In this document: piece after piece, positions 1 to 64,000 of the stretch | How the letters are laid out: every line of letters starts with the position of its first letter | Numbering within the stretch: position 1 is the stretch's first letter | NCBI GenBank assembly: GCA_965178125.1 | Contig: OZ237736.1 | Location: 62,001-126,000 of the forward strand | Source of the DNA: Bilabrum cf. latius | Lineage: Eukaryota | Length of the DNA stretch: 64,000 nucleotides | Direction: 5' to 3' | Notes under the pieces: model-generated | Told to the model about the DNA's origin: nothing | The model's input: only the letters and a program-made list of their open reading frames with translations | Databases searched by the model: none | Program-made: the position numbers and the translations under genes

Positions 1-1
1 T

Positions 2-2485
2 TCCCCCGAGCCCGAGCAACAGCGGCAACAGGAGGCTGCTGCGGGCGGCAGAACAAAGAAGAGGCAGCGCTCGGCCGCGAAAGGGGTCCGCGGAATTGCG
101 CTCACTGCATCGGAGGAAGACTTTGTGAGCACATCGTTGGCTGGCCTCAGATCTCTGCTGCGGAGGCCCCAGGGCCAGGTGGATGTGCCTAGGCTGTCAG
201 AAGCAGACCCATCGGGTGGTGCAGGCGATGCCGAGCCTGGCGACGGCAAAGGCAACGGCAGCGGTGGGGCGATGCATGCGGTCGCGGGTGGTCACGAGTA
301 GGAGGAGGAAGAAGACGAGGATGCTGTCATGTTTCCGGCACTCTTGCATACCTATCGGTTAGCCCCTGCACGCGGCACCACCACGATGCAGGAGGATATG
401 ACGGCGGGGGAGGCCGGTCGGCTGAGCGCGGGCAAGCTTGTGGTGCAAGGTATCGTGCGGGCCAACCCGGCCCTCTTGGCCGCATTGCAAGGGGCAGAAG
501 TAGAGGGCGCCAACCCAAAGCAGTTCCCCATGGTGGTCCCTCCGCGTCCCTGGGCTGGGGTGAGGGAGGGCGGGTACCTGCGCCTCAAAGTGCCCATCGT
601 GCGCCCCAAGCTCGGCAGCAGGTCCTCGCTGGGAGTGGCAGAGATGGCCGACATGCCGCAGGTGTATGATGCGCTTAACGTGCTGGGCGCGCAGGCCTGG
701 CGGGTGAATCCATTCGTGCATGAAACCATGCGCAGAGCCTGGGAAGGAGGCGGCGGGCTGGCGGACCTGCCTCCGAGGGCAGACCTTGAGCTGCCTGAGC
801 CACCCTCTCCACCTTGTGGCGATTCGGATGCTTCGGAAGATGTCGCCGAGGCATTCAAGGCAGCCAACCAGAAGTGGAGGAGGCAGCTAGGCAGGGTCAA
901 GAGGTGGAATAGCAACCGGCACAGCCTCCGCTGCGACCTCACTCTCAAACTCGCGCAGGCCAAGGCGATGGAGTCGGACGCGTTTTGGTTCCCCTACAAC
1001 ATGGACTTCAGGGGTCGCGTGTATCCAGTGCCGCCGCATCTCAACCACATGGGCTCCGACATTTGCCGCGGACTGGTCCAGTTCGCGAGACCCAAGCAGC
1101 TCGGGGACCGGGGCCTCTACTGGCTCAAGGTGCAGCTCAGCAACCTCATGGGCAACGACAAAGCACCGCTGGACGAGCGGGCGCAGTACGCAGAGGACAA
1201 CCTGGCCAGCGCCATGGACTCCGCGGATCGCCCATTGGATGGGAATGGCTGGTGGCTCGAGGCCGACAGCCCATGGCAGGCCCTTGCAGCGTGCCAAGAG
1301 CTGACTCAAGCGATGCGCCTACACGATCCGACGCAACACAGCTGCCCGCTCCCGGTCCACTAGGACGGCTCCTGCAACGGCTTGCAGCATTACGCCGCGC
1401 TTGGGAGAGACTACGACGGCGCTGTTGCTGTCAACTTGGTCGACGCGGATCGACCGCAGGACGTGTACTCACGGGTGCTCGATCTCGTTATTAAGCGCAT
1501 TGAGAAAGATTCCCATGCTGCCGCTAGTGCTGCCGATAGAACGGCCATGGCGAGGTCCGGTCAAGGTGGCTTTGCTGCTCCAGTGGCAGATGCAGTTGCA
1601 GTGTATGAAGAAGCCAACCGGATCGAGTCGAGTGGCAGCATTAAGCAGGCTTAGAAAGTCCGCAGTGGCATCATCGATGAGTCGACCAACCCAATGCAGC
1701 TCGGAAGCTCAGATTAGCAATGGAAATTCGACAGGGCATGTGCCAAGTTTGTTCGAGGACGTGTCGTCCGGAAAACCATCAAATAGACTGTCATGACCAG
1801 CGTATATGGTGTGACGTTCATTGGAGCTCGGGAGCAGATTCGCAATAGGCTAAGAGAAATGGACTGGTCTTCATACGGAGACGTGGATACAACTGATAAA
1901 CTTGTCTCCGATTCCAGCGCTTATCTGGCTAGAATAACTTTGGAGTGTTTAGGAGAAATGTTCAGCGCAGCAGATTCTATCAAAGACTGGTTGACTACAA
2001 CGGCGCAAACTGTCGCTGCTGTACAGCAGCCAATGACTTGGATCACTCCGTTAGGTTTGCCTGTCGTTCAGCCCTACCGAAGGTCGGAAACAATGACCGT
2101 AAAGACAGCTCTCCAGGATCTCATTATTGCGTCAGAGTAGGATGACTTGCCAGTTTCTGCAAGAAAGCAAGGCACCGCATTTCCACCGAACTATGTGCAT
2201 TCTTTGGATTCAACGCACATGATGATGACAGCACTAGATTGTAATCGAAGGCTAGGTATTGACTTTGCAGCAGTTCATGATAGTTATTGGACTCATGCAG
2301 GCGATATTGATGCAATGAATGCGAGCTTGCGGGAACAATTTGTCAACATGTACAAACGCCCGCTGCTTGAGCGACTGCATTAGTCTCTGAAAGTCCGATT
2401 CCCAAGTTTGCCAATTCGGGACCTTCCTGACAGAGGCGATTTTAATATTGATGAAGTTAAGGCATCGACCTATTTTTTTAGTTGA
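2..2485 (+). CDS. POLRMT: T7/T3-like single-subunit (mitochondrial) RNA polymerase, 5'-truncated by window edge; read with TAG=Gln
   Basis: Track ORFs 329, 1382, 1793 and 2147 share one frame and are separated only by TAG. Motifs: [11 protein letters not shown](TAG)[15 protein letters not shown](TAG)[27 protein letters not shown]-terminal YFFS then TGA at 2483-2485. Confidence 0.96.
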
Positions 2486-3812
2486 TTTGATTGTTCCAAA
2501 TTAAAGCATGTACAGTTTGATTACCTCAAGATTTTACAAATTTTCGCTGCATTCATTGTAGTAAACATTTTTTTAGATTTTCTTATTAACGCTCCAATCA
2601 AGTTGTGTACAACTTACACCAACCACATGTGTTGATCCGTACAAGCATAAAACTAAATATGGAACCTGAGTCGATCAGCTTAGTATATGAGATTATTATA
2701 CGCGAAGAAGCGTGTTTGCTGTGGCACATTGTGAAATGAATAGAAATAGCCCCGACTAAGGGCCGATTAGCCTGACCTTAGCGAGCATTTAGGACAGAAT
2801 GGCCATAAGCCACCTGCACCAGCTCATCTATTAAATATATCGTATGCTACTGATACAACACATACTCCAATGTTGAAATATTTTCACACAATCTATCATG
2901 CTGATGTGGTGCTTTAAGTTGCCCACCTATGCTCTGTTAATTGATAAAAGATGCTGCCAACTAAAGCTCACGAGAGTTCACGTCATGTATCACAAAAATC
3001 TGCAGAACCTTTCTTGAAATAGATTTAAGAGAAACACATATAGTTGCGCTAGTTGAAATTTTCATAAGTTCTATGTCTTTAAGCAAAAAGCATCGACTGA
3101 GATAAAGGTGAAACAAACACCTTGGCTTTGCAAAAATATCGCTATTCATTTGCATTACTAGCTTACAAGGTGTTCTTGTTGCCGCAACATATTATAGAAA
3201 CTTGGATTGAGAATACTTAAACCTTGTGCTTTGTCGATGTATTAATCACTTTCTCAATCTACAAGTAACTGCTTATCGCACATGTACTGTCCCTTCAATT
3301 GCCGCCTGTTGCACTAGCTTTGTGTTACTTCGGGAAGGTAAGAATTGTACGGCTTGGATAGGAACCTGCGGCAAATGATTTCTTACTATATGCAGCCTCT
3401 CAACTAGTAAGCTGGCTTAGTGGTTTTTGCCAACGGGTGATTTATATGTGACTCGTTTAATCTGATACACAGATTCACTTCATGAAAAGATTCGTCGGTA
3501 ACATCAATTGTATTCACTTTAGCTTGGTAACTTGAAGACTAGAGAAAGTGATGTCAATCGACTGGAACAGAGATTCCAAGCAAAACTGAGACTGCATACA
3601 TTTCAATTATTCTGCAATGATGATCTATCCACAAATGATCATTGAATAGCATGTAAAATAAATACTACCATTAATTGTGTGTCGATAATTTATTAATAAT
3701 TACAATATTCAGGTTTCGTCATGTTGATGAAGTAATGCGGTCTGTTATGAGCACCAGCTTAGATGTTAAAAATAGAACTAGTCATTTTGCACACAGGATG
3801 AGATAGTACAAG

Positions 3813-6800
3813 TCATATAAGTTCACCCTATGGTTCAATTCGTGGCCGCTTCCTTGCAGACATCAATGAGCCCTACCCGGGAGACTCGCTTTGGAGCCTC
3901 TTTGCGCCCACGACCGGTTTGGATCGGGAAGGGGTCGCTCGCGATCGATTCTTCCCCTTGTTTCGAAGCTTGGCCAGCTCTTCGCTACCCTCAAAATTCT
4001 TGCAAGATTTGCACGTGCACTCGCCCGGGGAGCACGTTATGCCTTCCTTGAAGCACACGCAATACTTCTTGAGACACTGCGTTCTCGAGCACGTGCAATG
4101 GATGGCCTGTCCAGCCTTCTTCTTGAGGGCAGCCTCGAGCATCTGCGAGCGCTTCGGCTCGAACTCCCGCTTGTTCTCGCACGATGAGTGAGAGCACTTG
4201 CACTGCGGGCCGCAGTAAGCGCTTCGGGCAAAGCAGACGCAATACAGCTTGAGGCACTTGATCCTCGGGCAGTTGCAAGGGGCCATGGAGGCATCGACCG
4301 CCTTGCTGGACGATCCAGCGGCCTAGTTGCTGTGCTGGCTGCGGCCAGTCCCGCCGGACGCGATGGAGCTGCTCGCCCCCCCGAAGCTCCCCGCCACTGA
4401 GCTGGGCCTGGACACCGACGATGCACCGTACGACGATGCGATCGGGTCTGACGGGAAGTCCATGCCCTGCCCCATACCGTGCCGCGCAAGCCTCGCGCTC
4501 AGGCCGCCAGGGCCAGTGCCCAGCATCACCCCGTCGCCTCCCCGCGCCTTTCGCCCCGGTGCCCTCCGCGAGCCCTTGCCCGATGCCCCCGACCTCTTCT
4601 GCGGACTCGAATCCGCACCCTGTTTGCTCCTTCCAGACCGCCGCGACGCCCCGCTGCCCCTGGGCCTATCGCTGCCCGCATCCCTGACGCGTCTCGAGGC
4701 CTTGCGCTGCCTCCGGCCCCCGCCGGTCCCCGAGTCATCGGGAGTACCGGGCTACAGATCGCGGTCCACGACTGACTGCTGCCCAGCGCGCCCTGCTGCA
4801 GTCGCCCCACCCGTCCCCGTGCCTCCGCCCCTCACGGCTGCCCCCGCCCCGCCAGCAGCACCGCTCATCGCCCCACTCGCATGCCCATCCACGTCCCTAC
4901 CGTCAATTTCGTGCCCCAGCTCACCGACATCCCCGCCGTCGCGCTCCTCCAGGCTCACCCCTGCGCCCAGAGGGGGGTCTAGGAGGAGCCCGCCCACCGC
5001 CCCGAACCCATCTCCATGCACCCCCCTCCCCCTCCTCCTCCTCCTCGCCTTTGTATCCCGTGCAAGCAAACCACCCTCCTCACCGTCCTCGTCCTCCACA
5101 TCGCCCTCGTCCTCGTCCTCGTCCTCGCCTCCATCCCCTTCCCCTTCCCCATCGCTGTCCAGCCCGCCCTCGTCCTCATCGCCCCCCAGCACCCCTGTCG
5201 CGCTTCCGCCGCCGGTCCCACCACGAGAATGCAGCATGGGCGTGGCGTAGTCGTCCGACGCCGCGAGCACGCCCCGTCCCCTGGCCCGGCCCCCGCGCCG
5301 GCCCCTGGCCCCCCTGCCCGCCAGCTCCGAGGCCCGCTGCCAGTGTGACGAGGACGCATCGCCCCGGCCCCCCATCAGCGGCGCTTCCGCCAACACCTGC
5401 GCCAGCCGGTCCGCCGCGGACCCGGAGCCGGAATGACCCCGCTGCCTCGCCGCACTGCCGTGCAGTGCACCCCTCTCCCTCCCCCCTCGCCCGGGGCTCA
5501 GGCCGGCCAGCAGCTCCAGCGAAGCCAGCCTCCTGAAGCCCAGCGAGGCCTCCTGCCCCAGCCCAGGCACCCCGGCATACCCCGCCCCGATGGTCGCCTC
5601 CACGCTGTCTGCCACGCTGTCTGGCTCGTCTGTGGCGCGCCCCCCGTTGGGGGTCTACCCGTGCCCGTTTCGCCGCCCGTGCCCATGCCCGCCCGTGCCC
5701 CTCTCTGCCCCCGGACTGAGGGCGTCTCGCATGCGCCTTGAACGCCCGCCCCGGGCGCGCTCTCCTGTGAGCCTGGTGCCGGCGCCCCCCTGTTCCCCAT
5801 GCCCCTGTTCCCCATGGTCCTGAGCTCGCAGTGGAGGCGGCTACAGGCCGCGCGCATCGACTGTGCGGGCCGTTGGCTGTGGGGACCGGAATGCAGCATC
5901 GTCAGCATCGTCAGCATCGCCAGCATCATCCACAGCATCACCGTCCTCTTCGTTCAAGGGGTGGCCAGGCGGGCTGCTGTCCACGCGATCACCCTCCCGA
6001 GCCGCCCCCGCACCGGCGCCACCTCCCTCCCTGCTGCCTGATAATCCAGGCCCCGCCAGCCTGTCCGCACTCGTCACATGGCTCACGAACGGAGAACCCG
6101 AGGCCCCGAGCGAATCAAGAGCCCCAGAGGAACCCGCCCCGAGCGGAGAGCCGACGGGCAGCACGTGCCGACTAGGCGTGTGAGCGGCGCCGAATCCACC
6201 GGTGGAGCTGCTGCTGGTTCGCGAGGCCGCCGCCGGTTCCGCAGGCAGCGCGGAGGTGCCGCGCGCTGCCCGTCGCTTCACTGGCGGAGGGCTCCTCAGC
6301 AATTGCGACTCCGAATCCATGGATGTGCCTCTAGCTGCGACTTCCCCTGCGATCATAAGGGCGGCCGCGTCGCTCGAGCTTCCCTCCCCTGCTGCCGACC
6401 CGCTGCTACTGCTGCCGCTGCTGCTGCTGCTGTGCGAAGCGTCCTGGCTGTGCGAGTGCCATTCTTCCTTTTCGCTGTTCCCTGCATCCGGTGACCCGAT
6501 CCACCGCACCCCCTGCCCCTGCCCTGCCCTTGCAGCCGCAGCCGCGCTCTCATGCGGGCTCCCAGCCGCCGCCAGCAGCCCCACCCCGGGCGCTTGTTCC
6601 CTGGAATCCTCCTCGCTTGCCCCCTCCCCCTCGTCCTCCCCCCCAAACCCGAGAGCCCCCAGCCCCAGCCCCACCGCCCTCCTGGCTGACGCAAAGGCCA
6701 GGAGGGCGCGCGCCTCGGACGAAGAGGACCCCTCCCCCCCTGCCCTCGTGCCATGGGACCCTGCCCCCGGAGGGGACGCAAACGAGGATGACGACGGCGG

Positions 6801-7454
6801 AAGCGGCGCCTGGTCGCCCGGGCGGTGTGATGAGTGCTTGCTCGCTTGCTGTGGAGAGGCACCGGATTCTGCGGTGCTCTGCGAGCTTTCGGGCACTGTC
6901 TGGTGTGACGAGTGCGCCCGGCCCTTCTCTGGCGATTCCGACGAGGAACTCGCCTGCGATGAGGTGGCCATAGTGGCCAGGGTGGCCAAAGTGGACTGCG
7001 ACTGCGGCAGCGACTCCTGCCTCGACCGGCCAGACGACAGCCGTGCCCGCTGCGGCGTGGCCGATGCACCCTGCCCCCTTGCTCCATCCCCGGCCGACGC
7101 CTGGCCCGCCGGTGCAGTCGCGGGCTCAAGAGAAGCAGAGGGCGCGCTGGGTGCCGGCTGTGTCTCAGCGCCTGAACCCCCCCTTCGGGCCCTCCCCGAG
7201 CGGGTTGGGGTCGAGGTGACTGCCGCTGCTGGCCGGTGGGAGCCCGGCGATCCTGGGGGCCGCTGGCGCTGCGGCGTCGGCAGCGATGGTCCTCGCATGG
7301 CGCTGCTCATTCTCCCGTCGTACGCATCTCTCGTTGCTGACGCGGCCACGGACCCGCCGTCGTCCGGCTGCATGGCCATCGCCCCGCGATCTACCGATCC
7401 GAAGATGCCCCGACCGGGGGATTCGAATCCAGGCCTGCGAAGAGAGCACAGCAT
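3813..7454 (-). CDS. CRC/CXC-domain (tesmin/TSO1/LIN54-like) protein with long low-complexity N-terminus, ~1210 aa; start uncertain
   Basis: Track ORFs 5841-7454, 4752-5615, 4323-4529 and 3873-4286 are one frame joined by TAG. Two CXC motifs (CNCPRIKCLKLYCVCFA; CTCSRTQCLKKYCVCFK); ends at TGA 3813-3815. Confidence 0.85.
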
Positions 7455-9082
7455 TAGCAGTCCAAATGAACATGGAAAATAGCGAGTAGACCCTCGAGAA
7501 CGGTCGCTGCTTTGAGGTGGCGTTGCGTCGGAACGGTGGCAGCACAGTCGGAGTGCGAGGCTTTACCCCGCAGTGTAGCAGCATTCTAGCACAAGCAGCT
7601 CACATGAGATGCAAATGATACTGTGGACTGCCCCGCTGAAGAGGGGACCCCATGCCAAGACTCGTGCGGGTAGGATTAGGCGACATTGGCATGCCTACCA
7701 GCTCTGGCGTCATGAGCACAGACGACGACCGTCCCGCATCTGCATCCCTGCTGATATTCTCGACTGGCCGGCGCGCAGGCAGACTTGCCATCTACAGCTA
7801 TGACGCTACTTGATTGGGATTCAGCCTCGCCGCGTGTTGTGCGCGCCTTGGCGGCGTCACTACTGCCTGGCTGGCCTGGTTGCTTGCAACGGCACTAGCT
7901 TGCGAATCCAGCGAATCTACGCTGTTTCGCCTCCCTCGCCTCATGCCAACAATGATAAAAGTATACTTTGGCAGCTACTTACGCGCTGCTTGGCACGTGT
8001 GACTGCAGTGATGCGATAGTTGCCATGACTCTGCTCACCCGACGAAAACGGCGCCGCGCAGCAGCTTTAGCGGAACCAACAAACGGACGGCATGGACAAT
8101 GCAGGCAGGCGATGCAGAGCAAAAACTGTGCTCGACCAGAGTCCCTTGTGCCATGCAAGAGAAACAGAATAAGCACCACCTGCTGCAGCCACCTATATCA
8201 CCAGCTCGAAGCACGGTGGGAGCTAGATCCAGGCTCCAGGCAGTGCAGTGCCCCATCACACGAAGCTGCGACACTGGTAGGCCCATCATCAAACTTGAAC
8301 CCCATGCCCACGCAGCCCCCCACGCACCCGCACAGCCTCTTGTTGGCCTCGGTGAGTACCTGCCCCTCCTTGCCTCCCCCAGCTCGGTTGCCATCGCCAT
8401 GCAGCGCTCGTGCACATGAGAGCAAGGGCCCCGCCGCTGCTCACCCATCAAGGGCCGCGTGGGGTCTGCCGTGGTATACTCTCATCCTCTAATTTTCAAG
8501 CCAGCACGCGATTAAGCTGTAATCGCCACTGCGATCTGGGGGCTATTTGCGGTCGAAATTCGAGTCCCCCGGTCATGTCCGGGGCCCGGTGGCGGTCCGG
8601 CGGGCAGGCGGGCCGGGGTTCCGTTCCGGTTCCGTGCCACAGTGCAGAGCCTGGCAGTGAGGTCTGGCGAGAGTCTGCCTGTACGCTCCAGCTCAGCGTT
8701 CCACAGACAGCGATTCCACAAAGCAGAGGCGCCCAGTAAATAGAAATAGAAGAACTTTCAAGCTGGAAAGCTCATCTTCCCTCTTCCAAAGGGAGCAGGC
8801 CTGATTCACGTCCCGGCAAGAGGTGAGGCTCGCGCACACCGCGAGCAATAGTCCTCGTTGCCCGAGCTTGGCGAGCTCGCTTGGCTGTTTGTGATGGTGT
8901 TTACGATTTGCCTACGAAGTCCTGGATCTTGGCATTCACGGGCCTCGAGTCTTGGCTCCTTTCAGCTTCGACGAGTCTCCCTCGCGCTGCTTTCCGTAAA
9001 TACCCTAACCAACCCTAACACATTCCCCCAACTGTTGTGCTCCGCAGGCCCCCTCTTTGCGGCTCCGAAACACTCCAACCCT

Positions 9083-11167
9083 ATGGAAGATTGTAGCCAC
9101 GGATGGCCTATGACGTCCGCACATACGCCGTCGCTGGCTCCGGTCGCGATGGACAAGAACAGATCGGAAGCGCAGAGGTCCGTGGCGACGGCCGTCGGTG
9201 ACCGCGATGACGATGTCGATACAGTGGTGGCGGTGGTGGGTGGGGCCGCGGCCGCTGGCGGCAACGGCGACGATGGCACGCCTTCGCGAGAGCCAGCCCC
9301 GTCGTCCGTCGCACGCAGGCTGGTGGAGCGCGGCGCCGGCTCCGCGGACGATGGCGACAATGGCGCCTCTGCCGAAGTAGCGGCGGCGATCGCGGCGGCC
9401 CGGGCGGCGGAGAAGGCTGCGCTGGCGGCGATCGAGGCCCAGCTGCAGCGCGCGGTCGCGACGGGCCTGTTGGACCGACGGGCGGCACTGGCTGCGATGA
9501 TGCCGCAGCTAGACGACCCGAGCAGGGCGCCCACGGCCGAGGCGAGAAAGTCGGCTCAGGGGTCCGCTGGGCTGCTGCGCGCCGCCTGGGCCGCCCGGCG
9601 TGCTGTACCACTCGCGAGGCAGCACGCCGCTGCTGCGGGCGAGCGGGCGGCTGATGCTACGGCCGACCTGGTGGATGCCTTGCTGCTGGCACGGCTGGGG
9701 TCCGAGGGCCTCGCGCGCGTCGACGAACGAACGGCTGACGAGGACGGCGGCGGCGCAGCGTCGCGGCGCTTCGGGCGGTTCGCGCCGGCTGGGGTGCCGA
9801 CGGCTCGGGCGTTAGAGGCGGCTCGGCTGGGCCTAGTTGGCACGGCGGCGCTGGCGGAGCTGCGGCGGCTGGACCCGTCGAACGAGGCGGAGGGGCTGCA
9901 GCGCGTGGGGATGGGGGCGGCGGCGTGGGTGGTGGCAGCACAGGGGCCGCAGGTGTCCATGGCGGCGACCACTTCGCAACCTCGCGGCGCTCCGTGCAGT
10001 TCGCGCCGCCGCCGTTTTGGCGGCAGGTAGGAGGGCGCGACAGGAGAGGTGAATCCCGCAGCGGTGGCCGCGACTGTGCTTGCAATCGGTAAGCGACTGG
10101 TTGCGGCTGGCAGCCCGTTGGCCGATCACGCGATCACGGTCGCCGGATTGGGGGAGCTGCTGCAGTCGAAGCGCGGGACGGAGGCGGAGGAGTCGGCAGA
10201 GTGTCTCTCGAAACTTGCAGAGGTAGAATACAGACGAAGATAGCGGGAATCGGCACCGCATCCGCTGCTCGATCGTGCGGACTTGGTGGACGGGCTGGTG
10301 CGTCTGCTGGCGTCGGACAAGGGCAGGGAGGCCGATCATGCCGCGGCATGCCTGGCGAGAATTGCCCGTACTGCCTACTGGCGACGTAGATGGTAGTTTC
10401 GTAACACTTGTTTCATGCGCTGGGGGGATCGGCTGCTGGCATAGATCGGCCTCGATGGACACTATGCGATGGACGGGCTTGACTTTTTCGCCGAGGACTG
10501 CCTGGTGAGTATCGCGCATCGTATTGCATGTGGTCCGTGGCTCGCTCGGCCGGACCCGGACCTGGTAGACAGGCTGGTGCAGCTGCTTGCGTCGGGCGAG
10601 GGCAGGGCGGCCGAGCTCGCCGCGTGGTGCCTGTAGAACATCGCGCAGACAACAGGGTCTTGTCGTCCGCTGGTGGATCGCCCGGGCCTGATGGACGGGC
10701 TGCTGCGGCTGCTGGCATCGGACAAGGGCAAAGAGGCCGAGTTTGCCGCTGGATTCCTACGGACCATCGCCGGGGATAGAGAGACTGTTGGTCGGCCGTA
10801 TTGTCGCCCGGGCGTTGTGGACGGGCTGGCGCGTCTGCTGGCGTCGGACAAGGGCAAAGAGGCCGAGTTCGCCGCGGAATGCCTGTCGAACATGGCCTAC
10901 AGGGGTGAATTCAAGTGCCCGCTGTTCTATCGCGCGGGCGTGGTGGACGGGCTGGTGCGCCTGCTGGCGTCGGACAAGGGCAGGAAGGCCGAGCGCGCCG
11001 CGAAATGCCTGTGGTATTTCGCCGAAACACCCTCGATCCGCCAGCCGATGCGGGAACACAAGGCGCTCGTGGCGGGGGCTCGTGCCCTGGTCCACCGCAC
11101 GACCGCTCCCAATAGTGCCAGGCAAGAGGCCAAGAGCCTATGCCTGAAAGCCGAGATTTTTTGGTGA
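9083..11167 (+). CDS. Armadillo-like repeat protein; start could be 9083 or 9149
   Basis: One frame through five TAGs to TGA 11165-11167. Repeated ~42-aa units of the form (PG)LVDGLVRLLASDKGxEAExAAxCL. Confidence 0.75.
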
Positions 11168-11603
11168 CCGCCGAGGTGAAAATTAGCCCTGCCAACGACA
11201 CCAAGTGAGCCATGCATGGTCGGGCGGACCTCATGGACGAGCTGGTGCGGCTGCTCAGGGAACAGAGCGCTGCGCCTCGGGAGGTAGCGCGATGCTGCCT
11301 CGGGGACCTCTGGGGCCACTGCATAGGATGCAGAGCAACGTATCCACAGGTGCTGGAACAGTGTTAGGTTACGTAACCCGTAACTTTCCGCCATTTTGAG
11401 AAAAGAATAACGACTGAGGCCCAGGAGATCCAGGATGGTGTAACTATCTGCAGCAGGCACCGATCCCGATACCACCAAAACTTGAAGCACCACGCGAGCT
11501 AGGTGCCCCTCTCAGACGCGCAAGTCCCCGAGGGCCTCTCTGCAGTGCACGGCAGTGCCCCATCACGCGAAGCTGCGGCCCATTGAACCCCATACCCCCA
11601 CTT

Positions 11604-14600
11604 TTATGTCCTTTCTTTGCTCCTTTTCTTGCTATTCTTCTTGCCTGACCGGCTCCAGCCCAGCTGCTGCCGCACACGCTCCCTGCCAGCCTCGTCCAGC
11701 CAAGGCGCCCACACGTCCACGATGAGCACCGTCCTCCACCCGTCCCCGCGCACCTGGGCCGCCAGCCTGTCTTTCTCCTGGCTGGGCTCCGCTCTCCTGG
11801 GCAGCCTCACTTCGTGCTCGAACGAGTCGTCGAACACGAAAGCGCTCCCCTCCTCCCACGCACGCCACCGGTCCCCCACCCGGATGGCTGGCACGCCCGG
11901 CCAGCCCTCCTTCAGCAAAAGCGCCGAGCCGTTCGTACCGCCTCCGGACCCGCTCCGCCGCGCCGAAGGGACCTACACTCCTAGGTGCAGCCTCCACCGG
12001 TGGTTGCTGGGACCAGCGTGCGTCCTTACCCTCGCACCGGGTGGCAGGGAACTGACCTCGACCGAGCCGAGCGGAAGGTCGTGCGCGAGACCCCGCCACG
12101 GACTCGGAGCCGCGGCCTTTCCTCCGCTTGGACCACCTTCCTGCGAGTCCACCGGTGGATCGAAGAGCTCCTTGATCGCCTGCCACAGCCGGGGCAGCCA
12201 CTTCTTGGGGTGCGCCTTCCGCGGCCTCCCCTCGTCCGCCACCTTCAGCCAGTCCCTTGCGGTTGCAACCACCATCTCGTGGTTCGGGACGTACTGTTCC
12301 CCATCCAGCCCCACGATGCCCGCGGCACTGGCCACCTGCGCGGTGAACATCCCCGCGAGGTTCGACTCTGCCCCCCTCCTGACCTTGCCCATGGCCACCC
12401 GCCCGTCCCTTCGGATCACCAGCTGCCTCCACGCCCCCCCCGCCGCCAGCCCCTCCTGATCCTCCCTCTGCAGCAGCCTGTAGTGGCCCCTCTCCTTGAG
12501 CGCCTGCTGCCTCGCCTGCTTGGGCCCCTCCAGCACGCCCTGGCCCAGCTCGGCCCCGTGCCTCAGCTCCTCCTTCAATGTCCGCTGCAGGGCTTCCTGC
12601 TTGCTGGGGGCACCTGGAGACCGGAACTCGGCCTCCAGGTGCGTGACAAATGCGCGCAGCCCCTTGAATCGATCGGCTGTGCCCTCCTCCATGGTCTCCA
12701 GCCAGCCGCAGTACGACGAATCGGGCGCCGTGCCCGTCTAGCAGTCCTCCCAATCGACGCTGCCGTGGTGCGCGTCGCCTTGCGCTGCACCTGATCCGAT
12801 CGCATCAGCAAGTCCTTGCGCGGCTCCGAATCCATTTGGTCGACTCCCCTCCACCCTCGGACCCACGTTGCCCCTGACCCCGATCTCCCCTGCTTGCTCG
12901 ATCGCGTCCAGCGGCCACGGGGCCCCCGGCGCCCACTGTTCCCTGGACCCTGCCTTGGGGACTCGCTCCCCCCTGGTGTCCACCAGCAGAGCAGGTCTCT
13001 ACCACACCGAGGGCCATATTCCTGCTGTGACGAGTGGTCCCACCACCGCCCCCGCCTCCCCGCACGCGTCCCCCGCCTCTCGCAGAGCCCTCCCCAGTTC
13101 GTAGGCGGAGCCGCGGGCCCCATGCCAGCCCGCATCCGAGGAAGACTCCGACAAGCGCACCAGTGCAGGCAGCAGACCACCCTCCAGCAGCTACTGTACC
13201 CCGGGTATCCGAGCGGACGCAAGGGGTGATGATCCACCCTGGCACCCAGGCACGCTCACTCTTGCTGACGTCTCGCCCCAGCCCTGTCCTAGCCCACCTG
13301 CACCGCCTGCACCGCCTGCTCCTGCTCCTGCTCCTGCCGCCCCCTCGCCAAGCGCTCTAATGTGCGCCGCGAATAGAGCTGCCGCCGCCATAGGAGCTCT
13401 GGATCTCACCTCGTTGGCGGCAGCGAGCAGCACGCTTCTGGCACCTTCCATGGCGAGCCGCTTGGTCCTTGTCCTGGCGCGCTTGCTCGATTTGTTGCCC
13501 TGTTGCTTTCCCCGGGTGCCCGCTTTATTCTTTTTGCCACCATCCCTCGATGCCTCACCATCCTTATCTCCCTCGTCTTCATCTTCATCGAAGTCCCCCT
13601 CGTCCTCATCCGCAAACCCCGCCGTCTCCAGCCCCCGCTTCCGCATCACCTGGCTCATCACCGAAGGCCCCCTACCCAGGCGGGACCGGTCCTGTCTGTC
13701 CCCCCCTCCGGCCCTCGAGGCGTCTCCACCGTGTGCGGCCTAGGACAGCAGTGACCACGCCTCCTCCAAGTGTTTCTCCTCCTCATCGACACCGCTATCG
13801 CCACCGCTTCCGTCCTCACCACTGGTGCCCACCTGCCCAGCGGTCGACAGTGACCCCAGCTCCTGCAGCGACCGAAGGCGCCTGGCTTCGAAATCGTCCA
13901 TTGAGCGACGGCCCGCCGCAACCTCCACTATCCCAGTTGCGACCGCGTCCACGATGCGGGCCGCCGTCACTTCAGCGCGCTGTTTCGATTCAGCGTCGCT
14001 GGCGAGCGTGCCGTTTGCGCCACCGCCGGGCCCGTCCCCCAGCAGCCCCGCCCGCTTCAGCGAGGCCCACTGCTGTGGCTCCCTACTCGTCACACTGGTC
14101 ACGCAGGCGGCCCAGGAGGCCCAGGCAGCCGCGCTCCGAGCCGACACCCCGAGTGCGGACAGCGCCAGCCTCAGCCGCGGCAGGGCCATGTCGCATCGGC
14201 CCGCGCGCTGCAGTGCAGTGCCCGTGATGGCCAGCACGTGCCAGTCCTGGCTGCCTCCAGTGGAGGCTCCCGCGGGCAGGCCCAGGCCCCGCGCGGATGC
14301 CCTGCCGCTCGCGATCTGCTGCCCCATCCCCATGGCAGTGAGGGGGACCTCCGGCGAGGAGGAGCCGCCGGTGGGCGATATGCTCGTCTGGTTTAGCTTG
14401 CGCGCGGCCGGCTCCGGTGCGATTCCTTGCGTGGCTCCAAGGAGCATCACGGCCGCTGATTCGTACACGAGTGGGATCGTGGGGAGGAAGGCGATCTGCT
14501 CCGGGCTGCGGGACCACGCCATGCCGCTGTCGCGGAGCGCCTCGAAGTGCTTGCGGCGCGCATCGATGGGCCATTCCTTGGGCTTCAAGCTCTTTTGCTT

Positions 14601-15077
14601 CTATTTTCGGTTCGGATTTTTGGACCGCTTGACCCGCCGTTTCCTCTTCACCTTGCGGGTCTTCGGAGTAGGCTTAGACACGGGGGCCTGGGGAGCAGAG
14701 TACCTGTCCGGGTGCCCTAATCTAGCAGCAGACAGACCAAATGCTGCGCCTGCCGCTATGTCGCAACCGTTGCATCCAGCTCGTTCCAGAAAGGATGCGG
14801 CGTTGTGCAGCAAAATGGCCTACACAAAGTTCGTCTTGTCCGCGCCGTCAACGGCAAGCAGACCTTGTTCAGCCTTTTCGTAGTCATCTAGTACAGATAT
14901 TGCTTCTTTCGGAGTCACGCTCCTGCCTGCCTTCTGCGCCGCTACCACTGTTTCGTCCGCGCGGGCATCGGCGTATTGGGCTAGGATCATCGGATCTTTC
15001 GGAGGCTCCTGCTCCTTAACGTCCGTCATCTGACCCAAAGCATGCCAGATAAATATCAAACTCAGTAGCACTTGCAT
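11604..15077 (-). CDS. Aspartyl/asparaginyl beta-hydroxylase-domain (2OG-Fe dioxygenase) protein, ~1157 aa, putative signal peptide
   Basis: Seven track ORFs in one frame joined by TAG. C-terminal THAGPSNHRWRLHLGV...WEEGSAFVFDDSFEHEV...RTVLIVDVW; hydrophobic N-terminus MQVLLSLIFIWHALG; TAA stop. Confidence 0.88.
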
Positions 15078-16508
15078 GGCACACTTGGGGCGTACAGAGC
15101 TTGCGCGTTGTGCTCGAATCTATCCGTGGATTCGCCAACTCCACGTGTGCCACAGTGACGACGATGGCTTCGAGGTCGGGCTCTATATAGTAGAAATAGA
15201 GTTTACTTATATAAAAACTACACACATTTTGGCGGATAACATAAGAGGTCAATATTAACCACTTCACAACATCTTAAGCCGTAGTCCTTCATAATGTCCT
15301 TCACTTGAACATAATAATTTAATAGCTATTTATTCATATATCTACCTAATTTAATACCTTCGCGCCGTTAATGTCTATCTGTTAGACCTTTACTTTACTT
15401 AATCTGTTGAGTGAATCCCTAGCCTAAGTCTTAGGATATGCCCGCCCGAAATTGCGGAAATATATAGTCATTTAAGAATATATGTTCGCAATTCTGGGCG
15501 CGTAGGTGTATTGAGTTTTATATTATGATTTGGTTTTAAGTATCAATTGACATTTACCACTTTAGAAAATAACTAAATAAATACTTAAAGAGATTGACAG
15601 AAGTATTAAAGTCTTTTTAATACTTCCAATGAAAAATTTAAATTAATAAATAAAACTAAACTAATATATCAACTTAATTTATCTCTTTTTTTATTACTTG
15701 TCAATCTATACTTAAATAATTGAATATTTAAATATAACTAGAAGGAGATATTAATCACTTTATAAAGTCTTTTATATGTCATCTCTTCAAAACTTCAAAT
15801 ATAAGGGTATCCCCTTAAAAATACATCCTTTAATCTATCGCCCGAAATTGCGGTAATATTATAGCTATTCAAGATATATTTCCGCAATTCTGGGCGCGTA
15901 GGTGTATTGATTTTTATTTTTCATAATTCTTTAAATATGTTAAAGTCCTTTGTTTGAGTATATGATATAAAGGAATACAAAGCGGGATAACTTAAAAATG
16001 ATAAATGTTTTGACGATGACTTTAAAATGACTCAATGAACTGGTTTATGTCAAGTGTATTACTTTGAAATGATTAATCACTAGATTAAATGGAAAATATA
16101 GGATAATTAAATATGGTATAGTATAATACTAGCGCCCGAAATTGCGGTAATATATTAGGATATTAAGATATATTGTCGCAATTCTGGGCGCGTAGGTGTA
16201 TTGAGTTTTATATTTTGTTAATTTTGACATAGTTATCTTATAGAGGTGTAATTTTGTAATAAAGATATTTCTAGTATGTGCTATATTAAATGTCCAGAAA
16301 TGACGGCCCGAAATTGCGGAAATATATTAGGATATTAAGAGATATTGTCGCAATTCTGGGCGCGTAGGTGTCTTCAATAATTAATAATCAACTACTTCTT
16401 TAGTTTGATTAATTTTTTTGACTTACCGTTCATTTTATTGACCACTTAACGGGATATCACAAAAAGACTTAACCACTTGACGAGATATTTTAAAATAACT
16501 AATAATAA

Positions 16509-16582
16509 ATATGACCGCCCCAAATTGTATCTCCAGATATGACCGCCCCAAATTGTATCTCCAGATATGACCGCCCCAAATT
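16509..16582 (+). repeat. 28-bp tandem repeat (~2.7 copies) of the palindrome left arm
   Basis: ATATGACCGCCCCAAATTGTATCTCCAG twice, then a third partial copy running into a full palindrome. Confidence 0.9.
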
Positions 16583-16733
16583 GCGGAAATATATAAGTAT
16601 CAAGAAAATTATGTTTGCAATTCTGGGCGCTCACCCGTATTCAATTTTACATATTCACTAACTCATACCACTTATTTTAAGTCATTTTCTAGTTTTAAAA
16701 ACTTAAAGATTTATCTAGTATATTACTATAGTA

Positions 16734-16943
16734 ATGCCAGATATTAAAGATGTATTAAAATAGGTTCAAGACATTATGGAAGATTATCAAAGACTCAAGG
16801 AATAGGAGACCAAAAAGAAGGAAGCTATTAAAAAAGCTAAATAGAAATATTACCAAAAGAATCAAGAGAAATGGAAGGGGTACTATTAGAAGAGAAAACA
16901 GGTTAAGGATGAACCAGATACAGAAGGATTAAATAAGACTTAA
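16734..16943 (+). CDS. Small basic hypothetical protein (virophage A)
   Basis: ATG...TAA with four in-frame TAG; KYYQKNQEKW resembles EYYKTNKDKW of B 43024-43326. Confidence 0.6.
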
Positions 16944-16975
16944 AAATATATTTTATTATTATAGTATTATTAATA

Positions 16976-17188
16976 ATGGATTTAATAGATACCAAATCAA
17001 ATAATCAAGTTATCAATAAACCAATACATCAATTACAAGACTTACCAATAGAGTTTCAAGAGACTATAAGTTATTTACTAATCGGGAAATCCCCAGCAGA
17101 AATTGAAAAATTTAAAAATACTCTAGTTGTGCGCGAAAATCCATCTCAATCCTTTAAGCCAAAATAGTGCGTCTAGAAAATGACTTAA
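16976..17188 (+). CDS. Small hypothetical protein (virophage A)
   Basis: Track ORF extended through two TAG to TAA. Confidence 0.5.
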
Positions 17189-17218
17189 AAAATTATCTTT
17201 AGTATAGTATATACTAGA

Positions 17219-20017
17219 ATGACGACCGAACACATATCTAACCCTGTTTATTTCTCAATAGCTCACAACTCTAAACAACCACTTATTAAGTCTTGGTAGA
17301 ATTTGGAATCTACTAAACTTATCACCAGAAAGTCAAATCTTAATGTTGGATTACTAACTGGAAGACGTGCAGGTTTCTTTGTCCTTGACTTAGATTGTGA
17401 AAAAGAGAAAAATAAAACTGAATTTCAAAATGGTAAGTTTATTGCGGAATATGGTAGTGTTGATAAGTTTATTCAAGAGATGAATACTTACACTGTCAAG
17501 TCTCCCAATGGATATCATTTGTATTTTAAGTATGAAGAAGAGTTTAGTAAGAGGTCAGTAAATAGAAAAGAACATATAGATGTGATCACAAATGATAGCT
17601 TTATCATGTGTCCTCCTAGCTCTATCAACGGTAAGAAATACGAACTAATACAAAAGACATCCGTGAAAAGAATACCAACTGACGTCAAGATGTTCATACT
17701 ACAAAATATCTATTCACCACAACTTACAGCTGAAGACTACCGTTATATGATTAAACCCGAAGAATACAAACAATACTTATATCAATTAGGTAAAGAGTAT
17801 TATTCTAATTCATATAACTGGCATCTAGTTTGTAGAGCTACAAGTTATATCGCTAAATACTTAAATCCAGTAGATGGTAATAAGGTATATGATATGTTTG
17901 ATGAATGGAGCAAACAAGACGTAGAAAGCTATTAGTCGACTAAGAACAAGATAATTTTTACTCGATTATTAGAAAATTCCACTTTTCAATGTGTTGAATG
18001 GTTCTTTAATTAGTTAGATAGTGAAAAGAAACGACTTAGCCTATATTATCGATACAAGATATTCAAGAATAAAGTAGTCAAGAAAGTCAATTAGAAGATT
18101 GACCGTAGATATTTGACTGCTGACGACAAAGGTCGTTATATTAAATTCTTTAAGAAAGGTATCAACTATGCCGTTAAGTCGGGGGCTGGTTCTGGAAAGA
18201 CAACTGCTGCTAATGATTTATTTAATAGAGTAGATGACAGCTTTTTATCAGTTGTAAGTCGTATTTTATTAGGTAAGCAATAGATGCGTAGTCTTCCAAA
18301 ATCAACTAAATTCTATCAAGACCATAAATACAAATAGGGTGATAGTATTGTTATTACTCCTGAAAGTATTGTTAGTCTTAGCAATTATAACTTTAAGGAT
18401 TATATTGTCTTTTTAGATGAGTTTAATAGTATCTTAGAACACTGTTTAAGTTCTACGACTTTATATGGTAGGCGACCAATGAGTTTCATTACTCTTATTC
18501 GTGCTCTTACCACTTGTAAGTAGTTCATAGTAGCAGATGCTGACTTATCTCAAGATGCTCTATATTTCTTAGAATTATTAAAATTAGATTATCAATATAT
18601 TAGGAATGACAGAAACAGGTTCAAGGGCACCAAAACTGTATTTGTTAATGACGAACAGACTTTTAGAGATGAGTTAATGAAACACAAGAAATTTATGCTT
18701 GCTAGTGATAGTAAGACAAAAGCTGATATAATCAATGAGTTAATTAGTCTTAAAATTATAGATAACGAGAAAGATAAGAAATTAAATAAAATCTTAATAC
18801 TTACAGCAGAAAGCGAAGACAAAGACTATGATATGGATATGTTTGATATCATTATCTTCTCACCTAAAGTCATTTACGGGATAGATAGCACTATGACTAG
18901 ACCAGTCTTTGGTTATTTCAAAGGTCATACTATCACACCTCCCCAAATGGTTCAATAGCTTAACAGATGTAGAAACCCATCACATATCACTATATTTTTT
19001 GATTACTAGAAAGGACGATCTAGCACATATGAAAGTCTTTCACAAGTTAAATCTTTTATGGCTACCTCTTTAAAAGACTACGAAGAATTAGTTAAATTTG
19101 TCAGTGATACATATCCCGACTTCAACGAGGTAGAAGTAGAAGACAAAGTAGAAGAAGAAATGAGCAAAGTTAAAATCATATTCAAGAAACTATATCGTAA
19201 TTATCTTTACAAGGTAGATTGTTATAAGACAAACCCTAAATTACATATGATCAAGTAGTTAATTGATACCGGTTATGACGTGTCTTATGATTTATCTGTT
19301 AAGATCACCAGATGTAAGGATAAAGAAATCAAAGATACCATTAAAGAAAAACAACTTGAAAATTTTGATATTAATTGTCTTAATGTCAAGAAGATCAATA
19401 AATACTTAGACTTAGATGAAGGTGATATTGACAAATACAAAGAGTACTTTATTAATAAAGGTAAGTTATCTAATTTATTTAATTTCAATAAATTCTTTAG
19501 ACAAGATGATAAACACTTACTTGTGAAAGCAATTAATAAAGGCGAGTTTGATATTATCAATGCTAAGTCTAGTTCTAGAAAATTAGTCTTACTTAATAAG
19601 ATGATTGATACTTTGGGTCTTAAAAGAACTAATCTTGATTATAATATCAAAAAGAAAGTATTAGATCAAGACTTAACAGATGAATATAGGACAGTGTATG
19701 ACTGCCAAAGAAGAAGTAAAGTTGACCTATCCACTGATAAAGGTCTCTATTACGAAATACTTAAAGTATATAAATCAATGTTTGGGAAAGACATATTTAT
19801 GACTTGTAAGAAAAAGAAAATTAACTATGATGTAGAATTTAATTAGGATATTATTGATGAGATGGAATATATCTGGTCTAACAAGAAAAAGACTCGTGAA
19901 GTAGATATATTTGTTGATGATGAAGAGGTTCAATTACCCGATGAAGAGATAGAGGTTGACTTGGACCCCGCTTTATTTGTTGATGAGGATAATGATCCAC
20001 TAGAACAACAAAATTAA
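17219..20017 (+). CDS. Primase-polymerase (PrimPol) fused to origin-binding-protein-like (UL9-type) SF2 helicase, ~932 aa
   Basis: N-terminal NVGLLTG...VLDLD...TVKSPNGYHLYF; Walker A KSGAGSGKTT; Walker B FLDEFNS; FSPKVIYGID; QMVQ(TAG)LNRCR. One frame with TAG=Gln. Confidence 0.88.
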
Positions 20018-20079
20018 ATTATGACTTATTAATAAAAAACTTAATAAGACTTAATAATACATACCTTATATAAAATGAC

Positions 20080-20430
20080 TTAGTGGTCTCTTTTTGTCTT
20101 TTTAATTTTTTCTTCTCTCTTCTTCCTTTCACATTCACTTCTTTCAACACGATACATCAGCTCCTAGACGTGTTTCACTTGCTCTTCATATTCTAACTGT
20201 TCCAATGTACTTTCGAGTTTCTTGATAATATTGTCGAATTTAAAACTAAAGACATTCTAACGATAACCATCACCTTTGTCTTTTGGTTTCATCCATACAT
20301 ATTTATCAAAGTGATTCTCAATACTTTTACCTATACTACTGACTACATCATCGACACCTACACCTTTAACAAGACATTCATCTATAAAATTTTGAGATAG
20401 TTCAATTTTGATATCTTCTTTATCTGACAT
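20080..20430 (-). CDS. Hypothetical protein (cassette 1), N-terminus paralogous to 20984-21373
   Basis: MSDKEDIKIELSQ; ATG preceded by TATATATAG motif; TAA stop after two TAG. Confidence 0.65.
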
Positions 20431-20600
20431 TACTATATATATAGTGGATATTTTTTGGCGAAAGTAATAAACTAGTCTTAAGATATGACCGCCCGAAATT
20501 GCGGTAATATTATAGCTATTTAAGATATATTTCCGCAATTCTGGGCGCGTAGGTGTATTGAATTTTTAAATTTATTTGAATATAATATTTTTTACCTCTT

Positions 20601-20921
20601 GGTGCGTTGTGGTCTTGGTCTAGTGATATCGTGATTGTTTCACAAAGTCAAGGTCGTGGGTTCGATTCCCACCACTGACATCGCCGTAAGTCGTTCTGTA
20701 AGTCATTTTCATGACAAAGCACACGTCTTGCAAGTCTTTGAAGGGAGTTTGGATACTGTAGAAGTAGTCGTAAGTGGTTGTAGCAGACTTAGTCGTAAGA
20801 CTTAATAGGGATAGCGGTCCATGGTTGACATTCGCATCTCCGCTACAACAATGACTTACGAATGACTTCGCCAAGTAGTCAAACCATCGGTATAATTACT
20901 AGCTCAAAGAAATTTTTTTTT
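20601..20921 (+). ncRNA. Putative Pol III transcript: degenerate tRNA-like head plus structured 3' body
   Basis: A-box-like TGGTCTAGTGA 20616-20626; perfect T-arm GTGGG-TTCGATT-CCCAC 20656-20672; long-range stems; T9 run at 20913-20921; GC-richer than flanks. Confidence 0.55.
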
Positions 20922-20983
20922 ATTACATAGATATGACTTAATATTAATAACTTTAATATTAAGACTTTATTATTAAGACTTAA

Positions 20984-21373
20984 TTATGACATATGTTTTT
21001 TATATTCTTTAACACTCCTATCCATAGCATCCAGAATCATTTGTCTGTGATCTTCTTCAGTTAATGGTCTTCTTTTCCTGTTGCTATCACTTAACTTACA
21101 CTGAACGTATCCCATAATCGCGTCTTGTCTTTCATCAGTTAAGTCTTTAAGTAATTCAAAAACTTGATTTGCTTTATAGTCGGTCGTATATGAGAACTCC
21201 ATCATTCCATCTTTTGGAGTCGGTTGACCTATTTGTCTTAACACTATCTCATTTCCTTCTATCTTACTTGTGATTTTTCCACATAACATCTTACCTATTC
21301 CATCCCAATCAAGGTTTACACTTGATACAAGACTTTGAGAAAACGATATTTTTAAATCTACTTTATCTGACAT
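20984..21373 (-). CDS. Hypothetical protein (cassette 2)
   Basis: Intact 129-aa ORF MSDKVDLKISFSQ with the shared upstream block. Confidence 0.7.
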   Translation of the reverse strand: MSDKVDLKISFSQSLVSSVNLDWDGIGKMLCGKITSKIEGNEIVLRQIGQPTPKDGMMEFSYTTDYKANQVFELLKDLTDERQDAIMGYVQCKLSDSNRKRRPLTEEDHRQMILDAMDRSVKEYKKHMS

Positions 21374-21410
21374 TACTATATATATAGTGGATATTTTTCG
21401 GCGTAATATT
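21374..21410 (-). promoter_or_regulatory. Recurrent upstream motif CGCC(A/G)AAAAATATCCACTATATATATAGT-ATG (putative viral promoter)
   Basis: Near-identical upstream of ATGs at 20430, 21373 and 21938; variants upstream of 32571, 33507 and 36078. Confidence 0.6.
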
Positions 21411-21515
21411 TAAACTAGTCTTTAGATATGACCGCCCGAAATTGCGGTAATATTATAGCTATTCAAGATATATTTCCGCAATTCTGGGCGCGTACCCGTA
21501 TTGAGTTTTTAATAA

Positions 21516-21938
21516 TTAATCCATATTAGGGGGTTTCTTATACAAGATAGCAGGGTCGCATCCATTTGTTGGAAAGTCTGCTGGATACCACCCCCATACT
21601 ACTTTATAAATATCTGTGCTCGTGTCGTGTTCAACTTTATGATAAAAAATACAATCATAATGAATACCATTCTAATTACGCACCTCTTGCTCCATCTCTT
21701 CAATTATCTATCCTACCTTTAACTTTGTAAAGCCTCCTTCACTTACATATGTCTTTATATGACCTCTATTATTTACTTGTATCTAGTCTTTATCTATTAC
21801 TATTTCTTCTGGGTCTCCTTCAAATTCATCATCTAAGTAAACCTTTTGAGATTTAAGTGTTGGGTCTTCTCTATGTGGTAAGAATAAGAATGAATACTCC
21901 ATATAAAGTAAGTCTTCACACGGTGATACTGCTGCCAT
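21516..21938 (-). CDS. Hypothetical protein (cassette 3), 140 aa
   Basis: MAAVSPCEDLLY...KKPPNMD-TAA with three TAG; same upstream block; absent from the track. Confidence 0.65.
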
Positions 21939-22125
21939 AACTATATATATAGTGGATATTTTTTGGCGTAATATTTAAACTAGTCTTAAGGTATGACCGC
22001 CCCAAATTGCGGTAATATTATAGCTATTTAAGATATATTTCTGCAATTCTGGGCGCGTACCCGTATTGAGTTTTTAAATTTAGTCAATATTTATAACTTT
22101 TAAATATTAATTAATAATTTACGAC

Positions 22126-24012
22126 TCACATATTGAGCTACTTTCTAAGTTTCATAAGTTGAGCCTTAGTTAATTTCTTCCCTCCACTGGTCAAAAGACT
22201 TCCACCACTAGTTAAAAGACCTGCTCCAACACGTTCAGCTAAGTCATTCACTTCATCGGGTAAGTATTCACTTACTGCTTGTCTTGCTTTACGAAGAGCT
22301 GGTTTCACTTTATCAAATTTAGCTTTAGCTTTCTTTCCAAAGTCTACCACTTTACGTCCTAAGTCTTTAGCTTTGTTAAAGGCTCTCTTAAAGAATTGCA
22401 TCACTTTACGACGTCTTCCACCTAATACGTTCTTAGAGTAGTTCATATTAGAAAATGTATAATTAGAAGGTTTAGCCACTTTCTCAGGGTCAACAGAAGC
22501 ACTATCTTCACGCCATTCAATAGCGGCACCTCTAGTATTCACGATAATCTTGTCATAGGCACAGAATAATTGAGCTTTATATCCTTGAGACATAGCAGCG
22601 GTTGGGGGTTCGTCATAGGCTACTTGAACACGAATACTAATAGGGTCAGCACTGTTGCTTTGAATAGTTTCAGGAGTATTTAAATCACTAAGTCTAAATA
22701 AGAGCCAGCCATTAGATCCGTATACTTTAGAAGCACCTCCTACAGTTACATCTAAGTTAGTAAAAGAAGCATACTCACTATTTGATCCATTTCTTTCACT
22801 AAGTCTAAAGATATCGTCTTGTGTAAGTTCTCCTAAAATAGAACCCTAAGACCTAAGTTGTACTTTAATATTGTTAATGGCAAGTGTTCTATGAGGTGTA
22901 CCACTAGCTTCTCCATATTGAGAATCAACTAAGCACACAGCAAACCAAGAAGGGCAAGTCTAAAGTTGATAATTATTAAAAGTATGGACACCTTTAGTAG
23001 TGATAGGATTATCAAGTTTAGGCTCTTCATGTAGTTCAAAGTCAACAGAGTTGTAGAATATTTGTTTAGGTACTTTCTTCAAGAAGTTAAGATGAGTATT
23101 ATAAGTAAAGACATCAAAATGGATCTAGCAATCGGATAAAGCAAAAGCATAGTCTCCATTCCAATCACTTGAAGTATTAAACATCTTATCAATTAAGTTA
23201 TTTCTCATTTGTAAATTAACATTTAATTGTGGATGATCAACAAAAGGTCTAGCATTACCACCCATCATATATTGGAAAGGACGTGCAAGAAGTGCTTCAG
23301 AGATTTCAATATGTAATTTGACATAGTCTTGAGTTGGTGTTACATTATTATTAGGTATTGGAGTATTAGCATCCACTTTTTCAAGTGTTGCGCGGTAATT
23401 CTTACCAGGACCGCGAGCTTCCATAATACTATCATCATTTACACCCCATTGAAGGACAGACTTAGCAAGACCATTTGCGGCAGTATTAAATTCCCAAGTG
23501 TTATCAGCCTAAAAGACAGGACTTATTTGTGCTAGAGTGGCACGGTCAAGACTTCTAGCTATTAAATTGACTAATTGATAAGGTGATGAACTACGAGATA
23601 AGTCTCCCATTTTAACTGTGGAACTTGTGATCATTGAATTTACCATAAATGTAGAAGGGGCTACCTTATTGACGATATCAGTTTGAGCTACTGCTCCATT
23701 GTTCTAACTATCATAGATGTATACGTCAAATGAAACTCTTAGACGGGGATTACTGTCAGTCATTCCTTGATTTGATGGCACTACGAAAGTATAATTACTT
23801 CTAAATGCATTAGTTGCGCTAGAGTTACCACCATCTGGTTCGTAGTGGTTTTGAAACTTGGAAGAGTATCCAAGGGTAGTTCCGAGAGTAATAGCTTGAC
23901 TATCACCCACAAAGTTGAGTTTTTCGTCAGCTATTTGAGTTACTGGTAGTTCTGAGACGTCATCTACGACTTTGCTTTGTGCTGCTACAGGTACATTATC
24001 CATATCAGACAT
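22126..24012 (-). CDS. Virophage major capsid protein, ~628 aa
   Basis: Three track ORFs in one frame. PSWFAVC...LAINNIKVQL...GELTQDDIFRLSERNGS resembles the virophage MCP C-terminal jelly roll; GG-containing basic tail; next to penton. Confidence 0.88.
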
Positions 24013-24054
24013 TATAAATATATTAAGACTAAAGATATTTATTTATTTTTAACT

Positions 24055-24981
24055 TTAAGTTATTAACTTTTTACTTTTAAATAGAGCTTTTATATTAAGT
24101 CCTTGTCCAAAAGTAAAGGGTATTTCGTATAAGTTTCCAAAAGTATCTCTAAAATACGGTACTATACTATAACTATTAAATGCTGATCTATAGAACTATT
24201 GCCATCTATGATTTCCTCCACTACTAAAGTTTATTTTAATAAAACTTGTTCCTGTTGTATTGTCTATCTTGAAATCACTTAAGATATTTTCACTTTGTAT
24301 CTCTGTACTAGATGTACTTTTATATGATGGTGTAAATTCTGGAAGTATTGGAAGAGATGGACTAATAATTTGAATATACTCCATAGTAGGAAACTAATCT
24401 AAGGTAGAAGCACTCTATTCATTGTATCCATCTAAAAGATTTATATAAGTATCACTTTTAATGTCTTTACCTTCATCATCATATTCAAATGTCTCAAATA
24501 TAGAGAATAAAGGAAAGTTAAAACTTAAAGTCCACGCACTTGTAAAAGCCGCTAAACGGGTGAAACTAAAAGTTTTAGTCTTACCGTGATATTCAAATAC
24601 TATACTATCAGTTGGAATACTAGCATCTCCACATAAATCACTAAGAGTATTATTAAATTCATTAGATAAGGTCTTAAGACTATAATATAACGACTTGGTT
24701 AAGACAATATTACGAGTGTAAGTAGTTCCATCACTCTTCTTCACAAACGACATCTTATAAATTGACTAATTATCGCTATTCTTTACTTCTTTACTTGCTA
24801 CAAATAAAGGAATACGACATTTAAGAGTCCATCGGTCAAGTGATAATAAGTAGTTTTGTGAATTTGTCAAGATATTACCTTGACGCTGTTCATGTATTGA
24901 TACTGGTCTATTAGTATTAATAGATGTTATAGTATCCTATGAGTTAATATAAAAGATATCTGGTTCTTGAATCTCTACCAT
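24055..24981 (-). CDS. Virophage minor capsid protein (penton), ~308 aa
   Basis: HEQRQGNILTNSQNYLLSLDRWTL..IPLF N-terminus; adjacent to MCP; homolog at 50895-51848. Confidence 0.82.
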
Positions 24982-25341
24982 TCTATAACATTTATCAAGA
25001 AAATAAGTCTTGTCTAATGCCCCAAATTGCGGTAATATTATAGCTATTTAAGATATATTTCCGCAATTCTGGGCGCGTACCCGTATTGACTTTTTAAAAA
25101 AGTTTTTATTAATTATTTGACTCATTGAAAAAATCCAATATTCCGAAATTTTAAAAATTTAGTATCTTAAGATATAGTATAATACCAGCGCCCCAAATTG
25201 CGATAATATATTAGGATATTAAGATATATTTCCGCAATTCTGGGCGCTTACCCGTATTCATTTTTATATTTTAGTCTTTTTAATATGGCCACCTTATAGA
25301 TATCAATTTTCAATATCTAAAAATTTATGGTATATGTCATA

Positions 25342-25890
25342 TTAACTAATTATCAAAGTAATAAGTTCATCATTATCTAGTCCTCCTCCATACTTTTTAA
25401 AAGCCTTCTTTAATTGACTATTAAACTAATCATTCGTTAAATTATGAAAGAGAAGTCTGAGCACACTCCACCGACCGCATGTGGCAGAGTTATTTGATAT
25501 TAATTGATTCTTTTGATTTGAATAGTCAACATTAATACCAGCATCTAATACGTGATCTATTAGAAGACTACTTCTATCATATAGCTTCTATGGGTCTATG
25601 ACTCCTCCTACGACTGGAATATGAGTATCAGGTAATTGACCATAACTATCCCAAAAATAAAGAGTATTCTTTGATTTATTAAATATGACCGCAGTATAAT
25701 GACCGCTCATTGTTGCTCCTTCTACTAAGTTAGGATAATAAAGGACAAATAAAGGATTTTCATCTAGAAATTGTCTGATGTTATTAGTATCACTTATTTC
25801 TTCATACATTATAACTGGTATATGCTACTTTGTAAATGTAAAGTATAGTCTTTGTACCTCTTCAGGACTTAATGCAGTGGTTATATCCAT
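25342..25890 (-). CDS. Adenain/Ulp1-like cysteine maturation protease, 182 aa
   Basis: GHY, FWDSYG and NQ...ATCGRW (His-Asp-Gln-Cys catalytic set). Confidence 0.9.
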
Positions 25891-25909
25891 ATACTTAATA
25901 CTAAGAAAA

Positions 25910-26977
25910 TTAATATACGAACATCTATTTAGGACAAGTGATAAAATTATAAGTCTTATTAATACATAGCCATCTATTACCTTCTCCAAACAATTTATAA
26001 ACACGATTTATAAGACTTGCATCAAATCCTAAATATGCTTTCATTAAATATTTGCTAAATTTCCATAGATTTCTCTTAAATAAAATAATATTATGACTTT
26101 CCATGACTATTGACCTAGTATTCGCATAATCATTCGTTAAATGACTTATAACTATCATATTTGTTGAGCTATGTCTTCCAACTTCACCTATACGCTTAAT
26201 TAAGAATAACGCTCTCTACTTTTTATCACCGTTTAAGGCTTCATAATCATCAAATACCACCACAGAAGGACCCTATTTTGCCCATTCTTCATACAATGGA
26301 GTAGTGGTAAATGATGCCTTTGTCTTGTCTTTACTTGTTGGTTTCATTCTTTCTATCTCTATCTCTCTTTTAATTAATTCATGAGGTTCTAATGACTTCT
26401 TTTCCTACCTAAAGAATATCTTTTCTTCTTTGTATTTCCTCATTAAGTCATCATAACTATCGTTTCTATCTACTGCTACTAATTTATCAATATCAATAAA
26501 ATTACCATATTTTAAATAAGTTGGATTTGTTTCCTGTACTGGTGTAATGACTAAAACCCTCTTCTTTGGAATGAACATATGATAATACTTGAGTAAAGAC
26601 TTAGCAATATAAGACTTACCAGCACCAGCCTAACCACTTAAATAGTGTATTTGTCTTTTGGTCTCATCATCAAAGAATGGGACTATTTCAAACTAACTCT
26701 TATCATCTATTCTTAACTCGTTAGTCTTTCTAACTAGTTTTTTATTTCCATTCACTAGCTTACACATCTCTTCACGTAATGCTTTTTTATTCTTCTCATA
26801 TTTAATTGCTCTCTTTCCATAATACTCTTCAAGTAAATCATCACTTATATCTTCTGGAGTTATGACTTTTTCCCCTACATCTTCACTAAAAAAGACGCTT
26901 TTGTTCCTCTTCTTGTGCTTGTATTCTCTTAAAGCAACTAAATGACTATTTGGTATTTCATCGTATGATAATGACAT
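25910..26977 (-). CDS. A32/FtsK-HerA-like genome packaging ATPase, 355 aa
   Basis: Walker A SG(TAG)AGAGKS, Walker B VVFDDYE, GRH, IVISH, TRSIVMESH. Confidence 0.9.
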
Positions 26978-27122
26978 TATATACTATATGTTAATATTTA
27001 TTATTTTTCTAATAATTAGTGGGTTCAAAAGGTATATTGTGAGAAGTAGCCATTTCAAATATTCATTTTAGAGTGCACAGTCTTAAGAATATGATTAAAA
27101 TATCATATAAATATATAGAATT

Positions 27123-27644
27123 ATGGATCACAAACTTCTAATTTCAAAAAGATATATTAAATCATTTTATAAGTACTCATGTAAAGTTAATTAGTACTAT
27201 AAGAAAGCAGAAGAGTAGCGTAATATGATGACAACTGATAGAGTAGATTGCTATACTAATTATATAACTTGTCTTCTAATTGCTCGTAAGTATAGAGAAT
27301 GTATTATCAATTGCAGTAAAAAGTACTATTATGATATGGACTTTACGTTAAATGATAACGGATATGTATCGTCTTCTTTTGATCACTTAAAAACATTCAA
27401 CTTTGACTATGCTAATTCAATGAAAATAAATGAATGTATAGAACAATTTAAACAATCCGTTGAGTGGGAAAGGTTATTTAAAAAAGACTTTTTTCAAATG
27501 TAGTTAATTTATGAATATCTAAAATTTTTCAGACTTAAGTGCTATTTACATGACATACGACCAGATAATCCCCTCCATCCGACAGAAAAAGTTAATAAAC
27601 TTAACGAAGAAGACATTGACGAGCTATTTTATAGTGACTGGTGA
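27123..27644 (+). CDS. Hypothetical protein (virophage A)
   Basis: ATG 27123 to TGA 27642-27644 with TAG read-through. Confidence 0.6.
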
Positions 27645-27838
27645 GACGACCGCCCCAAATTGCGGTAATATTATAGCTATTTAAGATATATTTCTGCAAT
27701 TCTGGGCGCGTAGGCTGTTAGAGGTTTTACATTTTCGGGTCAATCTAATGAAAATCTCACAATATAGGGCGCCCCAAATTGCGGAAATATATAAGTATCA
27801 AGAAAATTATGTCTGCAATTCTGGGCGTTTAGGTGTAT

Positions 27839-28657
27839 TCAATTATGTGAAACTAATTTAACGACCCTTTTATTGAGCTAGTCTTCTAAATATTTAATTA
27901 TAATACTTACATCTTTACTATTGAACGTATTAAAGTATTGATATACTGGTTTAATAAGTCCTAATTTACGTACATCATTCTTAAGTCTATCAATAACTCT
28001 ATTTTTTAATTTAAATGGAACTGTTGGAAGTAATAAACTTTTTAATCTTGTAATAGTCAAGTAAAGAAAGCCTACATCGGGATTCTTTATAAGTTGTTCA
28101 ATCTCTTCCTGCTTCTTCTTTTGACCTAATTCGTCGTAAATTACATCTAGTCTTTTTAATATCTTGAAATATTTTCGTTCTTTTTGTAAGTCTTTTATGT
28201 CATCTATCATCCTATCAGCTACTTGTTGAGGCTTCATTTTCAATATCTTACCTCCAATATCATATAATATGCTAACCTCTTCAATATATCCAGTATAGAC
28301 CCAACTTTCAACGAATATCATAGGATTATTCTACTATTTTAAAGATTTTAATATTTTAGGTCTATTAGTATCAAGAAATGTATCTAAAGAGACGCCATTA
28401 TCATCATATTCAACGTTATAAATATGTATTAATCTACTCCCTCTTAAGGTCTTTAATTCATTTATAACACTATTGACATCAGACAATTTAACGGGAGAGT
28501 ATAGGTCTATGTCTCCAGCCCAAAGTGAAAGCATATTATGAGTAAATGAATATGAACCATTTAAATAAATATCACTTCTATTTATTTTAAAAGACTTGAA
28601 TATCTTATTATCAAATCGTGAATAATACTTTAGCTACTACTTTGTTAATTTAACCAT
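27839..28657 (-). CDS. Putative Pol-beta-family nucleotidyltransferase-like protein, 272 aa
   Basis: LNGS...AGDIDLY motif (hGS..DxD); syntenic homolog at 53932-54747. Confidence 0.7.
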
Positions 28658-28691
28658 ATATTAATAAGAAATATTATAGTTCTTTATTATA

Positions 28692-29135
28692 ATGGACGAT
28701 TTCATAAGACAAAGACTATAGCAACTAGGTAAATCACCCTCTAATGCCAAAGTCAACAATTTAAAAGACGAATTTAAGCAAAAACTACTTGAATTATTTG
28801 AAGACTATCAAATGAATGGTGTTCAAGGTGGTTCAAAAGTTGGACGTTTTTTTAAAAAAGTAGGTAGAAAATTCAAGAAAGTAGGGCGAACAATTAAAAA
28901 AGGTATTAAAAGTAACGTAGGAAAGGCAATACGAACAGGTCTTAAGTTTGTAGCCCCTGAAGTTGGTATCCCTCTTGATGCTGCACTTAAGACTGTAGGA
29001 CTTGGAAAGGCTAAGCGTAAGAGGAAACCTAATCCAAAAGCTAAAGCAAGAGGTAAATTAGTGAGTGCGGTAATGAAGAAGTATGGCGTAAGTCTAGGAG
29101 AAGCAAGTAAAATATTAAAAGAAAATGGTATGTAA
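28692..29135 (+). CDS. Basic putative virion core protein with GG cleavage motif
   Basis: VQGG followed by amphipathic SKVGRFFKKVGRKF; Lys/Arg-rich; positional counterpart at 54805-55194. Confidence 0.7.
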
Positions 29136-29174
29136 ATTTAATAATATTATCTATTATCATAATATAATTATACG

Positions 29175-30788
29175 ATGTCTAAAAAAAGAACAGCAGTATT
29201 GGAAGACTTACTCGATGGACTTGTGGAAAGTAGAGCCCCTACAAGTCAAGCAAGACGAAAGGTAAGAAACGAAGAGAGAGCCATAAGAGCAGCTATAGGA
29301 GAAGCTAAACGAAAACAAAAGATTCAATTAGAAGAGGACTTTATGCCATTAGAAGAAAAGAGAAAATTAAAAAGAATAGCAAATCTTATGAAAAGGACTT
29401 TAAAAAGAGTTAAAGAGAATAGCAAGAAAGGTAAAAAGTATAAAGTAGCTGATATTGATCAAGTTGTAAGACTAGCCAAAGATAATGAACTACTTGATGA
29501 AGATGCTGAAGCTATTGCTAAGATGATATAGAATATTCCATATATGAGCTCATCTAATACACTATTTCAAAAAGGTAAAGCTGAGTCAAAACTTAACGAC
29601 GCATTAAATAACTTATTTATTGAAGCGGAAGAAATTGATAATTTACCTAAAGATATAGAAGACCTAGAAGGTGACTTAAGCAAAGAGTAGCTCCAACAAC
29701 TTCTTATTGATAATAATGTTAAACCTGAAACAATTGAAGGTATGAGTAAGCAGAGATTAAATGACCTAGCTACACGTATTCTTTTAATTAAAAGAAGACA
29801 AAATGAAAAAGGTAACCCAAGTAAAACATTTGAAAGAATTGAGGATGATTTTGACAAGCTAACTAGTCTAAGAAGACTTAATTTAAACAGGCAAGTATAT
29901 GATTTTGATGAAAGAAGGATGCTAGCCCGACGTAATGCACTTAGAAAGATTGCCCAAACAAAAGGTAATACAAGTGCTCTTGAAATGATAAACAAACTGA
30001 CTAAATTACTTGGACCGACTTATCAAGGTAAAGCGTTGTCGACTATGGATTACCATACTGAACTTAAACCACTATTTAATGAAATTAAGTCTGGACGATA
30101 TACTGACTTAAGCGCAGATGATAGAGCGAAAGGGATTACTAGAATGGGTAAAGAGTTTGTTGAAAATGAAAAGAAGGTTAAAAGTATGGCCGATAATTCA
30201 TCACGACGAAGAGCTTTTGGATAGTTAAGAGATTTTACAAGTGCTCAAAAAGCTGAAAGAGAAGAAAAGTTGAAACAAAGACGTGAAAGACAAGACTCAT
30301 AGATGGCACAATTGATGGCAGCACAAAGAAGCAGAAAAATGACGCAAAGACGCAAAAGATCTAAAAGTATAACAGAGAAAGCACCTCAACAGAAGACTCC
30401 TTCATCACCTGCTGGTGTACTAATGACGAATAGACAAAGAGATCCAGACTTACGAAGACAGGCCGCTTTAAGTGGTCTATCTAATGAAGCTGCTGAATAG
30501 ATTGCAAGAGGTAATGAACCTATAGATGATGAAACAGAAGGGACATTATTAGAACAAAGACCAGATGGTGAATTTGTAGCAAACGATGCAGGTGAAGATC
30601 TTGGTAAAGGTCAAGAAGCAAGAGCAAGAGCAGCACGAGCAGCACAAGAACGGGAAGAACAAGAACAAGAAGCACAAGGTCAATCATCTAGTGGAGCAAG
30701 TGAAAGTAAGACTGGTGAAGGTTCAGGTCTAAATAAGAGACTTGATACTCTAATATCTTGGTTGGATAATAGGTTAAGAAGTCTTTAA
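29175..30788 (+). CDS. Large charged/coiled-coil protein, ~537 aa
   Basis: Three track ORFs in one frame joined by TAG; positional counterpart at 55272-57350. Confidence 0.75.
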
Positions 30789-31031
30789 ATGGTATATACT
30801 ATAATATTTTAATTTAAAAATATTACATTGTAAGAGGTGGCTATATTAAAAATGACTAAATTATAAAAATCAATACGCCTACGCGCCCAGAATTGCAGAA
30901 ATATATCTTAATATCCTAATATATTATCGCAATTTGGGGCGCTGGTATTATACTATATCTTAAGATACTAAATTTTTAAAATCTCGTAATTTAAAAAAAA
31001 AATATCTAGTCTAGCTAATATATTATAAGTA

Positions 31032-31754
31032 ATGGCAGGAATATACAATCTCTTAAACAAAAATGAATATGAATTAAAGAGTAAGTCTATTGAAGTAGAA
31101 TCAATTAAAGCAGAAGGCTTTGATGGAGCCGCTAACTTTGGACTTAACTTCAATGGTCAATCACTACCCTATATTATGAGTGGTACTAATGAAGATGCTA
31201 AGTCTTTCACATGGAGAATAGGTAAAAACTCAGCATCAGCAGGTGCATCTATCTCAATTAATGTCGCAGGTGATGGAACTCAAACCAGTACTATGACAGC
31301 AACCAACTTCTTATCATTTACCGGTACACATGTTGCATCTTGTAGTGATGTTGCTTCTAGTTTACCAGCTGGTATTGGGTCAGTGGTTACTCTTGATAGT
31401 GTAGTTAATAAAGGACCCACAACTAATGAATATGTCGTAAGTCAAGCATCTCAACATTCACCACCTTTTGGAGTATATGTAGGAGAACACCATGATGATG
31501 GTAAAGTACTTGTAGCATCTTTAGGTGATGGAGCTGTGAAAGTAAATAAAAATGGAGGAGATGTAAGTGCGGGTGACTACTTAATAAATAGCTCTGATAG
31601 TGGATATGTCTACGCGCCTAATCCTCAACCAGTCTCTGTTGATTAGACTATTGTAGCAAAAGCTCTAGTAGATGAAGACTTTTCAAGTGGTACTTCTACT
31701 GATGCTAATGGAGTAGAATATAAAGTCGTACCTTGTATTTTCTTAACAGGATAA
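31032..31754 (+). CDS. Putative fibre/spike-like protein with chaperone-like C-terminal domain
   Basis: Gly/Ser/Thr-rich beta-type sequence; SFTGTH...GDYL...TIVAKAL pattern; N-terminus resembles 43367-43888. Confidence 0.55.
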
Positions 31755-31797
31755 TTGAGTTTAATTATAGAAATATCTTTTTTATTAATATAATAAA

Positions 31798-32436
31798 ATG
31801 GATGGAATCAGTTCAAGCAGTGTCGTTGTAGGAGGTTTAAGTGTCTTACTACCTCTAGCATACTCTGGTGGTATGTCTTGTTGGTAGTGGTTATGGGATA
31901 AACCTTTACATAAACGTAAAAAAATATGTATCTGTGTGCCTGAAGGTAGTGGTAAGTCTACCGCTTGTCAAATATTACGGTCTAGTTCTAAAGACTGTTT
32001 ACTTGTTGATTTAGATAGTACTCTAGGAGTATATGTCTAGGAGCCCGAACTACTTATGAAACTAGACGAATGTAAGTTAAAAAGTGATTGGGGTAATTAT
32101 AATATACTTAATAGAAAAGCCAGTAAAGAAGCCCTTCAATGGGTAAAAGATAACTGGTTGAATGAAGGTAGTGAGAAGAGAGTAATATTTTTTACTAAAG
32201 AGTTAAGTCTAGCTAATGAGTTATTTAAAAAAGAAAGTATAGTTGTATGTCTTCCATCTAATTCACTATTCTAGAAGACATTAAAGGATAAGAAAGTAGA
32301 TAAATAGAAGTCTATGTTAGAAGACCGTAACTCATATATCAAAGAATTGAACCCTTCTAGCTATTACATTTATAATACTTACGAATAGCTTCACGATAAA
32401 TTGAGGAATTGCCTCTAGTTAGGTTACCAAATTTAA
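31798..32436 (+). CDS. P-loop (kinase-like) protein with N-terminal hydrophobic segment
   Basis: ICVPEGSGKST, LLVDLD; homolog at 57396-60026. Confidence 0.75.
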
Positions 32437-32570
32437 AAAGTCAATACACCTACGCGCCCAGAATTGCGAAAATATATCTTAAATAGCTATAATATATCCG
32501 CAATTTGGGGCGATCAAATCCTAAGTTTAATTATTCCGCCAAAAAATATTTACTATATATATATATAGAT

Positions 32571-32885
32571 ATGAACTTTAATAATATTTATAACATGAAA
32601 AGTTTGAACAATATATTAAAAAAGGTAAAGACAGCTTTTGATAAATTTTTTGATGGAAAGGACCTTCGTATTTGTGAAGTTGAAGAGCTAAAAGAAGTAG
32701 AAAAAGACTAGATTATTACCTACGAAGATATTAAGTCTATCCTAGGTCTTAAAATGGCTATGTTGCCTAAATATGAAGGAATGTTTTAGATGGCGCAAGA
32801 TTACAAAGATTTTCGTATTATTAATGGCTTACTTGATTTAGAAATTATGAATGAGTTAAAACGTGTGGAAAAATCAACACGGTGA
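32571..32885 (+). CDS. Hypothetical protein flanked by two palindromes
   Basis: ATG after promoter motif; two TAG; TGA stop. Confidence 0.6.
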
Positions 32886-33000
32886 GACGCCCAGAATTGC
32901 GAAAATATATCTTAAATAGCTATAATATATCCGCAATTTGGGGCACTCGAAATATCTAACCTGTCAATTTGTATTTTTATAATTAAAATACATACTGATA

Positions 33001-33507
33001 TTACAATTTATAATCTAGACAAATATTGTCTGGTTGTTTAGAAGTATTACATAATAGACTTAACTTTTGATCTATTTCTTTTTCTACTCCTGTTTTAGTC
33101 TTTTCGTCTTCTTGTTCCATCTCTTGGACAGTCTCGTTGAATTTATCCATATCACCGTAAGTCTTTATAAATACTTGTTTTTTCTCGGACATCTTGATTT
33201 TGCTATCCTCCACATATTGCTCACCTTCAATATTACATAATATATTATTAAGATGGAGATAACTTTCTGCTTTGTCATCGTGATCGGTGCTTAATACTTC
33301 AACATACTTTGTTTTAAATCTAAGTTCCAAGTTATGACGTATTTCACTCATATGTTTATGGATCTCTTTTGGGTCTTCTATTTCGCTCTCTTCATACATT
33401 GCTATTATAGTACTTATGACATCACTAGGGTTTTCGTCTCGTATTTTAAGTATTAAACTAAAGACATCAAAGTATTCATTTAAAAACTTCCAAATTGTGT
33501 TTTTCAT
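33001..33507 (-). CDS. Hypothetical protein
   Basis: Intact 168-aa ORF with TATATATAG upstream. Confidence 0.65.
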   Translation of the reverse strand: MKNTIWKFLNEYFDVFSLILKIRDENPSDVISTIIAMYEESEIEDPKEIHKHMSEIRHNLELRFKTKYVEVLSTDHDDKAESYLHLNNILCNIEGEQYVEDSKIKMSEKKQVFIKTYGDMDKFNETVQEMEQEDEKTKTGVEKEIDQKLSLLCNTSKQPDNICLDYKL

Positions 33508-33526
33508 TTACCTATATATATAGTGG

Positions 33527-34192
33527 TCATTTTAATAAGATATTTTTAAACTTTGTAAAGTTATCATGAATTTTATCACTATCACCCCAGCACACTTTAG
33601 CATACCATAAGTTGCTGTCATACATATCGGTCTCATCAAAATGAATATGTCCTAATACTCGCTTTCTCATTTTATCAGCGTGTGATTTACCTCTTCTTAA
33701 AGCATCAGGATAAGTCTATGTATTCTTTTTGTTAAAATATACCTTTGTATCATTAATCTCTACACAATAAACATATTCAGGTTTATCACTCACTGTAAGA
33801 TCACTAATATTGATTTTTGGTTTTGGTTTCTCTTCAATGACTTCACTCACTACTTCACTACTTGTATCACTATATGTATCATTCAAATAGTCTTCCTCTT
33901 TATTATCCTCTATGTCTTCGCTATCTAATTCAACATCTTCCAATATAGCCTATTGTCGTTCTAATTGTGGAGGTTTTAACTAGATAGGTTCTATTTTAGA
34001 CGGTTGTCTCACTAAATTTATAGTTGCTATCTCGTCCCCTTCATCATCTATTTCACCCTATAAACTTGAATAATGCTTGTTAATCCATAACATTTTTAAG
34101 TCATCACGAGACCACTTGTACTTTTCACTTAACTTGACTACTCTTTTTAGAAGGTCTTTATTTTTGTATCTTGTTATATTTAACAATTCCAT
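33527..34192 (-). CDS. Hypothetical acidic protein, homolog of 39054-39824
   Basis: One frame with TAG; YCVEINDTKVYF...SNLWYAKV versus YKVSVNGNDVFF...PEFWNSRV in B. Confidence 0.65.
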
Positions 34193-34422
34193 ATACTTAT
34201 TATAAATAATTTCTTTGACTTTGTTTTATATTAATATGGTAAATACTAGAAAAAATTAATATTTCAAAAGTCGTATCTATACACTGGCTAACATAAAATG
34301 ATAAAATTATAAAAATCAATACACCTACGCGCCCAGAATTGCGGAAATATATCTTAATATCCTAATATATTATCGCAATTTGGGGCGCTGGTATTATGCC
34401 ATAAAGTATATTACTAGATTAA

Positions 34423-36078
34423 TTATCTCTATCTATCAGAATAGTCTTTCGCAAGTGGTCGTATTTGGTCTTTCCCATAATCCTATTCTAATTTCTTACG
34501 GGTAATCCATTCATTAAACTTATTAGAATATCCCTTATATTTGACTAAGTATTCAATAAGTCTATCTTTATTTTGTCTTTTATCTAAAAACTTCTCTATT
34601 GTGTCTGGTTCTACTTCTAAACCTTCAACATTATCAATTTCAGGCTCTTCACTTTCCTTGTCTATGTCATCATTTACCTTATCTTCGTGTTCTACATTGT
34701 CTATTTTCTATAACTGTGAAGCATTAAAGAATCCAGTAAGAGGTTCTCCCTCTTTGTCCATTACTTTATATTTAATCCTCTACTTAGGATTTCTTGGTTT
34801 GGTCTTCTATCTAACAGTGAAGACTTCTCTAGACCAATTAAATAAATTTCCTTTAAACTTGTTCTTCTCAAGTAATACTCTAACTCTATCCCCTACATTA
34901 AGATCTTTATCATTCCCGTCGAAATTATTGGATAATTTCTTATTTTCAATTCTAGATCTAACTACTTCTAAATTTTCGGGTTTCATTGCTTCTAGTGGAG
35001 ACATTCCTATAGTGTTGTGTTTTCTCTTATTATATGCTCTTACTAGTCTCTATAATGACGTATGCCAAACACCATCACTGTCATTCTTAATAGCAAAGTC
35101 TTTTCTAATCTATTCTTTTATAGTCCTATTAAGTCTTTCAACTGCACCATTAGACTATGGATTTCCTGCGATGGTGAATAGTGGTTTTATGTCATTGTCA
35201 TTCATAAATTTAATATATGCCTCTTTATTAAACTCATTATCACTTAACATAACAGTCGGTTTTCTCCAATTAGGTTTCTTAAATAGTTTCTTCATCTCAC
35301 GAATTATATTAACTAATGTCTTATCTTTTAATGAAATACTCCATAGGTATTTTGTGAATATATCCATTATATTTAATATCCAATTATAGCCGTCATTAGT
35401 GTCTGAATACTTTTGCATGTCTATTAAGTCCAATGCGTAAATTGAGAAAGGCTTAGTAGGTACAAAAGAACTTACTGCTGACTGTTTAGGTCGTTTTTTG
35501 GTCAATTGGTGGAGCATCTAGTTATTTAACCACTTTTCTACTTGTCGTCTTTTAATACGTTTATCTTTTTGTCTAGCTAGGTCATATAACGCATCACGAC
35601 TGACTACATTACCTTCTTCATAATATAGTTTCTTTAATATTGGTTTATAATTAAATTTGTCTTTGTCGTCCTCATCTTCTACTTCAATTAATTTACCGGT
35701 TGGTTTATTAAGTTTTTTCGTCTAAGCTTTAGTCATCTTATAAAAAAGACGAACTAGGTTAGACTATTGAACGCTAAAATGAACACGACTCACTAAGTTA
35801 TATAAAGTGAAATAGTCTCCATCCTTCTATATTGAGTTAATTACCCCACCTCTTCTAAATAGTGGCTTTCCCTTGATATTACTTACATAAGATACATAAG
35901 AATATAAAGGTATTTTTTTAATACTTGCTTTGGTAGTTGGTACCTCTTCAAATCCTTTATCAAGTAGTCCCTTAATAGTGGCTTCTAAATTATCACTATC
36001 TTTTTGATTTTTTGTCGGTTCATCACCATACGTGTAAGATATTTTACCTCTAGTGTATGTCTTGCCTTTATTAGTCAT
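34423..36078 (-). CDS. Retroviral-type (rve) DDE integrase with C-terminal chromodomain, ~551 aa
   Basis: ALDLIDM, MDIFTKY, LSDNEF, NGAVERLNRTIK; chromodomain EYLVKYKGYSNKFNEW. Confidence 0.9.
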
Positions 36079-36438
36079 ATTTACTATATATATAGTAGAT
36101 ATAAATTTTGGCGTTAATTAAACGATTTTATAACATATTGTCTTCTGTTATTTCTTCTAGTTGTTTATGCTGTAATTGTTCCATTTTTCTTTAATATTTC
36201 TTCTCGTTCTTCTTTACTTTGAAGATTATAAAAAAGAGTCTATGATCCATTTGACATATCCCACTCATTGCCATCAAAACATAATTTAATTTCATCTTTT
36301 AAATTGTCCTCTATAGCTTTTATAGCCTTTTCAATAACTTTATTATTTTTACAAGCTTTTAAAAACTTGGGAGACATTATAATTTTCAAGTCGTACATAT
36401 ATATAAAGACGATATAATATGTTGGCGTAAATTAAACA

Positions 36439-36856
36439 TTATTTCTTATATTTCTTTCTCTTCTAGTTACAGTCATAACAAAACCAGAAAGTGGCTCCTG
36501 GTTTAATAAGATACTTTTCACATTTCTTACATTGTGAGTATTTCCTCTTTTTATTATAACAACTAAGACAAGTCTTTTTATATTTATGTTTTTCAATGAA
36601 CTCATCGCAATCAGTGCATCTACTCTTATCTTTTAATATGTCTTTATTTAATTCGTGTTTAATGGATTTAATATGACTTTTCCAGCTACTTCTCTTTACT
36701 TGTTTATTACATACATCACAAGTCTTATACATACAGTATTTGTAGACTTTATGATCAGAGTTAAAAGTGTTATTAATACATTCAGAACCTAAATCAAATA
36801 TATCTCCAGTAGGTGGATATTTTACAAGAAAGACTGTTTTAATAGGATGTGAACAG
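36439..36856 (-). pseudogene. Multi-CxxC zinc-finger gene, 5' part cut off by insertion of virophage B
   Basis: CSHPIK...PTGDIFDLGSECI aligns with CICGHEIR...PSGYVFKVGSSCI of the intact homolog at 47729-48280; homology stops at the C7 run at 36857. Confidence 0.75.
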
Positions 36857-37396
36857 CCCCCCCGCTACGGTAATAAATAAATTTATTCCCTTCGGTTAAG
36901 GATGATTAACATCATCAATAGTTCCAGTCCATCAGAGCTAAAGCTCTTCAGTCCGTTCCACTCCTTTTGGAGCTAGTCGCTCCAAAAGTCAAGGTGGTCC
37001 TCTTCATACTGCTACTTCATATAACTGCTTTATCCTTCTAATTATATAAAATCAATTTAATATAAAACTCTATACGATGACCATATCCACAAATTGCGTA
37101 TTAGTATATGTATTATTTAGCAAAACGTGGATGTAGCCCTCTTGTGAAGGTGTTATGGGACTCTAGCCATTTTCTAGCCAAAAGTTCCATCACTTTATGG
37201 GACTCCATTATTCAACCTTCTAAACTACCTTCATTATACCCCCTTATCCTCGCTTATACCTTCACAAATGGAACACACGCGCTACAGCAACTTGCTACAC
37301 TCGTCATCGCAATACCACAAGCGCCACAGTTCAATACACCCCGGAACGATGACGCTGTAGGCCAGCTGATCACTTCACCAGCCTAAAACAATAGAT

Positions 37397-38090
37397 ATGG
37401 ACCGCAAGATTGAGGTAAGAATCCACAGGATAGATAATCAACATATGGAAATTGCTTTGCTGACCGTATCTGTATCTATCGCACCGGTTTTGCTCGCCAA
37501 CGCAGCTCTTCAAGCCCGACCAACGCAAGAAAACGGGAACGGAAGCGCTACTCACCTTCCAGGACACCGTACAAACCGAGAAGAACCCCAAGAAGCTTTT
37601 GAAAGCGCATTCAAGGCTACTAGGGGACATGCACCTCGTTGAGCAAACCGGGAAGTCGCTGGAGAAGGCAATTCGGGAGGCGGTCGGAGCATTGGAACCG
37701 ACAGGCGTCAACTCAAAGGCTCTACTCGCTGTTATCGCTTCAATATTCCCCAAGGGGAGTCTTGACGATACCGATGCTGACTTTGACCGGATTAATGGCG
37801 TGCTGAAGATTCTACATCACGGCAGAGATTACGCGGAGACGAGGCAGACACAGGCGTTCTTGGCACAGAAAATGGCTATCCTCAAGCCATTTCTTCCAGC
37901 ATATGACATCCCATCGCTCGTTGGTGATGTTTTGGAGAAGAACCAGAAGAGGAAGCGCCGCCAAGACTTCAACAAGTAGCTTCTTCTGGAATCTGGCATC
38001 GCCGCACCAGCCAAGCGGTTTCGCGGCAATGAGAATCTCATCCAGGACTATCCCCGGACGGCGGGTTCTTAGCCCAAGATGGAGAAGTGA
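37397..38090 (+). CDS. Hypothetical protein, probably spliced (exons 37397-37414 and 37506-38090)
   Basis: GAG|GTAAGA...GCTGAC...CGCAG|CTC; removing 91 bp joins MDRKIE in frame to the otherwise 5'-open ORF; basic KRKRR patch. Confidence 0.6.
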
Positions 38091-38273
38091 GAAGGTTGAA
38101 CAACCTTTTTTATTATAAATTGTCGTGTTTGTTATTGGTAGGGACACGGCTATATTGGAGTGGCCACGCTGTCGTGTGTAGCAGGGTACGAACCGTGCTT
38201 CCAGCATTGACACGGGTGGAATCCCGCATTGAAGAGCATTTCAATGTTTCATTTGTGGTCTCAGTCAATCCAA

Positions 38274-38741
38274 TCAATCCACACGCATCACCACGTATCC
38301 ATTTTGCTCGCTCGTGCTCCCGTCGTAGCTGTTTAGAAAATGTCCCAGCCCGTCCTCATCTTTACAGGCCTGAATGAGGTCGTCCCAGCGCCCCTAAGCC
38401 ACTATAAATGACTTAAGAAGGGCGCTTAAAGCCTCGCTGTGGTTCGCGTCAGCGGTAGCGGTGCTTATGATATCGGCATCGCAAGGCAGGAAGCGCGAGA
38501 GGAACGCAGGAACGAAGGAAGCAAGCGTCTCTGTAGCGTGGTCGTCCAAACGTTTGTCTGCTTCTTCTTCGGTGATAATCTCATAGGTCTGGATTTCCTC
38601 GCCTAGCTTCACCGTGGCAGTCTCGCCGTCAAAAGATTGAAGAACCCTGTCCCACTCCTCGCCCACTGCTCCAATGTCTTCAATACCAGCAATAAGCGCC
38701 TTCATTACTTCATCATTAACATCTGTAGAAACCCCGGCCAT
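38274..38741 (-). CDS. Hypothetical acidic protein, 155 aa (phage-like YEIITEEEAD...DGLGHFLNSYDG motif)
   Basis: ATG 38741, one TAG, TGA at 38274; GC-richer than rest of B. Confidence 0.7.
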
Positions 38742-39053
38742 TGTTTTATGTGTTTTATGTGTGGTCCAGATAAATTTTGGCGTAGCACAGGTTCCGAAGA
38801 TGAAGATGAGAAGGTGGTAGACGATAGCCGATTCCAGTGGTAGCAGTGAGAAGTTCCAGCACGAGGAAGTGATGAAAATGTAGGGCAGGAGGGTATAAAC
38901 TGACGGATGGAACCGCAAAGGAAGGAGAATTGGATTGAATAATTGAAGCCAGACCCATAACCCTAGCCTATAGGCTAGGGATAACCCCCACATAACCCCC
39001 CCACCTCTAAGCGTTTTTTTAAAACTCAAAAATTATAACTTAGTATTATAGAT

Positions 39054-39824
39054 ATGAACTTTAATAATTATGTCATTGAAAATCCTGTCCTAATGAAGCA
39101 GATTTATAAGGCTACAGACCATATTACAGATAGTACGCAAAAAATTTTAGAGACCATTACTACGTATGTAGATTTAGGTGGTAAGTTTTCAAAACCAAAA
39201 TTAATTAATAAAAATATAGTTAGTGATATTAAAGAGAAAAAAGCCGTCAAAAAACCCAAGAAAGAAGAGAAACAGAAGATACAACACGATAATAACGACC
39301 AAGTTGAAATTAAGCAAACATACATTCTAGATAAATTTAATGACTACAAACCACCAAATAATAAAATTTATAATGATGTAGATGATTTACAACCGCCAGA
39401 ATTAATTAGATAGACCGCAATAGATGAAAAATTAACCGGTATGGAGCCTGACAGTGAAAGCGAAATAAACAGCGTTAGTACCGAACAAGACTAGATAGAA
39501 GCAGAAACTGATGACGAAATGATACCTGAGGAAGACAAAAAAATAATTGGAGACCTGGAAAGGCTAGAAGACGGAGACTATAGGTATAAAGTGTCCGTAA
39601 ATGGAAATGATGTATTCTTTGGTGAAATTAATTTACCCGATGTAGAGGCTCTTAAGAAATAGTTTAGCCCTCGTAAATTACAAATTATGATTTGTAAAAT
39701 TAAAAGAAATTTTAATATTAATAATAGCGATGATATAAACAGCCCTGAGTTTTGGAATAGCCGGGTATATTTGACCCTTGATGTGAAGGCCGAACACGAA
39801 AAACTACAAGATATCTATAATTAA
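39054..39824 (+). CDS. Hypothetical protein, homolog of 33527-34192
   Basis: Track ORF extended through TAG to TAA 39822-39824. Confidence 0.65.
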
Positions 39825-40187
39825 AAGCCCCTACAACTTAATAAACGGGCTAGAATTTAATAAAATATTTTAATATAACCGCTATATTAAAATCTATACG
39901 ATGGCTATATCCACAAATTGCGTATAATTATATAGTATTTCTAGCAAAATGTGGATGTAGGGCCTCTTGTGAAGGTGGTATGGGACCTTAAGATAATTTT
40001 AAAAAATAGTTCCATCACTTTAGAAGGTGTTAAAATACACCATTCATATCACAATCTATTTTTTAGGGCTAAATGGCAAAAATCACCTTTCACCTTCATT
40101 AATTATTATAGCCCCTTTAAGCCCTCTATAATTAAATATGGCGTTTAAAATAGTTTAAAAATATATTTCTAATAATATATATAGAAA

Positions 40188-42965
40188 ATGAATAATAAAA
40201 ACCTCGTAAGTTTCCCCATCAAGCACAATCAAAAAATACCCGATGTTAAAAGCTGGCGTTATCTCACCAAACCCGAGCCTAAACGATTCAATAATCAGAA
40301 TATGGCTATTATCACCGGAGAAATTAATAATATAACCGTGTTTGATATTGATTCATATAAATGGAGCGATAAGAAGGAGCATTTATTCATCAAGAAATTT
40401 TCAGATGACTTTGTGAAGCGGTTCAACACATTCACGGTTAAAACAGCGGGTGGAGGGTATCATTTATATTTTAAATATGATTAGAATATATTAACTACCA
40501 CCAATAGAGATATTGACGTTGATATTCGTAATGATGGGGCTTATGTAGTGGCACCACCAAGTGGCATAAATGGGTCAAAATACGAAGTTATTAATAATGT
40601 AGAAATAAAAAAATGTCCTAAGGAGCTTTATAAATTTTATGAAAAGTATATTATTAAATCCTCTAAGAAATCCAACGTAAAAGGGGCGAGTAAAAGGATA
40701 TCAAAAATTGATAATCAAGATGTGAATAACTGTATGATGAAATTCATTCTAAATGGTAAAGACTGGTCAATTATATTAAATAGATTAGATAAGAAATATT
40801 TAAATAATTATAGTGATTGGTATAAAGCAACCCTAGCGAGTAAATATTTAGGATTTAAGAAGGAATGGTAGGAGTGGAGCAAGAAGGGCAATAAATACGA
40901 CTACCACAAAAATAACAAGGTGTGGAACTCTATCCATTATTTTGATAAGTTAAAAACCTTTAATTTAGTTAATTCAATAATTTAGAATGATAAAAGTTTA
41001 AAGGCATTTGTGAAGGATAAGTATATTTCAAAGTGTTATTATCGTCCTTATGACGAGAATATTAACGGGTATACAGAAATTAATAAACCTAAGTTAGATG
41101 ATATAGAGAAGCCCGAACGCTTTTTTAAATATGAATATAACTATGTGGTAAAAAGTGATACAGGAACAGGTAAAACAACAGCATTTAAGAAGTATATTAA
41201 ACAGGTTCAAACGCCGTTCTTATCCATTGTGTCCCGTGTATGTTTAGGCACAGAGCAATACGAGAGCTTTTTAAATGAAGATATTAAATGTGAGTTCTAC
41301 CAGAATAAAGATTTTGATTTTGGATAGTCTCTTATTATTACGCCGGAAAGTATCCCCCAAATTGTGAATTATGATTTTTCTAAATACATCGTATTCTTGG
41401 ATGAATTCAATAGCATTATAGAGCATATATTAAGTTCTACCACGATGAATAATAATAGGGTTCTTGTATTATTTATTATTTTAAAAATGATAAGGACGTG
41501 TAAATAGTTTATTGCTGTAGATGCTGACATATCCCAGATAGCGATGAAATTTTTAAAATGTGCTGGAGTAGAATTTAGCTTCATTAAGAATAAATATAAG
41601 CATTTTAAGGACGTAAAAGTATATTTTGAAAAAGACCAATAGAAATTTTACGATAAATTAAAAAGTGAAGATAAATTTATACTGGCGTGTGATAGCAAGA
41701 AGAACGCAGATACATTTTATAAAATGTTATGTAAAGATGGTATAGAGGACGTTAAATTAATTACTAGTGATTTATTACCTGATGAAGATGTGAGCTTAGA
41801 TAAATATGATAAAATTATATTTAGTCCTAAAGTCATTTACGGATTAGATAGTGTAATGGAACGCCCAGTGTATGGATTATATAAAGGAAAAACGATTCTA
41901 CCGCCGTAGATGATGTAGCAACTGGCAAGATGTAGAAATCCCGAATATATGAATATATATTTTGAAGATGTAAAATCCATTTATCCAAGATATGAGAATT
42001 TAAAGGAGGTATAGACGACCTTAAATATGGAAATTAACGCATAGACAGATTTATATACTAAATTAGAAAAATACGAAAAAAGGATAATGTAGGAGAATGA
42101 TATTGACATTGATATTTTTGAGGGAGAAGATGATGAAGAGATAGCCCATAAAGCAATGATAGAGGCATCATACAAGGTTTATTTACCACTCAAGAAATTA
42201 TATAATTTCAAATGTGATACATACGAAACAAATAAATATATTCATTTATAGCTTATTCTTAAAAACAGGGGTGCCGATGTATAGGTGGATAAGGAATTAC
42301 CACAACGAATGAATAAATAGCAGATGAAAGAGGCGACAATGGAGATACTACAAGAAAAGATTGATTCATTTGATGTAGAGAACGACCATATAAAAAGAAG
42401 AATTGAAATTTTAGGGCTACCAGAGACAGCCATAACGGAGGATATTAAAATGTTATTAATTGATAATTACAAATTAATGAATTATTTTAATTATGCTAAT
42501 TTCAAGAGAAAAGATAAATATAAACTAATGACAGAATTAAAGGATAGAAAGGATTTTAAGGATGAGAAAGCAAAAAGTACAAAGAATAAAATAATCATAT
42601 TGTAGGAGATGTTATAGACGCTTAAATTGAATAAATTTGATTTAAGTTATACACGTAAAAATGAGAAATCCATTAAATATATAGAAATGGGTAAAAGATA
42701 TGTAGAAGTAAGCGGGGCGAGATTATAGAAGCCAATAGAAACCGATAGTGAATTACACGGGGCAATCGTAAAATTATATAAGTAGTTATTTGGAAATATC
42801 AAAACCTCCTGGAGTATGGGGAATAAAAAGGATAAAAAGGATAGAGAATTAAGAATTAAATTCACCAAGGAGAAAGAATTATTTGATGAAGTTTATAAAT
42901 ATTAGTATCCCGAAATGAAGGACGTATACAAGGAATCCAACGAACGATTAGATTAGAATATTTAA
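40188..42965 (+). CDS. PrimPol fused to origin-binding-protein-like SF2 helicase, ~925 aa
   Basis: Five track ORFs in one frame. TVFDID, GGGYHLYF, KSDTGTGKTT, FLDEFNS, FSPKVIYGLD, QLARCRNP. Confidence 0.88.
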
Positions 42966-43023
42966 TACCTTTTTTATGTGTTTAAAATAACTTAAACATT
43001 ATATATTTATATAATATATAGTG

Positions 43024-43326
43024 ATGAGCGATATTTAGAGTTCAAGCAATACATAGGAACAACCAAAAATTAATTATATGTAGGAATATTACAAAACAAA
43101 CAAAGACAAATGGAATAAAAAATATTTAGCTAGAGGAAATGAAAAAGTTAAATGCGATGTGTGTGATTGTTATTATAGAAGGAAGGACAGAACGAGACAC
43201 GAACGAACGAAGAAACACCAAAAAAATCTCAAAGAACCAAAAAAGGATATACTAGAGGAATATATCAAAAAACTTAATCAAACCCTGCTTAATAGCGGGA
43301 TTAAACCACCGGAGATATCAATTTAA
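43024..43326 (+). CDS. C2H2-type zinc-finger protein
   Basis: KVKCDVCDC...RHERTKKH; three TAG; TAA stop. Confidence 0.7.
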
Positions 43327-43366
43327 ATTTATCTATTTATTTATTTTTTATAAATAAAAAGATTTT

Positions 43367-43888
43367 TCAACCTTTAATAACCATCCAATTAGCGGACCAA
43401 TCATTAGAGGAATTACCACCCGTTAAATGAATCGTAAATCCATCGGTTCCTGCTACTACGTGGGAAAATTCAACCGGCTCACTGGCGGGGGTGATTGTAG
43501 TAATAAAAACCAAATCACTAGAAGTCATACCCGGAACACTAGCGAATTCAGTAGCACCTCCACCACTCCAATTTACCCTTCCTTTATGCGCTACGGTGTT
43601 ATTTGCTACTACTTCACCTTTTACGGTTAAATCACATTCGTGACCGTCTTCATCAAAACTCATAACTAAACCAGCAGATGCGGTATTGGCACCGAATCGT
43701 AAAGCTTCACCCGAAGTGATGTAAGAGATACCCTTACTGTCAAGATGTAATCCTGCGTTGCTAACAACTACATCACTACTATTCACAACAGCATTTACAT
43801 ATAGACCACTACTATCTAATCTACCAGTTGCGACATTCTTACATTGAATAGATATATCATTAGGTTGCGATAATCTTGCTAAGCTCAT
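43367..43888 (-). CDS. Putative fibre-like virion protein
   Basis: Intact 173-aa beta-rich ORF; MSLARLSQPN N-terminus similar to 31032. Confidence 0.55.
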   Translation of the reverse strand: MSLARLSQPNDISIQCKNVATGRLDSSGLYVNAVVNSSDVVVSNAGLHLDSKGISYITSGEALRFGANTASAGLVMSFDEDGHECDLTVKGEVVANNTVAHKGRVNWSGGGATEFASVPGMTSSDLVFITTITPASEPVEFSHVVAGTDGFTIHLTGGNSSNDWSANWMVIKG

Positions 43889-43941
43889 TTTTTGTATATA
43901 TAAATAAGAGAAAAACTAAAACTTATATCAAACCTATAATA

Positions 43942-44649
43942 TTAAACTTTCATTAATTTTTTAGCTCTATCTACGGCGTCCATAAAGCTATCTTTTAATG
44001 TTGGTTCATTCCATAATACAAACCTAGACCAAAAAGCGGGGGATTTATAGTCTTTAAAGTCTTCATTTATTGAATGTCTTTTAATATAATTTTTCTTTTT
44101 ACGGTTTGCTTCCTTCTCTCCATCTTTATTATAATATTGTATAAAGTCCATATAAGGGGTACCATCATTCTTAATTCCACCAAAATGAACAGTAAACAGA
44201 ATATTATTACCTTGAACTACTTTAATCATATATTTTTTATTTGATTTAGTTGATTTATATAAATTAAAAACTGGTTTAGGTCTAAATGATTTCACGTGTC
44301 CGTTATTAAATTTTTCCTTCATTGCTTCCTCTATTTCTTCCGTGTCTAATTCTCCAAAGGTTAAAGGGGTCTCTTTATTTATTCTTTTAGTGGGTCTATA
44401 TATATCTCCTTTTTCCTAATATCCCTTTTCTCCCTTCTAATTCTTCCAATCCTCTAATTTCCACCTTCTTAAATTTTTCTATGCTTCATTTAATTTAATT
44501 TTATCATATGTCCCCCCTAGTTTTTTATAACGAGCAAAATATGCTAATGAACGATAAGCTGAAGGCTTTTTATACGTTCTATTTACTTTCTCAACTGCCT
44601 GACGCCATAATTTAGGACTATTAACATAATTAGGTATATTATCATTCAT
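43942..44649 (-). CDS. Conserved large-DNA-virus-type hypothetical protein, apparent two-domain fusion, 235 aa
   Basis: PSAYRS..GGTY..LRRW..YRPTKRI..TPLT domain followed by KKYM..VHFG..YIKRH..FWSRFVLW domain. Confidence 0.65.
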
Positions 44650-44843
44650 CTATATAATTAATAAAATGATAATTTTTTAATTGCGTGAGCCGTTTTCTTT
44701 CTATATTCTTCATAGAGTCTTTTATTATTTGGATTCTTCATTAATTTATTTTTTACCTTCTTTAATGCCTTCTTAATAGCATACTAAACAAAGATATTAC
44801 TAATAATATTAATCATATATTATATAATTAATAAATATTTAAT

Positions 44844-46343
44844 TCAAAGCATTAAACCGCCTTTTTTTCCTTTCCTTGATATAATTTCTTCTTTTTCATT
44901 TACGACCATTAAATCATTCTATCCGTGGATAATTAATTTCTATCCTTCTTCATTAATCTATTCTTTTTTATATTCACCTAATTCTTTACCTACTTTAAAA
45001 TTTAATCTTTTGTTAAATGTGATACTGTCGGTGTGAATTCGTATAATATGTTTAGCGTTGTTCTTATTCACTTTCTTCATCAATCGTTGTCTTCCATATG
45101 CCAGAATAAAAGGTTTCAATTTTCCCCAGCTATATTTAAAGGGTACTTTATGTTTCAAATGATAAATAAATTCTCCGTCATTATCCATTTCTACACGGTC
45201 AATATCAAATTTATCTATATTTATTTTTTTATCGTCTTTTGATGTAATTGTCTTTTTAGAGGAACTACATAATTTACCCCATAATGAATTTAATATTTCT
45301 TTTGCTAGATATGATTTGCTTTTTAATTTGTAGAACATTGAGACATAGGATTTAAAAAGTGTTTCACTTTTGATATATTTATCATAGGTCATAAAATTAA
45401 ATTCGTCGCTTGACATCTCTATCTCACAACCATATTTAACAAACATATTCATATCTGTAAAGACATAATAAGTAAATTCATTTTCAAATACCTTCATCAT
45501 TTGAAAGATATTCGGGTCGCATTTTCCACGGCTTACCTTACATTTATAAATCCCTATTTCGTTTTTATTATTTATATATTTATTATCAATTGTTTTATAA
45601 ATAGGATTTCCATATGGTAGTAGTGAATTAGATGACATAATGGCGGGGTAATGACTATTTATATCGTAGGTGATAAACTCCTCATATTGTCCCTTCTTGT
45701 GATATTGAATCCCGCCACGCGTTGAACCTTCAATAAATACCGCTTCCTCTGGGGTTATATCTGGTGGGCTATCTATCATCATATTAAACATTGTAAAGAA
45801 ATGAAGGGCTGTTTGTCTGATTCCATATTTCATTACATCTAATGATGGGTTCTCGTCGTGTAATTCATCACTTGCTATACTCAGCCTTAAGCTCCATTCT
45901 TTGATATCTTCATCCTCTGGGCATTCGTGAATGGTGTAATGAAGATAATATTTCTTTGAATGATAATCGGTCAGGCTCTCAACTCTATATTTATCTTTTT
46001 CAATTATTTCGGCTTTATCGGTTAATTTAACAACCATAGATTTATGGCACCGCACAAATAAAGGTTTCATCCTCTAGACGGCTTTAAATGAACCATCTTT
46101 ATATTCTAAACAAACCCTTTTAAAACTCTCTTTTTTCCTACTTAGATAATAGACCTTTATATCGTCTTTCTCTCTAATCTCTATATCCATTTTTAGACCT
46201 GAAACAAGTTTATAAAGGTTCTTTGTAGTTATGGGCTTACCGTTAAATACCTTTTCTAGATACTTCACGGATTGAATGGGGTTATCATACTTTTTACCAA
46301 AGCATATATTTAATTGATTTAACACATTTTCGTAATTTATCAT
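44844..46343 (-). CDS. polB: Family B DNA polymerase (protein-primed-like), short, 499 aa
   Basis: RGG, motif A YDINSHYP, motif B KEILNSLWGKL, motif C IRIHTDSI. Confidence 0.88.
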
Positions 46344-46421
46344 TTCCTATAGTATATTATATTTAATATATTTTTAAGCCATTTTAAACACATATTATAA
46401 AGTTTAAATTATAAAATGTAA

Positions 46422-46766
46422 TTATTGTTTCGGAGCAGTGAGGATTAATATAAATCTCTTCACTTGCTCATCGCTTAAGAAGGTATAACGAGAAGAAGGA
46501 CTGAATAACATTACATCATCCTTTAATTTAAATGGTGAACCAGTTCGCCAGCCTATGGGGTAGAGAGAGCTAACATACGCATCATAATTCTTTAAATGGG
46601 GCTTTTGTTTTAATAACCTCTAGATATATTTTTTTAATAAAGTCTTCATTTCTAAATCATTATATCCATTATCATTTTCACGAAGAGGGAACACAAAATT
46701 ATATACGGGCTTATTGTTTTTAACAAGTTGAGTTCTAACGATTTGAATATCACTTAATTTAACCAT
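46422..46766 (-). CDS. Hypothetical protein
   Basis: MVKLSDIQ...TAPKQ-TAA, one TAG; absent from the track. Confidence 0.6.
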
Positions 46767-46860
46767 TTTTATATATATAACCTATAGATATTTTATTTTT
46801 AAGCCAAATAGACGCGTTTAAAATGACTTAAAGATTTTATTTTATTATAATATATATAGA

Positions 46861-47406
46861 ATGTCAAAATTTTAGAGTTATGAACCAAGCGAATTAATGG
46901 AACTTTTAGAAGAGGGAGCCATAAAGAAAGCCAAGAAATATATTAATCAATTCTTCTTTAAAACTTTTAAAGGGATATTTTTTAATAATACCGTAGAAGA
47001 TAAATTTGAACTGGTGGATGAAGACGAATTGAATGGTTTGTATCTAACCCCTGATATGAAGACCGACAGCGCCAAAAATCCATTTGTTCCATACATTTAT
47101 ATGTTTTCCAGTGAGCCCCCGATTTATTATACAGGAGATTTTGAGAGTAAAGACCCCATAATGACAATTAAAAAGAAGGACAAACCCATCAAATATATTA
47201 ATTTGTCATACGGTCAATTTATACCCGATGAAGTAGAGGAACCAGAAGAAGAAGAAGAACCAATAAGACCCAAGAAAAAGACTAAGAAGAGGAACAAGAA
47301 GAAACAAAAACGTGATAATAATAGAAATGTTGAGAAACCAGATGATGAAGATGATGATGAAGAAGCCTTTAGAGAGCAACTTCAAGAAGCATTAAAAGAT
47401 TTCTAA
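46861..47406 (+). CDS. Hypothetical protein with charged tail
   Basis: ATG 46861 after TATATATAG, one TAG, TAA stop. Confidence 0.65.
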
Positions 47407-47728
47407 ATAATTTAATATTTATACTAATATTAAATATGATATCTTTATTAATAGTTGAACACCTTGACCATCTAATAAAAGGGCTAGAATATTAAAATAT
47501 ATATGGTTATCTCTATAATAAAATCCATACGATGGCTATATCCACAAATTGCGTATTAGTATATGTATTATTTAGCAAAACGTGGATGGATTAGTTTTAT
47601 GAAGATGATTTGATTGATATCGTATTTCTAGCCCAAAAGTTCCATCACTTTAGAAGGTTGTAATATAGCCCCTTCTAACTCCCATCATCAATATGTTAAA
47701 TATTAATTTTATCATTAATATCTAATTA

Positions 47729-48280
47729 TTATTTACCAATATGACATTTATAACAAATTGAATATTTCATATCTTTAATTCTAGACACTCCGCATTTTTT
47801 ACACGCCTTTTTTCCATATTTTGTAATCGTATAACAAGACTTACAGGTTGTCCTCCAATCACCTCTAAGCATTTTACAAAGACACACATCACATCTTTTT
47901 TCATTCCTCTTTTTTTCCTCTAACTTTTTCTATTTCTTTTCTAACTCAATATGTCTTATTCCTTCACAGTGCTTATTATATCGGTCTCTTGCGACATCTT
48001 TTTTACATATTCCACACCACTAATATAAACATTTTTTACGAATTTGATTTTCTTTATCCTTTATCATCTACTTTATACAACTAGAACCCACTTTAAAAAC
48101 ATATCCACTAGGGGTATGCTCTATTTCGTGCTCGGTTCGTATCTCGTGCCCACAAATACAATTACCCAATTTATCACCTTGAATAACGGTTGAGCCAATA
48201 TGAATTAATTTCTTCTAAATGTCCATCCACTTTATATTACCGGTATGTTCCTATATTTGTTCAATACACTTTTTACACAT
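47729..48280 (-). CDS. Multi-CxxC zinc-finger protein, 183 aa
   Basis: CICGH...GSSC, CGIC...H...H and several further CxxC; open only with TAG=Gln. Confidence 0.72.
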
Positions 48281-48431
48281 TCTCTATATAATATCTATAT
48301 AATATAATCTTTAAGTCATTTTAAACGCGTTATATTATAAATTAGGGGCTTAAAAATAGACACTATAGATATAAGTGATTATAATAATTAATATTATTAA
48401 AATATTAATTAATTAGACCGGTTAAATAGTT

Positions 48432-48544
48432 CTTTGGAAAGTATGAACCTACTTTGAAAAGTATGAACCAACTTCGGAAAGTATGAACCTACTTTGAAAA
48501 GTGTGAACCAACTTCGAAAAGTATGAACCTACTTTGGAAAGTAT
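48432..48544 (+). repeat. 20-bp tandem repeat, ~5.6 copies
   Basis: CTT(T/C)G(G/A)AAAGTATGAACC(T/A)A units in an AT-rich intergenic gap. Confidence 0.92.
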
Positions 48545-48933
48545 CATTCACAGGTCATATATTTATTTAATATGTATAAATAAATAATAAAATGATTATC
48601 TTGCCTTATATAATTGAATGGGTTTCTTTTCTAATAGACAAACAGCCAAATAATGAAGTACAATGTCATCATCTCTATACTTATTCCTCGTCTATATAAT
48701 ACATTTATAGGTTGAATATTTGAGATATAATAGCTTCTCTCTACTGTCTTTTTTTAATTGATTGGTGATTTCTTTTACCTAATCACTGTTTGTAAAAATT
48801 ACGGTCAAAACTCCATCAATTTCTGTCTGGATATAGACATCGTGTGTAGGCGGTAGATTCTCAATAATTTTATTTAACTTTTCCATTTGATATATATTAG
48901 TTAGTTAATATATATTTAAGTCATTTTAAACGT

Positions 48934-50823
48934 TTAAGATGTGCTTAAAAGGGCCTCGAGATCTTCCCCACGCATAGCCTAGCCACCACGCATCGTAAGT
49001 TTTCCACCAAGCTTATTCAATTCTCCTCCACTATTTCCATATCCATAATGTGCCGCCGCTTTGCCAATAGCGCTATTGTCTCCTGTTAGACTTTTGAGTG
49101 GTCCTATATTCCTAATGGTTTTCGCTAGGTTTTTAGCCTAATCACTTTTTGCCCAATCTTTAACCTGATTCCATCCGTGTTTAAAGGCTCGTCCAATCTT
49201 AGACCAGAAACGACCTTTTCCACCCATAACATTAGCATAATTATCTAAATCCTCAAATACAGGCTAGAAACCTTTAGAACCACTTTCAGCATCACCACGT
49301 TTAGCAAGTTCAGAAAGCACTTTAGAAGGCTCAATAAGGGCGCCAGCCTCAGTATAGACACCGTTATCATTCACAAGAACATTATCATAAAACATCCATA
49401 CTTTTATCTCGTATTTATCCTCATACGCACCATCCGCATATTTATTATAAGGGTTGAAGCACTGAAGATTAACTTTAAGATTAAATCCAGTATTTACATT
49501 AGATTGAACACCAGCAAGTGTAGCAACATCTGAAGGTTTTAAAATCATATAGCAACCAGTACCGCGGTTTCCATCACTTCCATCAATTGATGAACCATAA
49601 AAGGATGAAGGAGGAAGAGCATATCCGTTCTTTCTACTAATTCTATATAATTCGTGTGGATTATCTACAGCCCCTAATTCCTCAGCGCTTCCATTGAGTG
49701 AGAAACCTATTCTTCTAATTGGTAAAGTTCTATTAGCCCAGTTAGGGTTATCATCACAACCAACAAGGCGGGCACATACCATAATAGCACTAGGGATACC
49801 ATTCTCACGGGATAATTGATAATCAAAAGAAGTTAAAGAATTTTCAGTTGCGGATTTAGGTACAGGGACAGGCGCCTAAGACTAAAATTTAATTGTAGGC
49901 ATATTATACATACAACGAGTCGGGGGGGCGTATCCACTCTAAAATTCAACTTCATCAACAAGAAGGGTCGTATTTGTTTCTCCTATAATTGACTAACCCG
50001 TTATTTTGTTAATATCTCCGTTATCTTTTGTAAAACTAGCCTTACACAGTCTTTGAATGGCATTTACGTGATAATCTAAATCAACCTGAAGGCTTCTCAC
50101 ACCGGTGAAATATTTAGCATTCACATCAACATCTGCTCCTTTTAGTGGTATAGCTTCTTGAAAATCAATAGTCCAATCAATTTGGTCTCTATTACCCGCA
50201 ACGAAATCAGCATTTACAGTCGTAAAAGCATTCCCATATGCTCCACGATAACTAAAGCTATCACCGGCACTATATCCAACATCCTAACCCCAAGCTAAAG
50301 GATTTTTAAGGGTATCACTTACTTCACGATAATCACCAACAGTGTCAGGGCGTCCAACGGGTGAGATTGTGGATAAGGTTTCTTCACTGTTCATAACTTC
50401 GGTAGGTTCAGCCCATTCATAAACTTTTACTGTAAAAGGCTATCCATTAATTGTTAAAACACCACCTTGAAGCATTTTAAAGGTAGGTAATGAATTAGTT
50501 CCAAACCTAGATTTAAGATAAGATTGAGCGGTAATAGCATCACCTCCAGCAGTTTGAGCTGGCACTGCTTGCTCTAGTTGTAGCCTAACTGTCATACGAT
50601 GACGAAGACGAATAAACCTTGATACGGTTTTACTAGTAGGATTAACGGGGAAAGAAAGGGGAAGAAGAGAATTAGATTGATTAGATGATGGTCTAATTTC
50701 TCGGCGGGTATATTTTTGAACACCTAGTTCTGTTCCTAAACTAGCATCTTCAGGGGTTATCATTTGAAGGCTTTTAGGAGCCTTAATGCTTACTGGTAAA
50801 TTCTGAACCATTTGTTGAGCCAT
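48934..50823 (-). CDS. Virophage major capsid protein, ~629 aa
   Basis: GIPSAIMVC...TLPIRRIGFSLNG...ELYRISRKNG; VMGG plus basic GG-rich tail; syntenic with A. Confidence 0.88.
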
Positions 50824-50894
50824 TTTTTTATATATACACTATAGATATAAATTTTTTAATATCTAAACATATTTTATAATCTTCTATAATTTAT

Positions 50895-51848
50895 TTAAAA
50901 ATCTAAACTTAAATTATCGGTTTGTTTTTTAAATACTTGTTTAATGTGAGCTTCACCCCCGTTAAAATTCATTACGGGATACTTTTCATTTTGTTTATCA
51001 ACCCAGTAGAACGCCATTGACACGCTCTTAAAGCTTCTATCCTTCATCATTGAATACCAGCGGTAAGGATTAGAAACATATAATATATTTTCTATTGGTG
51101 AGCTGTCATTAGGATTATACGGGTAGCTGGTTAATATAGGGGATTTATTGACGGCTATAGAGCCACCAGTAGATGATTTTGTGGTCACCAATTCTTTATT
51201 CACTGGAATATCACTTTCTACGATAATAGATTTAACAGGGCACCAAGAATTTAAATTCGTCTATCTAGCCATAAAAACATAATCACCACTAGCAGGGGAA
51301 TTATTATATGAAAGTTTAGCAAATAAATCACTCGGTGTGGTTGTTATTCCTTCATATTCAAATTTATCAAATAAAGCAAAAGCTTCAAAATTAACAAATA
51401 AATAATAATTATCTCTAAAATCTTCAGTTGTTGATAAACTCCATTTATTATTTTCAAATTTAAAGACTGGTTTATCACCACTTGGAAGGCTTACCAAATC
51501 ACAAATTCGGCTTAACTCTTCATTAAATTCATTTACAATATCCTAATATGAATAATAAAATTTAGCTTTTTTACCTAGAACTATATAATCGCCTGCTCTG
51601 GCTCCTGATGTTTTATTCTCAAGAGTAAATTTTAAATAGGTTTTACCGCTGTCATCCTAATATTCAGGTTTAAACACCGGTAGCATAAATTTATTTAAAT
51701 CCATCTCTTCAACAGCCGTTAAATAATTTTCACTTTGTTTTAATATTAAGCCTTCACGGGTTTCATTCACTACCGCCTATCTCGTCTAATTGTGGGGGAC
51801 AGATGAACTAACTAAATTCAATCTTACAAATTCATCGCTATAACTCAT
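50895..51848 (-). CDS. Virophage minor capsid protein (penton), 317 aa
   Basis: VNETREGLILKQSENYLTAV...LPVFKP; SWCPVKSIIVESDIPV; FYWVDK. Confidence 0.85.
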
Positions 51849-52184
51849 TTTATTTATATATTAAAGCTATACAAATAAATATTTATTAATAAACCTTATC
51901 TAATATTTCACCTTGATTTTTACCCTTCACTTTTACCAATATATTTAAAAGTTTGATTGAATTTAGATGGATGAAAAATAGCCCTTCTAAAACGATGGAA
52001 CTTTTCTAAATAAAAGGGCTTATATCTTCATTTCACCTTCACAAGAGGCCCTACATCCACGTTTTGCTAGAAAACACTATAATATATACGCAATTTGTGG
52101 ATATAGCCATCGTATGGATTTTATTTTAGAGATAATCATATTTTATTATTTTATTCTAGCCCTTTTATTAGAAGGGCGGGGTAT

Positions 52185-52760
52185 TCAATGTAGAAGCAAC
52201 GCCACTAACTAATCAGGACTAAGAGCCATAATTTTGGATATTCTAAACATTTCATTTACAAACTAATCATTAGTTAAGAATGAGAAAACAGTTCTTAATA
52301 ATGCCCATCTTCCACAAGTAGCACTCTAATTAGCATAACTCTAAATAGGTTTATTATTATAGTCAATTTTCCAGCCGTGTAATTTCTACGTCAATAAATA
52401 TTTAACTAGTGTGTTCTCTTCTCCTTCTCCTTGATACAATTGGTTTCTATTAATAAATGGTTTCTATTGGTCGGGTTTTTCTCCATAGCTATCAAAAAAA
52501 TAAATAGTTTTATTATTTTCGTCCTAAGTAAGAGCGCAATAATGACCGTATGTGCTATTTAGTCCCGTCTTTTTATTAGGATAATAAATAATTACGCCGT
52601 CATAACCATCAAAAATATGTTCAATAGATGAGGTCTATTTAATAATATCATCGTAAATAACTATTCTAGGTTTGTAATTCAAATGTGCTACACCTAATTT
52701 TTGAATTTCTAAAGGAGATAACGGTGTTTGGACTAGTCTATTTAAGTCGTTTATGTTCAT
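52185..52760 (-). CDS. Adenain/Ulp1-like cysteine protease, 191 aa
   Basis: GHY, FFDSYG, I(TAG)...ATCGRW; invisible in the standard-code track. Confidence 0.88.
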
Positions 52761-52768
52761 TTATATAT

Positions 52769-53839
52769 TCAATAGAGAAATATTTTTTTTGTGCTAACTA
52801 CATAATTATTATCAACATTAATAGCAACATAACCAAAGAGAGGGAGAGAATGAAGGGTTTTTTTAATTCGTTTTCTAGTAGGAGCGTCAAAACTTAAGAC
52901 TGTTTCTAAAATATATTTTAAACTTTTAGCTGTAATTGTTTTATAAATGATATGGGTTGTAATTTCGTTCATAATGGTTCGTGTCTTCATACCGTCGCTT
53001 ATTTTGTGGGTGATGTCTAAAACGCTACTTGCTGTGTGCCTTCCTGTAGTTGCTAGGATTTCCAATAAAAAATAAGCCTTTGCTTTCTGGTTCCTTTTTT
53101 TAAAGCCTTCGTAATCATCCAGAATAAATAAATTAGGTTCAGCGGTCAATTTTTTAAAAAACTCAACATTTAATTTAAAACCTTTTTCTATTAAATCTTT
53201 CTCAGGTTTCAAATCCTCTATCTTTCTTTCAGCTTCAATAACAACATCTAAAGGTTTAGATTTCATCAAAGAAGATTTCTTATATTTAAATTCTAATTTC
53301 ATTTTTTTATAATAAGCCATTTTTTCCTTATATAAAGTGTTTTCATTCTCTTTAACCAAATCATCTATATCAATGAAGGTCGCGCCTTCTCTTTTATATT
53401 TAGGGTCTTGAATTGGTGATATAACATACATATTTTTATATTTTAATCCTCTATACATCCTTATATAATGTAAAGCTAAATGACTTTTCCCGCTTCCACT
53501 CTTACCAAATAATCGCACATATTCACGCCCCTATGGAAAGAGCATAGGAAAAGGTAAATATTGACTATTATCTTTAATCGCAAATTCCTAAACTGACCGT
53601 ATATATTCATCTTGTAATAGTTTATGTAATTGTTCCCTTTTCTTGTCCTTATCAACGTTATATCTTACTCGGCTTTCTCCGTAATAAGATTTTAAAACAT
53701 CATCTGTTATCTCTTCCGCTTTGACGTGTTGAATATCTTTAGCGTTCGGGTCGTAATAAATAAACCGGTTCTATTGTGTTTTTTTGTATTTTTGAATAGC
53801 TACAATATGGCTATTTTCCGTATATTGTAAAGATAGCAT
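52769..53839 (-). CDS. A32-like packaging ATPase, 356 aa
   Basis: GKSGSGKS, ILDDYE, TGRH, TRTIMNE. Confidence 0.92.
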
Positions 53840-53931
53840 TATATATAATAATAAAATAAAATAAACCATTTATTCACACGGGTTTAAAATATTAAGTTGG
53901 TTCCTTCTTCTATCCTTCCTCACAAAAAAAG

Positions 53932-54747
53932 TTATAGAGACATAATTATATTTTTAATTTCCGCCCGTGTTTTCCTATTTATGTATTGGTCAATCCACGA
54001 TATTATCTTATTAATATTTGCTTTAGAATACTTTGAAAATTGTTTTATTATTTCCACATTTCCTAATGCTTTTCTCATTAGTCCTTTTAGGCTTTGAAAT
54101 GATTTTGACTTCTCGCTTTGATGTCCTTTTATTCTTAGCATACTTTCTAATCGCATTCTTATGGAATATAAATATCCTAATGCTTCCCTATCAATTAAAT
54201 CATTGACTCTTTTTTCATTCCTCTTCTCACCTCTTAATTTAAATAAATCCTTCAATCGTTTTAATACTTTAAAATTATTAGAACCAAAATATTTATCTAC
54301 ATCTCTTATTAATCCATCTTTTACCTCGTCCTAATCTATTTCATAATCACTTATATGATAAATTATGCTTATTTCATCTATAAATTTTCCATCAAAAGCC
54401 CAAAAATCAATTTTTAAGTATGGTTTATCTCCGCTAAATATCTATTTATAAATGGTTTTAACGGGTGTAGATATGAATGCTTTTATGGTCTTGTATTTTT
54501 TATTACCAGCTTTAACCTCAATAAAATTAACCTAACTTATAAAAACCTTTACAAATCTTATTAAACTATTTATAAATTCAGGCTCTACCCTCTAATATAA
54601 ATCTATATCACTAGCAAACAAGGAATAATAAGGAATAGCATACGAACCATTTAAAAATAAATTAGCCCCCTTCTTAAAATTCACCTCATCAAATATATCG
54701 TTCTCGTATTCATTAAAATAAGCTTGTGTCAATTCATTAATTTTCAT
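53932..54747 (-). CDS. Putative nucleotidyltransferase-like protein, 271 aa
   Basis: LNGSY...ASDIDLY; homolog of 27839-28657. Confidence 0.7.
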
Positions 54748-54804
54748 TATATATTATAAGTATGGATAAATAACAAATTATATATACCCAATATATACAA
54801 TAAT

Positions 54805-55194
54805 ATGAGCGTTAAATAGAGCATAAATGATATGACAAATAAAAGCCTTCATCATCTTGGAATAAACAGAAATGATTATAAAAAAGAAATTGATAAAATG
54901 GTTGAAGATACAGCAAACCAAATATTAAACGCAACCACAAAAGGAAAGACAAAAGGGGGAGCTTTGAACCTTCTTGGTGGATAGCCGAACGTTCTCGCTG
55001 GAGGTCCCAATTATCTTGCTGGAGGAAAAAAGAAGGGTTCAAAGAAAGCCCCTAAAGCTAAAAAGCCCCGTAGTGCTAAATAGTTAAAGAGGGATAAATT
55101 AATGAAATGGTGCCGTCAAAAGGGAATGACTATGAAAGCCAGCAATTCCTTTATAAAGAAACACGACCTTATGAATAAGGATATTTCATTTTAA
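54805..55194 (+). CDS. Basic putative core protein with repeated LxGG motifs
   Basis: LLGG, VLAGG, YLAGG then Lys-rich tail; syntenic with 28692-29135. Confidence 0.68.
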
Positions 55195-55271
55195 AAGACA
55201 GCCTACCAATTGACATATTATCTCTTAAGTTTATAAATTATTAATTATATCATTAATAATATATATATACA

Positions 55272-57350
55272 ATGTCAAACAATACAATTAATGATTTACT
55301 GAAGGGTATTATGTAGAAACGGTCTAATCAACTTAGGATACAAAATGACCCACAAGTTAGATTAATGATATAGCAAGAAGAAGATGAAGCAGAAGCCAGA
55401 AGAAAAACCCTAAAAGATGATGCTTTCCTTCGTGCTAATTATGTTCCTATTGATGTTAGAATTGAAAGACAACAACAACAACAAGGAATTGAAAATATTA
55501 TTAAAAATATTAAGACTATGAACGCTAAAAAAGAATTACCAATTTATCAAATAGAAAATTTACAATCATTTATAAATAGAAATCCAGATTTACCGGATAA
55601 ATTAAAAAGATAGGTTGTAGATACCATTAATAATATTAATGTAAGGTAGGTAGTAGGACCAGCAAGCGATAAGAAAAAGGTATTTGATGGAATTAAAAAT
55701 ATTAATATGAGATTATTTACAACCACTAAAGCACAACGGGACGCAGTATTAGAACAATTACCAAGCGATATGAGAGGATTAAAAGCAGTTCAAATACGAA
55801 ACGCTTTACGACAAGCTGGAATCACGAAAACCCCCCAAGGATAGAATGTTTCACAATTAACAAAAGTTGATGACGCTGTTAATGCTTTATAGGATGTTTT
55901 AAATCCTCCTGAAGCCGTTCAACAATAGCAAAGAGATGACCCGCAACCTGATAGACCTGAACCAGATAACCCGCAACCGCCACCAGAACCAAGACCAAAA
56001 CCCCCTCCAACACCACAAGAAGCATTAAGCCCAGAACTACAAGAACAAATTGAAGCACTTGAAAGAGTAGCAAACGCCAATCCTTCAAGTAGTAGAAAAG
56101 CACCAAAGAAAACCGAACTAGCAAAAATACTTAGAGAGTCAAATGTTAAAGGTGTAAAAGGACGGTCTAAAGTTGATTTTATAAAAAGTGCTTAGAAGAA
56201 ATTATCAGAACTTAAACAAAAAGCACAAGAACAAGAGGCATCACAATCATCAGGACAAGAAGAAGAAGGGGAGAACGCCAGTAGAAATTTATCAGGCTAG
56301 TTTTCAAAAGTATCACCCGCACCAGTTCCACCTAGTGGATTCTTACAAGCATCACCAGAACCACAAGGACAATCACCAGAACAAGAACAAGGACAATCAC
56401 CAGAACAACAACAAAGCACATTTGGTTCTTTAGGACAATCGGTTATGGATGGTATCAGTTATTTAACAGGAAAAACAGGCTCACAACCACAAGCACCCCC
56501 CGCAGGTCAAGACAGAGGAAAAGGTGAAGCGATGGCAGTAGATGAAGATGGAGAACCTATTACAGATGAATTTGGAAGACAACTTACAGAAGTTCAATTC
56601 AGACAAAGACAAGCACAGGCAGAACGAGATGAAGCACAAAGACAACAAGAAGAAAAAGAAAGACAAGCTAGAGAACGGAGGGGAGCCCCAGATGAAGAAC
56701 CAAGAGATGGAGAAGCCGTAGAACCAGCACAACAAGCACAACCAGCAGAACCAGCACAAGAACCAGCAGAACCACAAGAACCACAGAAAACAGATGATGA
56801 AATAGCCAAATCAATAGGACAATCAATAAATGCTAAAGGCAATAAAAATGAAATATTATCATAGTTAAAAGCAAGAGGAATAAATCCAACAGACGCCAGC
56901 CCAACAATTAACACTTTAAAATATATTATACGAAGGCTTAAAGCCGGAGTCTTACAACCTAATTTATCAACTGATGCTGTTAGGTCTTTAGTAGCTAGAG
57001 CAAATACAGAAGGAAGAGCAACCAGAAGTGATAGAACATTAGCAAAATCAAGACTAAACGATACGGGATATGAATTAAGCGGGAAGCCTCAATGGACATA
57101 TTCACCACCAGCTCAAGGTTTCGGAAATAAAGACCCTTATAATATGTTAATGAAAGCTATTAATTTAATTATTGATTAGAAAATAAAAACATAGAACAGG
57201 GGCGGTAGTTGTGGATGTGGCAAGCATAAAGGAGGACAAATTGAACAAGAATATTTTAATATAGCCGGTGGTAAAGGTAATCATAATGTGAAGGACAAGG
57301 TAAAACAAATCTTATATCAACACTTTGAAAAACTAAGATTATTAAAATAA
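55272..57350 (+). CDS. Large Gln/Glu/Pro-rich protein, ~692 aa
   Basis: One frame with TAG=Gln including track ORF 56445-56864; syntenic with 29175-30788. Confidence 0.72.
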
Positions 57351-58379
57351 TTAGTCTATAGGATAATAATATTTTGTTTTGTATAGATATATATAATGGC
57401 AGAGTTAGTAGCAACAGCAAGCACGGTTGGTGGGGTGTTGGTTCCTCTAGGATATGCGGGATGCTTCCTTTGGAACTTATGTTCCTCACTTGCGAATCGT
57501 AAAAAATTGTGTTTAGTCCTTCCACGAAAAGGAGGTAAAAGTTCACTTAACAAAAGTTTAACGTCTATAGACCCGAATATTCTATTAGTTGATTTAGATG
57601 AAGTCCTTAAAGTTAATGCTGACACCAAACAGGTTTTATACCTAAACGAAGCAGAACGAAGAGGGGACTTATCAACGGCTAAATTATTAAAATTTGAACT
57701 TATGAAAAAAAGTATTGAGTCTGTAAAGAAAAATTGGTTATAGAAAGCAGAACATAGAGCAGTCTTTTTAACAAGTGATTTTGAACTAGCACAAGAAATA
57801 TTCAAAAAATCCAGCATATGCGTAGCTATACCCAGCGATAAACTGTATAGCAAAATCCATAAAGATTTAGATAATGATGATGCCAGAGTGTACGCGCAAC
57901 CTAGTCTCGTTAACAATCAGACATGGCAAGACCTGACAAAGCTGTGCCTGTGCGCGACCCTTGACCGGACTGACCGGGGCTGGGAAGAGCACGTGCACTA
58001 CTCCGCCGAGGAGGAGGGGGTTGGGAGGGTGGGCAAAAATTACCCAATCTCCGCCCCTCTCCTGAACACAGAGAGGGTATGCGCGTCATCGCAAGCAATC
58101 CGTTGGCTTGGTCGCACCTTCCCGGTCGCAACCGCCATCGGAACCCAACGAGACGTTCACGCGCTCCCACTCTGGCATCAACACCGAACCCCATCCGGCG
58201 TTAGGATCATGATGCCAGAGTGTACGCGCAACCTAGTCTCGTTAACAATCAGACATGGCAAGACCTGACAAAGCTGTGCCTGTGCGCGACCCTTGACCGG
58301 ACTGACCGGGGCTGGGAAGAGCACGTGCACTACTCCGCCAAATCTTACCGCCATGTCTTGTACGCTGCGGCTGTGTGGC

Positions 58380-59480
58380 TCACTCCAAGTTCAGCCGCAG
58401 CGCGCTGGCCAGCACCCACACTGGCCTGTTCAAATCGAGGCTCCTGCCGCCGAGCTCCAGAGGAGGCAAGCCTTCCCTGACGCCCCGCAAGTACACCTCG
58501 CATGCAGATGCCGACTTCCATCTGCCAAATCGCCTAATGACCTCGAAGGCGACCCCAGCACGGTCCAAACACATCACTGCCGCGATGCGGATGGAATGTC
58601 CGTGCACCGCTCCTGCAACTTCTCGTGAGCAGAAGCTGCGGAGCGCCCGTACTACCTGCGCCTTGACGATCGGCTTCGTGTTCGCCACGAAGACTGGCCC
58701 TGACGTGGGGCAGCTGAGCGCCAGCTACCGGGCGTAGTCTTCGTCTGCGCCTGCAGTTGGGGCGTGGCTCGCTGCTGCCCACGCCACGAAGGCTCGCACG
58801 CCGCAGAACCTGCTGCCTGTGACTGCCCATCGTCCGGCTCTGCAATGGACTGCGATGGGCTCTGCGGCTTGGATGGAGAACTTGGCTGGGCCGTCGGCTT
58901 TGTGGAGGCCCAGGCGGATGGCAACACCATGGATGCGTCCGTCTCGCGTGATGAACTGCACTTGCTGCCATTGGAGGCCGGCTTGTCGTCTGGACGCCCG
59001 ACGAGCTCTCCCAGCCGGAGGCCCCCACAGAAGCAGAGACAGACAGCTGCCCGAGCAGCCTACTCTGTTGTGCTGCAACCGGCTGTCGAGAAACACCGTC
59101 GGATTGCGCGGAGTGGGGCTGAAGATCGACGCAACGGGTGCGCCGATGGCGATGCTTTGTGGTAGTACCGGAGGATGCTGTCGAGCTAGCTTGACCGTGG
59201 GACGCCGCACGCTCCTGTGGACTCGATGACGACTCGCTAGGCATTTCTGGTGTATGTAGCGATGGTGCCGCCACTGAGAGGCGAACATTCCCCTAAGAAG
59301 ACTGCGAATCTCGAGAGCGCTGCATTGAGCCTGAACGCGAAGAGTCTGCGAGCTGCTGGAAGATGCCCGTCCATGAAGCTGCGGTCGATGTCGTACCACG
59401 TGAGGAAGTTGTCGAAGTGCCCCCACGCCGTGCGCAACCCACTGAGTCCAGAGTGGCCACCAGCGTGAAATGGTCGTGCT
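58380..59480 (-). pseudogene. Tyrosine recombinase, frameshifted near 58990; 5' end approximate
   Basis: GGLRLGEL in one frame; LHKAD...GHSIRI...GRWKS...VYLR in another. Confidence 0.8.
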
Positions 59481-59690
59481 TGGACAAGGTGTTCCAGATC
59501 GGCGTGGGACAGTTGACCGGATACACCGCGTCCAGGTGCGTGTATGCCTCCTGTGAGCCGCGGCTCAAAGCGTCCGCAACGACGTTGTCCTCGCCAGGAA
59601 TGTGTTTCACGTGAATCTGCACATCTTGCGTTGTCTGCAGTACGAAGATAGGGCGAAGTAAGGCTGCCATGATGTGGCTCTTGGGTCTGC
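59293..59690 (-). pseudogene. RNase H C-terminal remnant of DIRS/Ngaro pol
   Basis: IHVKHIPGEDNVVADALSRG; gag and RT absent. Confidence 0.8.
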
Positions 59691-60062
59691 CGTAGCGTAT
59701 CAGCTACACGGAAGCAAAAATTACCCAATCTCCGCCCCTCTCCTGAACACAGAGAGGGTATGCGCGTCATCGCAAGCAATCCGTTGGCTTGGTCGCACCT
59801 TCCCGGTCGCAACCGCCATCGGAACCCAACGAGACGTTCACGCGCTCCCACTCTGGCATCAACACCGAACCCCATCCGGCGTTAGGATCAAGATAAGGAT
59901 GTAGCAAGACATTCACGAGCTGAATTTTTGAAAAGTTTTAACCCTAATGAGTATAGCGTGTATAATACGTTTGAAGGGCTTTCATAGATGGTTATGTCAG
60001 TCTATAATATGACCTACAGAGTGTAATTATTTGAATATTATTAAATAATAAATTAATAATAT

Positions 60063-61220
60063 TTATTTAGTCTTATTATTAAAATTATCCTTTAGAGTTT
60101 TTGATATATTTTTAGCCGGCTCCGTTGTTATCTTCCATTGAATTAAATATTCATCTTGTCCCTCTTGATTCTTTCTTCTCTTTATTATTTTACCTATATC
60201 ATTCTAATATTTTCTTTTAGTAGCCTCATCAACATATGAATCTTTCCATTTAACCCTGTATGTATTATTTTTATTCTTTCTTATCAATTTTTCAATTATA
60301 AATATATCTTGTGCTTTATTCTCGTATGGTTTAGATGCTAATAACAACTAATCTCTATTAAAGTATGTATAGGGTATGCCCTCAATTTTATATAATGGGG
60401 GGTTATCTGGTTTTATTATTACTCTTTCAATTTTATAAGGCTTTACGCTATATTTAATATCTCCCGCCCTAAATGCTCCGGTCTCCTTTATCCCTTCTAT
60501 ACTTCTAGGATAATCTAATCCTATTCTTACCATTTCACCCTCATTTAATACATCACATACTTCACCCTAACATCTAGGCGGTATATATGGTAGATTCTCC
60601 CTTTTCTTATTCAACATTTCCTATCTTGTTTTATAACGCTCGTTTAATATCTCCCTCAATTTTGGTATTAAATGTCTCCAGTTCGTGATAGTTGTCCCCG
60701 TTCTTATCTCCTATGAATTCAAATAATAAAATATAGCTCTCCCTATTTCCTCATTCAATCTCTCCACCAAAGCCATCTACGATTTACGCTTCACTCTTGA
60801 AAATATATGCTCTATCTTATTCTTCTTTAGATATTCTTTAAATGATTCATTATCAAATTCTCCCCCTTTATCTGTTCGTATCATTTTAGGTTTCATTAAA
60901 TAATTTCTTTTATAGATTTTTTGAAAAGCTTTTATCACATCCTCCGCCCCTCTATCCTTTAACTCTTCAAAATCTAACGCTAATCCGCTAGTATCTATCA
61001 CAACTAATAAATATTTTGAATCGTTCTTGGTAGCGTAAGGGAGATACAATAAATCAGCCTATTGGATAAGCCCCTCTTTAGTAGGTTTATAATATTTAAC
61101 ATAATTCAATCCTTTCGGTTTCTTTATCGGCTTCATTAAATCGTTCGTGATAGACTTCGTATTAAATCCAAAACTTGATTCATTAATATCATTATCTTTT
61201 TTCTTTCCTCTCTTACTCAT
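60063..61220 (-). CDS. rve DDE integrase with chromodomain-like C-terminus, 385 aa
   Basis: (TAG)ADLLYLP, LVVID, RTDKGGEF, (TAG)MALVERLN; YRVKWK/YLIQWK. Confidence 0.88.
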
Positions 61221-61260
61221 TATATATATTAATTGATTTTAATATTTATAAATTAATTAT

Positions 61261-61632
61261 TCACGAATTAAAAAGCCTATTAATAGCTTCATTCGTTTTA
61301 ATGTGCTCCTTGGTGTCTCTTATCTCCTAATGGATATCAACCAGCTTTAATTTTTCTTTCTTAGTGAGTCCGTTCATCCTTCCTTTTAATGCTTTTAAAG
61401 TTTTCATATAAGGGGCTATAGCTTCTGCTTTCTTTTTGCTCACCTCTTTATATTCCACATTAAGAGCGGTTAATTTACTATTCACTTTATTTTTTAATTC
61501 TGTCTCTTTTATTTTTAGTTGCTTTAACTTTTGTTCTAATTCACGATTGGTCTTCTTAAAGTCTTCTACAATATCAAGAAATTCATTCTTTAACTTTGAG
61601 CGGGTATTAATCACTTTTTGTAATTTATCCAT
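61261..61632 (-). CDS. Coiled-coil hypothetical protein
   Basis: Track ORF extended through TAG to TGA. Confidence 0.6.
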
Positions 61633-61733
61633 TTATATATAATTACTAGATATTTTTTTTATTTTTTTTAAACTATAGAATTTTATAAAACGGGTTTAAT
61701 AAATTAAAATAAAATATTGGGCTACATTATAAT

Positions 61734-62150
61734 ATGTTCGTTAAGTTCCTGTTATCAAGTGTCAACGTTAAAAAGGTATTCCAGAATAAAAGCATCTCCA
61801 CTTTTATGTCAATCGTATATATTTATGTTGAGAAGCACAAACCATCAATGTTAAAGCATTTTCAACTTGATGACCTTCGTGTCCCTCCAGATTGTAATGA
61901 ACGACTTAAAAAAAGAGTATTAAGTGAATTTGAAGAAATTGATTATATATCATATTTCGTTCAACCATTTAGAATAATACACAAGCTAAATGAAGAAAAT
62001 GTTGAATGCCTAAGTGAAGACTTAAATGATACCGTAGCCATAGATTTATTGGTTAAAAAAGAGAAGGAAGCCATTGAGAAATCAATAAAGAAATAGAAGG
62101 ATGACATCATCAAAAAGGCTATAGATGACTTTATCTTACCCAAGGATTAA
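61734..62150 (+). CDS. Hypothetical protein
   Basis: Track ORF extended through TAG to TAA. Confidence 0.6.
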
Positions 62151-62197
62151 ACTATATATTAATAATAATAATAATAGTATTATTAAAATTCAAAAAT

Positions 62198-62545
62198 TTA
62201 TTCTAAAAACTCAATATCAAACCATTCATTTGAATCATCATATTCTTCAGCATACATCAACGATAATTCTATATACTCTTCTAATTCACTATTAGTAAGG
62301 TTATCAATTTCTTCTTCTTTCAATAGTTTGAAATCGGTTCCGTTGTCATCATTAAAACTTTCAACTTGACCTTCTGCTTCCTTTTTATATTCTTCTTTCC
62401 AATTATCACTCCATACAACTCTCTTCGCTTGGTCTTTTAAAGTGTCAGTATAAAGCTTTTGTGCTTCTTCCTTATTATTAAACTTTTTAACCCAGTGTGT
62501 ATGATAACATTCACTACCCCACGCTAATGATACAATATAAACCAT
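62198..62545 (-). CDS. Acidic hypothetical protein
   Basis: Intact 115-aa ORF. Confidence 0.6.
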   Translation of the reverse strand: MVYIVSLAWGSECYHTHWVKKFNNKEEAQKLYTDTLKDQAKRVVWSDNWKEEYKKEAEGQVESFNDDNGTDFKLLKEEEIDNLTNSELEEYIELSLMYAEEYDDSNEWFDIEFLE

Positions 62546-62586
62546 ATCTATAATAATTAAAAATAAAATAATTATTATAATAAAAC

Positions 62587-63384
62587 TTAATTAAAATTAT
62601 CCTCTATCTCGTCTCGCTCCTCGTTATCCAATACCCAATCTAATCTTGAAGGGTGCCACGCTCTAGAAATTAATTCTTCTTTGATTTTTTTAGTTTGTTC
62701 AATTGTTTCATCTTTCCGCTCTTCTAATGATGGGATTAATGTCGTGGAATAATCAATTCGTTCATCCTTAATTCCATTCTCCAAATGATTAAAACTAAAA
62801 CAATTAGAAAACATACATTCCATATCTACAACATTTGAAACATCCCAGTTATTTAAAGGTTGATTTAGTGAATGGCAATCATAAAACATTCCGCACATAT
62901 CTTTAACATTTGAAACGTTCCAATTATTCAATGGTTGGTTAAATGAATGGCAATCATTAAACATTTCACTCATATCTTCAACATTTGAAACATTCCAATT
63001 ATTCAATGGTTGGTTAAACGAATGACACTCATTAAACATACCGCCCATATCTTCAACATTTGAAACATCCCAGTTATTTAAAGGTTGATTAAACGAATGA
63101 CACCCATAAAACATATCGGTCATATCTTTAACATTTGAAACATCCCATGAATTTATTGGTGATTCAATTATCATATTATCAAATAGGTTTAACATATTCG
63201 TAATAAATGTTGTTACTAATAATTCAGGTTTCAAAAACTACAATGCGTGAAGAAGAAAATCTGTATCTTTAGCTACGTAATATGTTTTACCTTCAAATTT
63301 CACAATATAATTATCTTTTCTAAAATAATATTCTTTTGGTTTTGTAGCTTTCAAGGTTCCATTTTCCCATTTTAAAACTTCCAT
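62587..63384 (-). CDS. DUF285/BspA-like repeat protein
   Basis: ~22-aa repeats FNQPLNNWDVSNVxDMxxMF; C-terminal EELISRAWHPSRL. Confidence 0.88.
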
Positions 63385-63473
63385 TCTGTATATACCTATA
63401 ATAAATATATTATTTAAGCCTTTTTAAACTCACACTATAATATTAAATAATCATTAATATTATTAAAATTCTA

Positions 63474-64000
63474 TTAATTAAAATTATCCTCTATCTCGTC
63501 TCGCTCCTCGTTATCCAATACCCAATCTAATCTTGAAGGGTGCCACGCTTTAGCAATTAATTCCTCTCTATATTTCTTTGTTTTTTTAATGGTTTTATGT
63601 TTTCGTCTTTCTAACAACGGTATCAATGTTGTAGAATAATCAATTCTTATACCCTTAATACCGTTCTCTAAATGATTGAAACTTTCACAATCTTTTAACA
63701 TCTAAAACTTACTCTAGACATTGGAAACATCCCAATTATCCAATGGTTGATTGAAGTTCTAACATCCATTAAACATAGAGGATATATATTCAACGTTAGA
63801 AACATCCCAATTACCCAATGGTTGATTGAATCTTGAACAAGAACCAAACATACCACTCATATCCCTAACATTACTAACATTCCAATCGTTCAATGATTGA
63901 TTGAATTCAGAATGATAGAACATAGACGACATTTTTTCAACCTTAGAAACATCCCAATTATTTAATGGTTGATTGAAGTTCCAACATCCATTAAACATAG
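63474..64000 (-). CDS. Second DUF285/BspA-like repeat protein (5' end beyond window)
   Basis: Same repeats; near-identical C-terminus to 62587-63384. Confidence 0.85.

Follow-up and report, generated by a model that had tools for sequence, protein, structure and literature searches.

Nuclear genomes that reassign UAA and UAG nearly always reassign them jointly; few nuclear lineages separate the two codons, and none of those named in the parts of PMC11687900 used here is a stramenopile. UAG alone is read as glutamine in Iotanema spirale, Protocruzia tuzeti, Hartmannula sinica and Trochilia petrani (PMC11687900; PMC5304391), and the mechanism proposed for such UAG-only cases combines a tRNA-Gln with anticodon CUA and a change in eRF1, for which T32G is reported in Iotanema (PMC5304391). 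Viral sequences can share a variant code with their host: the endogenous viral elements of Streblomastix strix follow its stop-codon reassignment, which the authors take as a sign of long association (PMC10120064). Our full-text literature searches brought up no stramenopile or virophage in which a reassigned nuclear UAG is reported.

We analysed a stretch of 64,000 nucleotides (the window), in which UAG is an ordinary and frequent sense codon of nuclear genes. Our main reading is that UAG encodes glutamine and that termination takes place solely at UAA and UGA, as in NCBI table 15; we give this a probability of roughly 93%. When TAG is read as sense, four long open reading frames appear at 2..2485 (+), 3813..7454 (−), 8642..11167 (+) and 11604..15077 (−), all of which are fragmented under table 11. 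They correspond to four host genes with a GC content of 58–70%:

2..2485, plus strand: gene 1, phage-type (mitochondrial) RNA polymerase, C-terminal 827 codons, truncated by the start of the window (Pfam RNA_pol, 1.8e-153)
3813..7454, minus strand: gene 2, protein of low complexity whose C-terminal part holds two tesmin/TSO1 CXC domains (Pfam TCR, 3.4e-18)
8823..9047, plus strand: intron of 225 nt, GT..AG, in the 5′ UTR of gene 3 (joint in a contig of run X6, and sequence)
9083..11167, plus strand: gene 3, armadillo-repeat protein (Pfam Arm, 8e-06), its start codon being the first ATG in the joined sequence
11604..15077, minus strand: gene 4, 1157 aa, with a C-terminal Asp/Asn beta-hydroxylase domain (Pfam Asp_Arg_Hydrox, 2.7e-17)

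The original prediction described these genes as single frames that need TAG as sense and end in TAA or TGA. This stands, except that of eight TAGs counted in gene 3 the three most upstream (8741, 8747 and 8849) are not coding. A contig of sequencing run X6 connects position 8820 to 9046 (cut +2) over the 225 nt GT..AG stretch; this joint and the first ATG at 9083 place the coding sequence at 9083..11167, with five TAGs (10028, 10241, 10394, 10442 and 10634) and a TGA stop. The three upstream triplets belong rather to the 5′ UTR and the intron, and the intron removes one of them. Gene 1 contains seven in-frame TAGs (299, 1361, 1652, 1715, 1784, 2138 and 2381) and ends in TGA, and its alignments with PDB entries reach the conserved C-terminal YFFS. 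Gene 2 contains six and also ends in TGA, and gene 4 contains seven and ends in TAA. It should also be mentioned that the contigs of runs X6 and X7 end at 2523 and 2511, respectively, while the DNA run X5 continues; a transcript may end here, but the hint is weak at best. Runs X6–X8 leave 2536-3549 uncovered, to which we attach no weight.

The 3,891 codons of the four host genes thus hold 25 in-frame TAGs, with no internal TAA and no internal TGA. The two off-frames of the same genes hold 112 TGAs (about 56 per frame) and 47 TAGs; TGA and TAA have therefore been purged from the coding frame and TAG has been spared, its frequency in frame being equal to the off-frame level. TAG accounts for 25 of the 167 Gln-type codons of the four genes. 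UAA, on the other hand, is not sense: at the TAG:CAG ratio the host genes should contain about six TAAs, and the viral genes described below, at 30% GC, many more, yet none is observed in either set. As a stop it is retained: gene 4 ends in it, as do 33 of the 44 viral ORFs, and UGA likewise ends genes 1–3, both genes of the related contig L001 (see below) and the other 11 viral ORFs.

Beside the host genes, the window contains two AT-rich virophage-like elements:

15200..36200, no strand assigned: virophage-like element A, about 30% GC, ends approximate (Pfam, ORFs under two codes, GC profile)
17219-20017: primase-helicase of element A (Pfam Prim-Pol)
22126-24012: major capsid protein (MCP) of element A (Pfam MCP_V20_C, 3.2e-07)
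25910-26977: ATPase of element A (Pfam AAA)
34423-36078: integrase of element A with rve and chromo domains (Pfam rve/Chromo)
37000..64000, no strand assigned: virophage-like element B, extending past the window, left end approximate (Pfam Prim-Pol, PriCT_2, V18-19, rve)
40188-42965: primase-helicase of element B, with 20 TAGs (Pfam Prim-Pol, PriCT_2)
48934-50823: MCP-like ORF of element B (paralog of its element A partner)
50895-51848: penton of element B, Sputnik V18/19 type (Pfam V18-19, 5.3e-07)
52769-53869: ATPase-like ORF of element B
60063-61220: rve integrase of element B (Pfam rve)

Both elements use the code of the host, with TAG as sense. The earlier claim was confined to host genes, for which it is correct; it extends to the integrated elements as well. 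Their 44 ORFs of at least 100 aa (12,550 codons) contain 179 TAGs, 324 CAAs, 33 CAGs and no TAA, so that TAG represents one third of the glutamine codons and exceeds CAG about five-fold. The primase-helicase, MCP, ATPase and integrase ORFs of element A all require TAG to be sense, and the largest viral ORF measures 370 aa under the standard code versus 932 aa when TAG is read. Read through TAG, the two primase-helicases reach 932 and 925 aa, compared with 933 and 929 aa for their best full-length homologs. The proteins of elements A and B are paralogs with 22–33% identity, too divergent for their comparison to decide the code: Q or TAG stands opposite 12 of the 95 TAGs, a weak signal although it exceeds the background of 3.9%. 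The virophage-type double jelly-roll MCP and penton are both represented (MCP_V20_C in A and V18/19 in B); no cysteine protease was identified in the subset of element ORFs searched, and IMG/VR scans with both capsid proteins returned no related contig. The inverted repeats within the elements are copies of an intergenic repeat and mark no clear termini, element B exceeding the window.

The same code is found in at least three related organisms. The protein P0005 (511 aa, 96% identical to the polymerase) has Q at the positions of window TAG100 and TAG454, presumably encoded by CAA or CAG given that it comes from a standard-code gene call, and its ORF stops right before TAG551. Similarly, P0395 (81%) stops right before the conserved Gln of the PWQ motif, residue 426, and P0125 (74%), a relative of gene 4, stops exactly before window TAG629; a short-fragment search for gene 4 gave only two matches, neither of which runs across a TAG. 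The metagenome contig L001 carries a complete polymerase ORF (673-4323, 1216 codons, 72% identical to that of the window) with 20 in-frame TAGs, no TAA or TGA and a TGA stop, adjoined by the CXC gene as in the window. In the codon alignment of the two polymerases, the 17 TAG columns comprise seven exchanges between TAG and CAA/CAG, two TAG–TAG pairs and eight columns with other residues. In the CXC gene, two of seven are exchanges between TAG and CAG, both within the conserved domain, where TAGs of L001 face CAG in the window. This makes nine TAG–CAR exchanges in total with L001; the non-Gln partners (8/17 columns in the polymerase and 5/7 in the CXC gene) are G, E, I, N, T, A, K and P. The code is thus shared by relatives at 96%, 81% and 72% identity, whereas the relatives at about 50% (P0006, P0008 and P0010) are full-length standard-code gene calls.

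We may wonder whether UAG, although sense, also acts as an occasional terminator in host genes. Just six host-type gene ends are seen (four in the window and two in L001, namely five TGAs and one TAA), and TAG1209 of gene 2 sits four codons ahead of the TGA. However, the residues following TAG1209 (ELI) are conserved in L001 (ELL), no ORF requires a TAG end, and the ends of the polymerase and of the primase-helicases agree with those of their homologs at TGA or TAA. Moreover, TAG is evenly distributed along 41 viral ORFs, the last TAG falling within 15 codons of the end in nine of them compared with 8.2 expected. We consider such a dual role to be improbable.

Slightly less probable again is a standard code with efficient read-through, in which a near-cognate tRNA-Gln(CUG) and a weakened eRF1 would suffice and no dedicated tRNA-Gln(CUA) would exist. 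Near-cognate read-through by tRNA-Gln is indeed described in organisms with a canonical code (part of PMC13192750), and we detected no tRNA gene of any kind, and hence no tRNA-Gln(CUA) gene, in the window or in L001 (ARAGORN, and Rfam at gathering score), which together amount to only about 70 kb. Against this stands the density of TAG: the 1216-codon gene of L001 and a viral gene of 925 codons have 20 each, at which read-through would need near-complete suppression at every site. In addition, TAG is equally common in frame and off frame, and no gene ends in it.

Under our main reading, decoding would be performed by a dedicated tRNA-Gln with anticodon CUA, a single mutation away from tRNA-Gln(CUG); this anticodon pairs with UAG and not with UAA, and eRF1, whose gene lies outside the window, would no longer recognize UAG. 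Any giant virus on which the virophages depend would have to tolerate or share the code.

That the TAGs are not translated as such, owing to sequencing errors, pseudogene decay, RNA editing to CAG or tiny introns, is close to refuted. The TAGs are not an assembly error: in four further runs from three other studies (X5, X6, X7 and X8), the contig pieces span 7, 19, 8 and 5 of the 25 TAG sites, respectively, with no differing letter listed and no gap over the genes. X5 is a DNA run; X6–X8 carry a tentative label of RNA, X6 also being marked as ‘probably DNA’, and nothing positive speaks for untranslated TAGs. Two observations named beforehand as contradicting the reassignment, reads with CAG at the TAG sites and tiny introns that remove the TAGs, are not seen in these contig pieces, where the sole joint, in X6, lies in the 5′ UTR of gene 3. 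The frame is intact across all 25 sites and free of TAA and TGA, which decay would not have spared, and the 72% identical ortholog has TAG at the same or neighbouring Gln sites.

The identity of the residue is indicated by the conserved columns. The original prediction placed TAGs at two conserved glutamines of phage-type RNA polymerases, at 1361-1363 (PVH-Q-DG) and 1784-1786 (K-Q-TVMT); these coordinates are exact and correspond to residues 454 and 595. Both sites face Q in the yeast and human mitochondrial RNA polymerases. Among 120 homologs, the first column has Q in 82 (M in 34) and the second has Q in 104 (R in 16). These two of the seven TAGs of the window polymerase lie in conserved columns, and the other five fall where the alignment is variable or gapped. 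Log-odds computed against 119 homologs for the 16 usable TAG columns (window and L001) are +19.7 for Q and −15.5 for the runner-up, H; applied to the codons of Q, E, K, R, L and S, the method returns the correct residue each time. In the primase-helicases, four TAG columns have Q in 139/149, 144/146, 146/146 and 82/149 homologs, while in some others I/L, D or R prevails (R in 92/134, for example). Their log-odds over 28 columns are +17.1 for Q and −14.6 for the next residue, K; these values are background-corrected, the uncorrected log-likelihood having placed K above Q as the homologs are K-rich. That UAG encodes some other residue, for example Glu, Lys, Leu or Tyr as known from other reassignments, is barely credible: many TAGs do occur in variable columns where K, E, D and N are frequent, but in both data sets the corrected log-odds put Q over 30 units ahead of any other residue and every TAG column with one residue at 90% or more is Gln (three in the primase-helicases and two in the polymerases). 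The conserved-column statistics, the purging of TAA and TGA only, and the exchange of TAG and CAR between the window and three related organisms thus uphold the assignment of UAG to glutamine and of UAA and UGA to termination in nuclear genes.

The host is probably a stramenopile. In the polymerase tree it groups weakly with Cafeteria (support of 0.57), within a clade (support of 0.997) that is sister to the ochrophyte stramenopiles. A bicosoecid host resembling Cafeteria had been suggested; with this weak grouping and an identity of only 46% to the Cafeteria protein, the bicosoecid affiliation is unproven. Cafeteria burkhardae itself is ruled out as the host by this identity of 46% at its best match, and no NCBI protein more than 46% identical to the polymerase was found in either length class. 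Halocafeteria seosinensis was rejected on its genomic GC content, given as 46.8% in a part of the preprint 10.64898/2026.06.25.734631, versus 58–70% for the host genes; the words ‘genetic code’, UAG, TAG and ‘stop codon’ are absent from the two Halocafeteria preprints.

Endogenous Ngaro elements had also been proposed. Element B is interrupted by one candidate:

57874..59894, minus strand: GC-rich (about 60%) insert of about 2 kb within element B (repeat families, GC profile)

Its split direct repeats on the minus strand (families D10 and D12, 99% identity) follow the order A1-[internal]-B1A2B2, comparable to the A1-[ORFs]-B1A2B2 order of Ngaro elements, which are about 6 kb long (PMC8547959, in part). 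The repeats and the GC content agree with the proposal, but the length of only about 2 kb and the absence of a domain match do not: the two long frames of the insert match no Pfam family at E ≤ 0.01, with no reverse transcriptase, RNase H or tyrosine recombinase (YR) match. Given its length, the insert is at best a deleted Ngaro copy.

Taken together, we somewhat favour the view that the window comes from an unreported clade of GC-rich heterotrophic stramenopiles, near but outside Cafeteria, that split UAG from UAA independently and whose virophages have evolved under this code long enough for TAG to exceed CAG five-fold in their genes. If so, these would be the first virophages shown with a variant code; the helper giant viruses would be locked into the same code, which would act as a host-range barrier for host, giant virus and virophage. 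In the virophages, the question whether a variant code restricts virus exchange between hosts can be put to a natural test. A further independent separation of UAG from UAA would also add a data point on how eRF1 and tRNA-Gln evolve to discriminate between them. In practice, standard-code annotation will fragment most genes of the host genome and of its virophages.

Compared with the known systems, the window first recalls Cafeteria burkhardae with its endogenous mavirus-like elements (EMALEs) and Ngaro retrotransposons, as described in part of PMC8547959: a GC-rich host, AT-rich integrated virophages with rve integrases, and a virophage split by a GC-rich insert that carries A1-[ORFs]-B1A2B2 repeats, an insert here about 2 kb long rather than about 6 kb. 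Unlike in the window, the Cafeteria polymerase is a full 1405-aa standard-code gene model, and the portions of PMC8547959 used here carry no remark on a variant code. With the four UAG-only organisms, the window shares UAG as Gln and UAA as a stop, on the similar evidence of in-frame UAG at conserved Gln positions (parts of PMC11687900 and PMC5304391). Those four are a fornicate and ciliates, whereas the polymerase of our host belongs to the clade that includes Cafeteria. Of the C-terminal alignments in H. sinica and T. petrani, 93.5–100% end at UAA (PMC11687900, in part), in contrast to our host, in which UGA is also a working stop and accounts for five of the six host-type ends. As in the elements of S. 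strix, integrated viral capsid genes obey the variant code of the host; in S. strix, however, both TAA and TAG are Gln and the elements cluster with parabasalid capsid genes, whereas here TAG alone is reassigned and the capsid genes are of the Sputnik type (MCP_V20_C, V18-19) (PMC10120064, in part). Finally, the ‘code 15’ crAss-like and other gut phages similarly have viral genes rich in in-frame TAG read as Gln, but differ in code from their standard-code hosts (PMC9523058, in part), whereas in the window virus and host agree.

The window opens with 15 kb of GC-rich sequence (58–70% within genes), in which the standard code yields only ORF fragments. Reading TAG as sense produces four long ORFs, as claimed in the original prediction, with TGA, TGA, TGA and TAA as their stops and with families assigned by Pfam:

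Gene 1, 2..2485, + strand: phage-type mitochondrial RNA polymerase, C-terminal 827 codons
Gene 2, 3813..7454, − strand: tesmin/CXC domain protein
Gene 3, 9083..11167, + strand: armadillo-repeat protein, its start placed at the earliest ATG in the joined form described below
Gene 4, 11604..15077, − strand: Asp/Asn beta-hydroxylase domain protein

The coding frames of these genes (3,891 codons) contain 25 TAGs and no internal TAA or TGA, whereas their two off-frames contain 112 TGAs and 47 TAGs; TGA and TAA have thus been purged from the coding frames and TAG has not. From the TAG:CAG ratio, about six in-frame TAAs are predicted for the host genes, and none is found. Not every TAG first counted in gene 3 is coding. 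A contig of X6, one of four further sequencing runs from three other studies, joins 8820 to 9046, skipping a GT..AG segment of 225 nt; once joined, the sequence has its first ATG at 9083, so that three of the eight TAGs fall in the 5′UTR or intron and the CDS keeps five. Such a joint is as expected from a spliced transcript, although X6–X8 are only tentatively classed as RNA. Of the 25 TAG sites, 7 are covered by the listed contig pieces of X5, 19 by those of X6, 8 by X7 and 5 by X8 (window positions 1–15200), and no differing letter or gap is listed for these pieces.

Which amino acid does TAG specify? The two polymerase TAGs highlighted in the original prediction lie exactly at 1361–1363 (PVH-Q-DG) and 1784–1786 (K-Q-TVMT), and the proposed conserved Gln positions are borne out: two of the seven gene 1 TAGs occupy strongly conserved columns, with Q in 82/120 and 104/120 homologs, the remaining five being in variable or gapped columns. 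P0005, a protein from another assembly that is 96% identical to the polymerase, has Q opposite TAG100 and TAG454 and ends immediately ahead of TAG551. Likewise, P0125 (a gene 4 relative, 74%) ends immediately ahead of TAG629, and P0395 (a polymerase relative, 81%) immediately ahead of the conserved PWQ glutamine.

The best evidence on the residue comes from L001 (Ga0136560_1005035, 1–5879), a metagenome contig of about 50% GC from an environmental relative with the same code; the code therefore occurs independently of the window host's high GC. The polymerase on L001, 72% identical to that of the window, is a full ORF ending in TGA, with 20 in-frame TAGs and neither TAA nor TGA within it. The codon alignment of the two polymerases has 17 columns with TAG in either sequence: seven pair TAG with CAA/CAG, two pair TAG with TAG, and eight show other residues in variable parts. 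In the CXC gene, which is convergent to the polymerase gene on both contigs, two of seven TAG columns pair TAG with CAG, both within the conserved domain. The spacer between the two genes measures 1,327 nt in the window (2486–3812, 30–41% GC) and only 165 nt in L001 (4324–4488), probably reflecting an AT-rich insertion in the former. When the two polymerases are compared with 119 homologs at their 16 usable TAG columns, log-odds corrected for background are +19.7 for Gln and −15.5 for the next residue; six control amino acids were each recovered as the correct residue. The data show UAG to be a sense codon for Gln, with UAA and UGA as stops.

From about 15.2 kb on, the window drops to about 30% GC and holds two divergent virophage-like elements, A (~15200–36200) and B (from ~37000, running off the window), with Prim-Pol primase-helicases, a Sputnik-type major capsid protein, a V18/19-type penton, ATPase-like ORFs and rve integrases. 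Read with the standard code, no viral ORF exceeds 370 aa; if TAG is sense, the primase-helicases reach 932 and 925 aa, in agreement with their best full-length homologs (933 and 929 aa). The 44 viral ORFs of at least 100 aa use 179 TAG, 324 CAA and only 33 CAG, stop at TAA (33) or TGA (11), and contain no in-frame TAA in 12,550 codons, a far stronger test of UAA than the host genes since sense TAA would abound at 30% GC. TAGs are evenly distributed along them and lie near ends in nine ORFs (8.2 expected), giving no sign that TAG also terminates. Primase-helicase TAG columns (149 representatives) have Q in 139/149, 144/146, 146/146 and 82/149, while in some others I/L, D or R predominate; log-odds computed from 28 columns are +17.1 for Gln and −14.6 for the next residue. 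The elements share the host code.

Several repeats and inserts were also observed. Element A carries, at 15444–34420 (e.g. 20491–20590), a mostly intergenic 60–100 nt repeat in at least 12 direct copies (family D1) and many inverted ones (pairs I1–I25); its core is palindromic (GCCCGAAATTGCGG...CCGCAATTCTGGGC), and the repeat may be a small mobile one or else act as a promoter or terminator module. Element B contains a repeated intergenic motif unlike that of A (...AAAGTTCCATCACTTTA...) at 37040–37223, 39864–40045 and 47495–47678 (families D9 and D13–D15), a 20-nt-unit tandem array upstream of its capsid gene (48412–48564, D7) and, at 62587–64000, adjoining ORFs (62587–63384 and 63474–63998, 69% identical) made of 75-nt (25-aa) tandem repeats (D2, D4 and D8). 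Its GC-rich insert of about 2 kb at 57874–59894 has split direct repeats of the Ngaro type (99% identity) and no Pfam domain match, and looks like a deleted retrotransposon copy. At or near the A/B junction, GC content is about 50% over 1.8 kb (37200–39000); the ORFs there, 37629–38090 and 38274–38993, have no Pfam match.

The host was said to recall bicosoecids such as Cafeteria. Cafeteria is indeed the best named match of the polymerase, and FastTree groups it with the window and P0005, with weak support (0.57), inside a larger, well supported clade (0.997) that consists mainly of unnamed sequences and is sister to ochrophytes; at 46% identity, the host is not Cafeteria burkhardae. It is probably a stramenopile close to but outside that genus. 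Halocafeteria is ruled out by its GC content (46.8%, versus 58–70% in the window's genes).

By analogy with the known cases (PMC5304391), UAG would be read by a tRNA-Gln(CUA) that arose from tRNA-Gln(CUG), and eRF1 would have lost UAG recognition; no tRNA gene was found in the 70 kb of window plus L001. A UAG-only Gln code is already documented in Iotanema, Protocruzia and two phyllopharyngean ciliates (PMC11687900). A full-text literature search turned up no stramenopile or virophage with this code, and an existing report may have been missed. The most interesting addition is the code shared by the virophages. Viral elements are already known to follow a variant host code in Streblomastix (PMC10120064).

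What the first reader, a model, noticed from the sequence alone, without database searches (positions are those of the whole stretch)
15181..64000. Two endogenous virophages that are themselves recoded to the host's TAG=Gln code
Seen: capsid, protease, ATPase, helicase, PolB and integrase genes carry many in-frame TAGs, yet read without frameshifts or premature TAA/TGA. The two viruses cross-validate the code. Helicase A reads ccc CAA atg gtt CAA TAG ctt (~18941-18961) and B reads ccg TAG atg atg TAG CAA ctg (~41904-41924). The protease oxyanion Gln is CAA in A and TAG in B. Inference: these are intact, code-adapted viruses rather than decayed relics. They would be translatable only in UAG=Gln hosts, which makes the code a host-range barrier. 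A helper giant virus would need to tolerate the same code, and standard-code pipelines would miss the lineage.
Basis: partly seen in the sequence, partly recalled or inferred. Interest (0 to 1): 0.92.

Follow-up and report, generated by a model that had tools for sequence, protein, structure and literature searches.

The report
Virophages adapted to UAG-glutamine code
Two virophage genomes sitting in a protist chromosome spell glutamine with TAG, normally a stop codon, just as their host does, so their genes can be read in full only in cells that use this altered genetic code.

Summary
Window 15181-64000 holds two AT-rich (about 30% GC) mavirus-type virophage genomes, side by side, next to GC-rich host genes. 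In 40 virophage ORFs there are 172 in-frame TAG codons, and the ORFs end in TAA (30) or TGA (10), never TAG. TAG falls on invariant glutamines of the primase-helicase and of the protease. In the host's own mitochondrial RNA polymerase gene it falls on glutamines shared by the yeast and human enzymes. Host and virophages therefore share a UAG=Gln code.

None of the 29 metagenomic and 8 IMG/VR helicase relatives checked has an in-frame stop codon. The recoding is therefore derived in this lineage.

The elements are not decaying. Other copies in public assemblies differ from the window's copy mainly at synonymous sites (30 of 37 coding differences). Their contigs also have 12-14 times the depth of the host flank.

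Caveats:
- The two elements are separate lineages (21-36% protein identity).
- One gene of element B is split by a 2-kb Ngaro-like insertion.
- "PolB" is unconfirmed.
- No terminal inverted repeats were found.

There is a precedent. Bellas et al. 2023 reported endogenous viruses of Streblomastix that use their host's TAA/TAG=Gln code. I therefore rate this a new variant of a known kind.

The parts
2..2485 (+). Host gene: mitochondrial T7-type RNA polymerase, open at the 5' end of the window, with 7 in-frame TAG, ending in TGA
   Evidence: Pfam RNA_pol E=1.8e-153. TAG lies at the Q of [12 protein letters not shown] and of KQTVMT in the yeast and human enzymes.
3813..15077 (.). Three further GC-rich host ORFs (3813-7454 minus, 8894-11167 plus, 11604-15077 minus), with 5-7 in-frame TAG each
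   Evidence: Pfam TCR/CXC, Arm and Asp_Arg_Hydrox. Terminators are TGA, TGA and TAA. GC is 0.64-0.70.
15181..36850 (.). Virophage A, about 21.7 kb and about 30% GC. The left junction with host DNA is at about 15181-15185. The right end is approximate.
   Evidence: GC falls from 0.53 to 0.31 at 15100-15300.
15444..34386 (.). 16 copies of a 57-nt hairpin element (GCCCNAAATTGCG...GCAATTCTGGGCG), all inside A, mostly just 3' of stop codons
   Evidence: 16 matches against 0 expected. Fold -25.4 kcal/mol, z = -2.85.
17219..20017 (+). Primase-helicase A, 932 aa, 11 TAG
   Evidence: Prim-Pol E=8.9e-14. 5998 homologues at E<=0.001. TAG at columns that are Q in 136 of 147 and 144 of 147 homologues.
22126..24012 (-). 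Major capsid protein A, 628 aa, 6 TAG
   Evidence: Pfam MCP_V20_C 30.4 bits against a cut-off of 27. The profile hits PDB 6g45 at E=3.1e-28 and Sputnik V20 (3j26) at 2.3e-6.
24055..24981 (-). Penton (minor capsid) protein A, 308 aa, 5 TAG
   Evidence: 30.4% identical to B's penton over 273 residues. B's penton matches Pfam V18-19.
25342..25890 (-). Cysteine protease A, 182 aa, 3 TAG; conserved Gln129 is CAA
   Evidence: Homologues include 'PRO [Cafeteriavirus-dependent mavirus]'. H, D, Q and C columns are conserved.
25910..26977 (-). Packaging-type ATPase A, 355 aa, 6 TAG
   Evidence: Walker A motif GQAGAGKS. AAA_10 and AAA_22 hits lie just below their cut-offs.
34423..36078 (-). rve integrase with C-terminal chromodomain, A, 551 aa, 12 TAG
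   Evidence: Pfam rve 32.8 bits (cut-off 32.6) and Chromo 30.3 bits (cut-off 25.1).
36900..64000 (.). Virophage B, longer than 25 kb. The left end is approximate. It extends at least to 63428 and may run past the window's end.
   Evidence: B-type intergenic repeats at 37040-37220, 39864-40045 and 47495-47675. A B-type promoter motif lies upstream of the gene at 62587-63384.
37200..39000 (.). Mid-GC (45-55%) stretch inside B with two ORFs of no known family; origin unknown
   Evidence: Composition. No Pfam family.
40188..42965 (+). Primase-helicase B, 925 aa, 20 TAG
   Evidence: Prim-Pol E=7.2e-16 and PriCT_2. TAG at a column that is Q in 147 of 147 homologues.
44844..46343 (-).
   Evidence: No polymerase family in Pfam at E<=1. 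No PDB match.
48934..50823 (-). Major capsid protein B, 629 aa, 9 TAG
   Evidence: MCP_V20_C 17.2 bits, below the cut-off. 25.8% identical to MCP A over 563 residues. It is a member of profile A3, which hits PDB capsid entries.
50895..51848 (-). Penton protein B, 317 aa, 5 TAG
   Evidence: Pfam V18-19 (Sputnik minor capsid) 29.2 bits against a cut-off of 27.
52185..52760 (-). Cysteine protease B, 191 aa, 8 TAG; the invariant Gln is TAG
52769..53869 (-). ATPase B, 366 aa, 3 TAG
   Evidence: 33.6% identical to ATPase A over 342 residues. Walker A motif GKSGSGKS (translation).
57396..60026 (+). B gene split by the insertion. The N-terminal part is 57396-57873 and the C-terminal part is 59889-60026.
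   Evidence: The N part aligns to residues 1-164 of A's ORF 31798-32436 (E=1e-31). The C part aligns to residues 163-212 (E=6e-8).
57874..59894 (-). GC-rich (about 60%) Ngaro-like element, about 2 kb, with split direct repeats and a tyrosine-recombinase-like ORF that spans two reading frames
   Evidence: 181-nt repeats at 58033-58213 and 59714-59894 (99%), and 134-nt repeats at 57874-58007 and 58206-58339 (99%). Phage_integrase E=0.016, below the cut-off.
60063..61220 (-). rve integrase B, 385 aa, 7 TAG, with a weak chromodomain match
   Evidence: Pfam rve 45.6 bits; Chromo 21.7 bits, below the cut-off.
62587..63998 (-). Two DUF285-repeat protein genes (62587-63384 and 63474-63998, the second cut by the window's end)
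   Evidence: Pfam DUF285 E=8.4e-55 and 3.5e-38.

Best explanation
Two different mavirus-type virophages are integrated side by side in the nuclear DNA of a GC-rich protist. By one gene, that protist branches with Cafeteria-like stramenopiles. It decodes UAG as glutamine and keeps UAA and UGA as stops. Both virophage lineages have evolved for a long time inside hosts with this code. They use TAG for about a third of their glutamine codons, including catalytic and invariant positions, and they have lost TAG as a terminator.

Shown: the shared code, the virophage identity, purifying selection between copies, and high relative depth of A-type contigs.

Inferred: the virophage proteins are made on host ribosomes, using the host's UAG-reading tRNA-Gln and an altered release factor. 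No tRNA is encoded in the window. In a standard-code cell every core protein would be truncated, so spread is confined to UAG=Gln hosts. Any helper giant virus must at least avoid TAG as a stop codon.

Element A looks functional. It has full-length genes, repeated promoter-like motifs and 3' hairpins, and many near-identical copies. Element B has suffered a retroelement insertion in one gene.
For: Virophage identity:
- MCP A passes Pfam MCP_V20_C, and penton B passes Pfam V18-19.
- The MCP profile hits PDB 6g45 and 6g43 at E about 3e-28 over nearly the full length, and Sputnik V20 at 2.3e-6.
- Protease homologues are named mavirus PRO.
- Both elements carry an rve integrase. A's chromodomain match passes Pfam's cut-off and B's does not.

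Code:
- Of 31 helicase TAG positions, 23 lie in well-occupied columns. Q is the commonest residue in 5 of these: 136/147, 144/147, 147/147, and 78/147 at a column that holds a TAG in both elements. The summed log-likelihood is +14.2 for Q against -15.4 for the next residue, N.
- Protease B's TAG lies at a column that is Q in 25 of 26 homologues.
- In the host RNA polymerase, TAG lies at two Q positions shared by the yeast and human enzymes.
- None of the 40 virophage ORFs and none of the 4 host ORFs ends in TAG. In 8 standard-code relatives, 12 of 63 ORFs end in TAG, giving P = 2e-4.

Recoding is derived: there are no in-frame stops in the helicase genes of 8 IMG/VR and 29 metagenome relatives.

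Not decay:
- TAG is 172 and in-frame TAA is 0, although CAA, one transition away from TAA, is 11 times commoner than CAG.
- Of the 37 coding differences shown between the window's copy and other copies, 30 are synonymous. The chance expectation is 19%, giving P = 1e-15.

Many copies: A-type contigs have depth about 504 and 405, against 40.2 and 29.4 for the adjoining host contig, in two runs (table 8).
Against: - No terminal inverted repeats were found for A, although mavirus-like elements usually have them.
- In 18 of the 23 evaluated helicase TAG columns, Q is not the commonest residue. Examples are I/L at A265 and A680, D at B228 and B380, and R at B906. This fits variable positions but is not positive evidence.
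- No suppressor tRNA was seen (0 tRNAs in the window), and no whole genome is held.
- Only 40 of 133 differences between copies were displayed, so the 30:7 ratio rests on a subset. Fourteen of the 37 coding differences come from one run only.
- Depth of assembled contigs is not a calibrated copy number, and the tool says so.
- The independent contigs reach only to 15212, about 28-31 bases past the junction. That is at or below the tool's 31-letter rule for bridging.
- B carries a disrupted gene, and a 1.8-kb mid-GC stretch of unknown origin.
Confidence: 0.85

Rival explanations
1. These are vertically inherited, no longer infectious endogenous elements. Their TAG codons accumulated in place after integration, through CAG-to-TAG changes that are silent in this host. 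The 'code adaptation' would then be passive drift of genomic residents rather than of a circulating virus.
For: No terminal inverted repeats were found. B is interrupted by a retroelement. No free relative of the capsid gene was found in IMG/VR or JGI metagenomes.
Against: Purifying selection between copies, 30 synonymous to 7 non-synonymous, shows that the proteins mattered during recent divergence. A-type contigs have 12-14 times the depth of the host flank, and the major variant differs from the window's copy at only 11 of about 3800 bases. That implies recent multiplication. TAG aligns with many different residues between A and B; only 2 of 107 aligned cells are TAG-TAG. The lineages therefore kept evolving under this code over a long divergence. 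A near-identical A variant occurs under two organism labels in two studies.
Confidence: 0.1
2. These are decayed relics. The TAGs are nonsense mutations in dead genes.
For: Under the standard code every core gene is broken.
Against: There are 172 in-frame TAG but no TAA, TGA or frameshift in frames up to 942 codons long. TAG lies at invariant Gln columns. Gene lengths match homologues. The excess of synonymous differences argues against decay. The host's own RNA polymerase gene shows the same use of TAG.
Confidence: 0.02
3. This is an assembly chimera. Free virophage DNA, or DNA from another organism in the culture, was wrongly joined to a host contig, and the shared code is a coincidence of co-culture.
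For: The virophage contigs have far higher depth than the host flank. Public contigs break about 30 bases after the junction. One run holds A but not the host flank.
Against: Two independent assemblies carry the same host-to-virophage junction up to 15212 with 0 differences (records 9 and 17). A host-like GC-rich Ngaro-type element sits inside B. Contig breaks at the edge of a multi-copy element are expected. Both elements encode rve integrases, A's with a chromodomain match that passes Pfam's cut-off. Even if the DNA were free, the code adaptation would stand.
Confidence: 0.03

Closest known systems
Mavirus and the endogenous mavirus-like elements (EMALEs) of Cafeteria burkhardae (Hackl et al. 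2021, PMC8547959; passages read)
   Same: These are AT-rich virophage genomes of about 20 kb embedded in a GC-rich heterotrophic flagellate genome. They share the gene set of MCP, penton, ATPase, protease, rve integrase and primase-helicase. They occur in many copies. GC-rich Ngaro retrotransposons with the A1-[ORF]-B1A2B2 repeat structure are inserted in them. They carry repeated promoter motifs. The protease is 36-37% identical to mavirus PRO.
   Different: Cafeteria and its EMALEs are described under the standard code. Here 36 of 40 ORFs need TAG=Gln. No terminal inverted repeats were found here. The Ngaro-like insert is only about 2 kb, against about 6 kb, and lacks a reverse transcriptase. 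The host RNA polymerase is only 48% identical to Cafeteria's.
Endogenous Maverick/Polinton-like viruses of Streblomastix strix (Bellas et al. 2023, PMC10120064; passages read)
   Same: Endogenous viruses of the same broad assemblage were found to use the same non-standard translation table as their host. The authors read this as a sign of long-term association.
   Different: That host is a metamonad with both TAA and TAG read as Gln, and the capsids fall in a 'Metamonada group' of Polinton-like MCPs. Here only TAG is reassigned, the host is stramenopile-like, and the capsids are of virophage (mavirus/Sputnik) type. The paper's supplements were not seen.
Sputnik virophage
   Same: The MCP C-terminal domain (Pfam MCP_V20_C) and the penton (Pfam V18-19) are homologous.
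   Different: The relation is much more distant than to mavirus (E=2.3e-6 against 3e-28). That Sputnik uses the standard code is recalled, not tested.
TAG=Gln (code 15) bacteriophages such as crAss-like and Lak phages (PMC9523058; search listing only)
   Same: TAG is read as glutamine in virus genes, so standard gene callers fragment them.
   Different: Those phages are reported to differ in code from their bacterial hosts. Here the virus matches its host's code, and no tRNA is encoded in the window.
Giant-virus metagenome genomes that annotate better under alternative codes (PMC13524828; passages read)
   Same: That paper raises the possibility of giant viruses matched to hosts with reassigned stop codons. 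This is the kind of helper these virophages would need.
   Different: Those are gene-calling improvements in metagenome bins with no known host or virophage. No link to this lineage was tested.

Membership tests
Virophage, mavirus-like (class Maveriviricetes) | Double jelly-roll major capsid protein homologous to virophage MCPs | tested here: met
   MCP A scores 30.4 bits on Pfam MCP_V20_C (cut-off 27); MCP B scores 17.2, below the cut-off. The profile of A, B and two relatives hits PDB 6g45 and 6g43 at E about 3e-28, and Sputnik 3j26 at 2.3e-6. That 6g4x is mavirus is recalled; the entry title says only 'Putative major capsid protein'.
Virophage, mavirus-like (class Maveriviricetes) | Penton (minor capsid) protein | tested here: met
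   B scores 29.2 bits on Pfam V18-19 (cut-off 27). A is 30.4% identical to B over 273 residues.
Virophage, mavirus-like (class Maveriviricetes) | Adenain-like cysteine protease with His, Asp, Gln and Cys | tested here: met
   29 homologues, including two named mavirus PRO. In the 26 used, H is 26/26, D 24/26, Q 25/26 and C 25/26. No PDB sequence match. The 'oxyanion' role of the Gln is by analogy with this protease clan and is recalled.
Virophage, mavirus-like (class Maveriviricetes) | FtsK/HerA-type packaging ATPase | tested here: inconclusive
   A has Walker A and only sub-threshold AAA_10 (25.2 bits against 27.5) and AAA_22 hits. B has no Pfam hit. The gene position next to the protease fits.
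Virophage, mavirus-like (class Maveriviricetes) | Terminal inverted repeats flanking the integrated genome | tested here: not met
   No inverted match was found between 14900-17300 and 36000-40300 with blastn at word size 7. The long inverted pairs are copies of the dispersed hairpin element. B's right end is outside the window.
Virophage, mavirus-like (class Maveriviricetes) | Replication depends on a giant virus | not testable with these tools
   The only evidence is indirect. Promoter-like motifs are repeated upstream of genes, and there are hairpins 3' of genes.
Nuclear code with UAG=Gln and UAA/UGA as stops (NCBI table 15 pattern) | TAG occupies conserved glutamine positions | tested here: met
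   Host RNA polymerase, 2 positions. Helicases, Q in 136/147, 144/147 and 147/147 homologues. Protease, 25/26.
Nuclear code with UAG=Gln and UAA/UGA as stops (NCBI table 15 pattern) | TAG is not used as a terminator, while TAA and TGA are | tested here: met
   The 40 virophage ORFs end in TAA (30) or TGA (10). The 4 host ORFs end in TGA (3) or TAA (1). The host sample is small.
Nuclear code with UAG=Gln and UAA/UGA as stops (NCBI table 15 pattern) | tRNA-Gln with anticodon CUA, and an altered eRF1 | not testable with these tools
   There are 0 tRNA genes in the window. No whole genome is held.
Ngaro retrotransposon (DIRS order) | Split direct repeats in the order A1-[ORFs]-B1A2B2 | tested here: met
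   Read on the minus strand, the order is a 181-nt repeat, an internal 1.37 kb, a 134-nt repeat, the 181-nt repeat and the 134-nt repeat. The definition is from PMC8547959.
Ngaro retrotransposon (DIRS order) | Tyrosine recombinase | tested here: inconclusive
   Phage_integrase E=0.016, 15.4 bits against a cut-off of 27.1. The H-x-x-R and later Tyr motifs, seen by eye, lie in a different frame from the upstream LRLGEL motif. The gene therefore seems frameshifted.
Ngaro retrotransposon (DIRS order) | Reverse transcriptase and RNase H | tested here: not met
   No such Pfam family was found in the three long ORFs of the insert. The internal part is only about 1.4 kb, so at best this is a deletion derivative.

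The most novel reading that the evidence does not exclude
The window samples a live three-level system: protist, giant virus and virophages, all running on a UAG=Gln code. The virophages are active, given many near-identical copies under purifying selection. Their unseen helper giant virus has itself been recoded, or has at least been purged of TAG stops. The altered code then seals off a private virosphere for this host lineage. The host would also be a stramenopile lineage with a UAG=Gln nuclear code, for which my searches found no report.
Probability: 0.3. Interest if true: 0.85.

Novelty: new variant of a known kind. Interest (0 to 1): 0.68.

Why it matters
Alternative genetic codes have long been proposed to act as barriers to viruses. 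Here two independent virophage lineages have crossed that barrier and become locked in. Every core gene needs UAG=Gln, and their metagenomic relatives do not.

This gives a concrete, testable system for asking how viruses follow a host's code change, and whether giant viruses do the same. It also tests whether virophage-based defence persists in such hosts.

The finding shows that standard-code pipelines fragment these genes. They yield at most 371-codon frames where the true proteins reach 932 residues, so lineages of this kind are under-counted.

The host itself seems to carry a UAG=Gln nuclear code in a stramenopile-like lineage. My literature searches found no report of that.

Tried and rejected
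- Whole genome: not held. Genome-wide code inference and searches for tRNA and eRF1 were therefore impossible.
- tRNA scan of the window: 0 genes.
- Capsid relatives: the IMG/VR scan with MCP A found nothing. The JGI metagenome scan with the MCP alignment gave 52 pattern matches, none confirmed.
- Protease profile against PDB sequences: only chance-level hits.
- 'PolB' ORF 44844-46343: no polymerase family in Pfam at E<=1 and no PDB match at E<=10. Its identity stays open.
- Terminal inverted repeats of A: none found.
- Expression: no RNA holder was listed among the sequencing runs.
- Run X7: only short matches, mostly of low identity. This is no proof of absence.
I used differences between near-identical copies instead.
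- Database MCP relatives P0002 and P0003 have Q in 8 of 12 cells at A's six TAG columns. I do not know which code was used to call those proteins, so this is only weak support.
- Earlier notes of this scan: nothing found by place, words or sequence.
- Literature: searches found no paper describing a virophage with TAG or UAG read as Gln. Searches found no report of a UAG=Gln nuclear code in a stramenopile or bicosoecid. Subscription journals and supplements were not searched.
- The Halocafeteria preprint was checked. It has no mention of a variant code.

Full report
**Layout of the window.** The window has two parts. Bases 1-15180 are 60-70% GC. From about 15181 to the end the DNA is about 30% GC, apart from a mid-GC stretch at 37.2-39.0 kb and a GC-rich stretch at 57.9-59.9 kb.

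**The host and its code.** The GC-rich part carries host genes: a mitochondrial T7-type RNA polymerase (Pfam RNA_pol E=1.8e-153), a CXC-domain protein, an armadillo-repeat protein and an Asp/Asn hydroxylase-domain protein.
- These four long ORFs are open only if TAG is read through. They hold 25 TAG, 116 CAG and 28 CAA, and they end in TGA, TGA, TGA and TAA.
- In the polymerase, two TAGs lie on the glutamines of the motifs [12 protein letters not shown] and KQTVMT, which the yeast and human enzymes share.
- The host therefore reads UAG as Gln.
- The best named relative of the polymerase is Cafeteria, at 48% identity. In a quick one-gene tree the host sits beside Cafeteria, inside a well-supported group next to ochrophyte stramenopiles (SH-aLRT 94 and 99).
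- That is a lead to the lineage, not an identification. No whole genome is held.

Searches list 57 distinct ORFs of 100 aa or more. I kept 40 non-overlapping ORFs in the AT-rich DNA and dropped 17. The dropped ones are 2 host ORFs, 4 antisense shadows, 4 in the mid-GC stretch, the split gene and 6 in the GC-rich insert.

The 40 ORFs hold 172 in-frame TAG in 11876 codons, with 310 CAA and 27 CAG. Thirty-six of them carry at least one TAG. They end in TAA 30 times, TGA 10 times and TAG never.

An ORF list cannot show in-frame TAA or TGA by construction, so I compared codes directly:

| Code | Frames of 200+ codons | Total codons |
|---|---|---|
| standard | 12 | 2953 |
| TAG as sense | 31 | 12456 |
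| TAA as sense | 23 | 5954 |
| TGA as sense | 21 | 5322 |

Off-frame TAA alone occurs 1361 times in two frames of these genes. Frames of 600-940 codons free of TAA and TGA cannot be chance.

**What the elements are.**
- Element A (about 15181-36850) and element B (about 36900 to at least 63428) each encode a Prim-Pol primase-helicase, a major capsid protein, a penton protein, a cysteine protease, a Walker-A ATPase and an rve integrase. A's integrase has a chromodomain above Pfam's cut-off; B's chromodomain match is below it.
- MCP A passes Pfam's cut-off for the Sputnik V20 C-terminal domain. Penton B passes the cut-off for Sputnik V18/19.
- A profile of both MCPs and two relatives hits PDB entries 6g45 and 6g43 at E about 3e-28 over nearly the whole length, and Sputnik V20 at 2.3e-6. 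I recall the 6g4x entries as mavirus capsid; their titles do not say so.
- Protease homologues include two proteins named PRO of Cafeteriavirus-dependent mavirus.
- These are therefore mavirus-type virophages.
- A and B share only 21-36% protein identity. They are two lineages, not two copies.

**What TAG encodes in the virophages.** A profile search with the two helicases gave 5998 homologues at E<=0.001. I aligned the best 150 and set aside the three closest.
- Of the 31 TAG positions, 8 fall in poorly occupied columns and 23 can be judged.
- Q is the commonest residue in 5 of the 23. The counts are 136/147, 144/147, 147/147, and 78/147 at a column that holds a TAG in both elements.
- In the other 18 columns another residue is commonest. 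Examples are I/L at A265 and A680, D at B228 and B380, and R at B906.
- Summed over columns, Q has log-likelihood +14.2 and the next residue, N, has -15.4.
- In the protease, the His, Asp, Gln and Cys columns are conserved in 26, 24, 25 and 25 of 26 homologues. The Gln is CAA in A and TAG in B.
- Between A and B, TAG aligns with Q or TAG in 13 of 107 cells, against a background Q frequency of 4.7%.
- Two database relatives of MCP A (86-88% identical) have Q in 8 of 12 cells at A's six TAG columns. I do not know under which code they were called.

**The recoding is derived.** Helicase genes of 8 IMG/VR contigs and 29 metagenome contigs have no in-frame TAG, TAA or TGA. The two sets overlap. The genes are 28-45% identical to B's and 585-933 codons long. 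In the 8 IMG/VR relatives, 12 of 63 ORFs end in TAG. Zero of 40 here has probability 2e-4 under that rate.

**Relics or living lineages.**
- Neutral decay would make TAA far more often than TAG, because CAA outnumbers CAG 11 to 1. There is no in-frame TAA.
- Six runs from two studies hold more than 87% of the sampled words of A.
- Laid on 14001-34000, their contigs show a major variant of A that differs from the window at 11 of about 3800 bases in the helicase region. It also has an in-frame 756-base length difference in ORF 29175-30788 and a 15-base insertion at 33822.
- Of the 40 differences displayed (93 more were not shown), 3 are intergenic, 30 are synonymous and 7 are non-synonymous. The chance expectation for synonymous changes is 19%, giving P = 1e-15. 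Fourteen of the 37 coding differences come from one run only.
- In the two runs whose contigs match the host flank exactly, the host contig has depth 40.2 and 29.4. The A contigs have depth about 504 and 405, which is 12-14 times more. The host contigs stop at 15212, about 30 bases into A (table 8).
- That pattern is what a multi-copy element gives. It is not a calibrated copy number, and some of the DNA could be extrachromosomal.
- One run holds A but not this host flank.

**Regulatory anatomy.**
- A carries 16 copies of a 57-base hairpin against 0 expected. The fold energy is -25.4 kcal/mol. Most copies lie within about 100 bases downstream of a stop codon.
- Six A genes start directly after a TATATATA-containing motif.
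- In B, TTTAAAANNNCTTAAA occurs 7 times. The window holds 8 matches in all, against 0.81 expected. Six of B's seven lie 30-45 bases upstream of start codons, including the DUF285 gene at 62587-63384.
- Shared signals of this kind are what virophages that borrow a giant virus's transcription system are expected to have. That link is inference.

**Damage and open points.**
- B's homologue of A's ORF 31798-32436 is split cleanly by a 2-kb insertion of about 60% GC. The N-terminal part aligns to residues 1-164 (E=1e-31) and the C-terminal part to residues 163-212 (E=6e-8).
- The insertion has 181-base and 134-base direct repeats in the order that defines Ngaro elements (definition in PMC8547959). 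It has a weak tyrosine-recombinase match (E=0.016) and no reverse transcriptase.
- This mirrors the Ngaro insertions in Cafeteria's endogenous virophages.
- The ORF called PolB has no family or structure match.
- No terminal inverted repeats were found for A.
- No tRNA is encoded in the window.
- The stretch at 37.2-39.0 kb is unexplained.

**Novelty.**
- My searches found no paper on a virophage with UAG or TAG read as Gln.
- Paez-Espino et al. 2019 noted an ochre-suppressor tRNA in one virophage clade, as a hint of reassignment in hosts.
- Bellas et al. 2023 state that endogenous viruses of Streblomastix strix use their host's TAA/TAG=Gln table. The principle therefore has a precedent among related endogenous viruses.
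- A 2026 catalogue reports giant-virus bins that annotate better under alternative codes, including code 15.
- I found no report of a UAG=Gln nuclear code in a stramenopile.
- Supplements were not available and subscription journals are not covered.

**Verdict.** The core interpretation, code-adapted rather than decayed, is supported, with corrections on intactness, PolB and the relation of A to B. I rate it a new variant of a known kind, and of solid interest.

Noticed in passing
window 1-15180: The host itself uses TAG as a glutamine codon. There are 25 TAG in four ORFs, and two of them lie on Gln positions shared by the yeast and human mitochondrial RNA polymerases. By a one-gene tree the host groups with Cafeteria-like stramenopiles. 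My searches found no report of such a code in that group.
   Followed up: partly
window 15444-34386: There are 16 copies of a conserved 57-nt hairpin element, only in virophage A and mostly just downstream of stop codons. It may be a shared transcript 3'-end signal, or a small mobile element.
   Followed up: partly
window 20430-20473, 21373-21416, 21938-21981, 33509-33552, 36081-36124, and upstream of 32571: A palindromic TATATATA-containing motif lies directly upstream of the ATG of six A genes. A truncated copy forms A's left end at 15181.
   Followed up: partly
window 40144, 42981, 46373, 46817, 48310, 48915, 63413: The motif TTTAAAANNNCTTAAA lies 30-45 nt upstream of B genes. Seven of the window's 8 matches are in B, and 0.81 are expected by chance. 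A weaker ACTTAAA core also precedes several A genes, so the two elements may answer to the same helper.
   Followed up: partly
window 57874-59894: A GC-rich element of about 2 kb with Ngaro-type split direct repeats and a frameshifted tyrosine-recombinase-like ORF is inserted cleanly in a B gene. This parallels the Ngaro insertions in Cafeteria's endogenous virophages.
   Followed up: yes
window 37200-39000: A mid-GC (45-55%) stretch inside B holds two ORFs (37629-38090 plus, 38274-38993 minus) with no Pfam family. Its origin is unknown.
   Followed up: no
window 62587-63998: Two genes encode DUF285-repeat proteins with in-frame TAG, at the end of B or in a further element. The second is cut by the window's end.
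   Followed up: no
window 48412-48564: A tandem array of six to seven 20-nt units (CTTTGRAAAGTATGAACCWA) lies between a B gene and the capsid gene.
   Followed up: no
window 29679-30436 and 33822: Most other copies of A in public assemblies lack 756 bases (in frame) of the low-complexity ORF 29175-30788. They also carry a 15-base in-frame insertion at 33822.
   Followed up: partly
runs X1 and X7 laid on window 14001-34000: One run under a different organism label holds the same major variant of A but not the window's host flank. Another sample under that label shows only short matches, mostly of low identity.
   Followed up: no
protein P0004: A database protein 98% identical to the host RNA polymerase is only 511 aa long. 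It may be a gene call cut short by TAG under the standard code, but I could not check this.
   Followed up: no

Follow-up and report, generated by a model that had tools for sequence, protein, structure and literature searches.

An endogenous virophage-like element in the 64-kb stretch of DNA analysed here (the window) carries a unit of 311 bases (20606..20916, + strand) made up of a tRNA-derived head, a body and the first four letters of a T run, its limits being set by contigs from two public sequencing runs, X7 and X8. We tentatively read it as a discrete tRNA-derived unit of the RNA polymerase III (Pol III) type, and as a SINE-like retrocopy that this virophage lineage now carries. We favour this reading because the stretch shared with the two contigs runs from start to terminator, because its flanks there are unrelated to those in the window, and because one copy is followed by what resembles an A-rich tail; since the shared letters run from the expected Pol III start to the stop, the unit was probably copied through its RNA.

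A virophage-like provirus in a host that seems to read TAG as sense

Host DNA in the window has a GC content of 0.56–0.72 in most 1-kb bins of 1–15 kb. Three stretches have low GC (~0.30), here called elements A (15.1–37.0 kb), B (39–58 kb) and C (60–64 kb), and their genes are open only with TAG as a sense codon; in element A, freeing TAG raises the total of frames of at least 100 codons from 3268 to 7355 codons. Translated in this way, element A has genes for a Prim-Pol primase-helicase (E 8.9e-14), a capsid protein whose C-terminal domain is that of Sputnik V20 (E 3.2e-07), an ATPase, a protein resembling cysteine proteases, and an rve integrase that also has a chromodomain. On this gene content we take it to be a virophage-like provirus, bearing out the “virophage A” of a preliminary description of this DNA. 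The primase-helicase genes of A and B contain 11 and 20 in-frame TAG codons, respectively, and the integrase gene of A contains 12.

Judging from its letters, the host nuclear code also seems to read TAG as an amino acid, with TAA and TGA closing frames. A GC-rich host gene (2..2482, + strand) forms a single open frame with in-frame TAG, five of them within 2..2002, and its product aligns with profile positions 1–373 of 448 in PF00940, the family of phage-type RNA polymerases (E 1.8e-153). Only with TAG as a sense codon is this gene, for the host’s phage-type (mitochondrial-like) RNA polymerase, open; two of its TAG codons stand at positions that we take to be glutamine in the motifs of the family, so that TAG is probably read as Gln. 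The TAG-as-sense reading of all three virophage-like elements is the host’s variant code, and because the host itself reads TAG as sense, the provirus needs no suppressor tRNA of its own.

Between the elements lie GC-rich stretches (37000–39000 and 58000–60000; GC 0.46–0.62), the second with direct repeats (58033–58213 with 59714–59894, and 57874–58007 with 58206–58339, both at 99%). No Pfam match came from the frames scanned in these stretches, which may represent decayed or non-autonomous retroelements; the window yielded no reverse transcriptase. In element C, two adjacent genes (62587..64000, − strand) contain coding repeats of 75 bases in tandem (motif NQPLNNWDVSNV...), and a spacer of element B (48412–48564) contains six 20-base tandem repeats.

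The unit is an insertion in a spacer of element A

The unit, single-copy in the window, stands out from its surroundings in composition, with a GC content of 0.428 vs 0.297 and 0.134 in its flanks. Among the internal non-coding gaps of at least 120 bases in elements A, B and C, it alone has a 120-base GC maximum above 0.40 (0.467), the other two GC islands above 0.40 lying at the ends of element A, where they touch host DNA. Neither a box B, nor a tRNA-like call, nor a comparable GC island occurs in elements B and C; the conservation in sister elements to which the preliminary description had looked was thus not found, the unit being absent from B and C in the window.

Paralogous spacers of element A align with the left flank up to ~20594–20601 and with the right flank again from ~20932–20940, the aligned parts being 3 bases apart in the capsid-gene spacer vs ~365 apart at the unit. 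These spacers align on both sides without the unit, which relative to them is an insertion. Read directly, its borders hold a possible, imperfect target-site duplication, with TTTTTTAC on the left (20588..20595, + strand) and TTTTATTAC on the right (20918..20926, + strand); the match extends over 8–9 bases and is weak, the sequence being of low complexity. Ten filler bases (20596–20605), which resemble 20612–20621, separate TTTTTTAC from the unit, and the window copy has no A-rich tail.

The genes that bracket the unit (20080..20430 and 20984..21373, both − strand) are paralogues whose products both start MSDK.D.KI..SQ and have no Pfam match; together with gene 21516..21938 they have one repeated module of promoter and hairpin in common (repeat family D3). 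A conserved, palindromic TATA-like motif containing TATATATA stands immediately ahead of the ATG in − strand genes of element A (sites 20430–20473, 21373–21416, 21938–21981, 33509–33552 and 36081–36124), which from its letters and position looks like a promoter. The spacers of element A also contain a repeat of ~70 bases with a 14-pair hairpin (GCCCGAAATTGCGG ... CCGCAATTCTGGGC), present in 12 copies within 15444–27870 and placed between the stop of one − strand gene and the promoter-like motif of the next. B and C lack this repeat, which may be a hairpin at the ends of transcripts. One of the 12 copies (family D1, 20491..20560) lies directly upstream of the unit and outside it.

A tRNA-like head with Pol III-type promoter and terminator anatomy

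The head (20606..20680, + strand) is a degenerate tRNA-like sequence. Scored against the sequences that we take as consensus for box A (TRGCNNAGTGG) and box B (GGTTCGANTCC), it contains a box A-like motif with two mismatches, TGGTCTAGTGA (20616..20626, + strand), 43 bases upstream of a box B that matches exactly (20659..20669, + strand) and is the only exact one in the 64 kb. This box B is contained in a perfect T arm, GTGGG / TTCGATT / CCCAC (20656..20672, + strand). Between the boxes we read an anticodon-like arm (20632..20650, + strand), in which TGATT (20632–36) and AGTCA (20646–50) form five pairs, one of them G-T, around a 9-base loop, GTTTCACAA. At the far end of the unit is a Pol III terminator-like run of nine T (20913..20921, + strand), of which the first four lie inside the shared unit; it is the only run of at least eight T on the + strand of element A. 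Exact box B matches arose at a mean of 0.03 per window in 300 block shuffles, and the composite of a box A-like motif, an exact box B and a downstream run of four T arose in none of the 300. The promoter and terminator anatomy is therefore beyond chance.

The remainder of a tRNA fold is poorly represented. Read from the sequence, the acceptor strands (20606–12 and 20673–79) form at best five of seven pairs; neither the sequence as read nor the predicted fold gives the head a D stem, and the minimum-energy fold of the unit retains the T arm alone from the head. Letters 20647–50 and 20676–79 can, together with the T arm, form an acceptor/T minihelix, and the D-loop letters and the loop TTTCAC are, as we take it, reminiscent of tRNA-Glu(UUC). 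The preliminary description had listed A- and B-box-like motifs, a perfect T arm, an imperfect anticodon arm and a poor acceptor/D stem, followed by a body of about 240 nucleotides that ends in nine T and can adopt mutually exclusive folds, and on each of these points the present analysis agrees with it; the start it gave, 20601, is moved to 20606 by the X8 contig.

ARAGORN reported no tRNA or tmRNA in the 64-kb window and none in 20401–21100 with introns allowed or thresholds relaxed; a call obtained at the laxest setting, -ps80, was an artefact with a 150-base intron. Rfam gave no match at the gathering score. At E ≤10 it picked up only the T arm of the head, which aligned to the T arm of tmRNA at 13.8 bits vs a gathering score of 47 (E 0.002 in a search of 701 bases and E 0.0003 in one of 106 bases), and the 106-base search gave a weak alignment to mascRNA (12.2 bits, E 4). 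The tRNA family (RF00005) was rejected as an identity on a loop of 9 bases rather than 7, at most five of seven acceptor pairs, no D stem and no call by a tRNA finder. An amber suppressor tRNA was likewise rejected, the loop GTTTCACAA having no CTA and the sole CTA in the head (20620–22) having no flanking stem. The unit cannot form a cloverleaf and is neither a tRNA nor a suppressor; the earlier statement that it is no amber suppressor thus holds, and in a host that reads TAG as sense a suppressor would also be unneeded. Membership of the adenovirus VA RNA or the TMER (tRNA-miRNA-encoded RNA) family, raised in the preliminary description, was not upheld: Rfam returned no match at E ≤10, the VA RNA family model included, and there is one unit with no cluster.

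The unit occurs with other flanks in public sequencing runs

Eleven public runs, none on record as RNA, were listed for this region: nine carry part of the words sampled from 20561–20983, and seven, from five studies, carry half or more. Four of the 11 (X4, X5, X7 and X8) were compared with 18001–24000.

Runs X4 and X5 contain the provirus. The depth of the unit is close to that of its flanks (408.7 vs 504 in X4; 17.1 vs 18.6 in X5), so these organisms show no extra identical copies, and the X4 contig is unbroken across the unit from 20532 to 21161. No empty site (~20600 joined to ~20917) is among the five joints listed for the two runs. The unit shows no difference between the window and X4 or X5, with no variant letters listed inside it, and 8 differences were counted over 2447 bases of the primase gene next to it; the identity of the unit is weak evidence, because a stretch of 311 bases would be expected to hold only ~1 difference. 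In X5, the depth splits on the right-hand side of the T run, with 8.76 for the window arrangement plus other contigs, the unit itself having 17.1. From these depths, the unit seems to be present in all variant copies of the provirus in X5, which would make it an established part of the virophage lineage, whatever its origin; such presence would be as natural for a stable part of the virophage as for an old insertion. A further X5 joint, from 20913 to 21506 at depth 4.8, would place the unit beside another gene, and was given no weight because its shorter side has 25 letters, under the 30-letter warning level.

Runs X7 and X8, probably of DNA, belong to other studies and are labelled with other organisms, and each has one short contig on the stretch. 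The X8 contig matches 20606–20808 without a difference and has 23 unrelated letters before 20606, which were not found in the window at up to three mismatches. The X7 contig matches 20658–20916, again without a difference, and continues into 21 unrelated, purine-only, A-rich letters; following directly on the four T, they read as in the tail of a retrocopy. The flanking virophage genes (18001–20600 and 21001–24000) are uncovered in both runs at 80% likeness. The letters shared with X7 and X8 extend from ~10 bases before box A to the first four T. The preliminary description had allowed that the unit might be an inserted SINE with many host copies: the other flanks in X7 and X8 lean towards a mobile, SINE-like unit, and the unit depth in X4 and X5, being that of the flanks, gives no sign of the many copies.

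Wider searches returned no further occurrence. Exact-match scans with pieces of the unit found none in viral contigs, metagenome contigs or prokaryote genome contigs, and blastn of 20596–20925 against phage records gave no match. For the provirus, no relative was found in viral contigs through the neighbouring 129-residue protein or the capsid protein, and a two-sequence alignment of the ATPase gave 445 pattern matches there, of which none was confirmed.

A repetitive, hairpin-rich body and the alternatives it raises

The 236-base body folds into a hairpin (20686–20731) and a large hairpin domain (20735–20910), and is internally repetitive over 20681..20912 (+ strand), with units such as GTAAGTCRTT and AGTCGTAAG. 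Two of its pairings exclude each other: 20688–20707 can pair with 20849–20868 (19 pairs, −22.7 kcal/mol), or 20768–20784 with 20842–20866 (16 pairs, −19.4 kcal/mol). The partners in the first pairing also amount to inverted ends of ~20 bases, with CGCC just outside them on both sides (20682–85 and 20869–72), as would be expected of a DNA-level cassette, for instance a small inverted-repeat element at 20686–20868 lodged in a short tRNA-like gene. We consider such a cassette very improbable: chance can account for the four-base repeat, the inner arrangement is the same in the X7 and X8 contigs, so that they offer no empty form, and the inverted ends have no other copy in the window.

The fold of the whole unit on the + strand is modestly better than that of shuffled sequences (z −1.98), with 3 of 100 shuffles equally good, and on the − strand it has a z of −4.14, with none of 100 shuffles as good. 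Because the − strand has the better z and the absolute energies are alike on the two strands (−87.2 and −85.2 kcal/mol), folding does not tell the strand.

That the − strand so clearly beats its shuffles would suit a relic with no transcription of its own, that is, a decayed tRNA gene or captured fragment with locally duplicated spacer repeats, serving as an antisense 3′ UTR. Such a relic would be read only within the transcript of the − strand gene 20984..21373, continuing to the hairpin repeat at 20560–20491. The neighbouring genes all lie on the − strand, the body is made of short local repeats, and the hairpin repeat follows the stop by ~13–60 bases in other spacers vs 424 bases here, all of which is in keeping with this idea. 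It nevertheless appears quite improbable to us, in that the letters shared with X7 and X8 end at the predicted Pol III start and the T run and not arbitrarily, a letter-perfect box B and a T run unique in element A are unexpected after decay, and the two strands are about equal in absolute fold energy. A coding reading, by a stop-to-stop frame of 107 codons on the − strand (20572–20895), was rejected, having neither a virophage-type promoter nor a Pfam match.

The motif AAGACTTAAT is common to the body of the unit and to the spacers of element A itself. No significant complementarity to the unit was found elsewhere in the window, where the best matches span 19–42 bases at E 0.02 or worse, and no antisense target was met with there. 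Element A contains the hexamer GACTTA 69 times, both strands counted, vs ~15 expected, and B contains it only six times; in the spacers of element A it appears as ATGACTTA or AAGACTTAAT near gene ends; because GAC-TTA is a sense codon pair (Asp-Leu) in the coding examples checked, this enrichment is not evidence for RNA targeting.

These observations also bear on whether the unit is a virophage gene for an RNA that host Pol III makes from the provirus, similar to a TMER or a VA RNA, with the head as promoter and the body as the active part; the head would perhaps supply a site for RNase P or RNase Z, and the body would be a small-RNA precursor or a protein decoy. The intact anatomy of box A, box B and nine T fits such a gene, as do the depth of the unit, which equals that of the provirus in X4 and X5 (including the apparent structural variants to its right in X5), the GC content of 0.43, the sharing of AAGACTTAAT with the spacers of element A, the possible acceptor/T minihelix with its weak mascRNA alignment and, to a small degree given ~1 expected, the zero differences across the window, X4 and X5. 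We rate this reading as rather unlikely, because the unit also occurs outside the provirus context in X7 and X8, is absent from the other two virophage-like elements and is single rather than clustered; in addition, neither unit pieces nor neighbouring proteins led to relatives in viral contigs, no significant complementarity lies elsewhere in the window, and the + strand fold is only marginally better than shuffles. A more specific proposal is of a Pol III gene kept by the lineage, with RNase P or RNase Z cutting the minihelix, with the body serving as a decoy or small-RNA precursor when giant viruses infect, and with passage between AT-rich viral genomes as an RNA-copied cassette; we hold it to be unlikely.

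Discussion

On the SINE-like reading that we tentatively favour, a small mobile RNA gene would have entered an ordinary intergenic spacer of the provirus and would now be carried by the virophage lineage. In the nucleus, the integrated copy would give rise to an RNA of ~310 bases through the host’s TFIIIC, TFIIIB and Pol III, and no benefit to the virophage would be required. A T-rich target with microhomology to the U tract of the RNA could have produced both the long run of nine T and the TTTTTTAC/TTTTATTAC pair, in what is low-complexity sequence. Of the earlier notion of a Pol III-transcribed regulatory RNA, the Pol III-type anatomy stands, strengthened by shared ends at the start and stop, and the VA or TMER membership and the regulatory or antiviral role are not supported.

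Several observations count against the SINE-like reading. There is no sign of many copies, the unit being single in the window and equal to its flanks in depth in X4 and X5. The window copy has no A-rich tail, an imperfect duplication and 10 unexplained bases before the unit. Its GC content of 0.43 is far below that of the host flanks (0.60–0.72) and nearer to that of a structured RNA of an AT-rich virus, it has AAGACTTAAT in common with the spacers of element A, and no reverse transcriptase is seen in the window. The basis in X7 and X8 is one short contig each, with 21–23 flank letters.

One idea discussed for endogenous virophages is that they protect protists heritably from giant viruses, and a question in the field is whether they express anything while chromosomally silent. 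A Pol III unit needs no viral helper, and so could be the one part of the provirus that is transcribed in an uninfected cell. Were it a viral gene kept by the lineage, virophages would have their first Pol III gene, and the TMERs of herpesviruses a counterpart in protists. Should it be no more than a SINE-like passenger, it would still be a dated marker of the stay of the provirus in the nucleus, and a first case of so small a retrocopy within a virophage.

Ngaro retrotransposons are reportedly nested in Cafeteria EMALEs. Transposable elements nested in endogenous virophages are already on record, a preprint giving 16 MULE insertions in endogenous virophages of Halocafeteria (10.64898/2026.07.28.741278). 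The unit resembles such insertions as a foreign element of different GC inside an integrated virophage, and differs in being small and tRNA-derived, whereas nested MULEs and Ngaro elements are protein-coding or kilobase-sized. The terms tRNA and SINE have no occurrence in the main text of that preprint (10.64898/2026.07.28.741278), whose supplements may list small insertions, or in that of PMC8547959. A literature search found no paper combining ‘endogenous virophage’, ‘SINE’ and ‘tRNA’, and none naming such a unit.

The TMERs of murid herpesvirus 68, which Pol III transcribes and RNase Z cuts into small RNAs, form a cluster of eight, with pairs of hairpins of pre-miRNA size. The likeness lies in a viral genome that encodes a non-chargeable tRNA-like head, Pol III boxes, hairpins and a T run; here, in contrast, the unit is single, its hairpins are one of 46 bases and a domain of ~175 bases, and the setting is a protist host with a virophage. 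Adenovirus VA RNA similarly comes from a viral Pol III gene whose boxes A and B are internal and whose terminator is a T run, but the present unit is about twice as long and, as noted, without an Rfam match at E ≤10. To our knowledge, VA RNA has no tRNA-like T arm, and we know of no PKR-type target of VA RNA in protists.

The unit has in common with tRNA-derived SINEs a head related to tRNA, in which boxes A and B lie, a body that is unrelated, and a length of ~300 bases; like them it is inserted into non-coding DNA and has copies between different flanks, one copy, in X7, being followed by an A-rich stretch. Unlike them, the window copy ends in a T run without an A tail and has a doubtful target duplication, its GC lies far below that of the host with no partner reverse transcriptase seen in the window, and one copy in the window at flank depth in X4 and X5 gives no many-copy family. 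Pol III retropseudogenes of the Y RNA type run from the first base of the transcript to its U tract and then into an A-rich tail, and the X7 contig has the same order, the unit up to its U tract being followed by A-rich letters.

Follow-up and report, generated by a model that had tools for sequence, protein, structure and literature searches.

The locus lies in a 64 kb window, i.e., the whole stretch of DNA that was analysed (ending at position 64000), and comprises host DNA, two virophage proviruses, hereafter A and B, and a retroelement (Table 1). Bases 1-15186 are GC-rich (0.60-0.72) eukaryotic DNA. Between 14800 and 15400 the GC content falls from 0.60-0.72 to 0.27-0.38, and from approximately 15187 to the end of the window it stays at around 0.29-0.36, the exception being a GC-rich island at 57.9-59.9 kb. 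Translated with the standard or bacterial code, the AT-rich DNA holds short ORFs alone, the longest being 370 aa. When TAG is read as a residue, the same DNA resolves into two tightly packed gene sets with long ORFs (932, 628, 551, 925, 629 and 692 aa, among others). Neither tRNA genes nor Rfam matches were found in the window.

Table 1. Features of the 64 kb window. Positions are those of the window.
Feature	Position	Strand	Remarks
Host mitochondrial T7-type RNA polymerase, nuclear gene, C-terminal two thirds	326..2485	+	single open frame, six in-frame TAG, TGA end
Virophage provirus A, ~21.7 kb	15187..36856	+	29-36% GC; right side truncated; marked by GC drop and ORFs open under TAG=Q; left boundary approximate, read from sequence
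A primase-helicase	17219-20017	+	
A MCP	22126-24012	-	
A penton	24055-24981	-	
A protease-like	25342-25890	-	
A ATPase-like	25910-26977	-	
A P-loop protein	31798-32436	+	212 aa
A integrase	34423..36078	-	rve core (Pfam 32.8 bits, cut-off 32.6) and C-terminal chromodomain (Chromo 30.3 bits, cut-off 25.1)
A Cys-rich (zinc-ribbon-like) gene	36466..36856	-	5'-truncated, 130 codons kept; stop TAA 36463-36465
A/B junction	36856..36857	.	X1 contig 34387-36856 ends there; X7 contig 36857-36920 starts there
Virophage provirus B, at least 27.1 kb with Ngaro	36857..64000	+	runs off the window
B left-terminal block	36857..37283	+	starts C7-GCTACGG; first B-type repeat 37040-37223; four short hairpins in first 184 nt
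GC-richer (~50%) module	37284..39006	.	two convergent ORFs; boundaries approximate; seems variable between copies
Module ORF	37629-38090	+	no known family; 0 Pfam families
Module ORF	38274-38741	-	no known family; 0 Pfam families
B primase-helicase	40188-42965	+	
B DUF5872 protein	43942-44649	-	
B Cys-rich homologue	47729..48280	-	full-length, 183 aa, five in-frame TAG
B MCP	48934-50823	-	
B penton	50895-51848	-	
B protease-like	52185-52760	-	
B ATPase-like	52769-53869	-	
B P-loop gene, split by Ngaro	57396..60059	+	two parts joined give a 206-aa frame colinear with A 31798-32436
Ngaro/DIRS-type element, ~2.0 kb	57878..59890	-	internally deleted; ends ambiguous by a few bases
Ngaro repeats, in minus-strand order	A1 59714-59894; ORF remnant; B1 58206-58339; A2 58033-58213; B2 57874-58007	-	
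B integrase	60063-61220	-	rve 45.6 bits; chromo-like C-terminus 21.7 bits, under cut-off 25.1
B DUF285 repeat proteins	62587-63384 and 63474-63998	-	

The host RNA polymerase is 51-62% identical to three homologues (P0007, P0002 and P0004; tblastn) and colinear with them to their last residue, which coincides with the TGA at 2483. The homologues compared come from Cafeteria and two others, and Cafeteria is the closest named relative of the host as judged on this one gene. In-frame TAG codons lie at 1361, 1652, 1715, 1784, 2138 and 2381; the first of these aligns with a conserved Q in three homologues and the one at 1784 does so in two. A second host ORF, of 1213 aa and with a Cys-rich C-terminus, carries six further in-frame TAG codons.

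The same codon use runs through the AT-rich DNA. In the virophages, 161 in-frame TAG codons are spread over 34 ORFs (11153 codons) that hold no in-frame TAA or TGA and end in TAA (25) or TGA (9); reading TAA as Q or TGA as W does not lengthen them. The primase-helicases were aligned with the 138 full-length homologues (> 800 aa) among the 150 matches listed, and at four TAG columns Gln is found in 138/138, 136/138, 129/138 and 74/138 of the homologues. Across well-occupied TAG columns Gln is enriched 6.6-fold, and many other TAG sites fall in variable columns dominated by D, E or K, as expected for surface positions. Host and virophages read TAG as Gln, a code that is formally NCBI table 15. 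Decay or RIP-like mutation was rejected as a source of the in-frame stops, given that TAG alone occurs in frame, that it falls in invariant Gln columns and that host genes behave alike. As to a suppressor tRNA supplied by the virophages, no tRNA gene was found in the window. Among 69 related metagenomic virophage loci, the primase-helicase genes showed no in-frame TAG, and a single locus has one TAA; we therefore conclude that the virophages described here adopted the code of their host.

The gene sets of A and B are syntenic and share the same orientation. Since their homologous proteins are just 23-36% identical, A and B are two different virophage-type proviruses, an assignment made from gene content and protein similarity. 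The MCP of A matched Pfam MCP_V20_C with 30.4 bits (cut-off 27) and PDB entry 6g45_A with E 1.2e-15; that of B reached 17.2 bits in Pfam, under the cut-off, and E 3.7e-8 against 6g45_A. The penton of A matched 6g41_A (E 4.8e-13) and 3j26_N (E 4.7e-5), and the penton of B matched Pfam V18-19 with 29.2 bits (cut-off 27). Entries 6g45 and 6g43 (MCP) and 6g41 and 6g42 (penton) are ones that we take to be from mavirus. Mavirus shares MCP and penton homology and a retroviral-type integrase with A and B, but sequence similarity is low and the code differs. Both primase-helicases carry a Prim-Pol domain (Pfam, E 9e-14 and 7e-16 in the two proviruses). Scores were under the Pfam cut-offs for the protease-like proteins (Peptidase_C57, 16.3 bits against 24.5) and the ATPase-like proteins (AAA_10, 25.2 against 27.5; AAA_22, 25.9 against 27), and neither kind returned a PDB match at E <= 0.1; their position and order beside penton and MCP suit a virophage module.

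Pfam and PDB searches recognised no protein-primed polymerase, and a candidate PolB at 44844-46343 of B, proposed from motifs by eye alone, was set aside as neither resource supports it. Single-protein scans of viral contigs with both MCPs gave zero matches, and A, B and the MCP of A were unmatched in a phages collection that seems to be without relatives. Each provirus has its own repeat family in the window: palindromic A-type repeats are confined to 15430-34420, and B-type repeats to 37040-37223, 39864-40048, 47495-47678 and 52051-52148. An inverted copy of the left end of A is absent from the window, as is one of the left terminus of B, and no G7 run occurs after 50 kb.

The GC-rich island within B is a Ngaro-type element, which had been placed there in the preliminary description from the letters of the DNA. 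Its split direct repeats come as one pair of 181 nt and one of 134 nt, both with 99% identity between the copies, and follow exactly the order A1-[ORFs]-B1A2B2. A probable remnant of the tyrosine recombinase lies at 58380-59288 (minus strand), where the C-terminal catalytic part matched Pfam Phage_integrase with E 0.016 and 15.4 bits (cut-off 27.1); it has six database homologues, two of which (P0274 and P0275) carry PF00589. The recombinase frame is, by our reading, broken between its N- and C-terminal parts, and of the RNase H-like domain the tail alone was found (RVT_3, E 0.18). The interior of approximately 1.4 kb is without a reverse transcriptase, and the copy is therefore a deletion derivative that is not autonomously mobile. 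Excising approximately 2010 bp restores the frame of the P-loop gene, with an alignment score of 321 compared with 255 when the element is retained. With the repeats in order, the probable recombinase remnant in place and the P-loop gene restored on removal, the placement of the Ngaro inside B holds.

At the right-hand side of A, a Cys-rich gene read on the minus strand is interrupted between 36857 (C) and 36856 (G), in the frame ...P-TAG-R-G-G/C-S-H-P-I-K..., and past 36856/36857 the sequence turns into CCCCCCCGCTACGG. This string has a single occurrence in the window with up to two mismatches allowed, and as a bare 14-mer it is not rare, being matched in 13 of 100 shuffles. From its residue 2, the 131-aa fragment of A (36466-36858) corresponds to residues 43-180 of the 183-aa protein of B, with 29% identity (40/139; BLASTP E 7e-17), and tblastn across the window returned the same single match (E 3e-14). 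Pfam matches of the fragment are weak (Zn_ribbon_6, E 0.036; C1_1, E 0.042), and a comparison with the protein collection at near lengths gave none. Approximately 42 N-terminal residues are missing and the homology reaches the final base before the junction; the cut in A therefore falls within a gene rather than at one of A's own ends. In frame upstream, on the B side, a TAA follows after 9 codons and ATG is absent. The Cys-rich gene of A is a dead, 5'-truncated copy.

Its missing 5' part is absent elsewhere in the window: a tblastn search with the 60 N-terminal residues gave E 0.77 for the best other match. That search and minus-strand translations of 15181-15420 also ruled out circular permutation of A, which would have put the missing 5' part at the left end of A. 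A and B share no sequence at the junction, repeats included, which means that the junction is not explained by homologous recombination or by misassembly at a repeat. Exact scans of viral contigs with 27 bases to the left and 33 bases to the right of the junction returned 0 and 0 matches, and a scan of metagenome contigs for 22 bases of the B terminus returned 0.

These results bear on several points of the preliminary description. It had reported that the Cys-rich ORF of A follows its B homologue until a break at 36856/36857, and that the repeat family changes there from A-type to B-type. The alignment confirms the former, and the latter agrees with the repeat map, in which A-type repeats end before the junction and B-type repeats start after it. 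It had also called the B homologue intact, which is correct if TAG is read as a residue and incorrect under the standard code, in which the five in-frame TAG codons interrupt it.

Contigs of four public runs (X1, X2, X5 and X7) were placed on 27000-46999 at 90% likeness. One X1 contig of 2470 nt (34387-36856) has its end precisely at 36856, and one contig of X7, a run from a different study and under a different organism label, has its start precisely at 36857. The coincident ends are read as branch points of the assembly graph, i.e., the same end with different neighbours, from which we infer that a repeated mobile unit has its boundary exactly at 36857. This is in keeping with the earlier proposal that an element ends there. 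Among the matches listed, no contig bridges 36856/36857 and none gives a joint between the two sides, which is uninformative either way. The left-terminal block of B is covered in all four runs; in X2, X5 and X7, contigs end or a loose end occurs at 37283. Its first 184 nt fold with z = -4.17 (0 of 200 shuffles fold as well). Summed contig depth, which is not a copy number, is 1329 at 36907 in X2 and about 1080-1200 in the core of B; the value is not doubled, which speaks against a terminal inverted repeat that is both long and perfect.

The most probable reading of the junction, to which we give a probability of roughly 55%, is that B was inserted into A and is nested within it, as seen at the left junction, the window stopping at 64000. 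It is favoured by A being cut in the middle of a gene, by the other side being the end of an element, and by a second nested layer in the same locus. Furthermore, B possesses an rve integrase (45.6 bits), and the 34 ORFs that are open under TAG=Gln fit recent events. Several observations count against it. The supposed insertion is visible from one side alone, and the right terminus of B, the 5' part of the A gene and any target-site duplication would fall outside the window. Without the Ngaro, B already measures at least 25 kb and its other end, which should be near, is not seen; complete Cafeteria elements, at 5.5-21.5 kb according to passages of PMC8547959, are shorter than B, and the longest related metagenomic contigs, of up to 26.6 kb, come near to its length. 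The terminus motif of B is unmatched among the 69 related loci, and the depth in X2 speaks against a long perfect TIR. In addition, the block 36857-38748 occurs in X7 without the cores of A or B and may constitute an independent module or element.

If B is nested in A, a GC-rich protist chromosome would first have carried A as a resident virophage provirus. B would then have entered as a linear virophage genome, and its rve integrase would presumably have joined the ends of B into the Cys-rich gene of A, placing the left terminus of B (C7-GCTACGG...) next to approximately codon 43 in that gene, with the distal part of A predicted past the right end of B, beyond the window. Later, a tyrosine-recombinase retroelement of the Ngaro type would have landed in the P-loop gene of B, a copy so deleted presumably having relied on movement in trans. 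The three layers all look young, because all other genes of A and B are open and the halves split by the Ngaro still join.

The chromodomain of the integrase could steer integration to silenced proviral chromatin. Chromodomain integrases are a known route into silenced repeat chromatin, and the chromodomain guides chromovirus integration into heterochromatin, as Gao et al. reportedly found in 2008. Chromoviruses have an rve integrase with a C-terminal chromodomain as here, although the Chromo match in B is under the Pfam cut-off (21.7 compared with 25.1 bits). A preference for integration into existing proviruses, which the preliminary description had suggested, does not follow from the locus. 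Cafeteria is reported to have 138 elements in four genomes of 34-36 Mb, with a median of 19.8 kb (passages of PMC8547959). By our own arithmetic from these figures, a 35-Mb genome with about 35 elements, each of about 20 kb, would be about 2% provirus. With dozens of insertions, an occasional one in a provirus is therefore expected by chance, and one junction is no evidence of preference.

An unlikely alternative is a truncated A that abuts B without being split by it: either the distal part of A was deleted after B had inserted, or illegitimate recombination or end-joining brought the two together, and in both cases no remainder of A would follow B. The joining could predate integration, between co-replicating genomes, or have occurred at a chromosomal break. 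The visible data, a cut gene against the end of an element, would be the same as under nesting, and the virophages of Cafeteria include truncated elements and a recombinant type (passages of PMC8547959). A-like and B-like sequences also reach very high contig depth together in X2 and X5 and may replicate side by side. Against this, an extra deletion would be required, or a recombination that used the exact terminus of B, and the other genes of A are intact. The junction very probably arose by insertion.

It is considerably less probable that 36857-39006 is not the terminus of B and is instead a small mobile module in its own right, about 2.1 kb long with two ORFs, lying between A and B or common to several virophage types. 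It has C7 runs at both ends, at 36857 and at 38996 (38996-39002, within the GC-richer module), and its GC content is above that of the rest of B. In X7, 36857-38748 is present in several variant contigs and is all of the 20 kb that is covered at 90% likeness. The stretch 37246-39006 lies on separate contigs, with depth below that of the A and B cores, in X1, X2 and X5, and contigs end at the module borders (37246-39006 in X1; 37155-39006 and 37155-38985 in X2 and X5), which suggests a variable cargo module within the left end of B. The block nevertheless bears a B-type repeat that shares 83% identity with those at 39884 and 47518, and its right end is without an inverted copy of the left terminus. 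A variant contig in X2 and X5 joins 36897-36949, a B-type repeat and 37155-39006 at high depth, which is what a portion of a replicating virophage genome should show. Moreover, it is B and not the rest of the A gene that comes next, so that two independent junctions would be required.

About as improbable is an assembly chimera, a chimeric read or graph error having fused two multi-copy AT-rich elements that belong to different loci: variant copies of both elements make assembly hard (for example, the window's version of 29597-30613 has a contig depth under its surroundings in X1, X2 and X5) and Cafeteria assemblies met such problems (passages of PMC8547959), but A and B have no repeat at the junction and the exact base recurs as a contig end or start in two unrelated runs.

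The closest described system is that of the endogenous mavirus-like elements (EMALEs) of Cafeteria burkhardae (Hackl et al. 2021) which, in the passages of PMC8547959 drawn on here, are, like A and B, AT-rich virophages of about 20 kb in a GC-rich (~70%) flagellate. They also have an rve integrase, a primase-helicase, a module of MCP, penton, protease and ATPase (the last two being protease-like and ATPase-like genes in A and B), and intergenic repeat motifs, and they carry Ngaro elements of the A1-[ORFs]-B1A2B2 layout found here, the present copy being a 2.0-kb deletion derivative. The host is a different organism, its mitochondrial RNA polymerase being just 48-62% identical to that of Cafeteria. 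A further difference is that all genes here need TAG=Gln, whereas the main text of PMC8547959 does not contain the words "genetic code". Both Ngaro in virophage and virophage in Ngaro are on record for Cafeteria (PMC8547959), and passages of PMC8547959 and PMC12220804 describe virophages or polinton-like viruses that house retrotransposons, as well as a single virophage within a Ngaro; no virophage inside a virophage is described in those passages. As nesting, the locus is on balance a variant of a known theme, and full nesting still hinges on the sequence beyond 64000. The shared TAG=Gln code is a more remarkable feature of the locus than the nesting.

Among eukaryotes, the fornicate Iotanema reads UAG as Gln. 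The nuclei of Blepharisma (table 15) use the same assignments as found here, with TAG as Gln and TAA and TGA as stops, but Blepharisma is a ciliate. Panek et al. 2017 (PMC5304391) deal with nuclear codes that give UAG and UAA different meanings. Endogenous polinton-like viruses of Streblomastix strix share TAA/TAG=Gln with their metamonad host (Bellas et al. 2023; PMC10120064), and a shared host code is taken as a sign of long association in the passages of that paper drawn on here. Unlike in the Streblomastix elements, TAG alone is reassigned here, and the elements are virophages with capsid genes of the Sputnik/mavirus type. For virophage hosts, a stop-codon reassignment has been inferred from one ochre tRNA (passages of PMC6905037). 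Our literature searches turned up no UAG=Gln code reported for virophages or for relatives of Cafeteria; a genome paper on the organism itself, should one exist, may state it.

If B sits inside A, proviral virophages are landing sites for virophages and not for retrotransposons alone. This bears on how protist genomes limit or concentrate such elements, and on whether an "antiviral" provirus can be disabled by another of the same kind. A virophage dependent on UAG=Gln is expressible solely where that code is read, which makes the triangle of host, giant virus and virophage a testable case of the genetic code as a host-range barrier or mark. A UAG-only reassignment would also be added in a lineage for which no reports of one were found. 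Tentatively, and with some doubt, a lineage near Cafeteria may have switched to UAG=Gln only and its virophages followed, leaving host, virophage and presumably the helper giant virus in a private code, in which active virophages might pile up in silenced chromatin by means of the chromodomain integrase and build the stack of host, virophage, virophage and retrotransposon. The virophages do appear to be active, with very high contig depth in some runs.

A separate observation concerns annotation: under the standard code, these virophages and many genes of the host are misread as broken.

The TAG=Gln code, in which TAG is read as glutamine while TAA and TGA serve as stops, is used by the host itself. 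Two of its nuclear genes (326-2485, forward strand; 3813-7454, reverse strand) have TAG codons within the reading frame where Gln is conserved, and both terminate in TGA. In a search of the protein collection, the first fragment of the host mitochondrial-type RNA polymerase reached a best identity of 48-53%, and the closest named match of this polymerase was Cafeteria roenbergensis. The primase-helicase of B, the provirus that extends past the right edge of the window, was 26-40% identical to those of 69 metagenomic virophage contigs from IMG/VR (5-26.6 kb in length), and in-frame TAG was found in the primase-helicase gene of none of the 69.

Contigs from public sequencing runs were compared with window positions 27000-46999, which span parts of B and of the neighbouring provirus A. 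For X2 and X5, word depth of the A and B contigs was approximately 1100-1250 in one run, which comprises 200 million letters, and 500-800 in the other, which comprises 1839 million letters. X1 (477 million letters) gave a depth of about 5-6; contig depth is not copy number. By arithmetic, the depth attainable for a single-copy locus in a multi-megabase genome is far below the X2 and X5 values, and for this reason these samples seem to contain A- and B-like genomes in amplified or enriched form, i.e., active virophages, with the same caveat that depth does not equate to copy number.

The same contigs point to parts of the proviruses that vary. The window version of 29597-30613, within the low-complexity protein gene of A, lies on a contig whose depth is below that of its surroundings in three runs, therefore this gene differs from copy to copy. 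Its product and that of the B gene at the same position have a high content of Q, E, R, P and A. At the GC-richer module in the left end of B, contigs end at the module borders and depth is below that of the B core. Both of its ORFs contain TAG codons, and a C7 run at 38996-39002 is the direct-orientation counterpart of the C7 at the B terminus.

Features of proviruses A and B in the window
Feature	Position	Strand, copies or GC	Detail
A-type intergenic repeats	15430-34420, e.g., 15830-15925, 20480-20575	~16 copies, both orientations	80-100-nt palindromes between genes
Low-complexity protein gene, A	29175-30788	+	537 aa
Module, left end of B	37284-39006	~50% GC	two convergent ORFs, no known family
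499-aa protein, B	44844-46343	-	motifs YDINSHYPAIM, NSLWGK, HTDS
20-nt tandem repeat, CTTTGRAAAGTATGAACCWA-like unit	48412-48564	six to seven copies	between MCP and Cys-rich genes of B
Low-complexity protein gene, B	55272-57350	+	692 aa; same position as in A
DUF285 repeat gene, right side of B	62587-63384	-	Pfam E 8e-55
DUF285 repeat gene, paralogue	63474-63998	-	Pfam E 4e-38

The motifs of the 499-aa protein of B look, by eye, like the palm of a family-B DNA polymerase; this reading has no backing from Pfam or PDB searches, and A lacks a counterpart. The DUF285 genes are built from 75-nt (25-aa) repeats, and the family takes its name from Mycoplasma proteins; such genes are uncommon cargo for the right side of B.

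Giant viruses use hairpins as transcript-end or regulatory signals, and the A-type repeats and their B-type equivalents may act in the same way. Folding predicted long hairpins from the A-type repeats (z -4.4 and -3.1), and both families have the core AAATTGCG in common.
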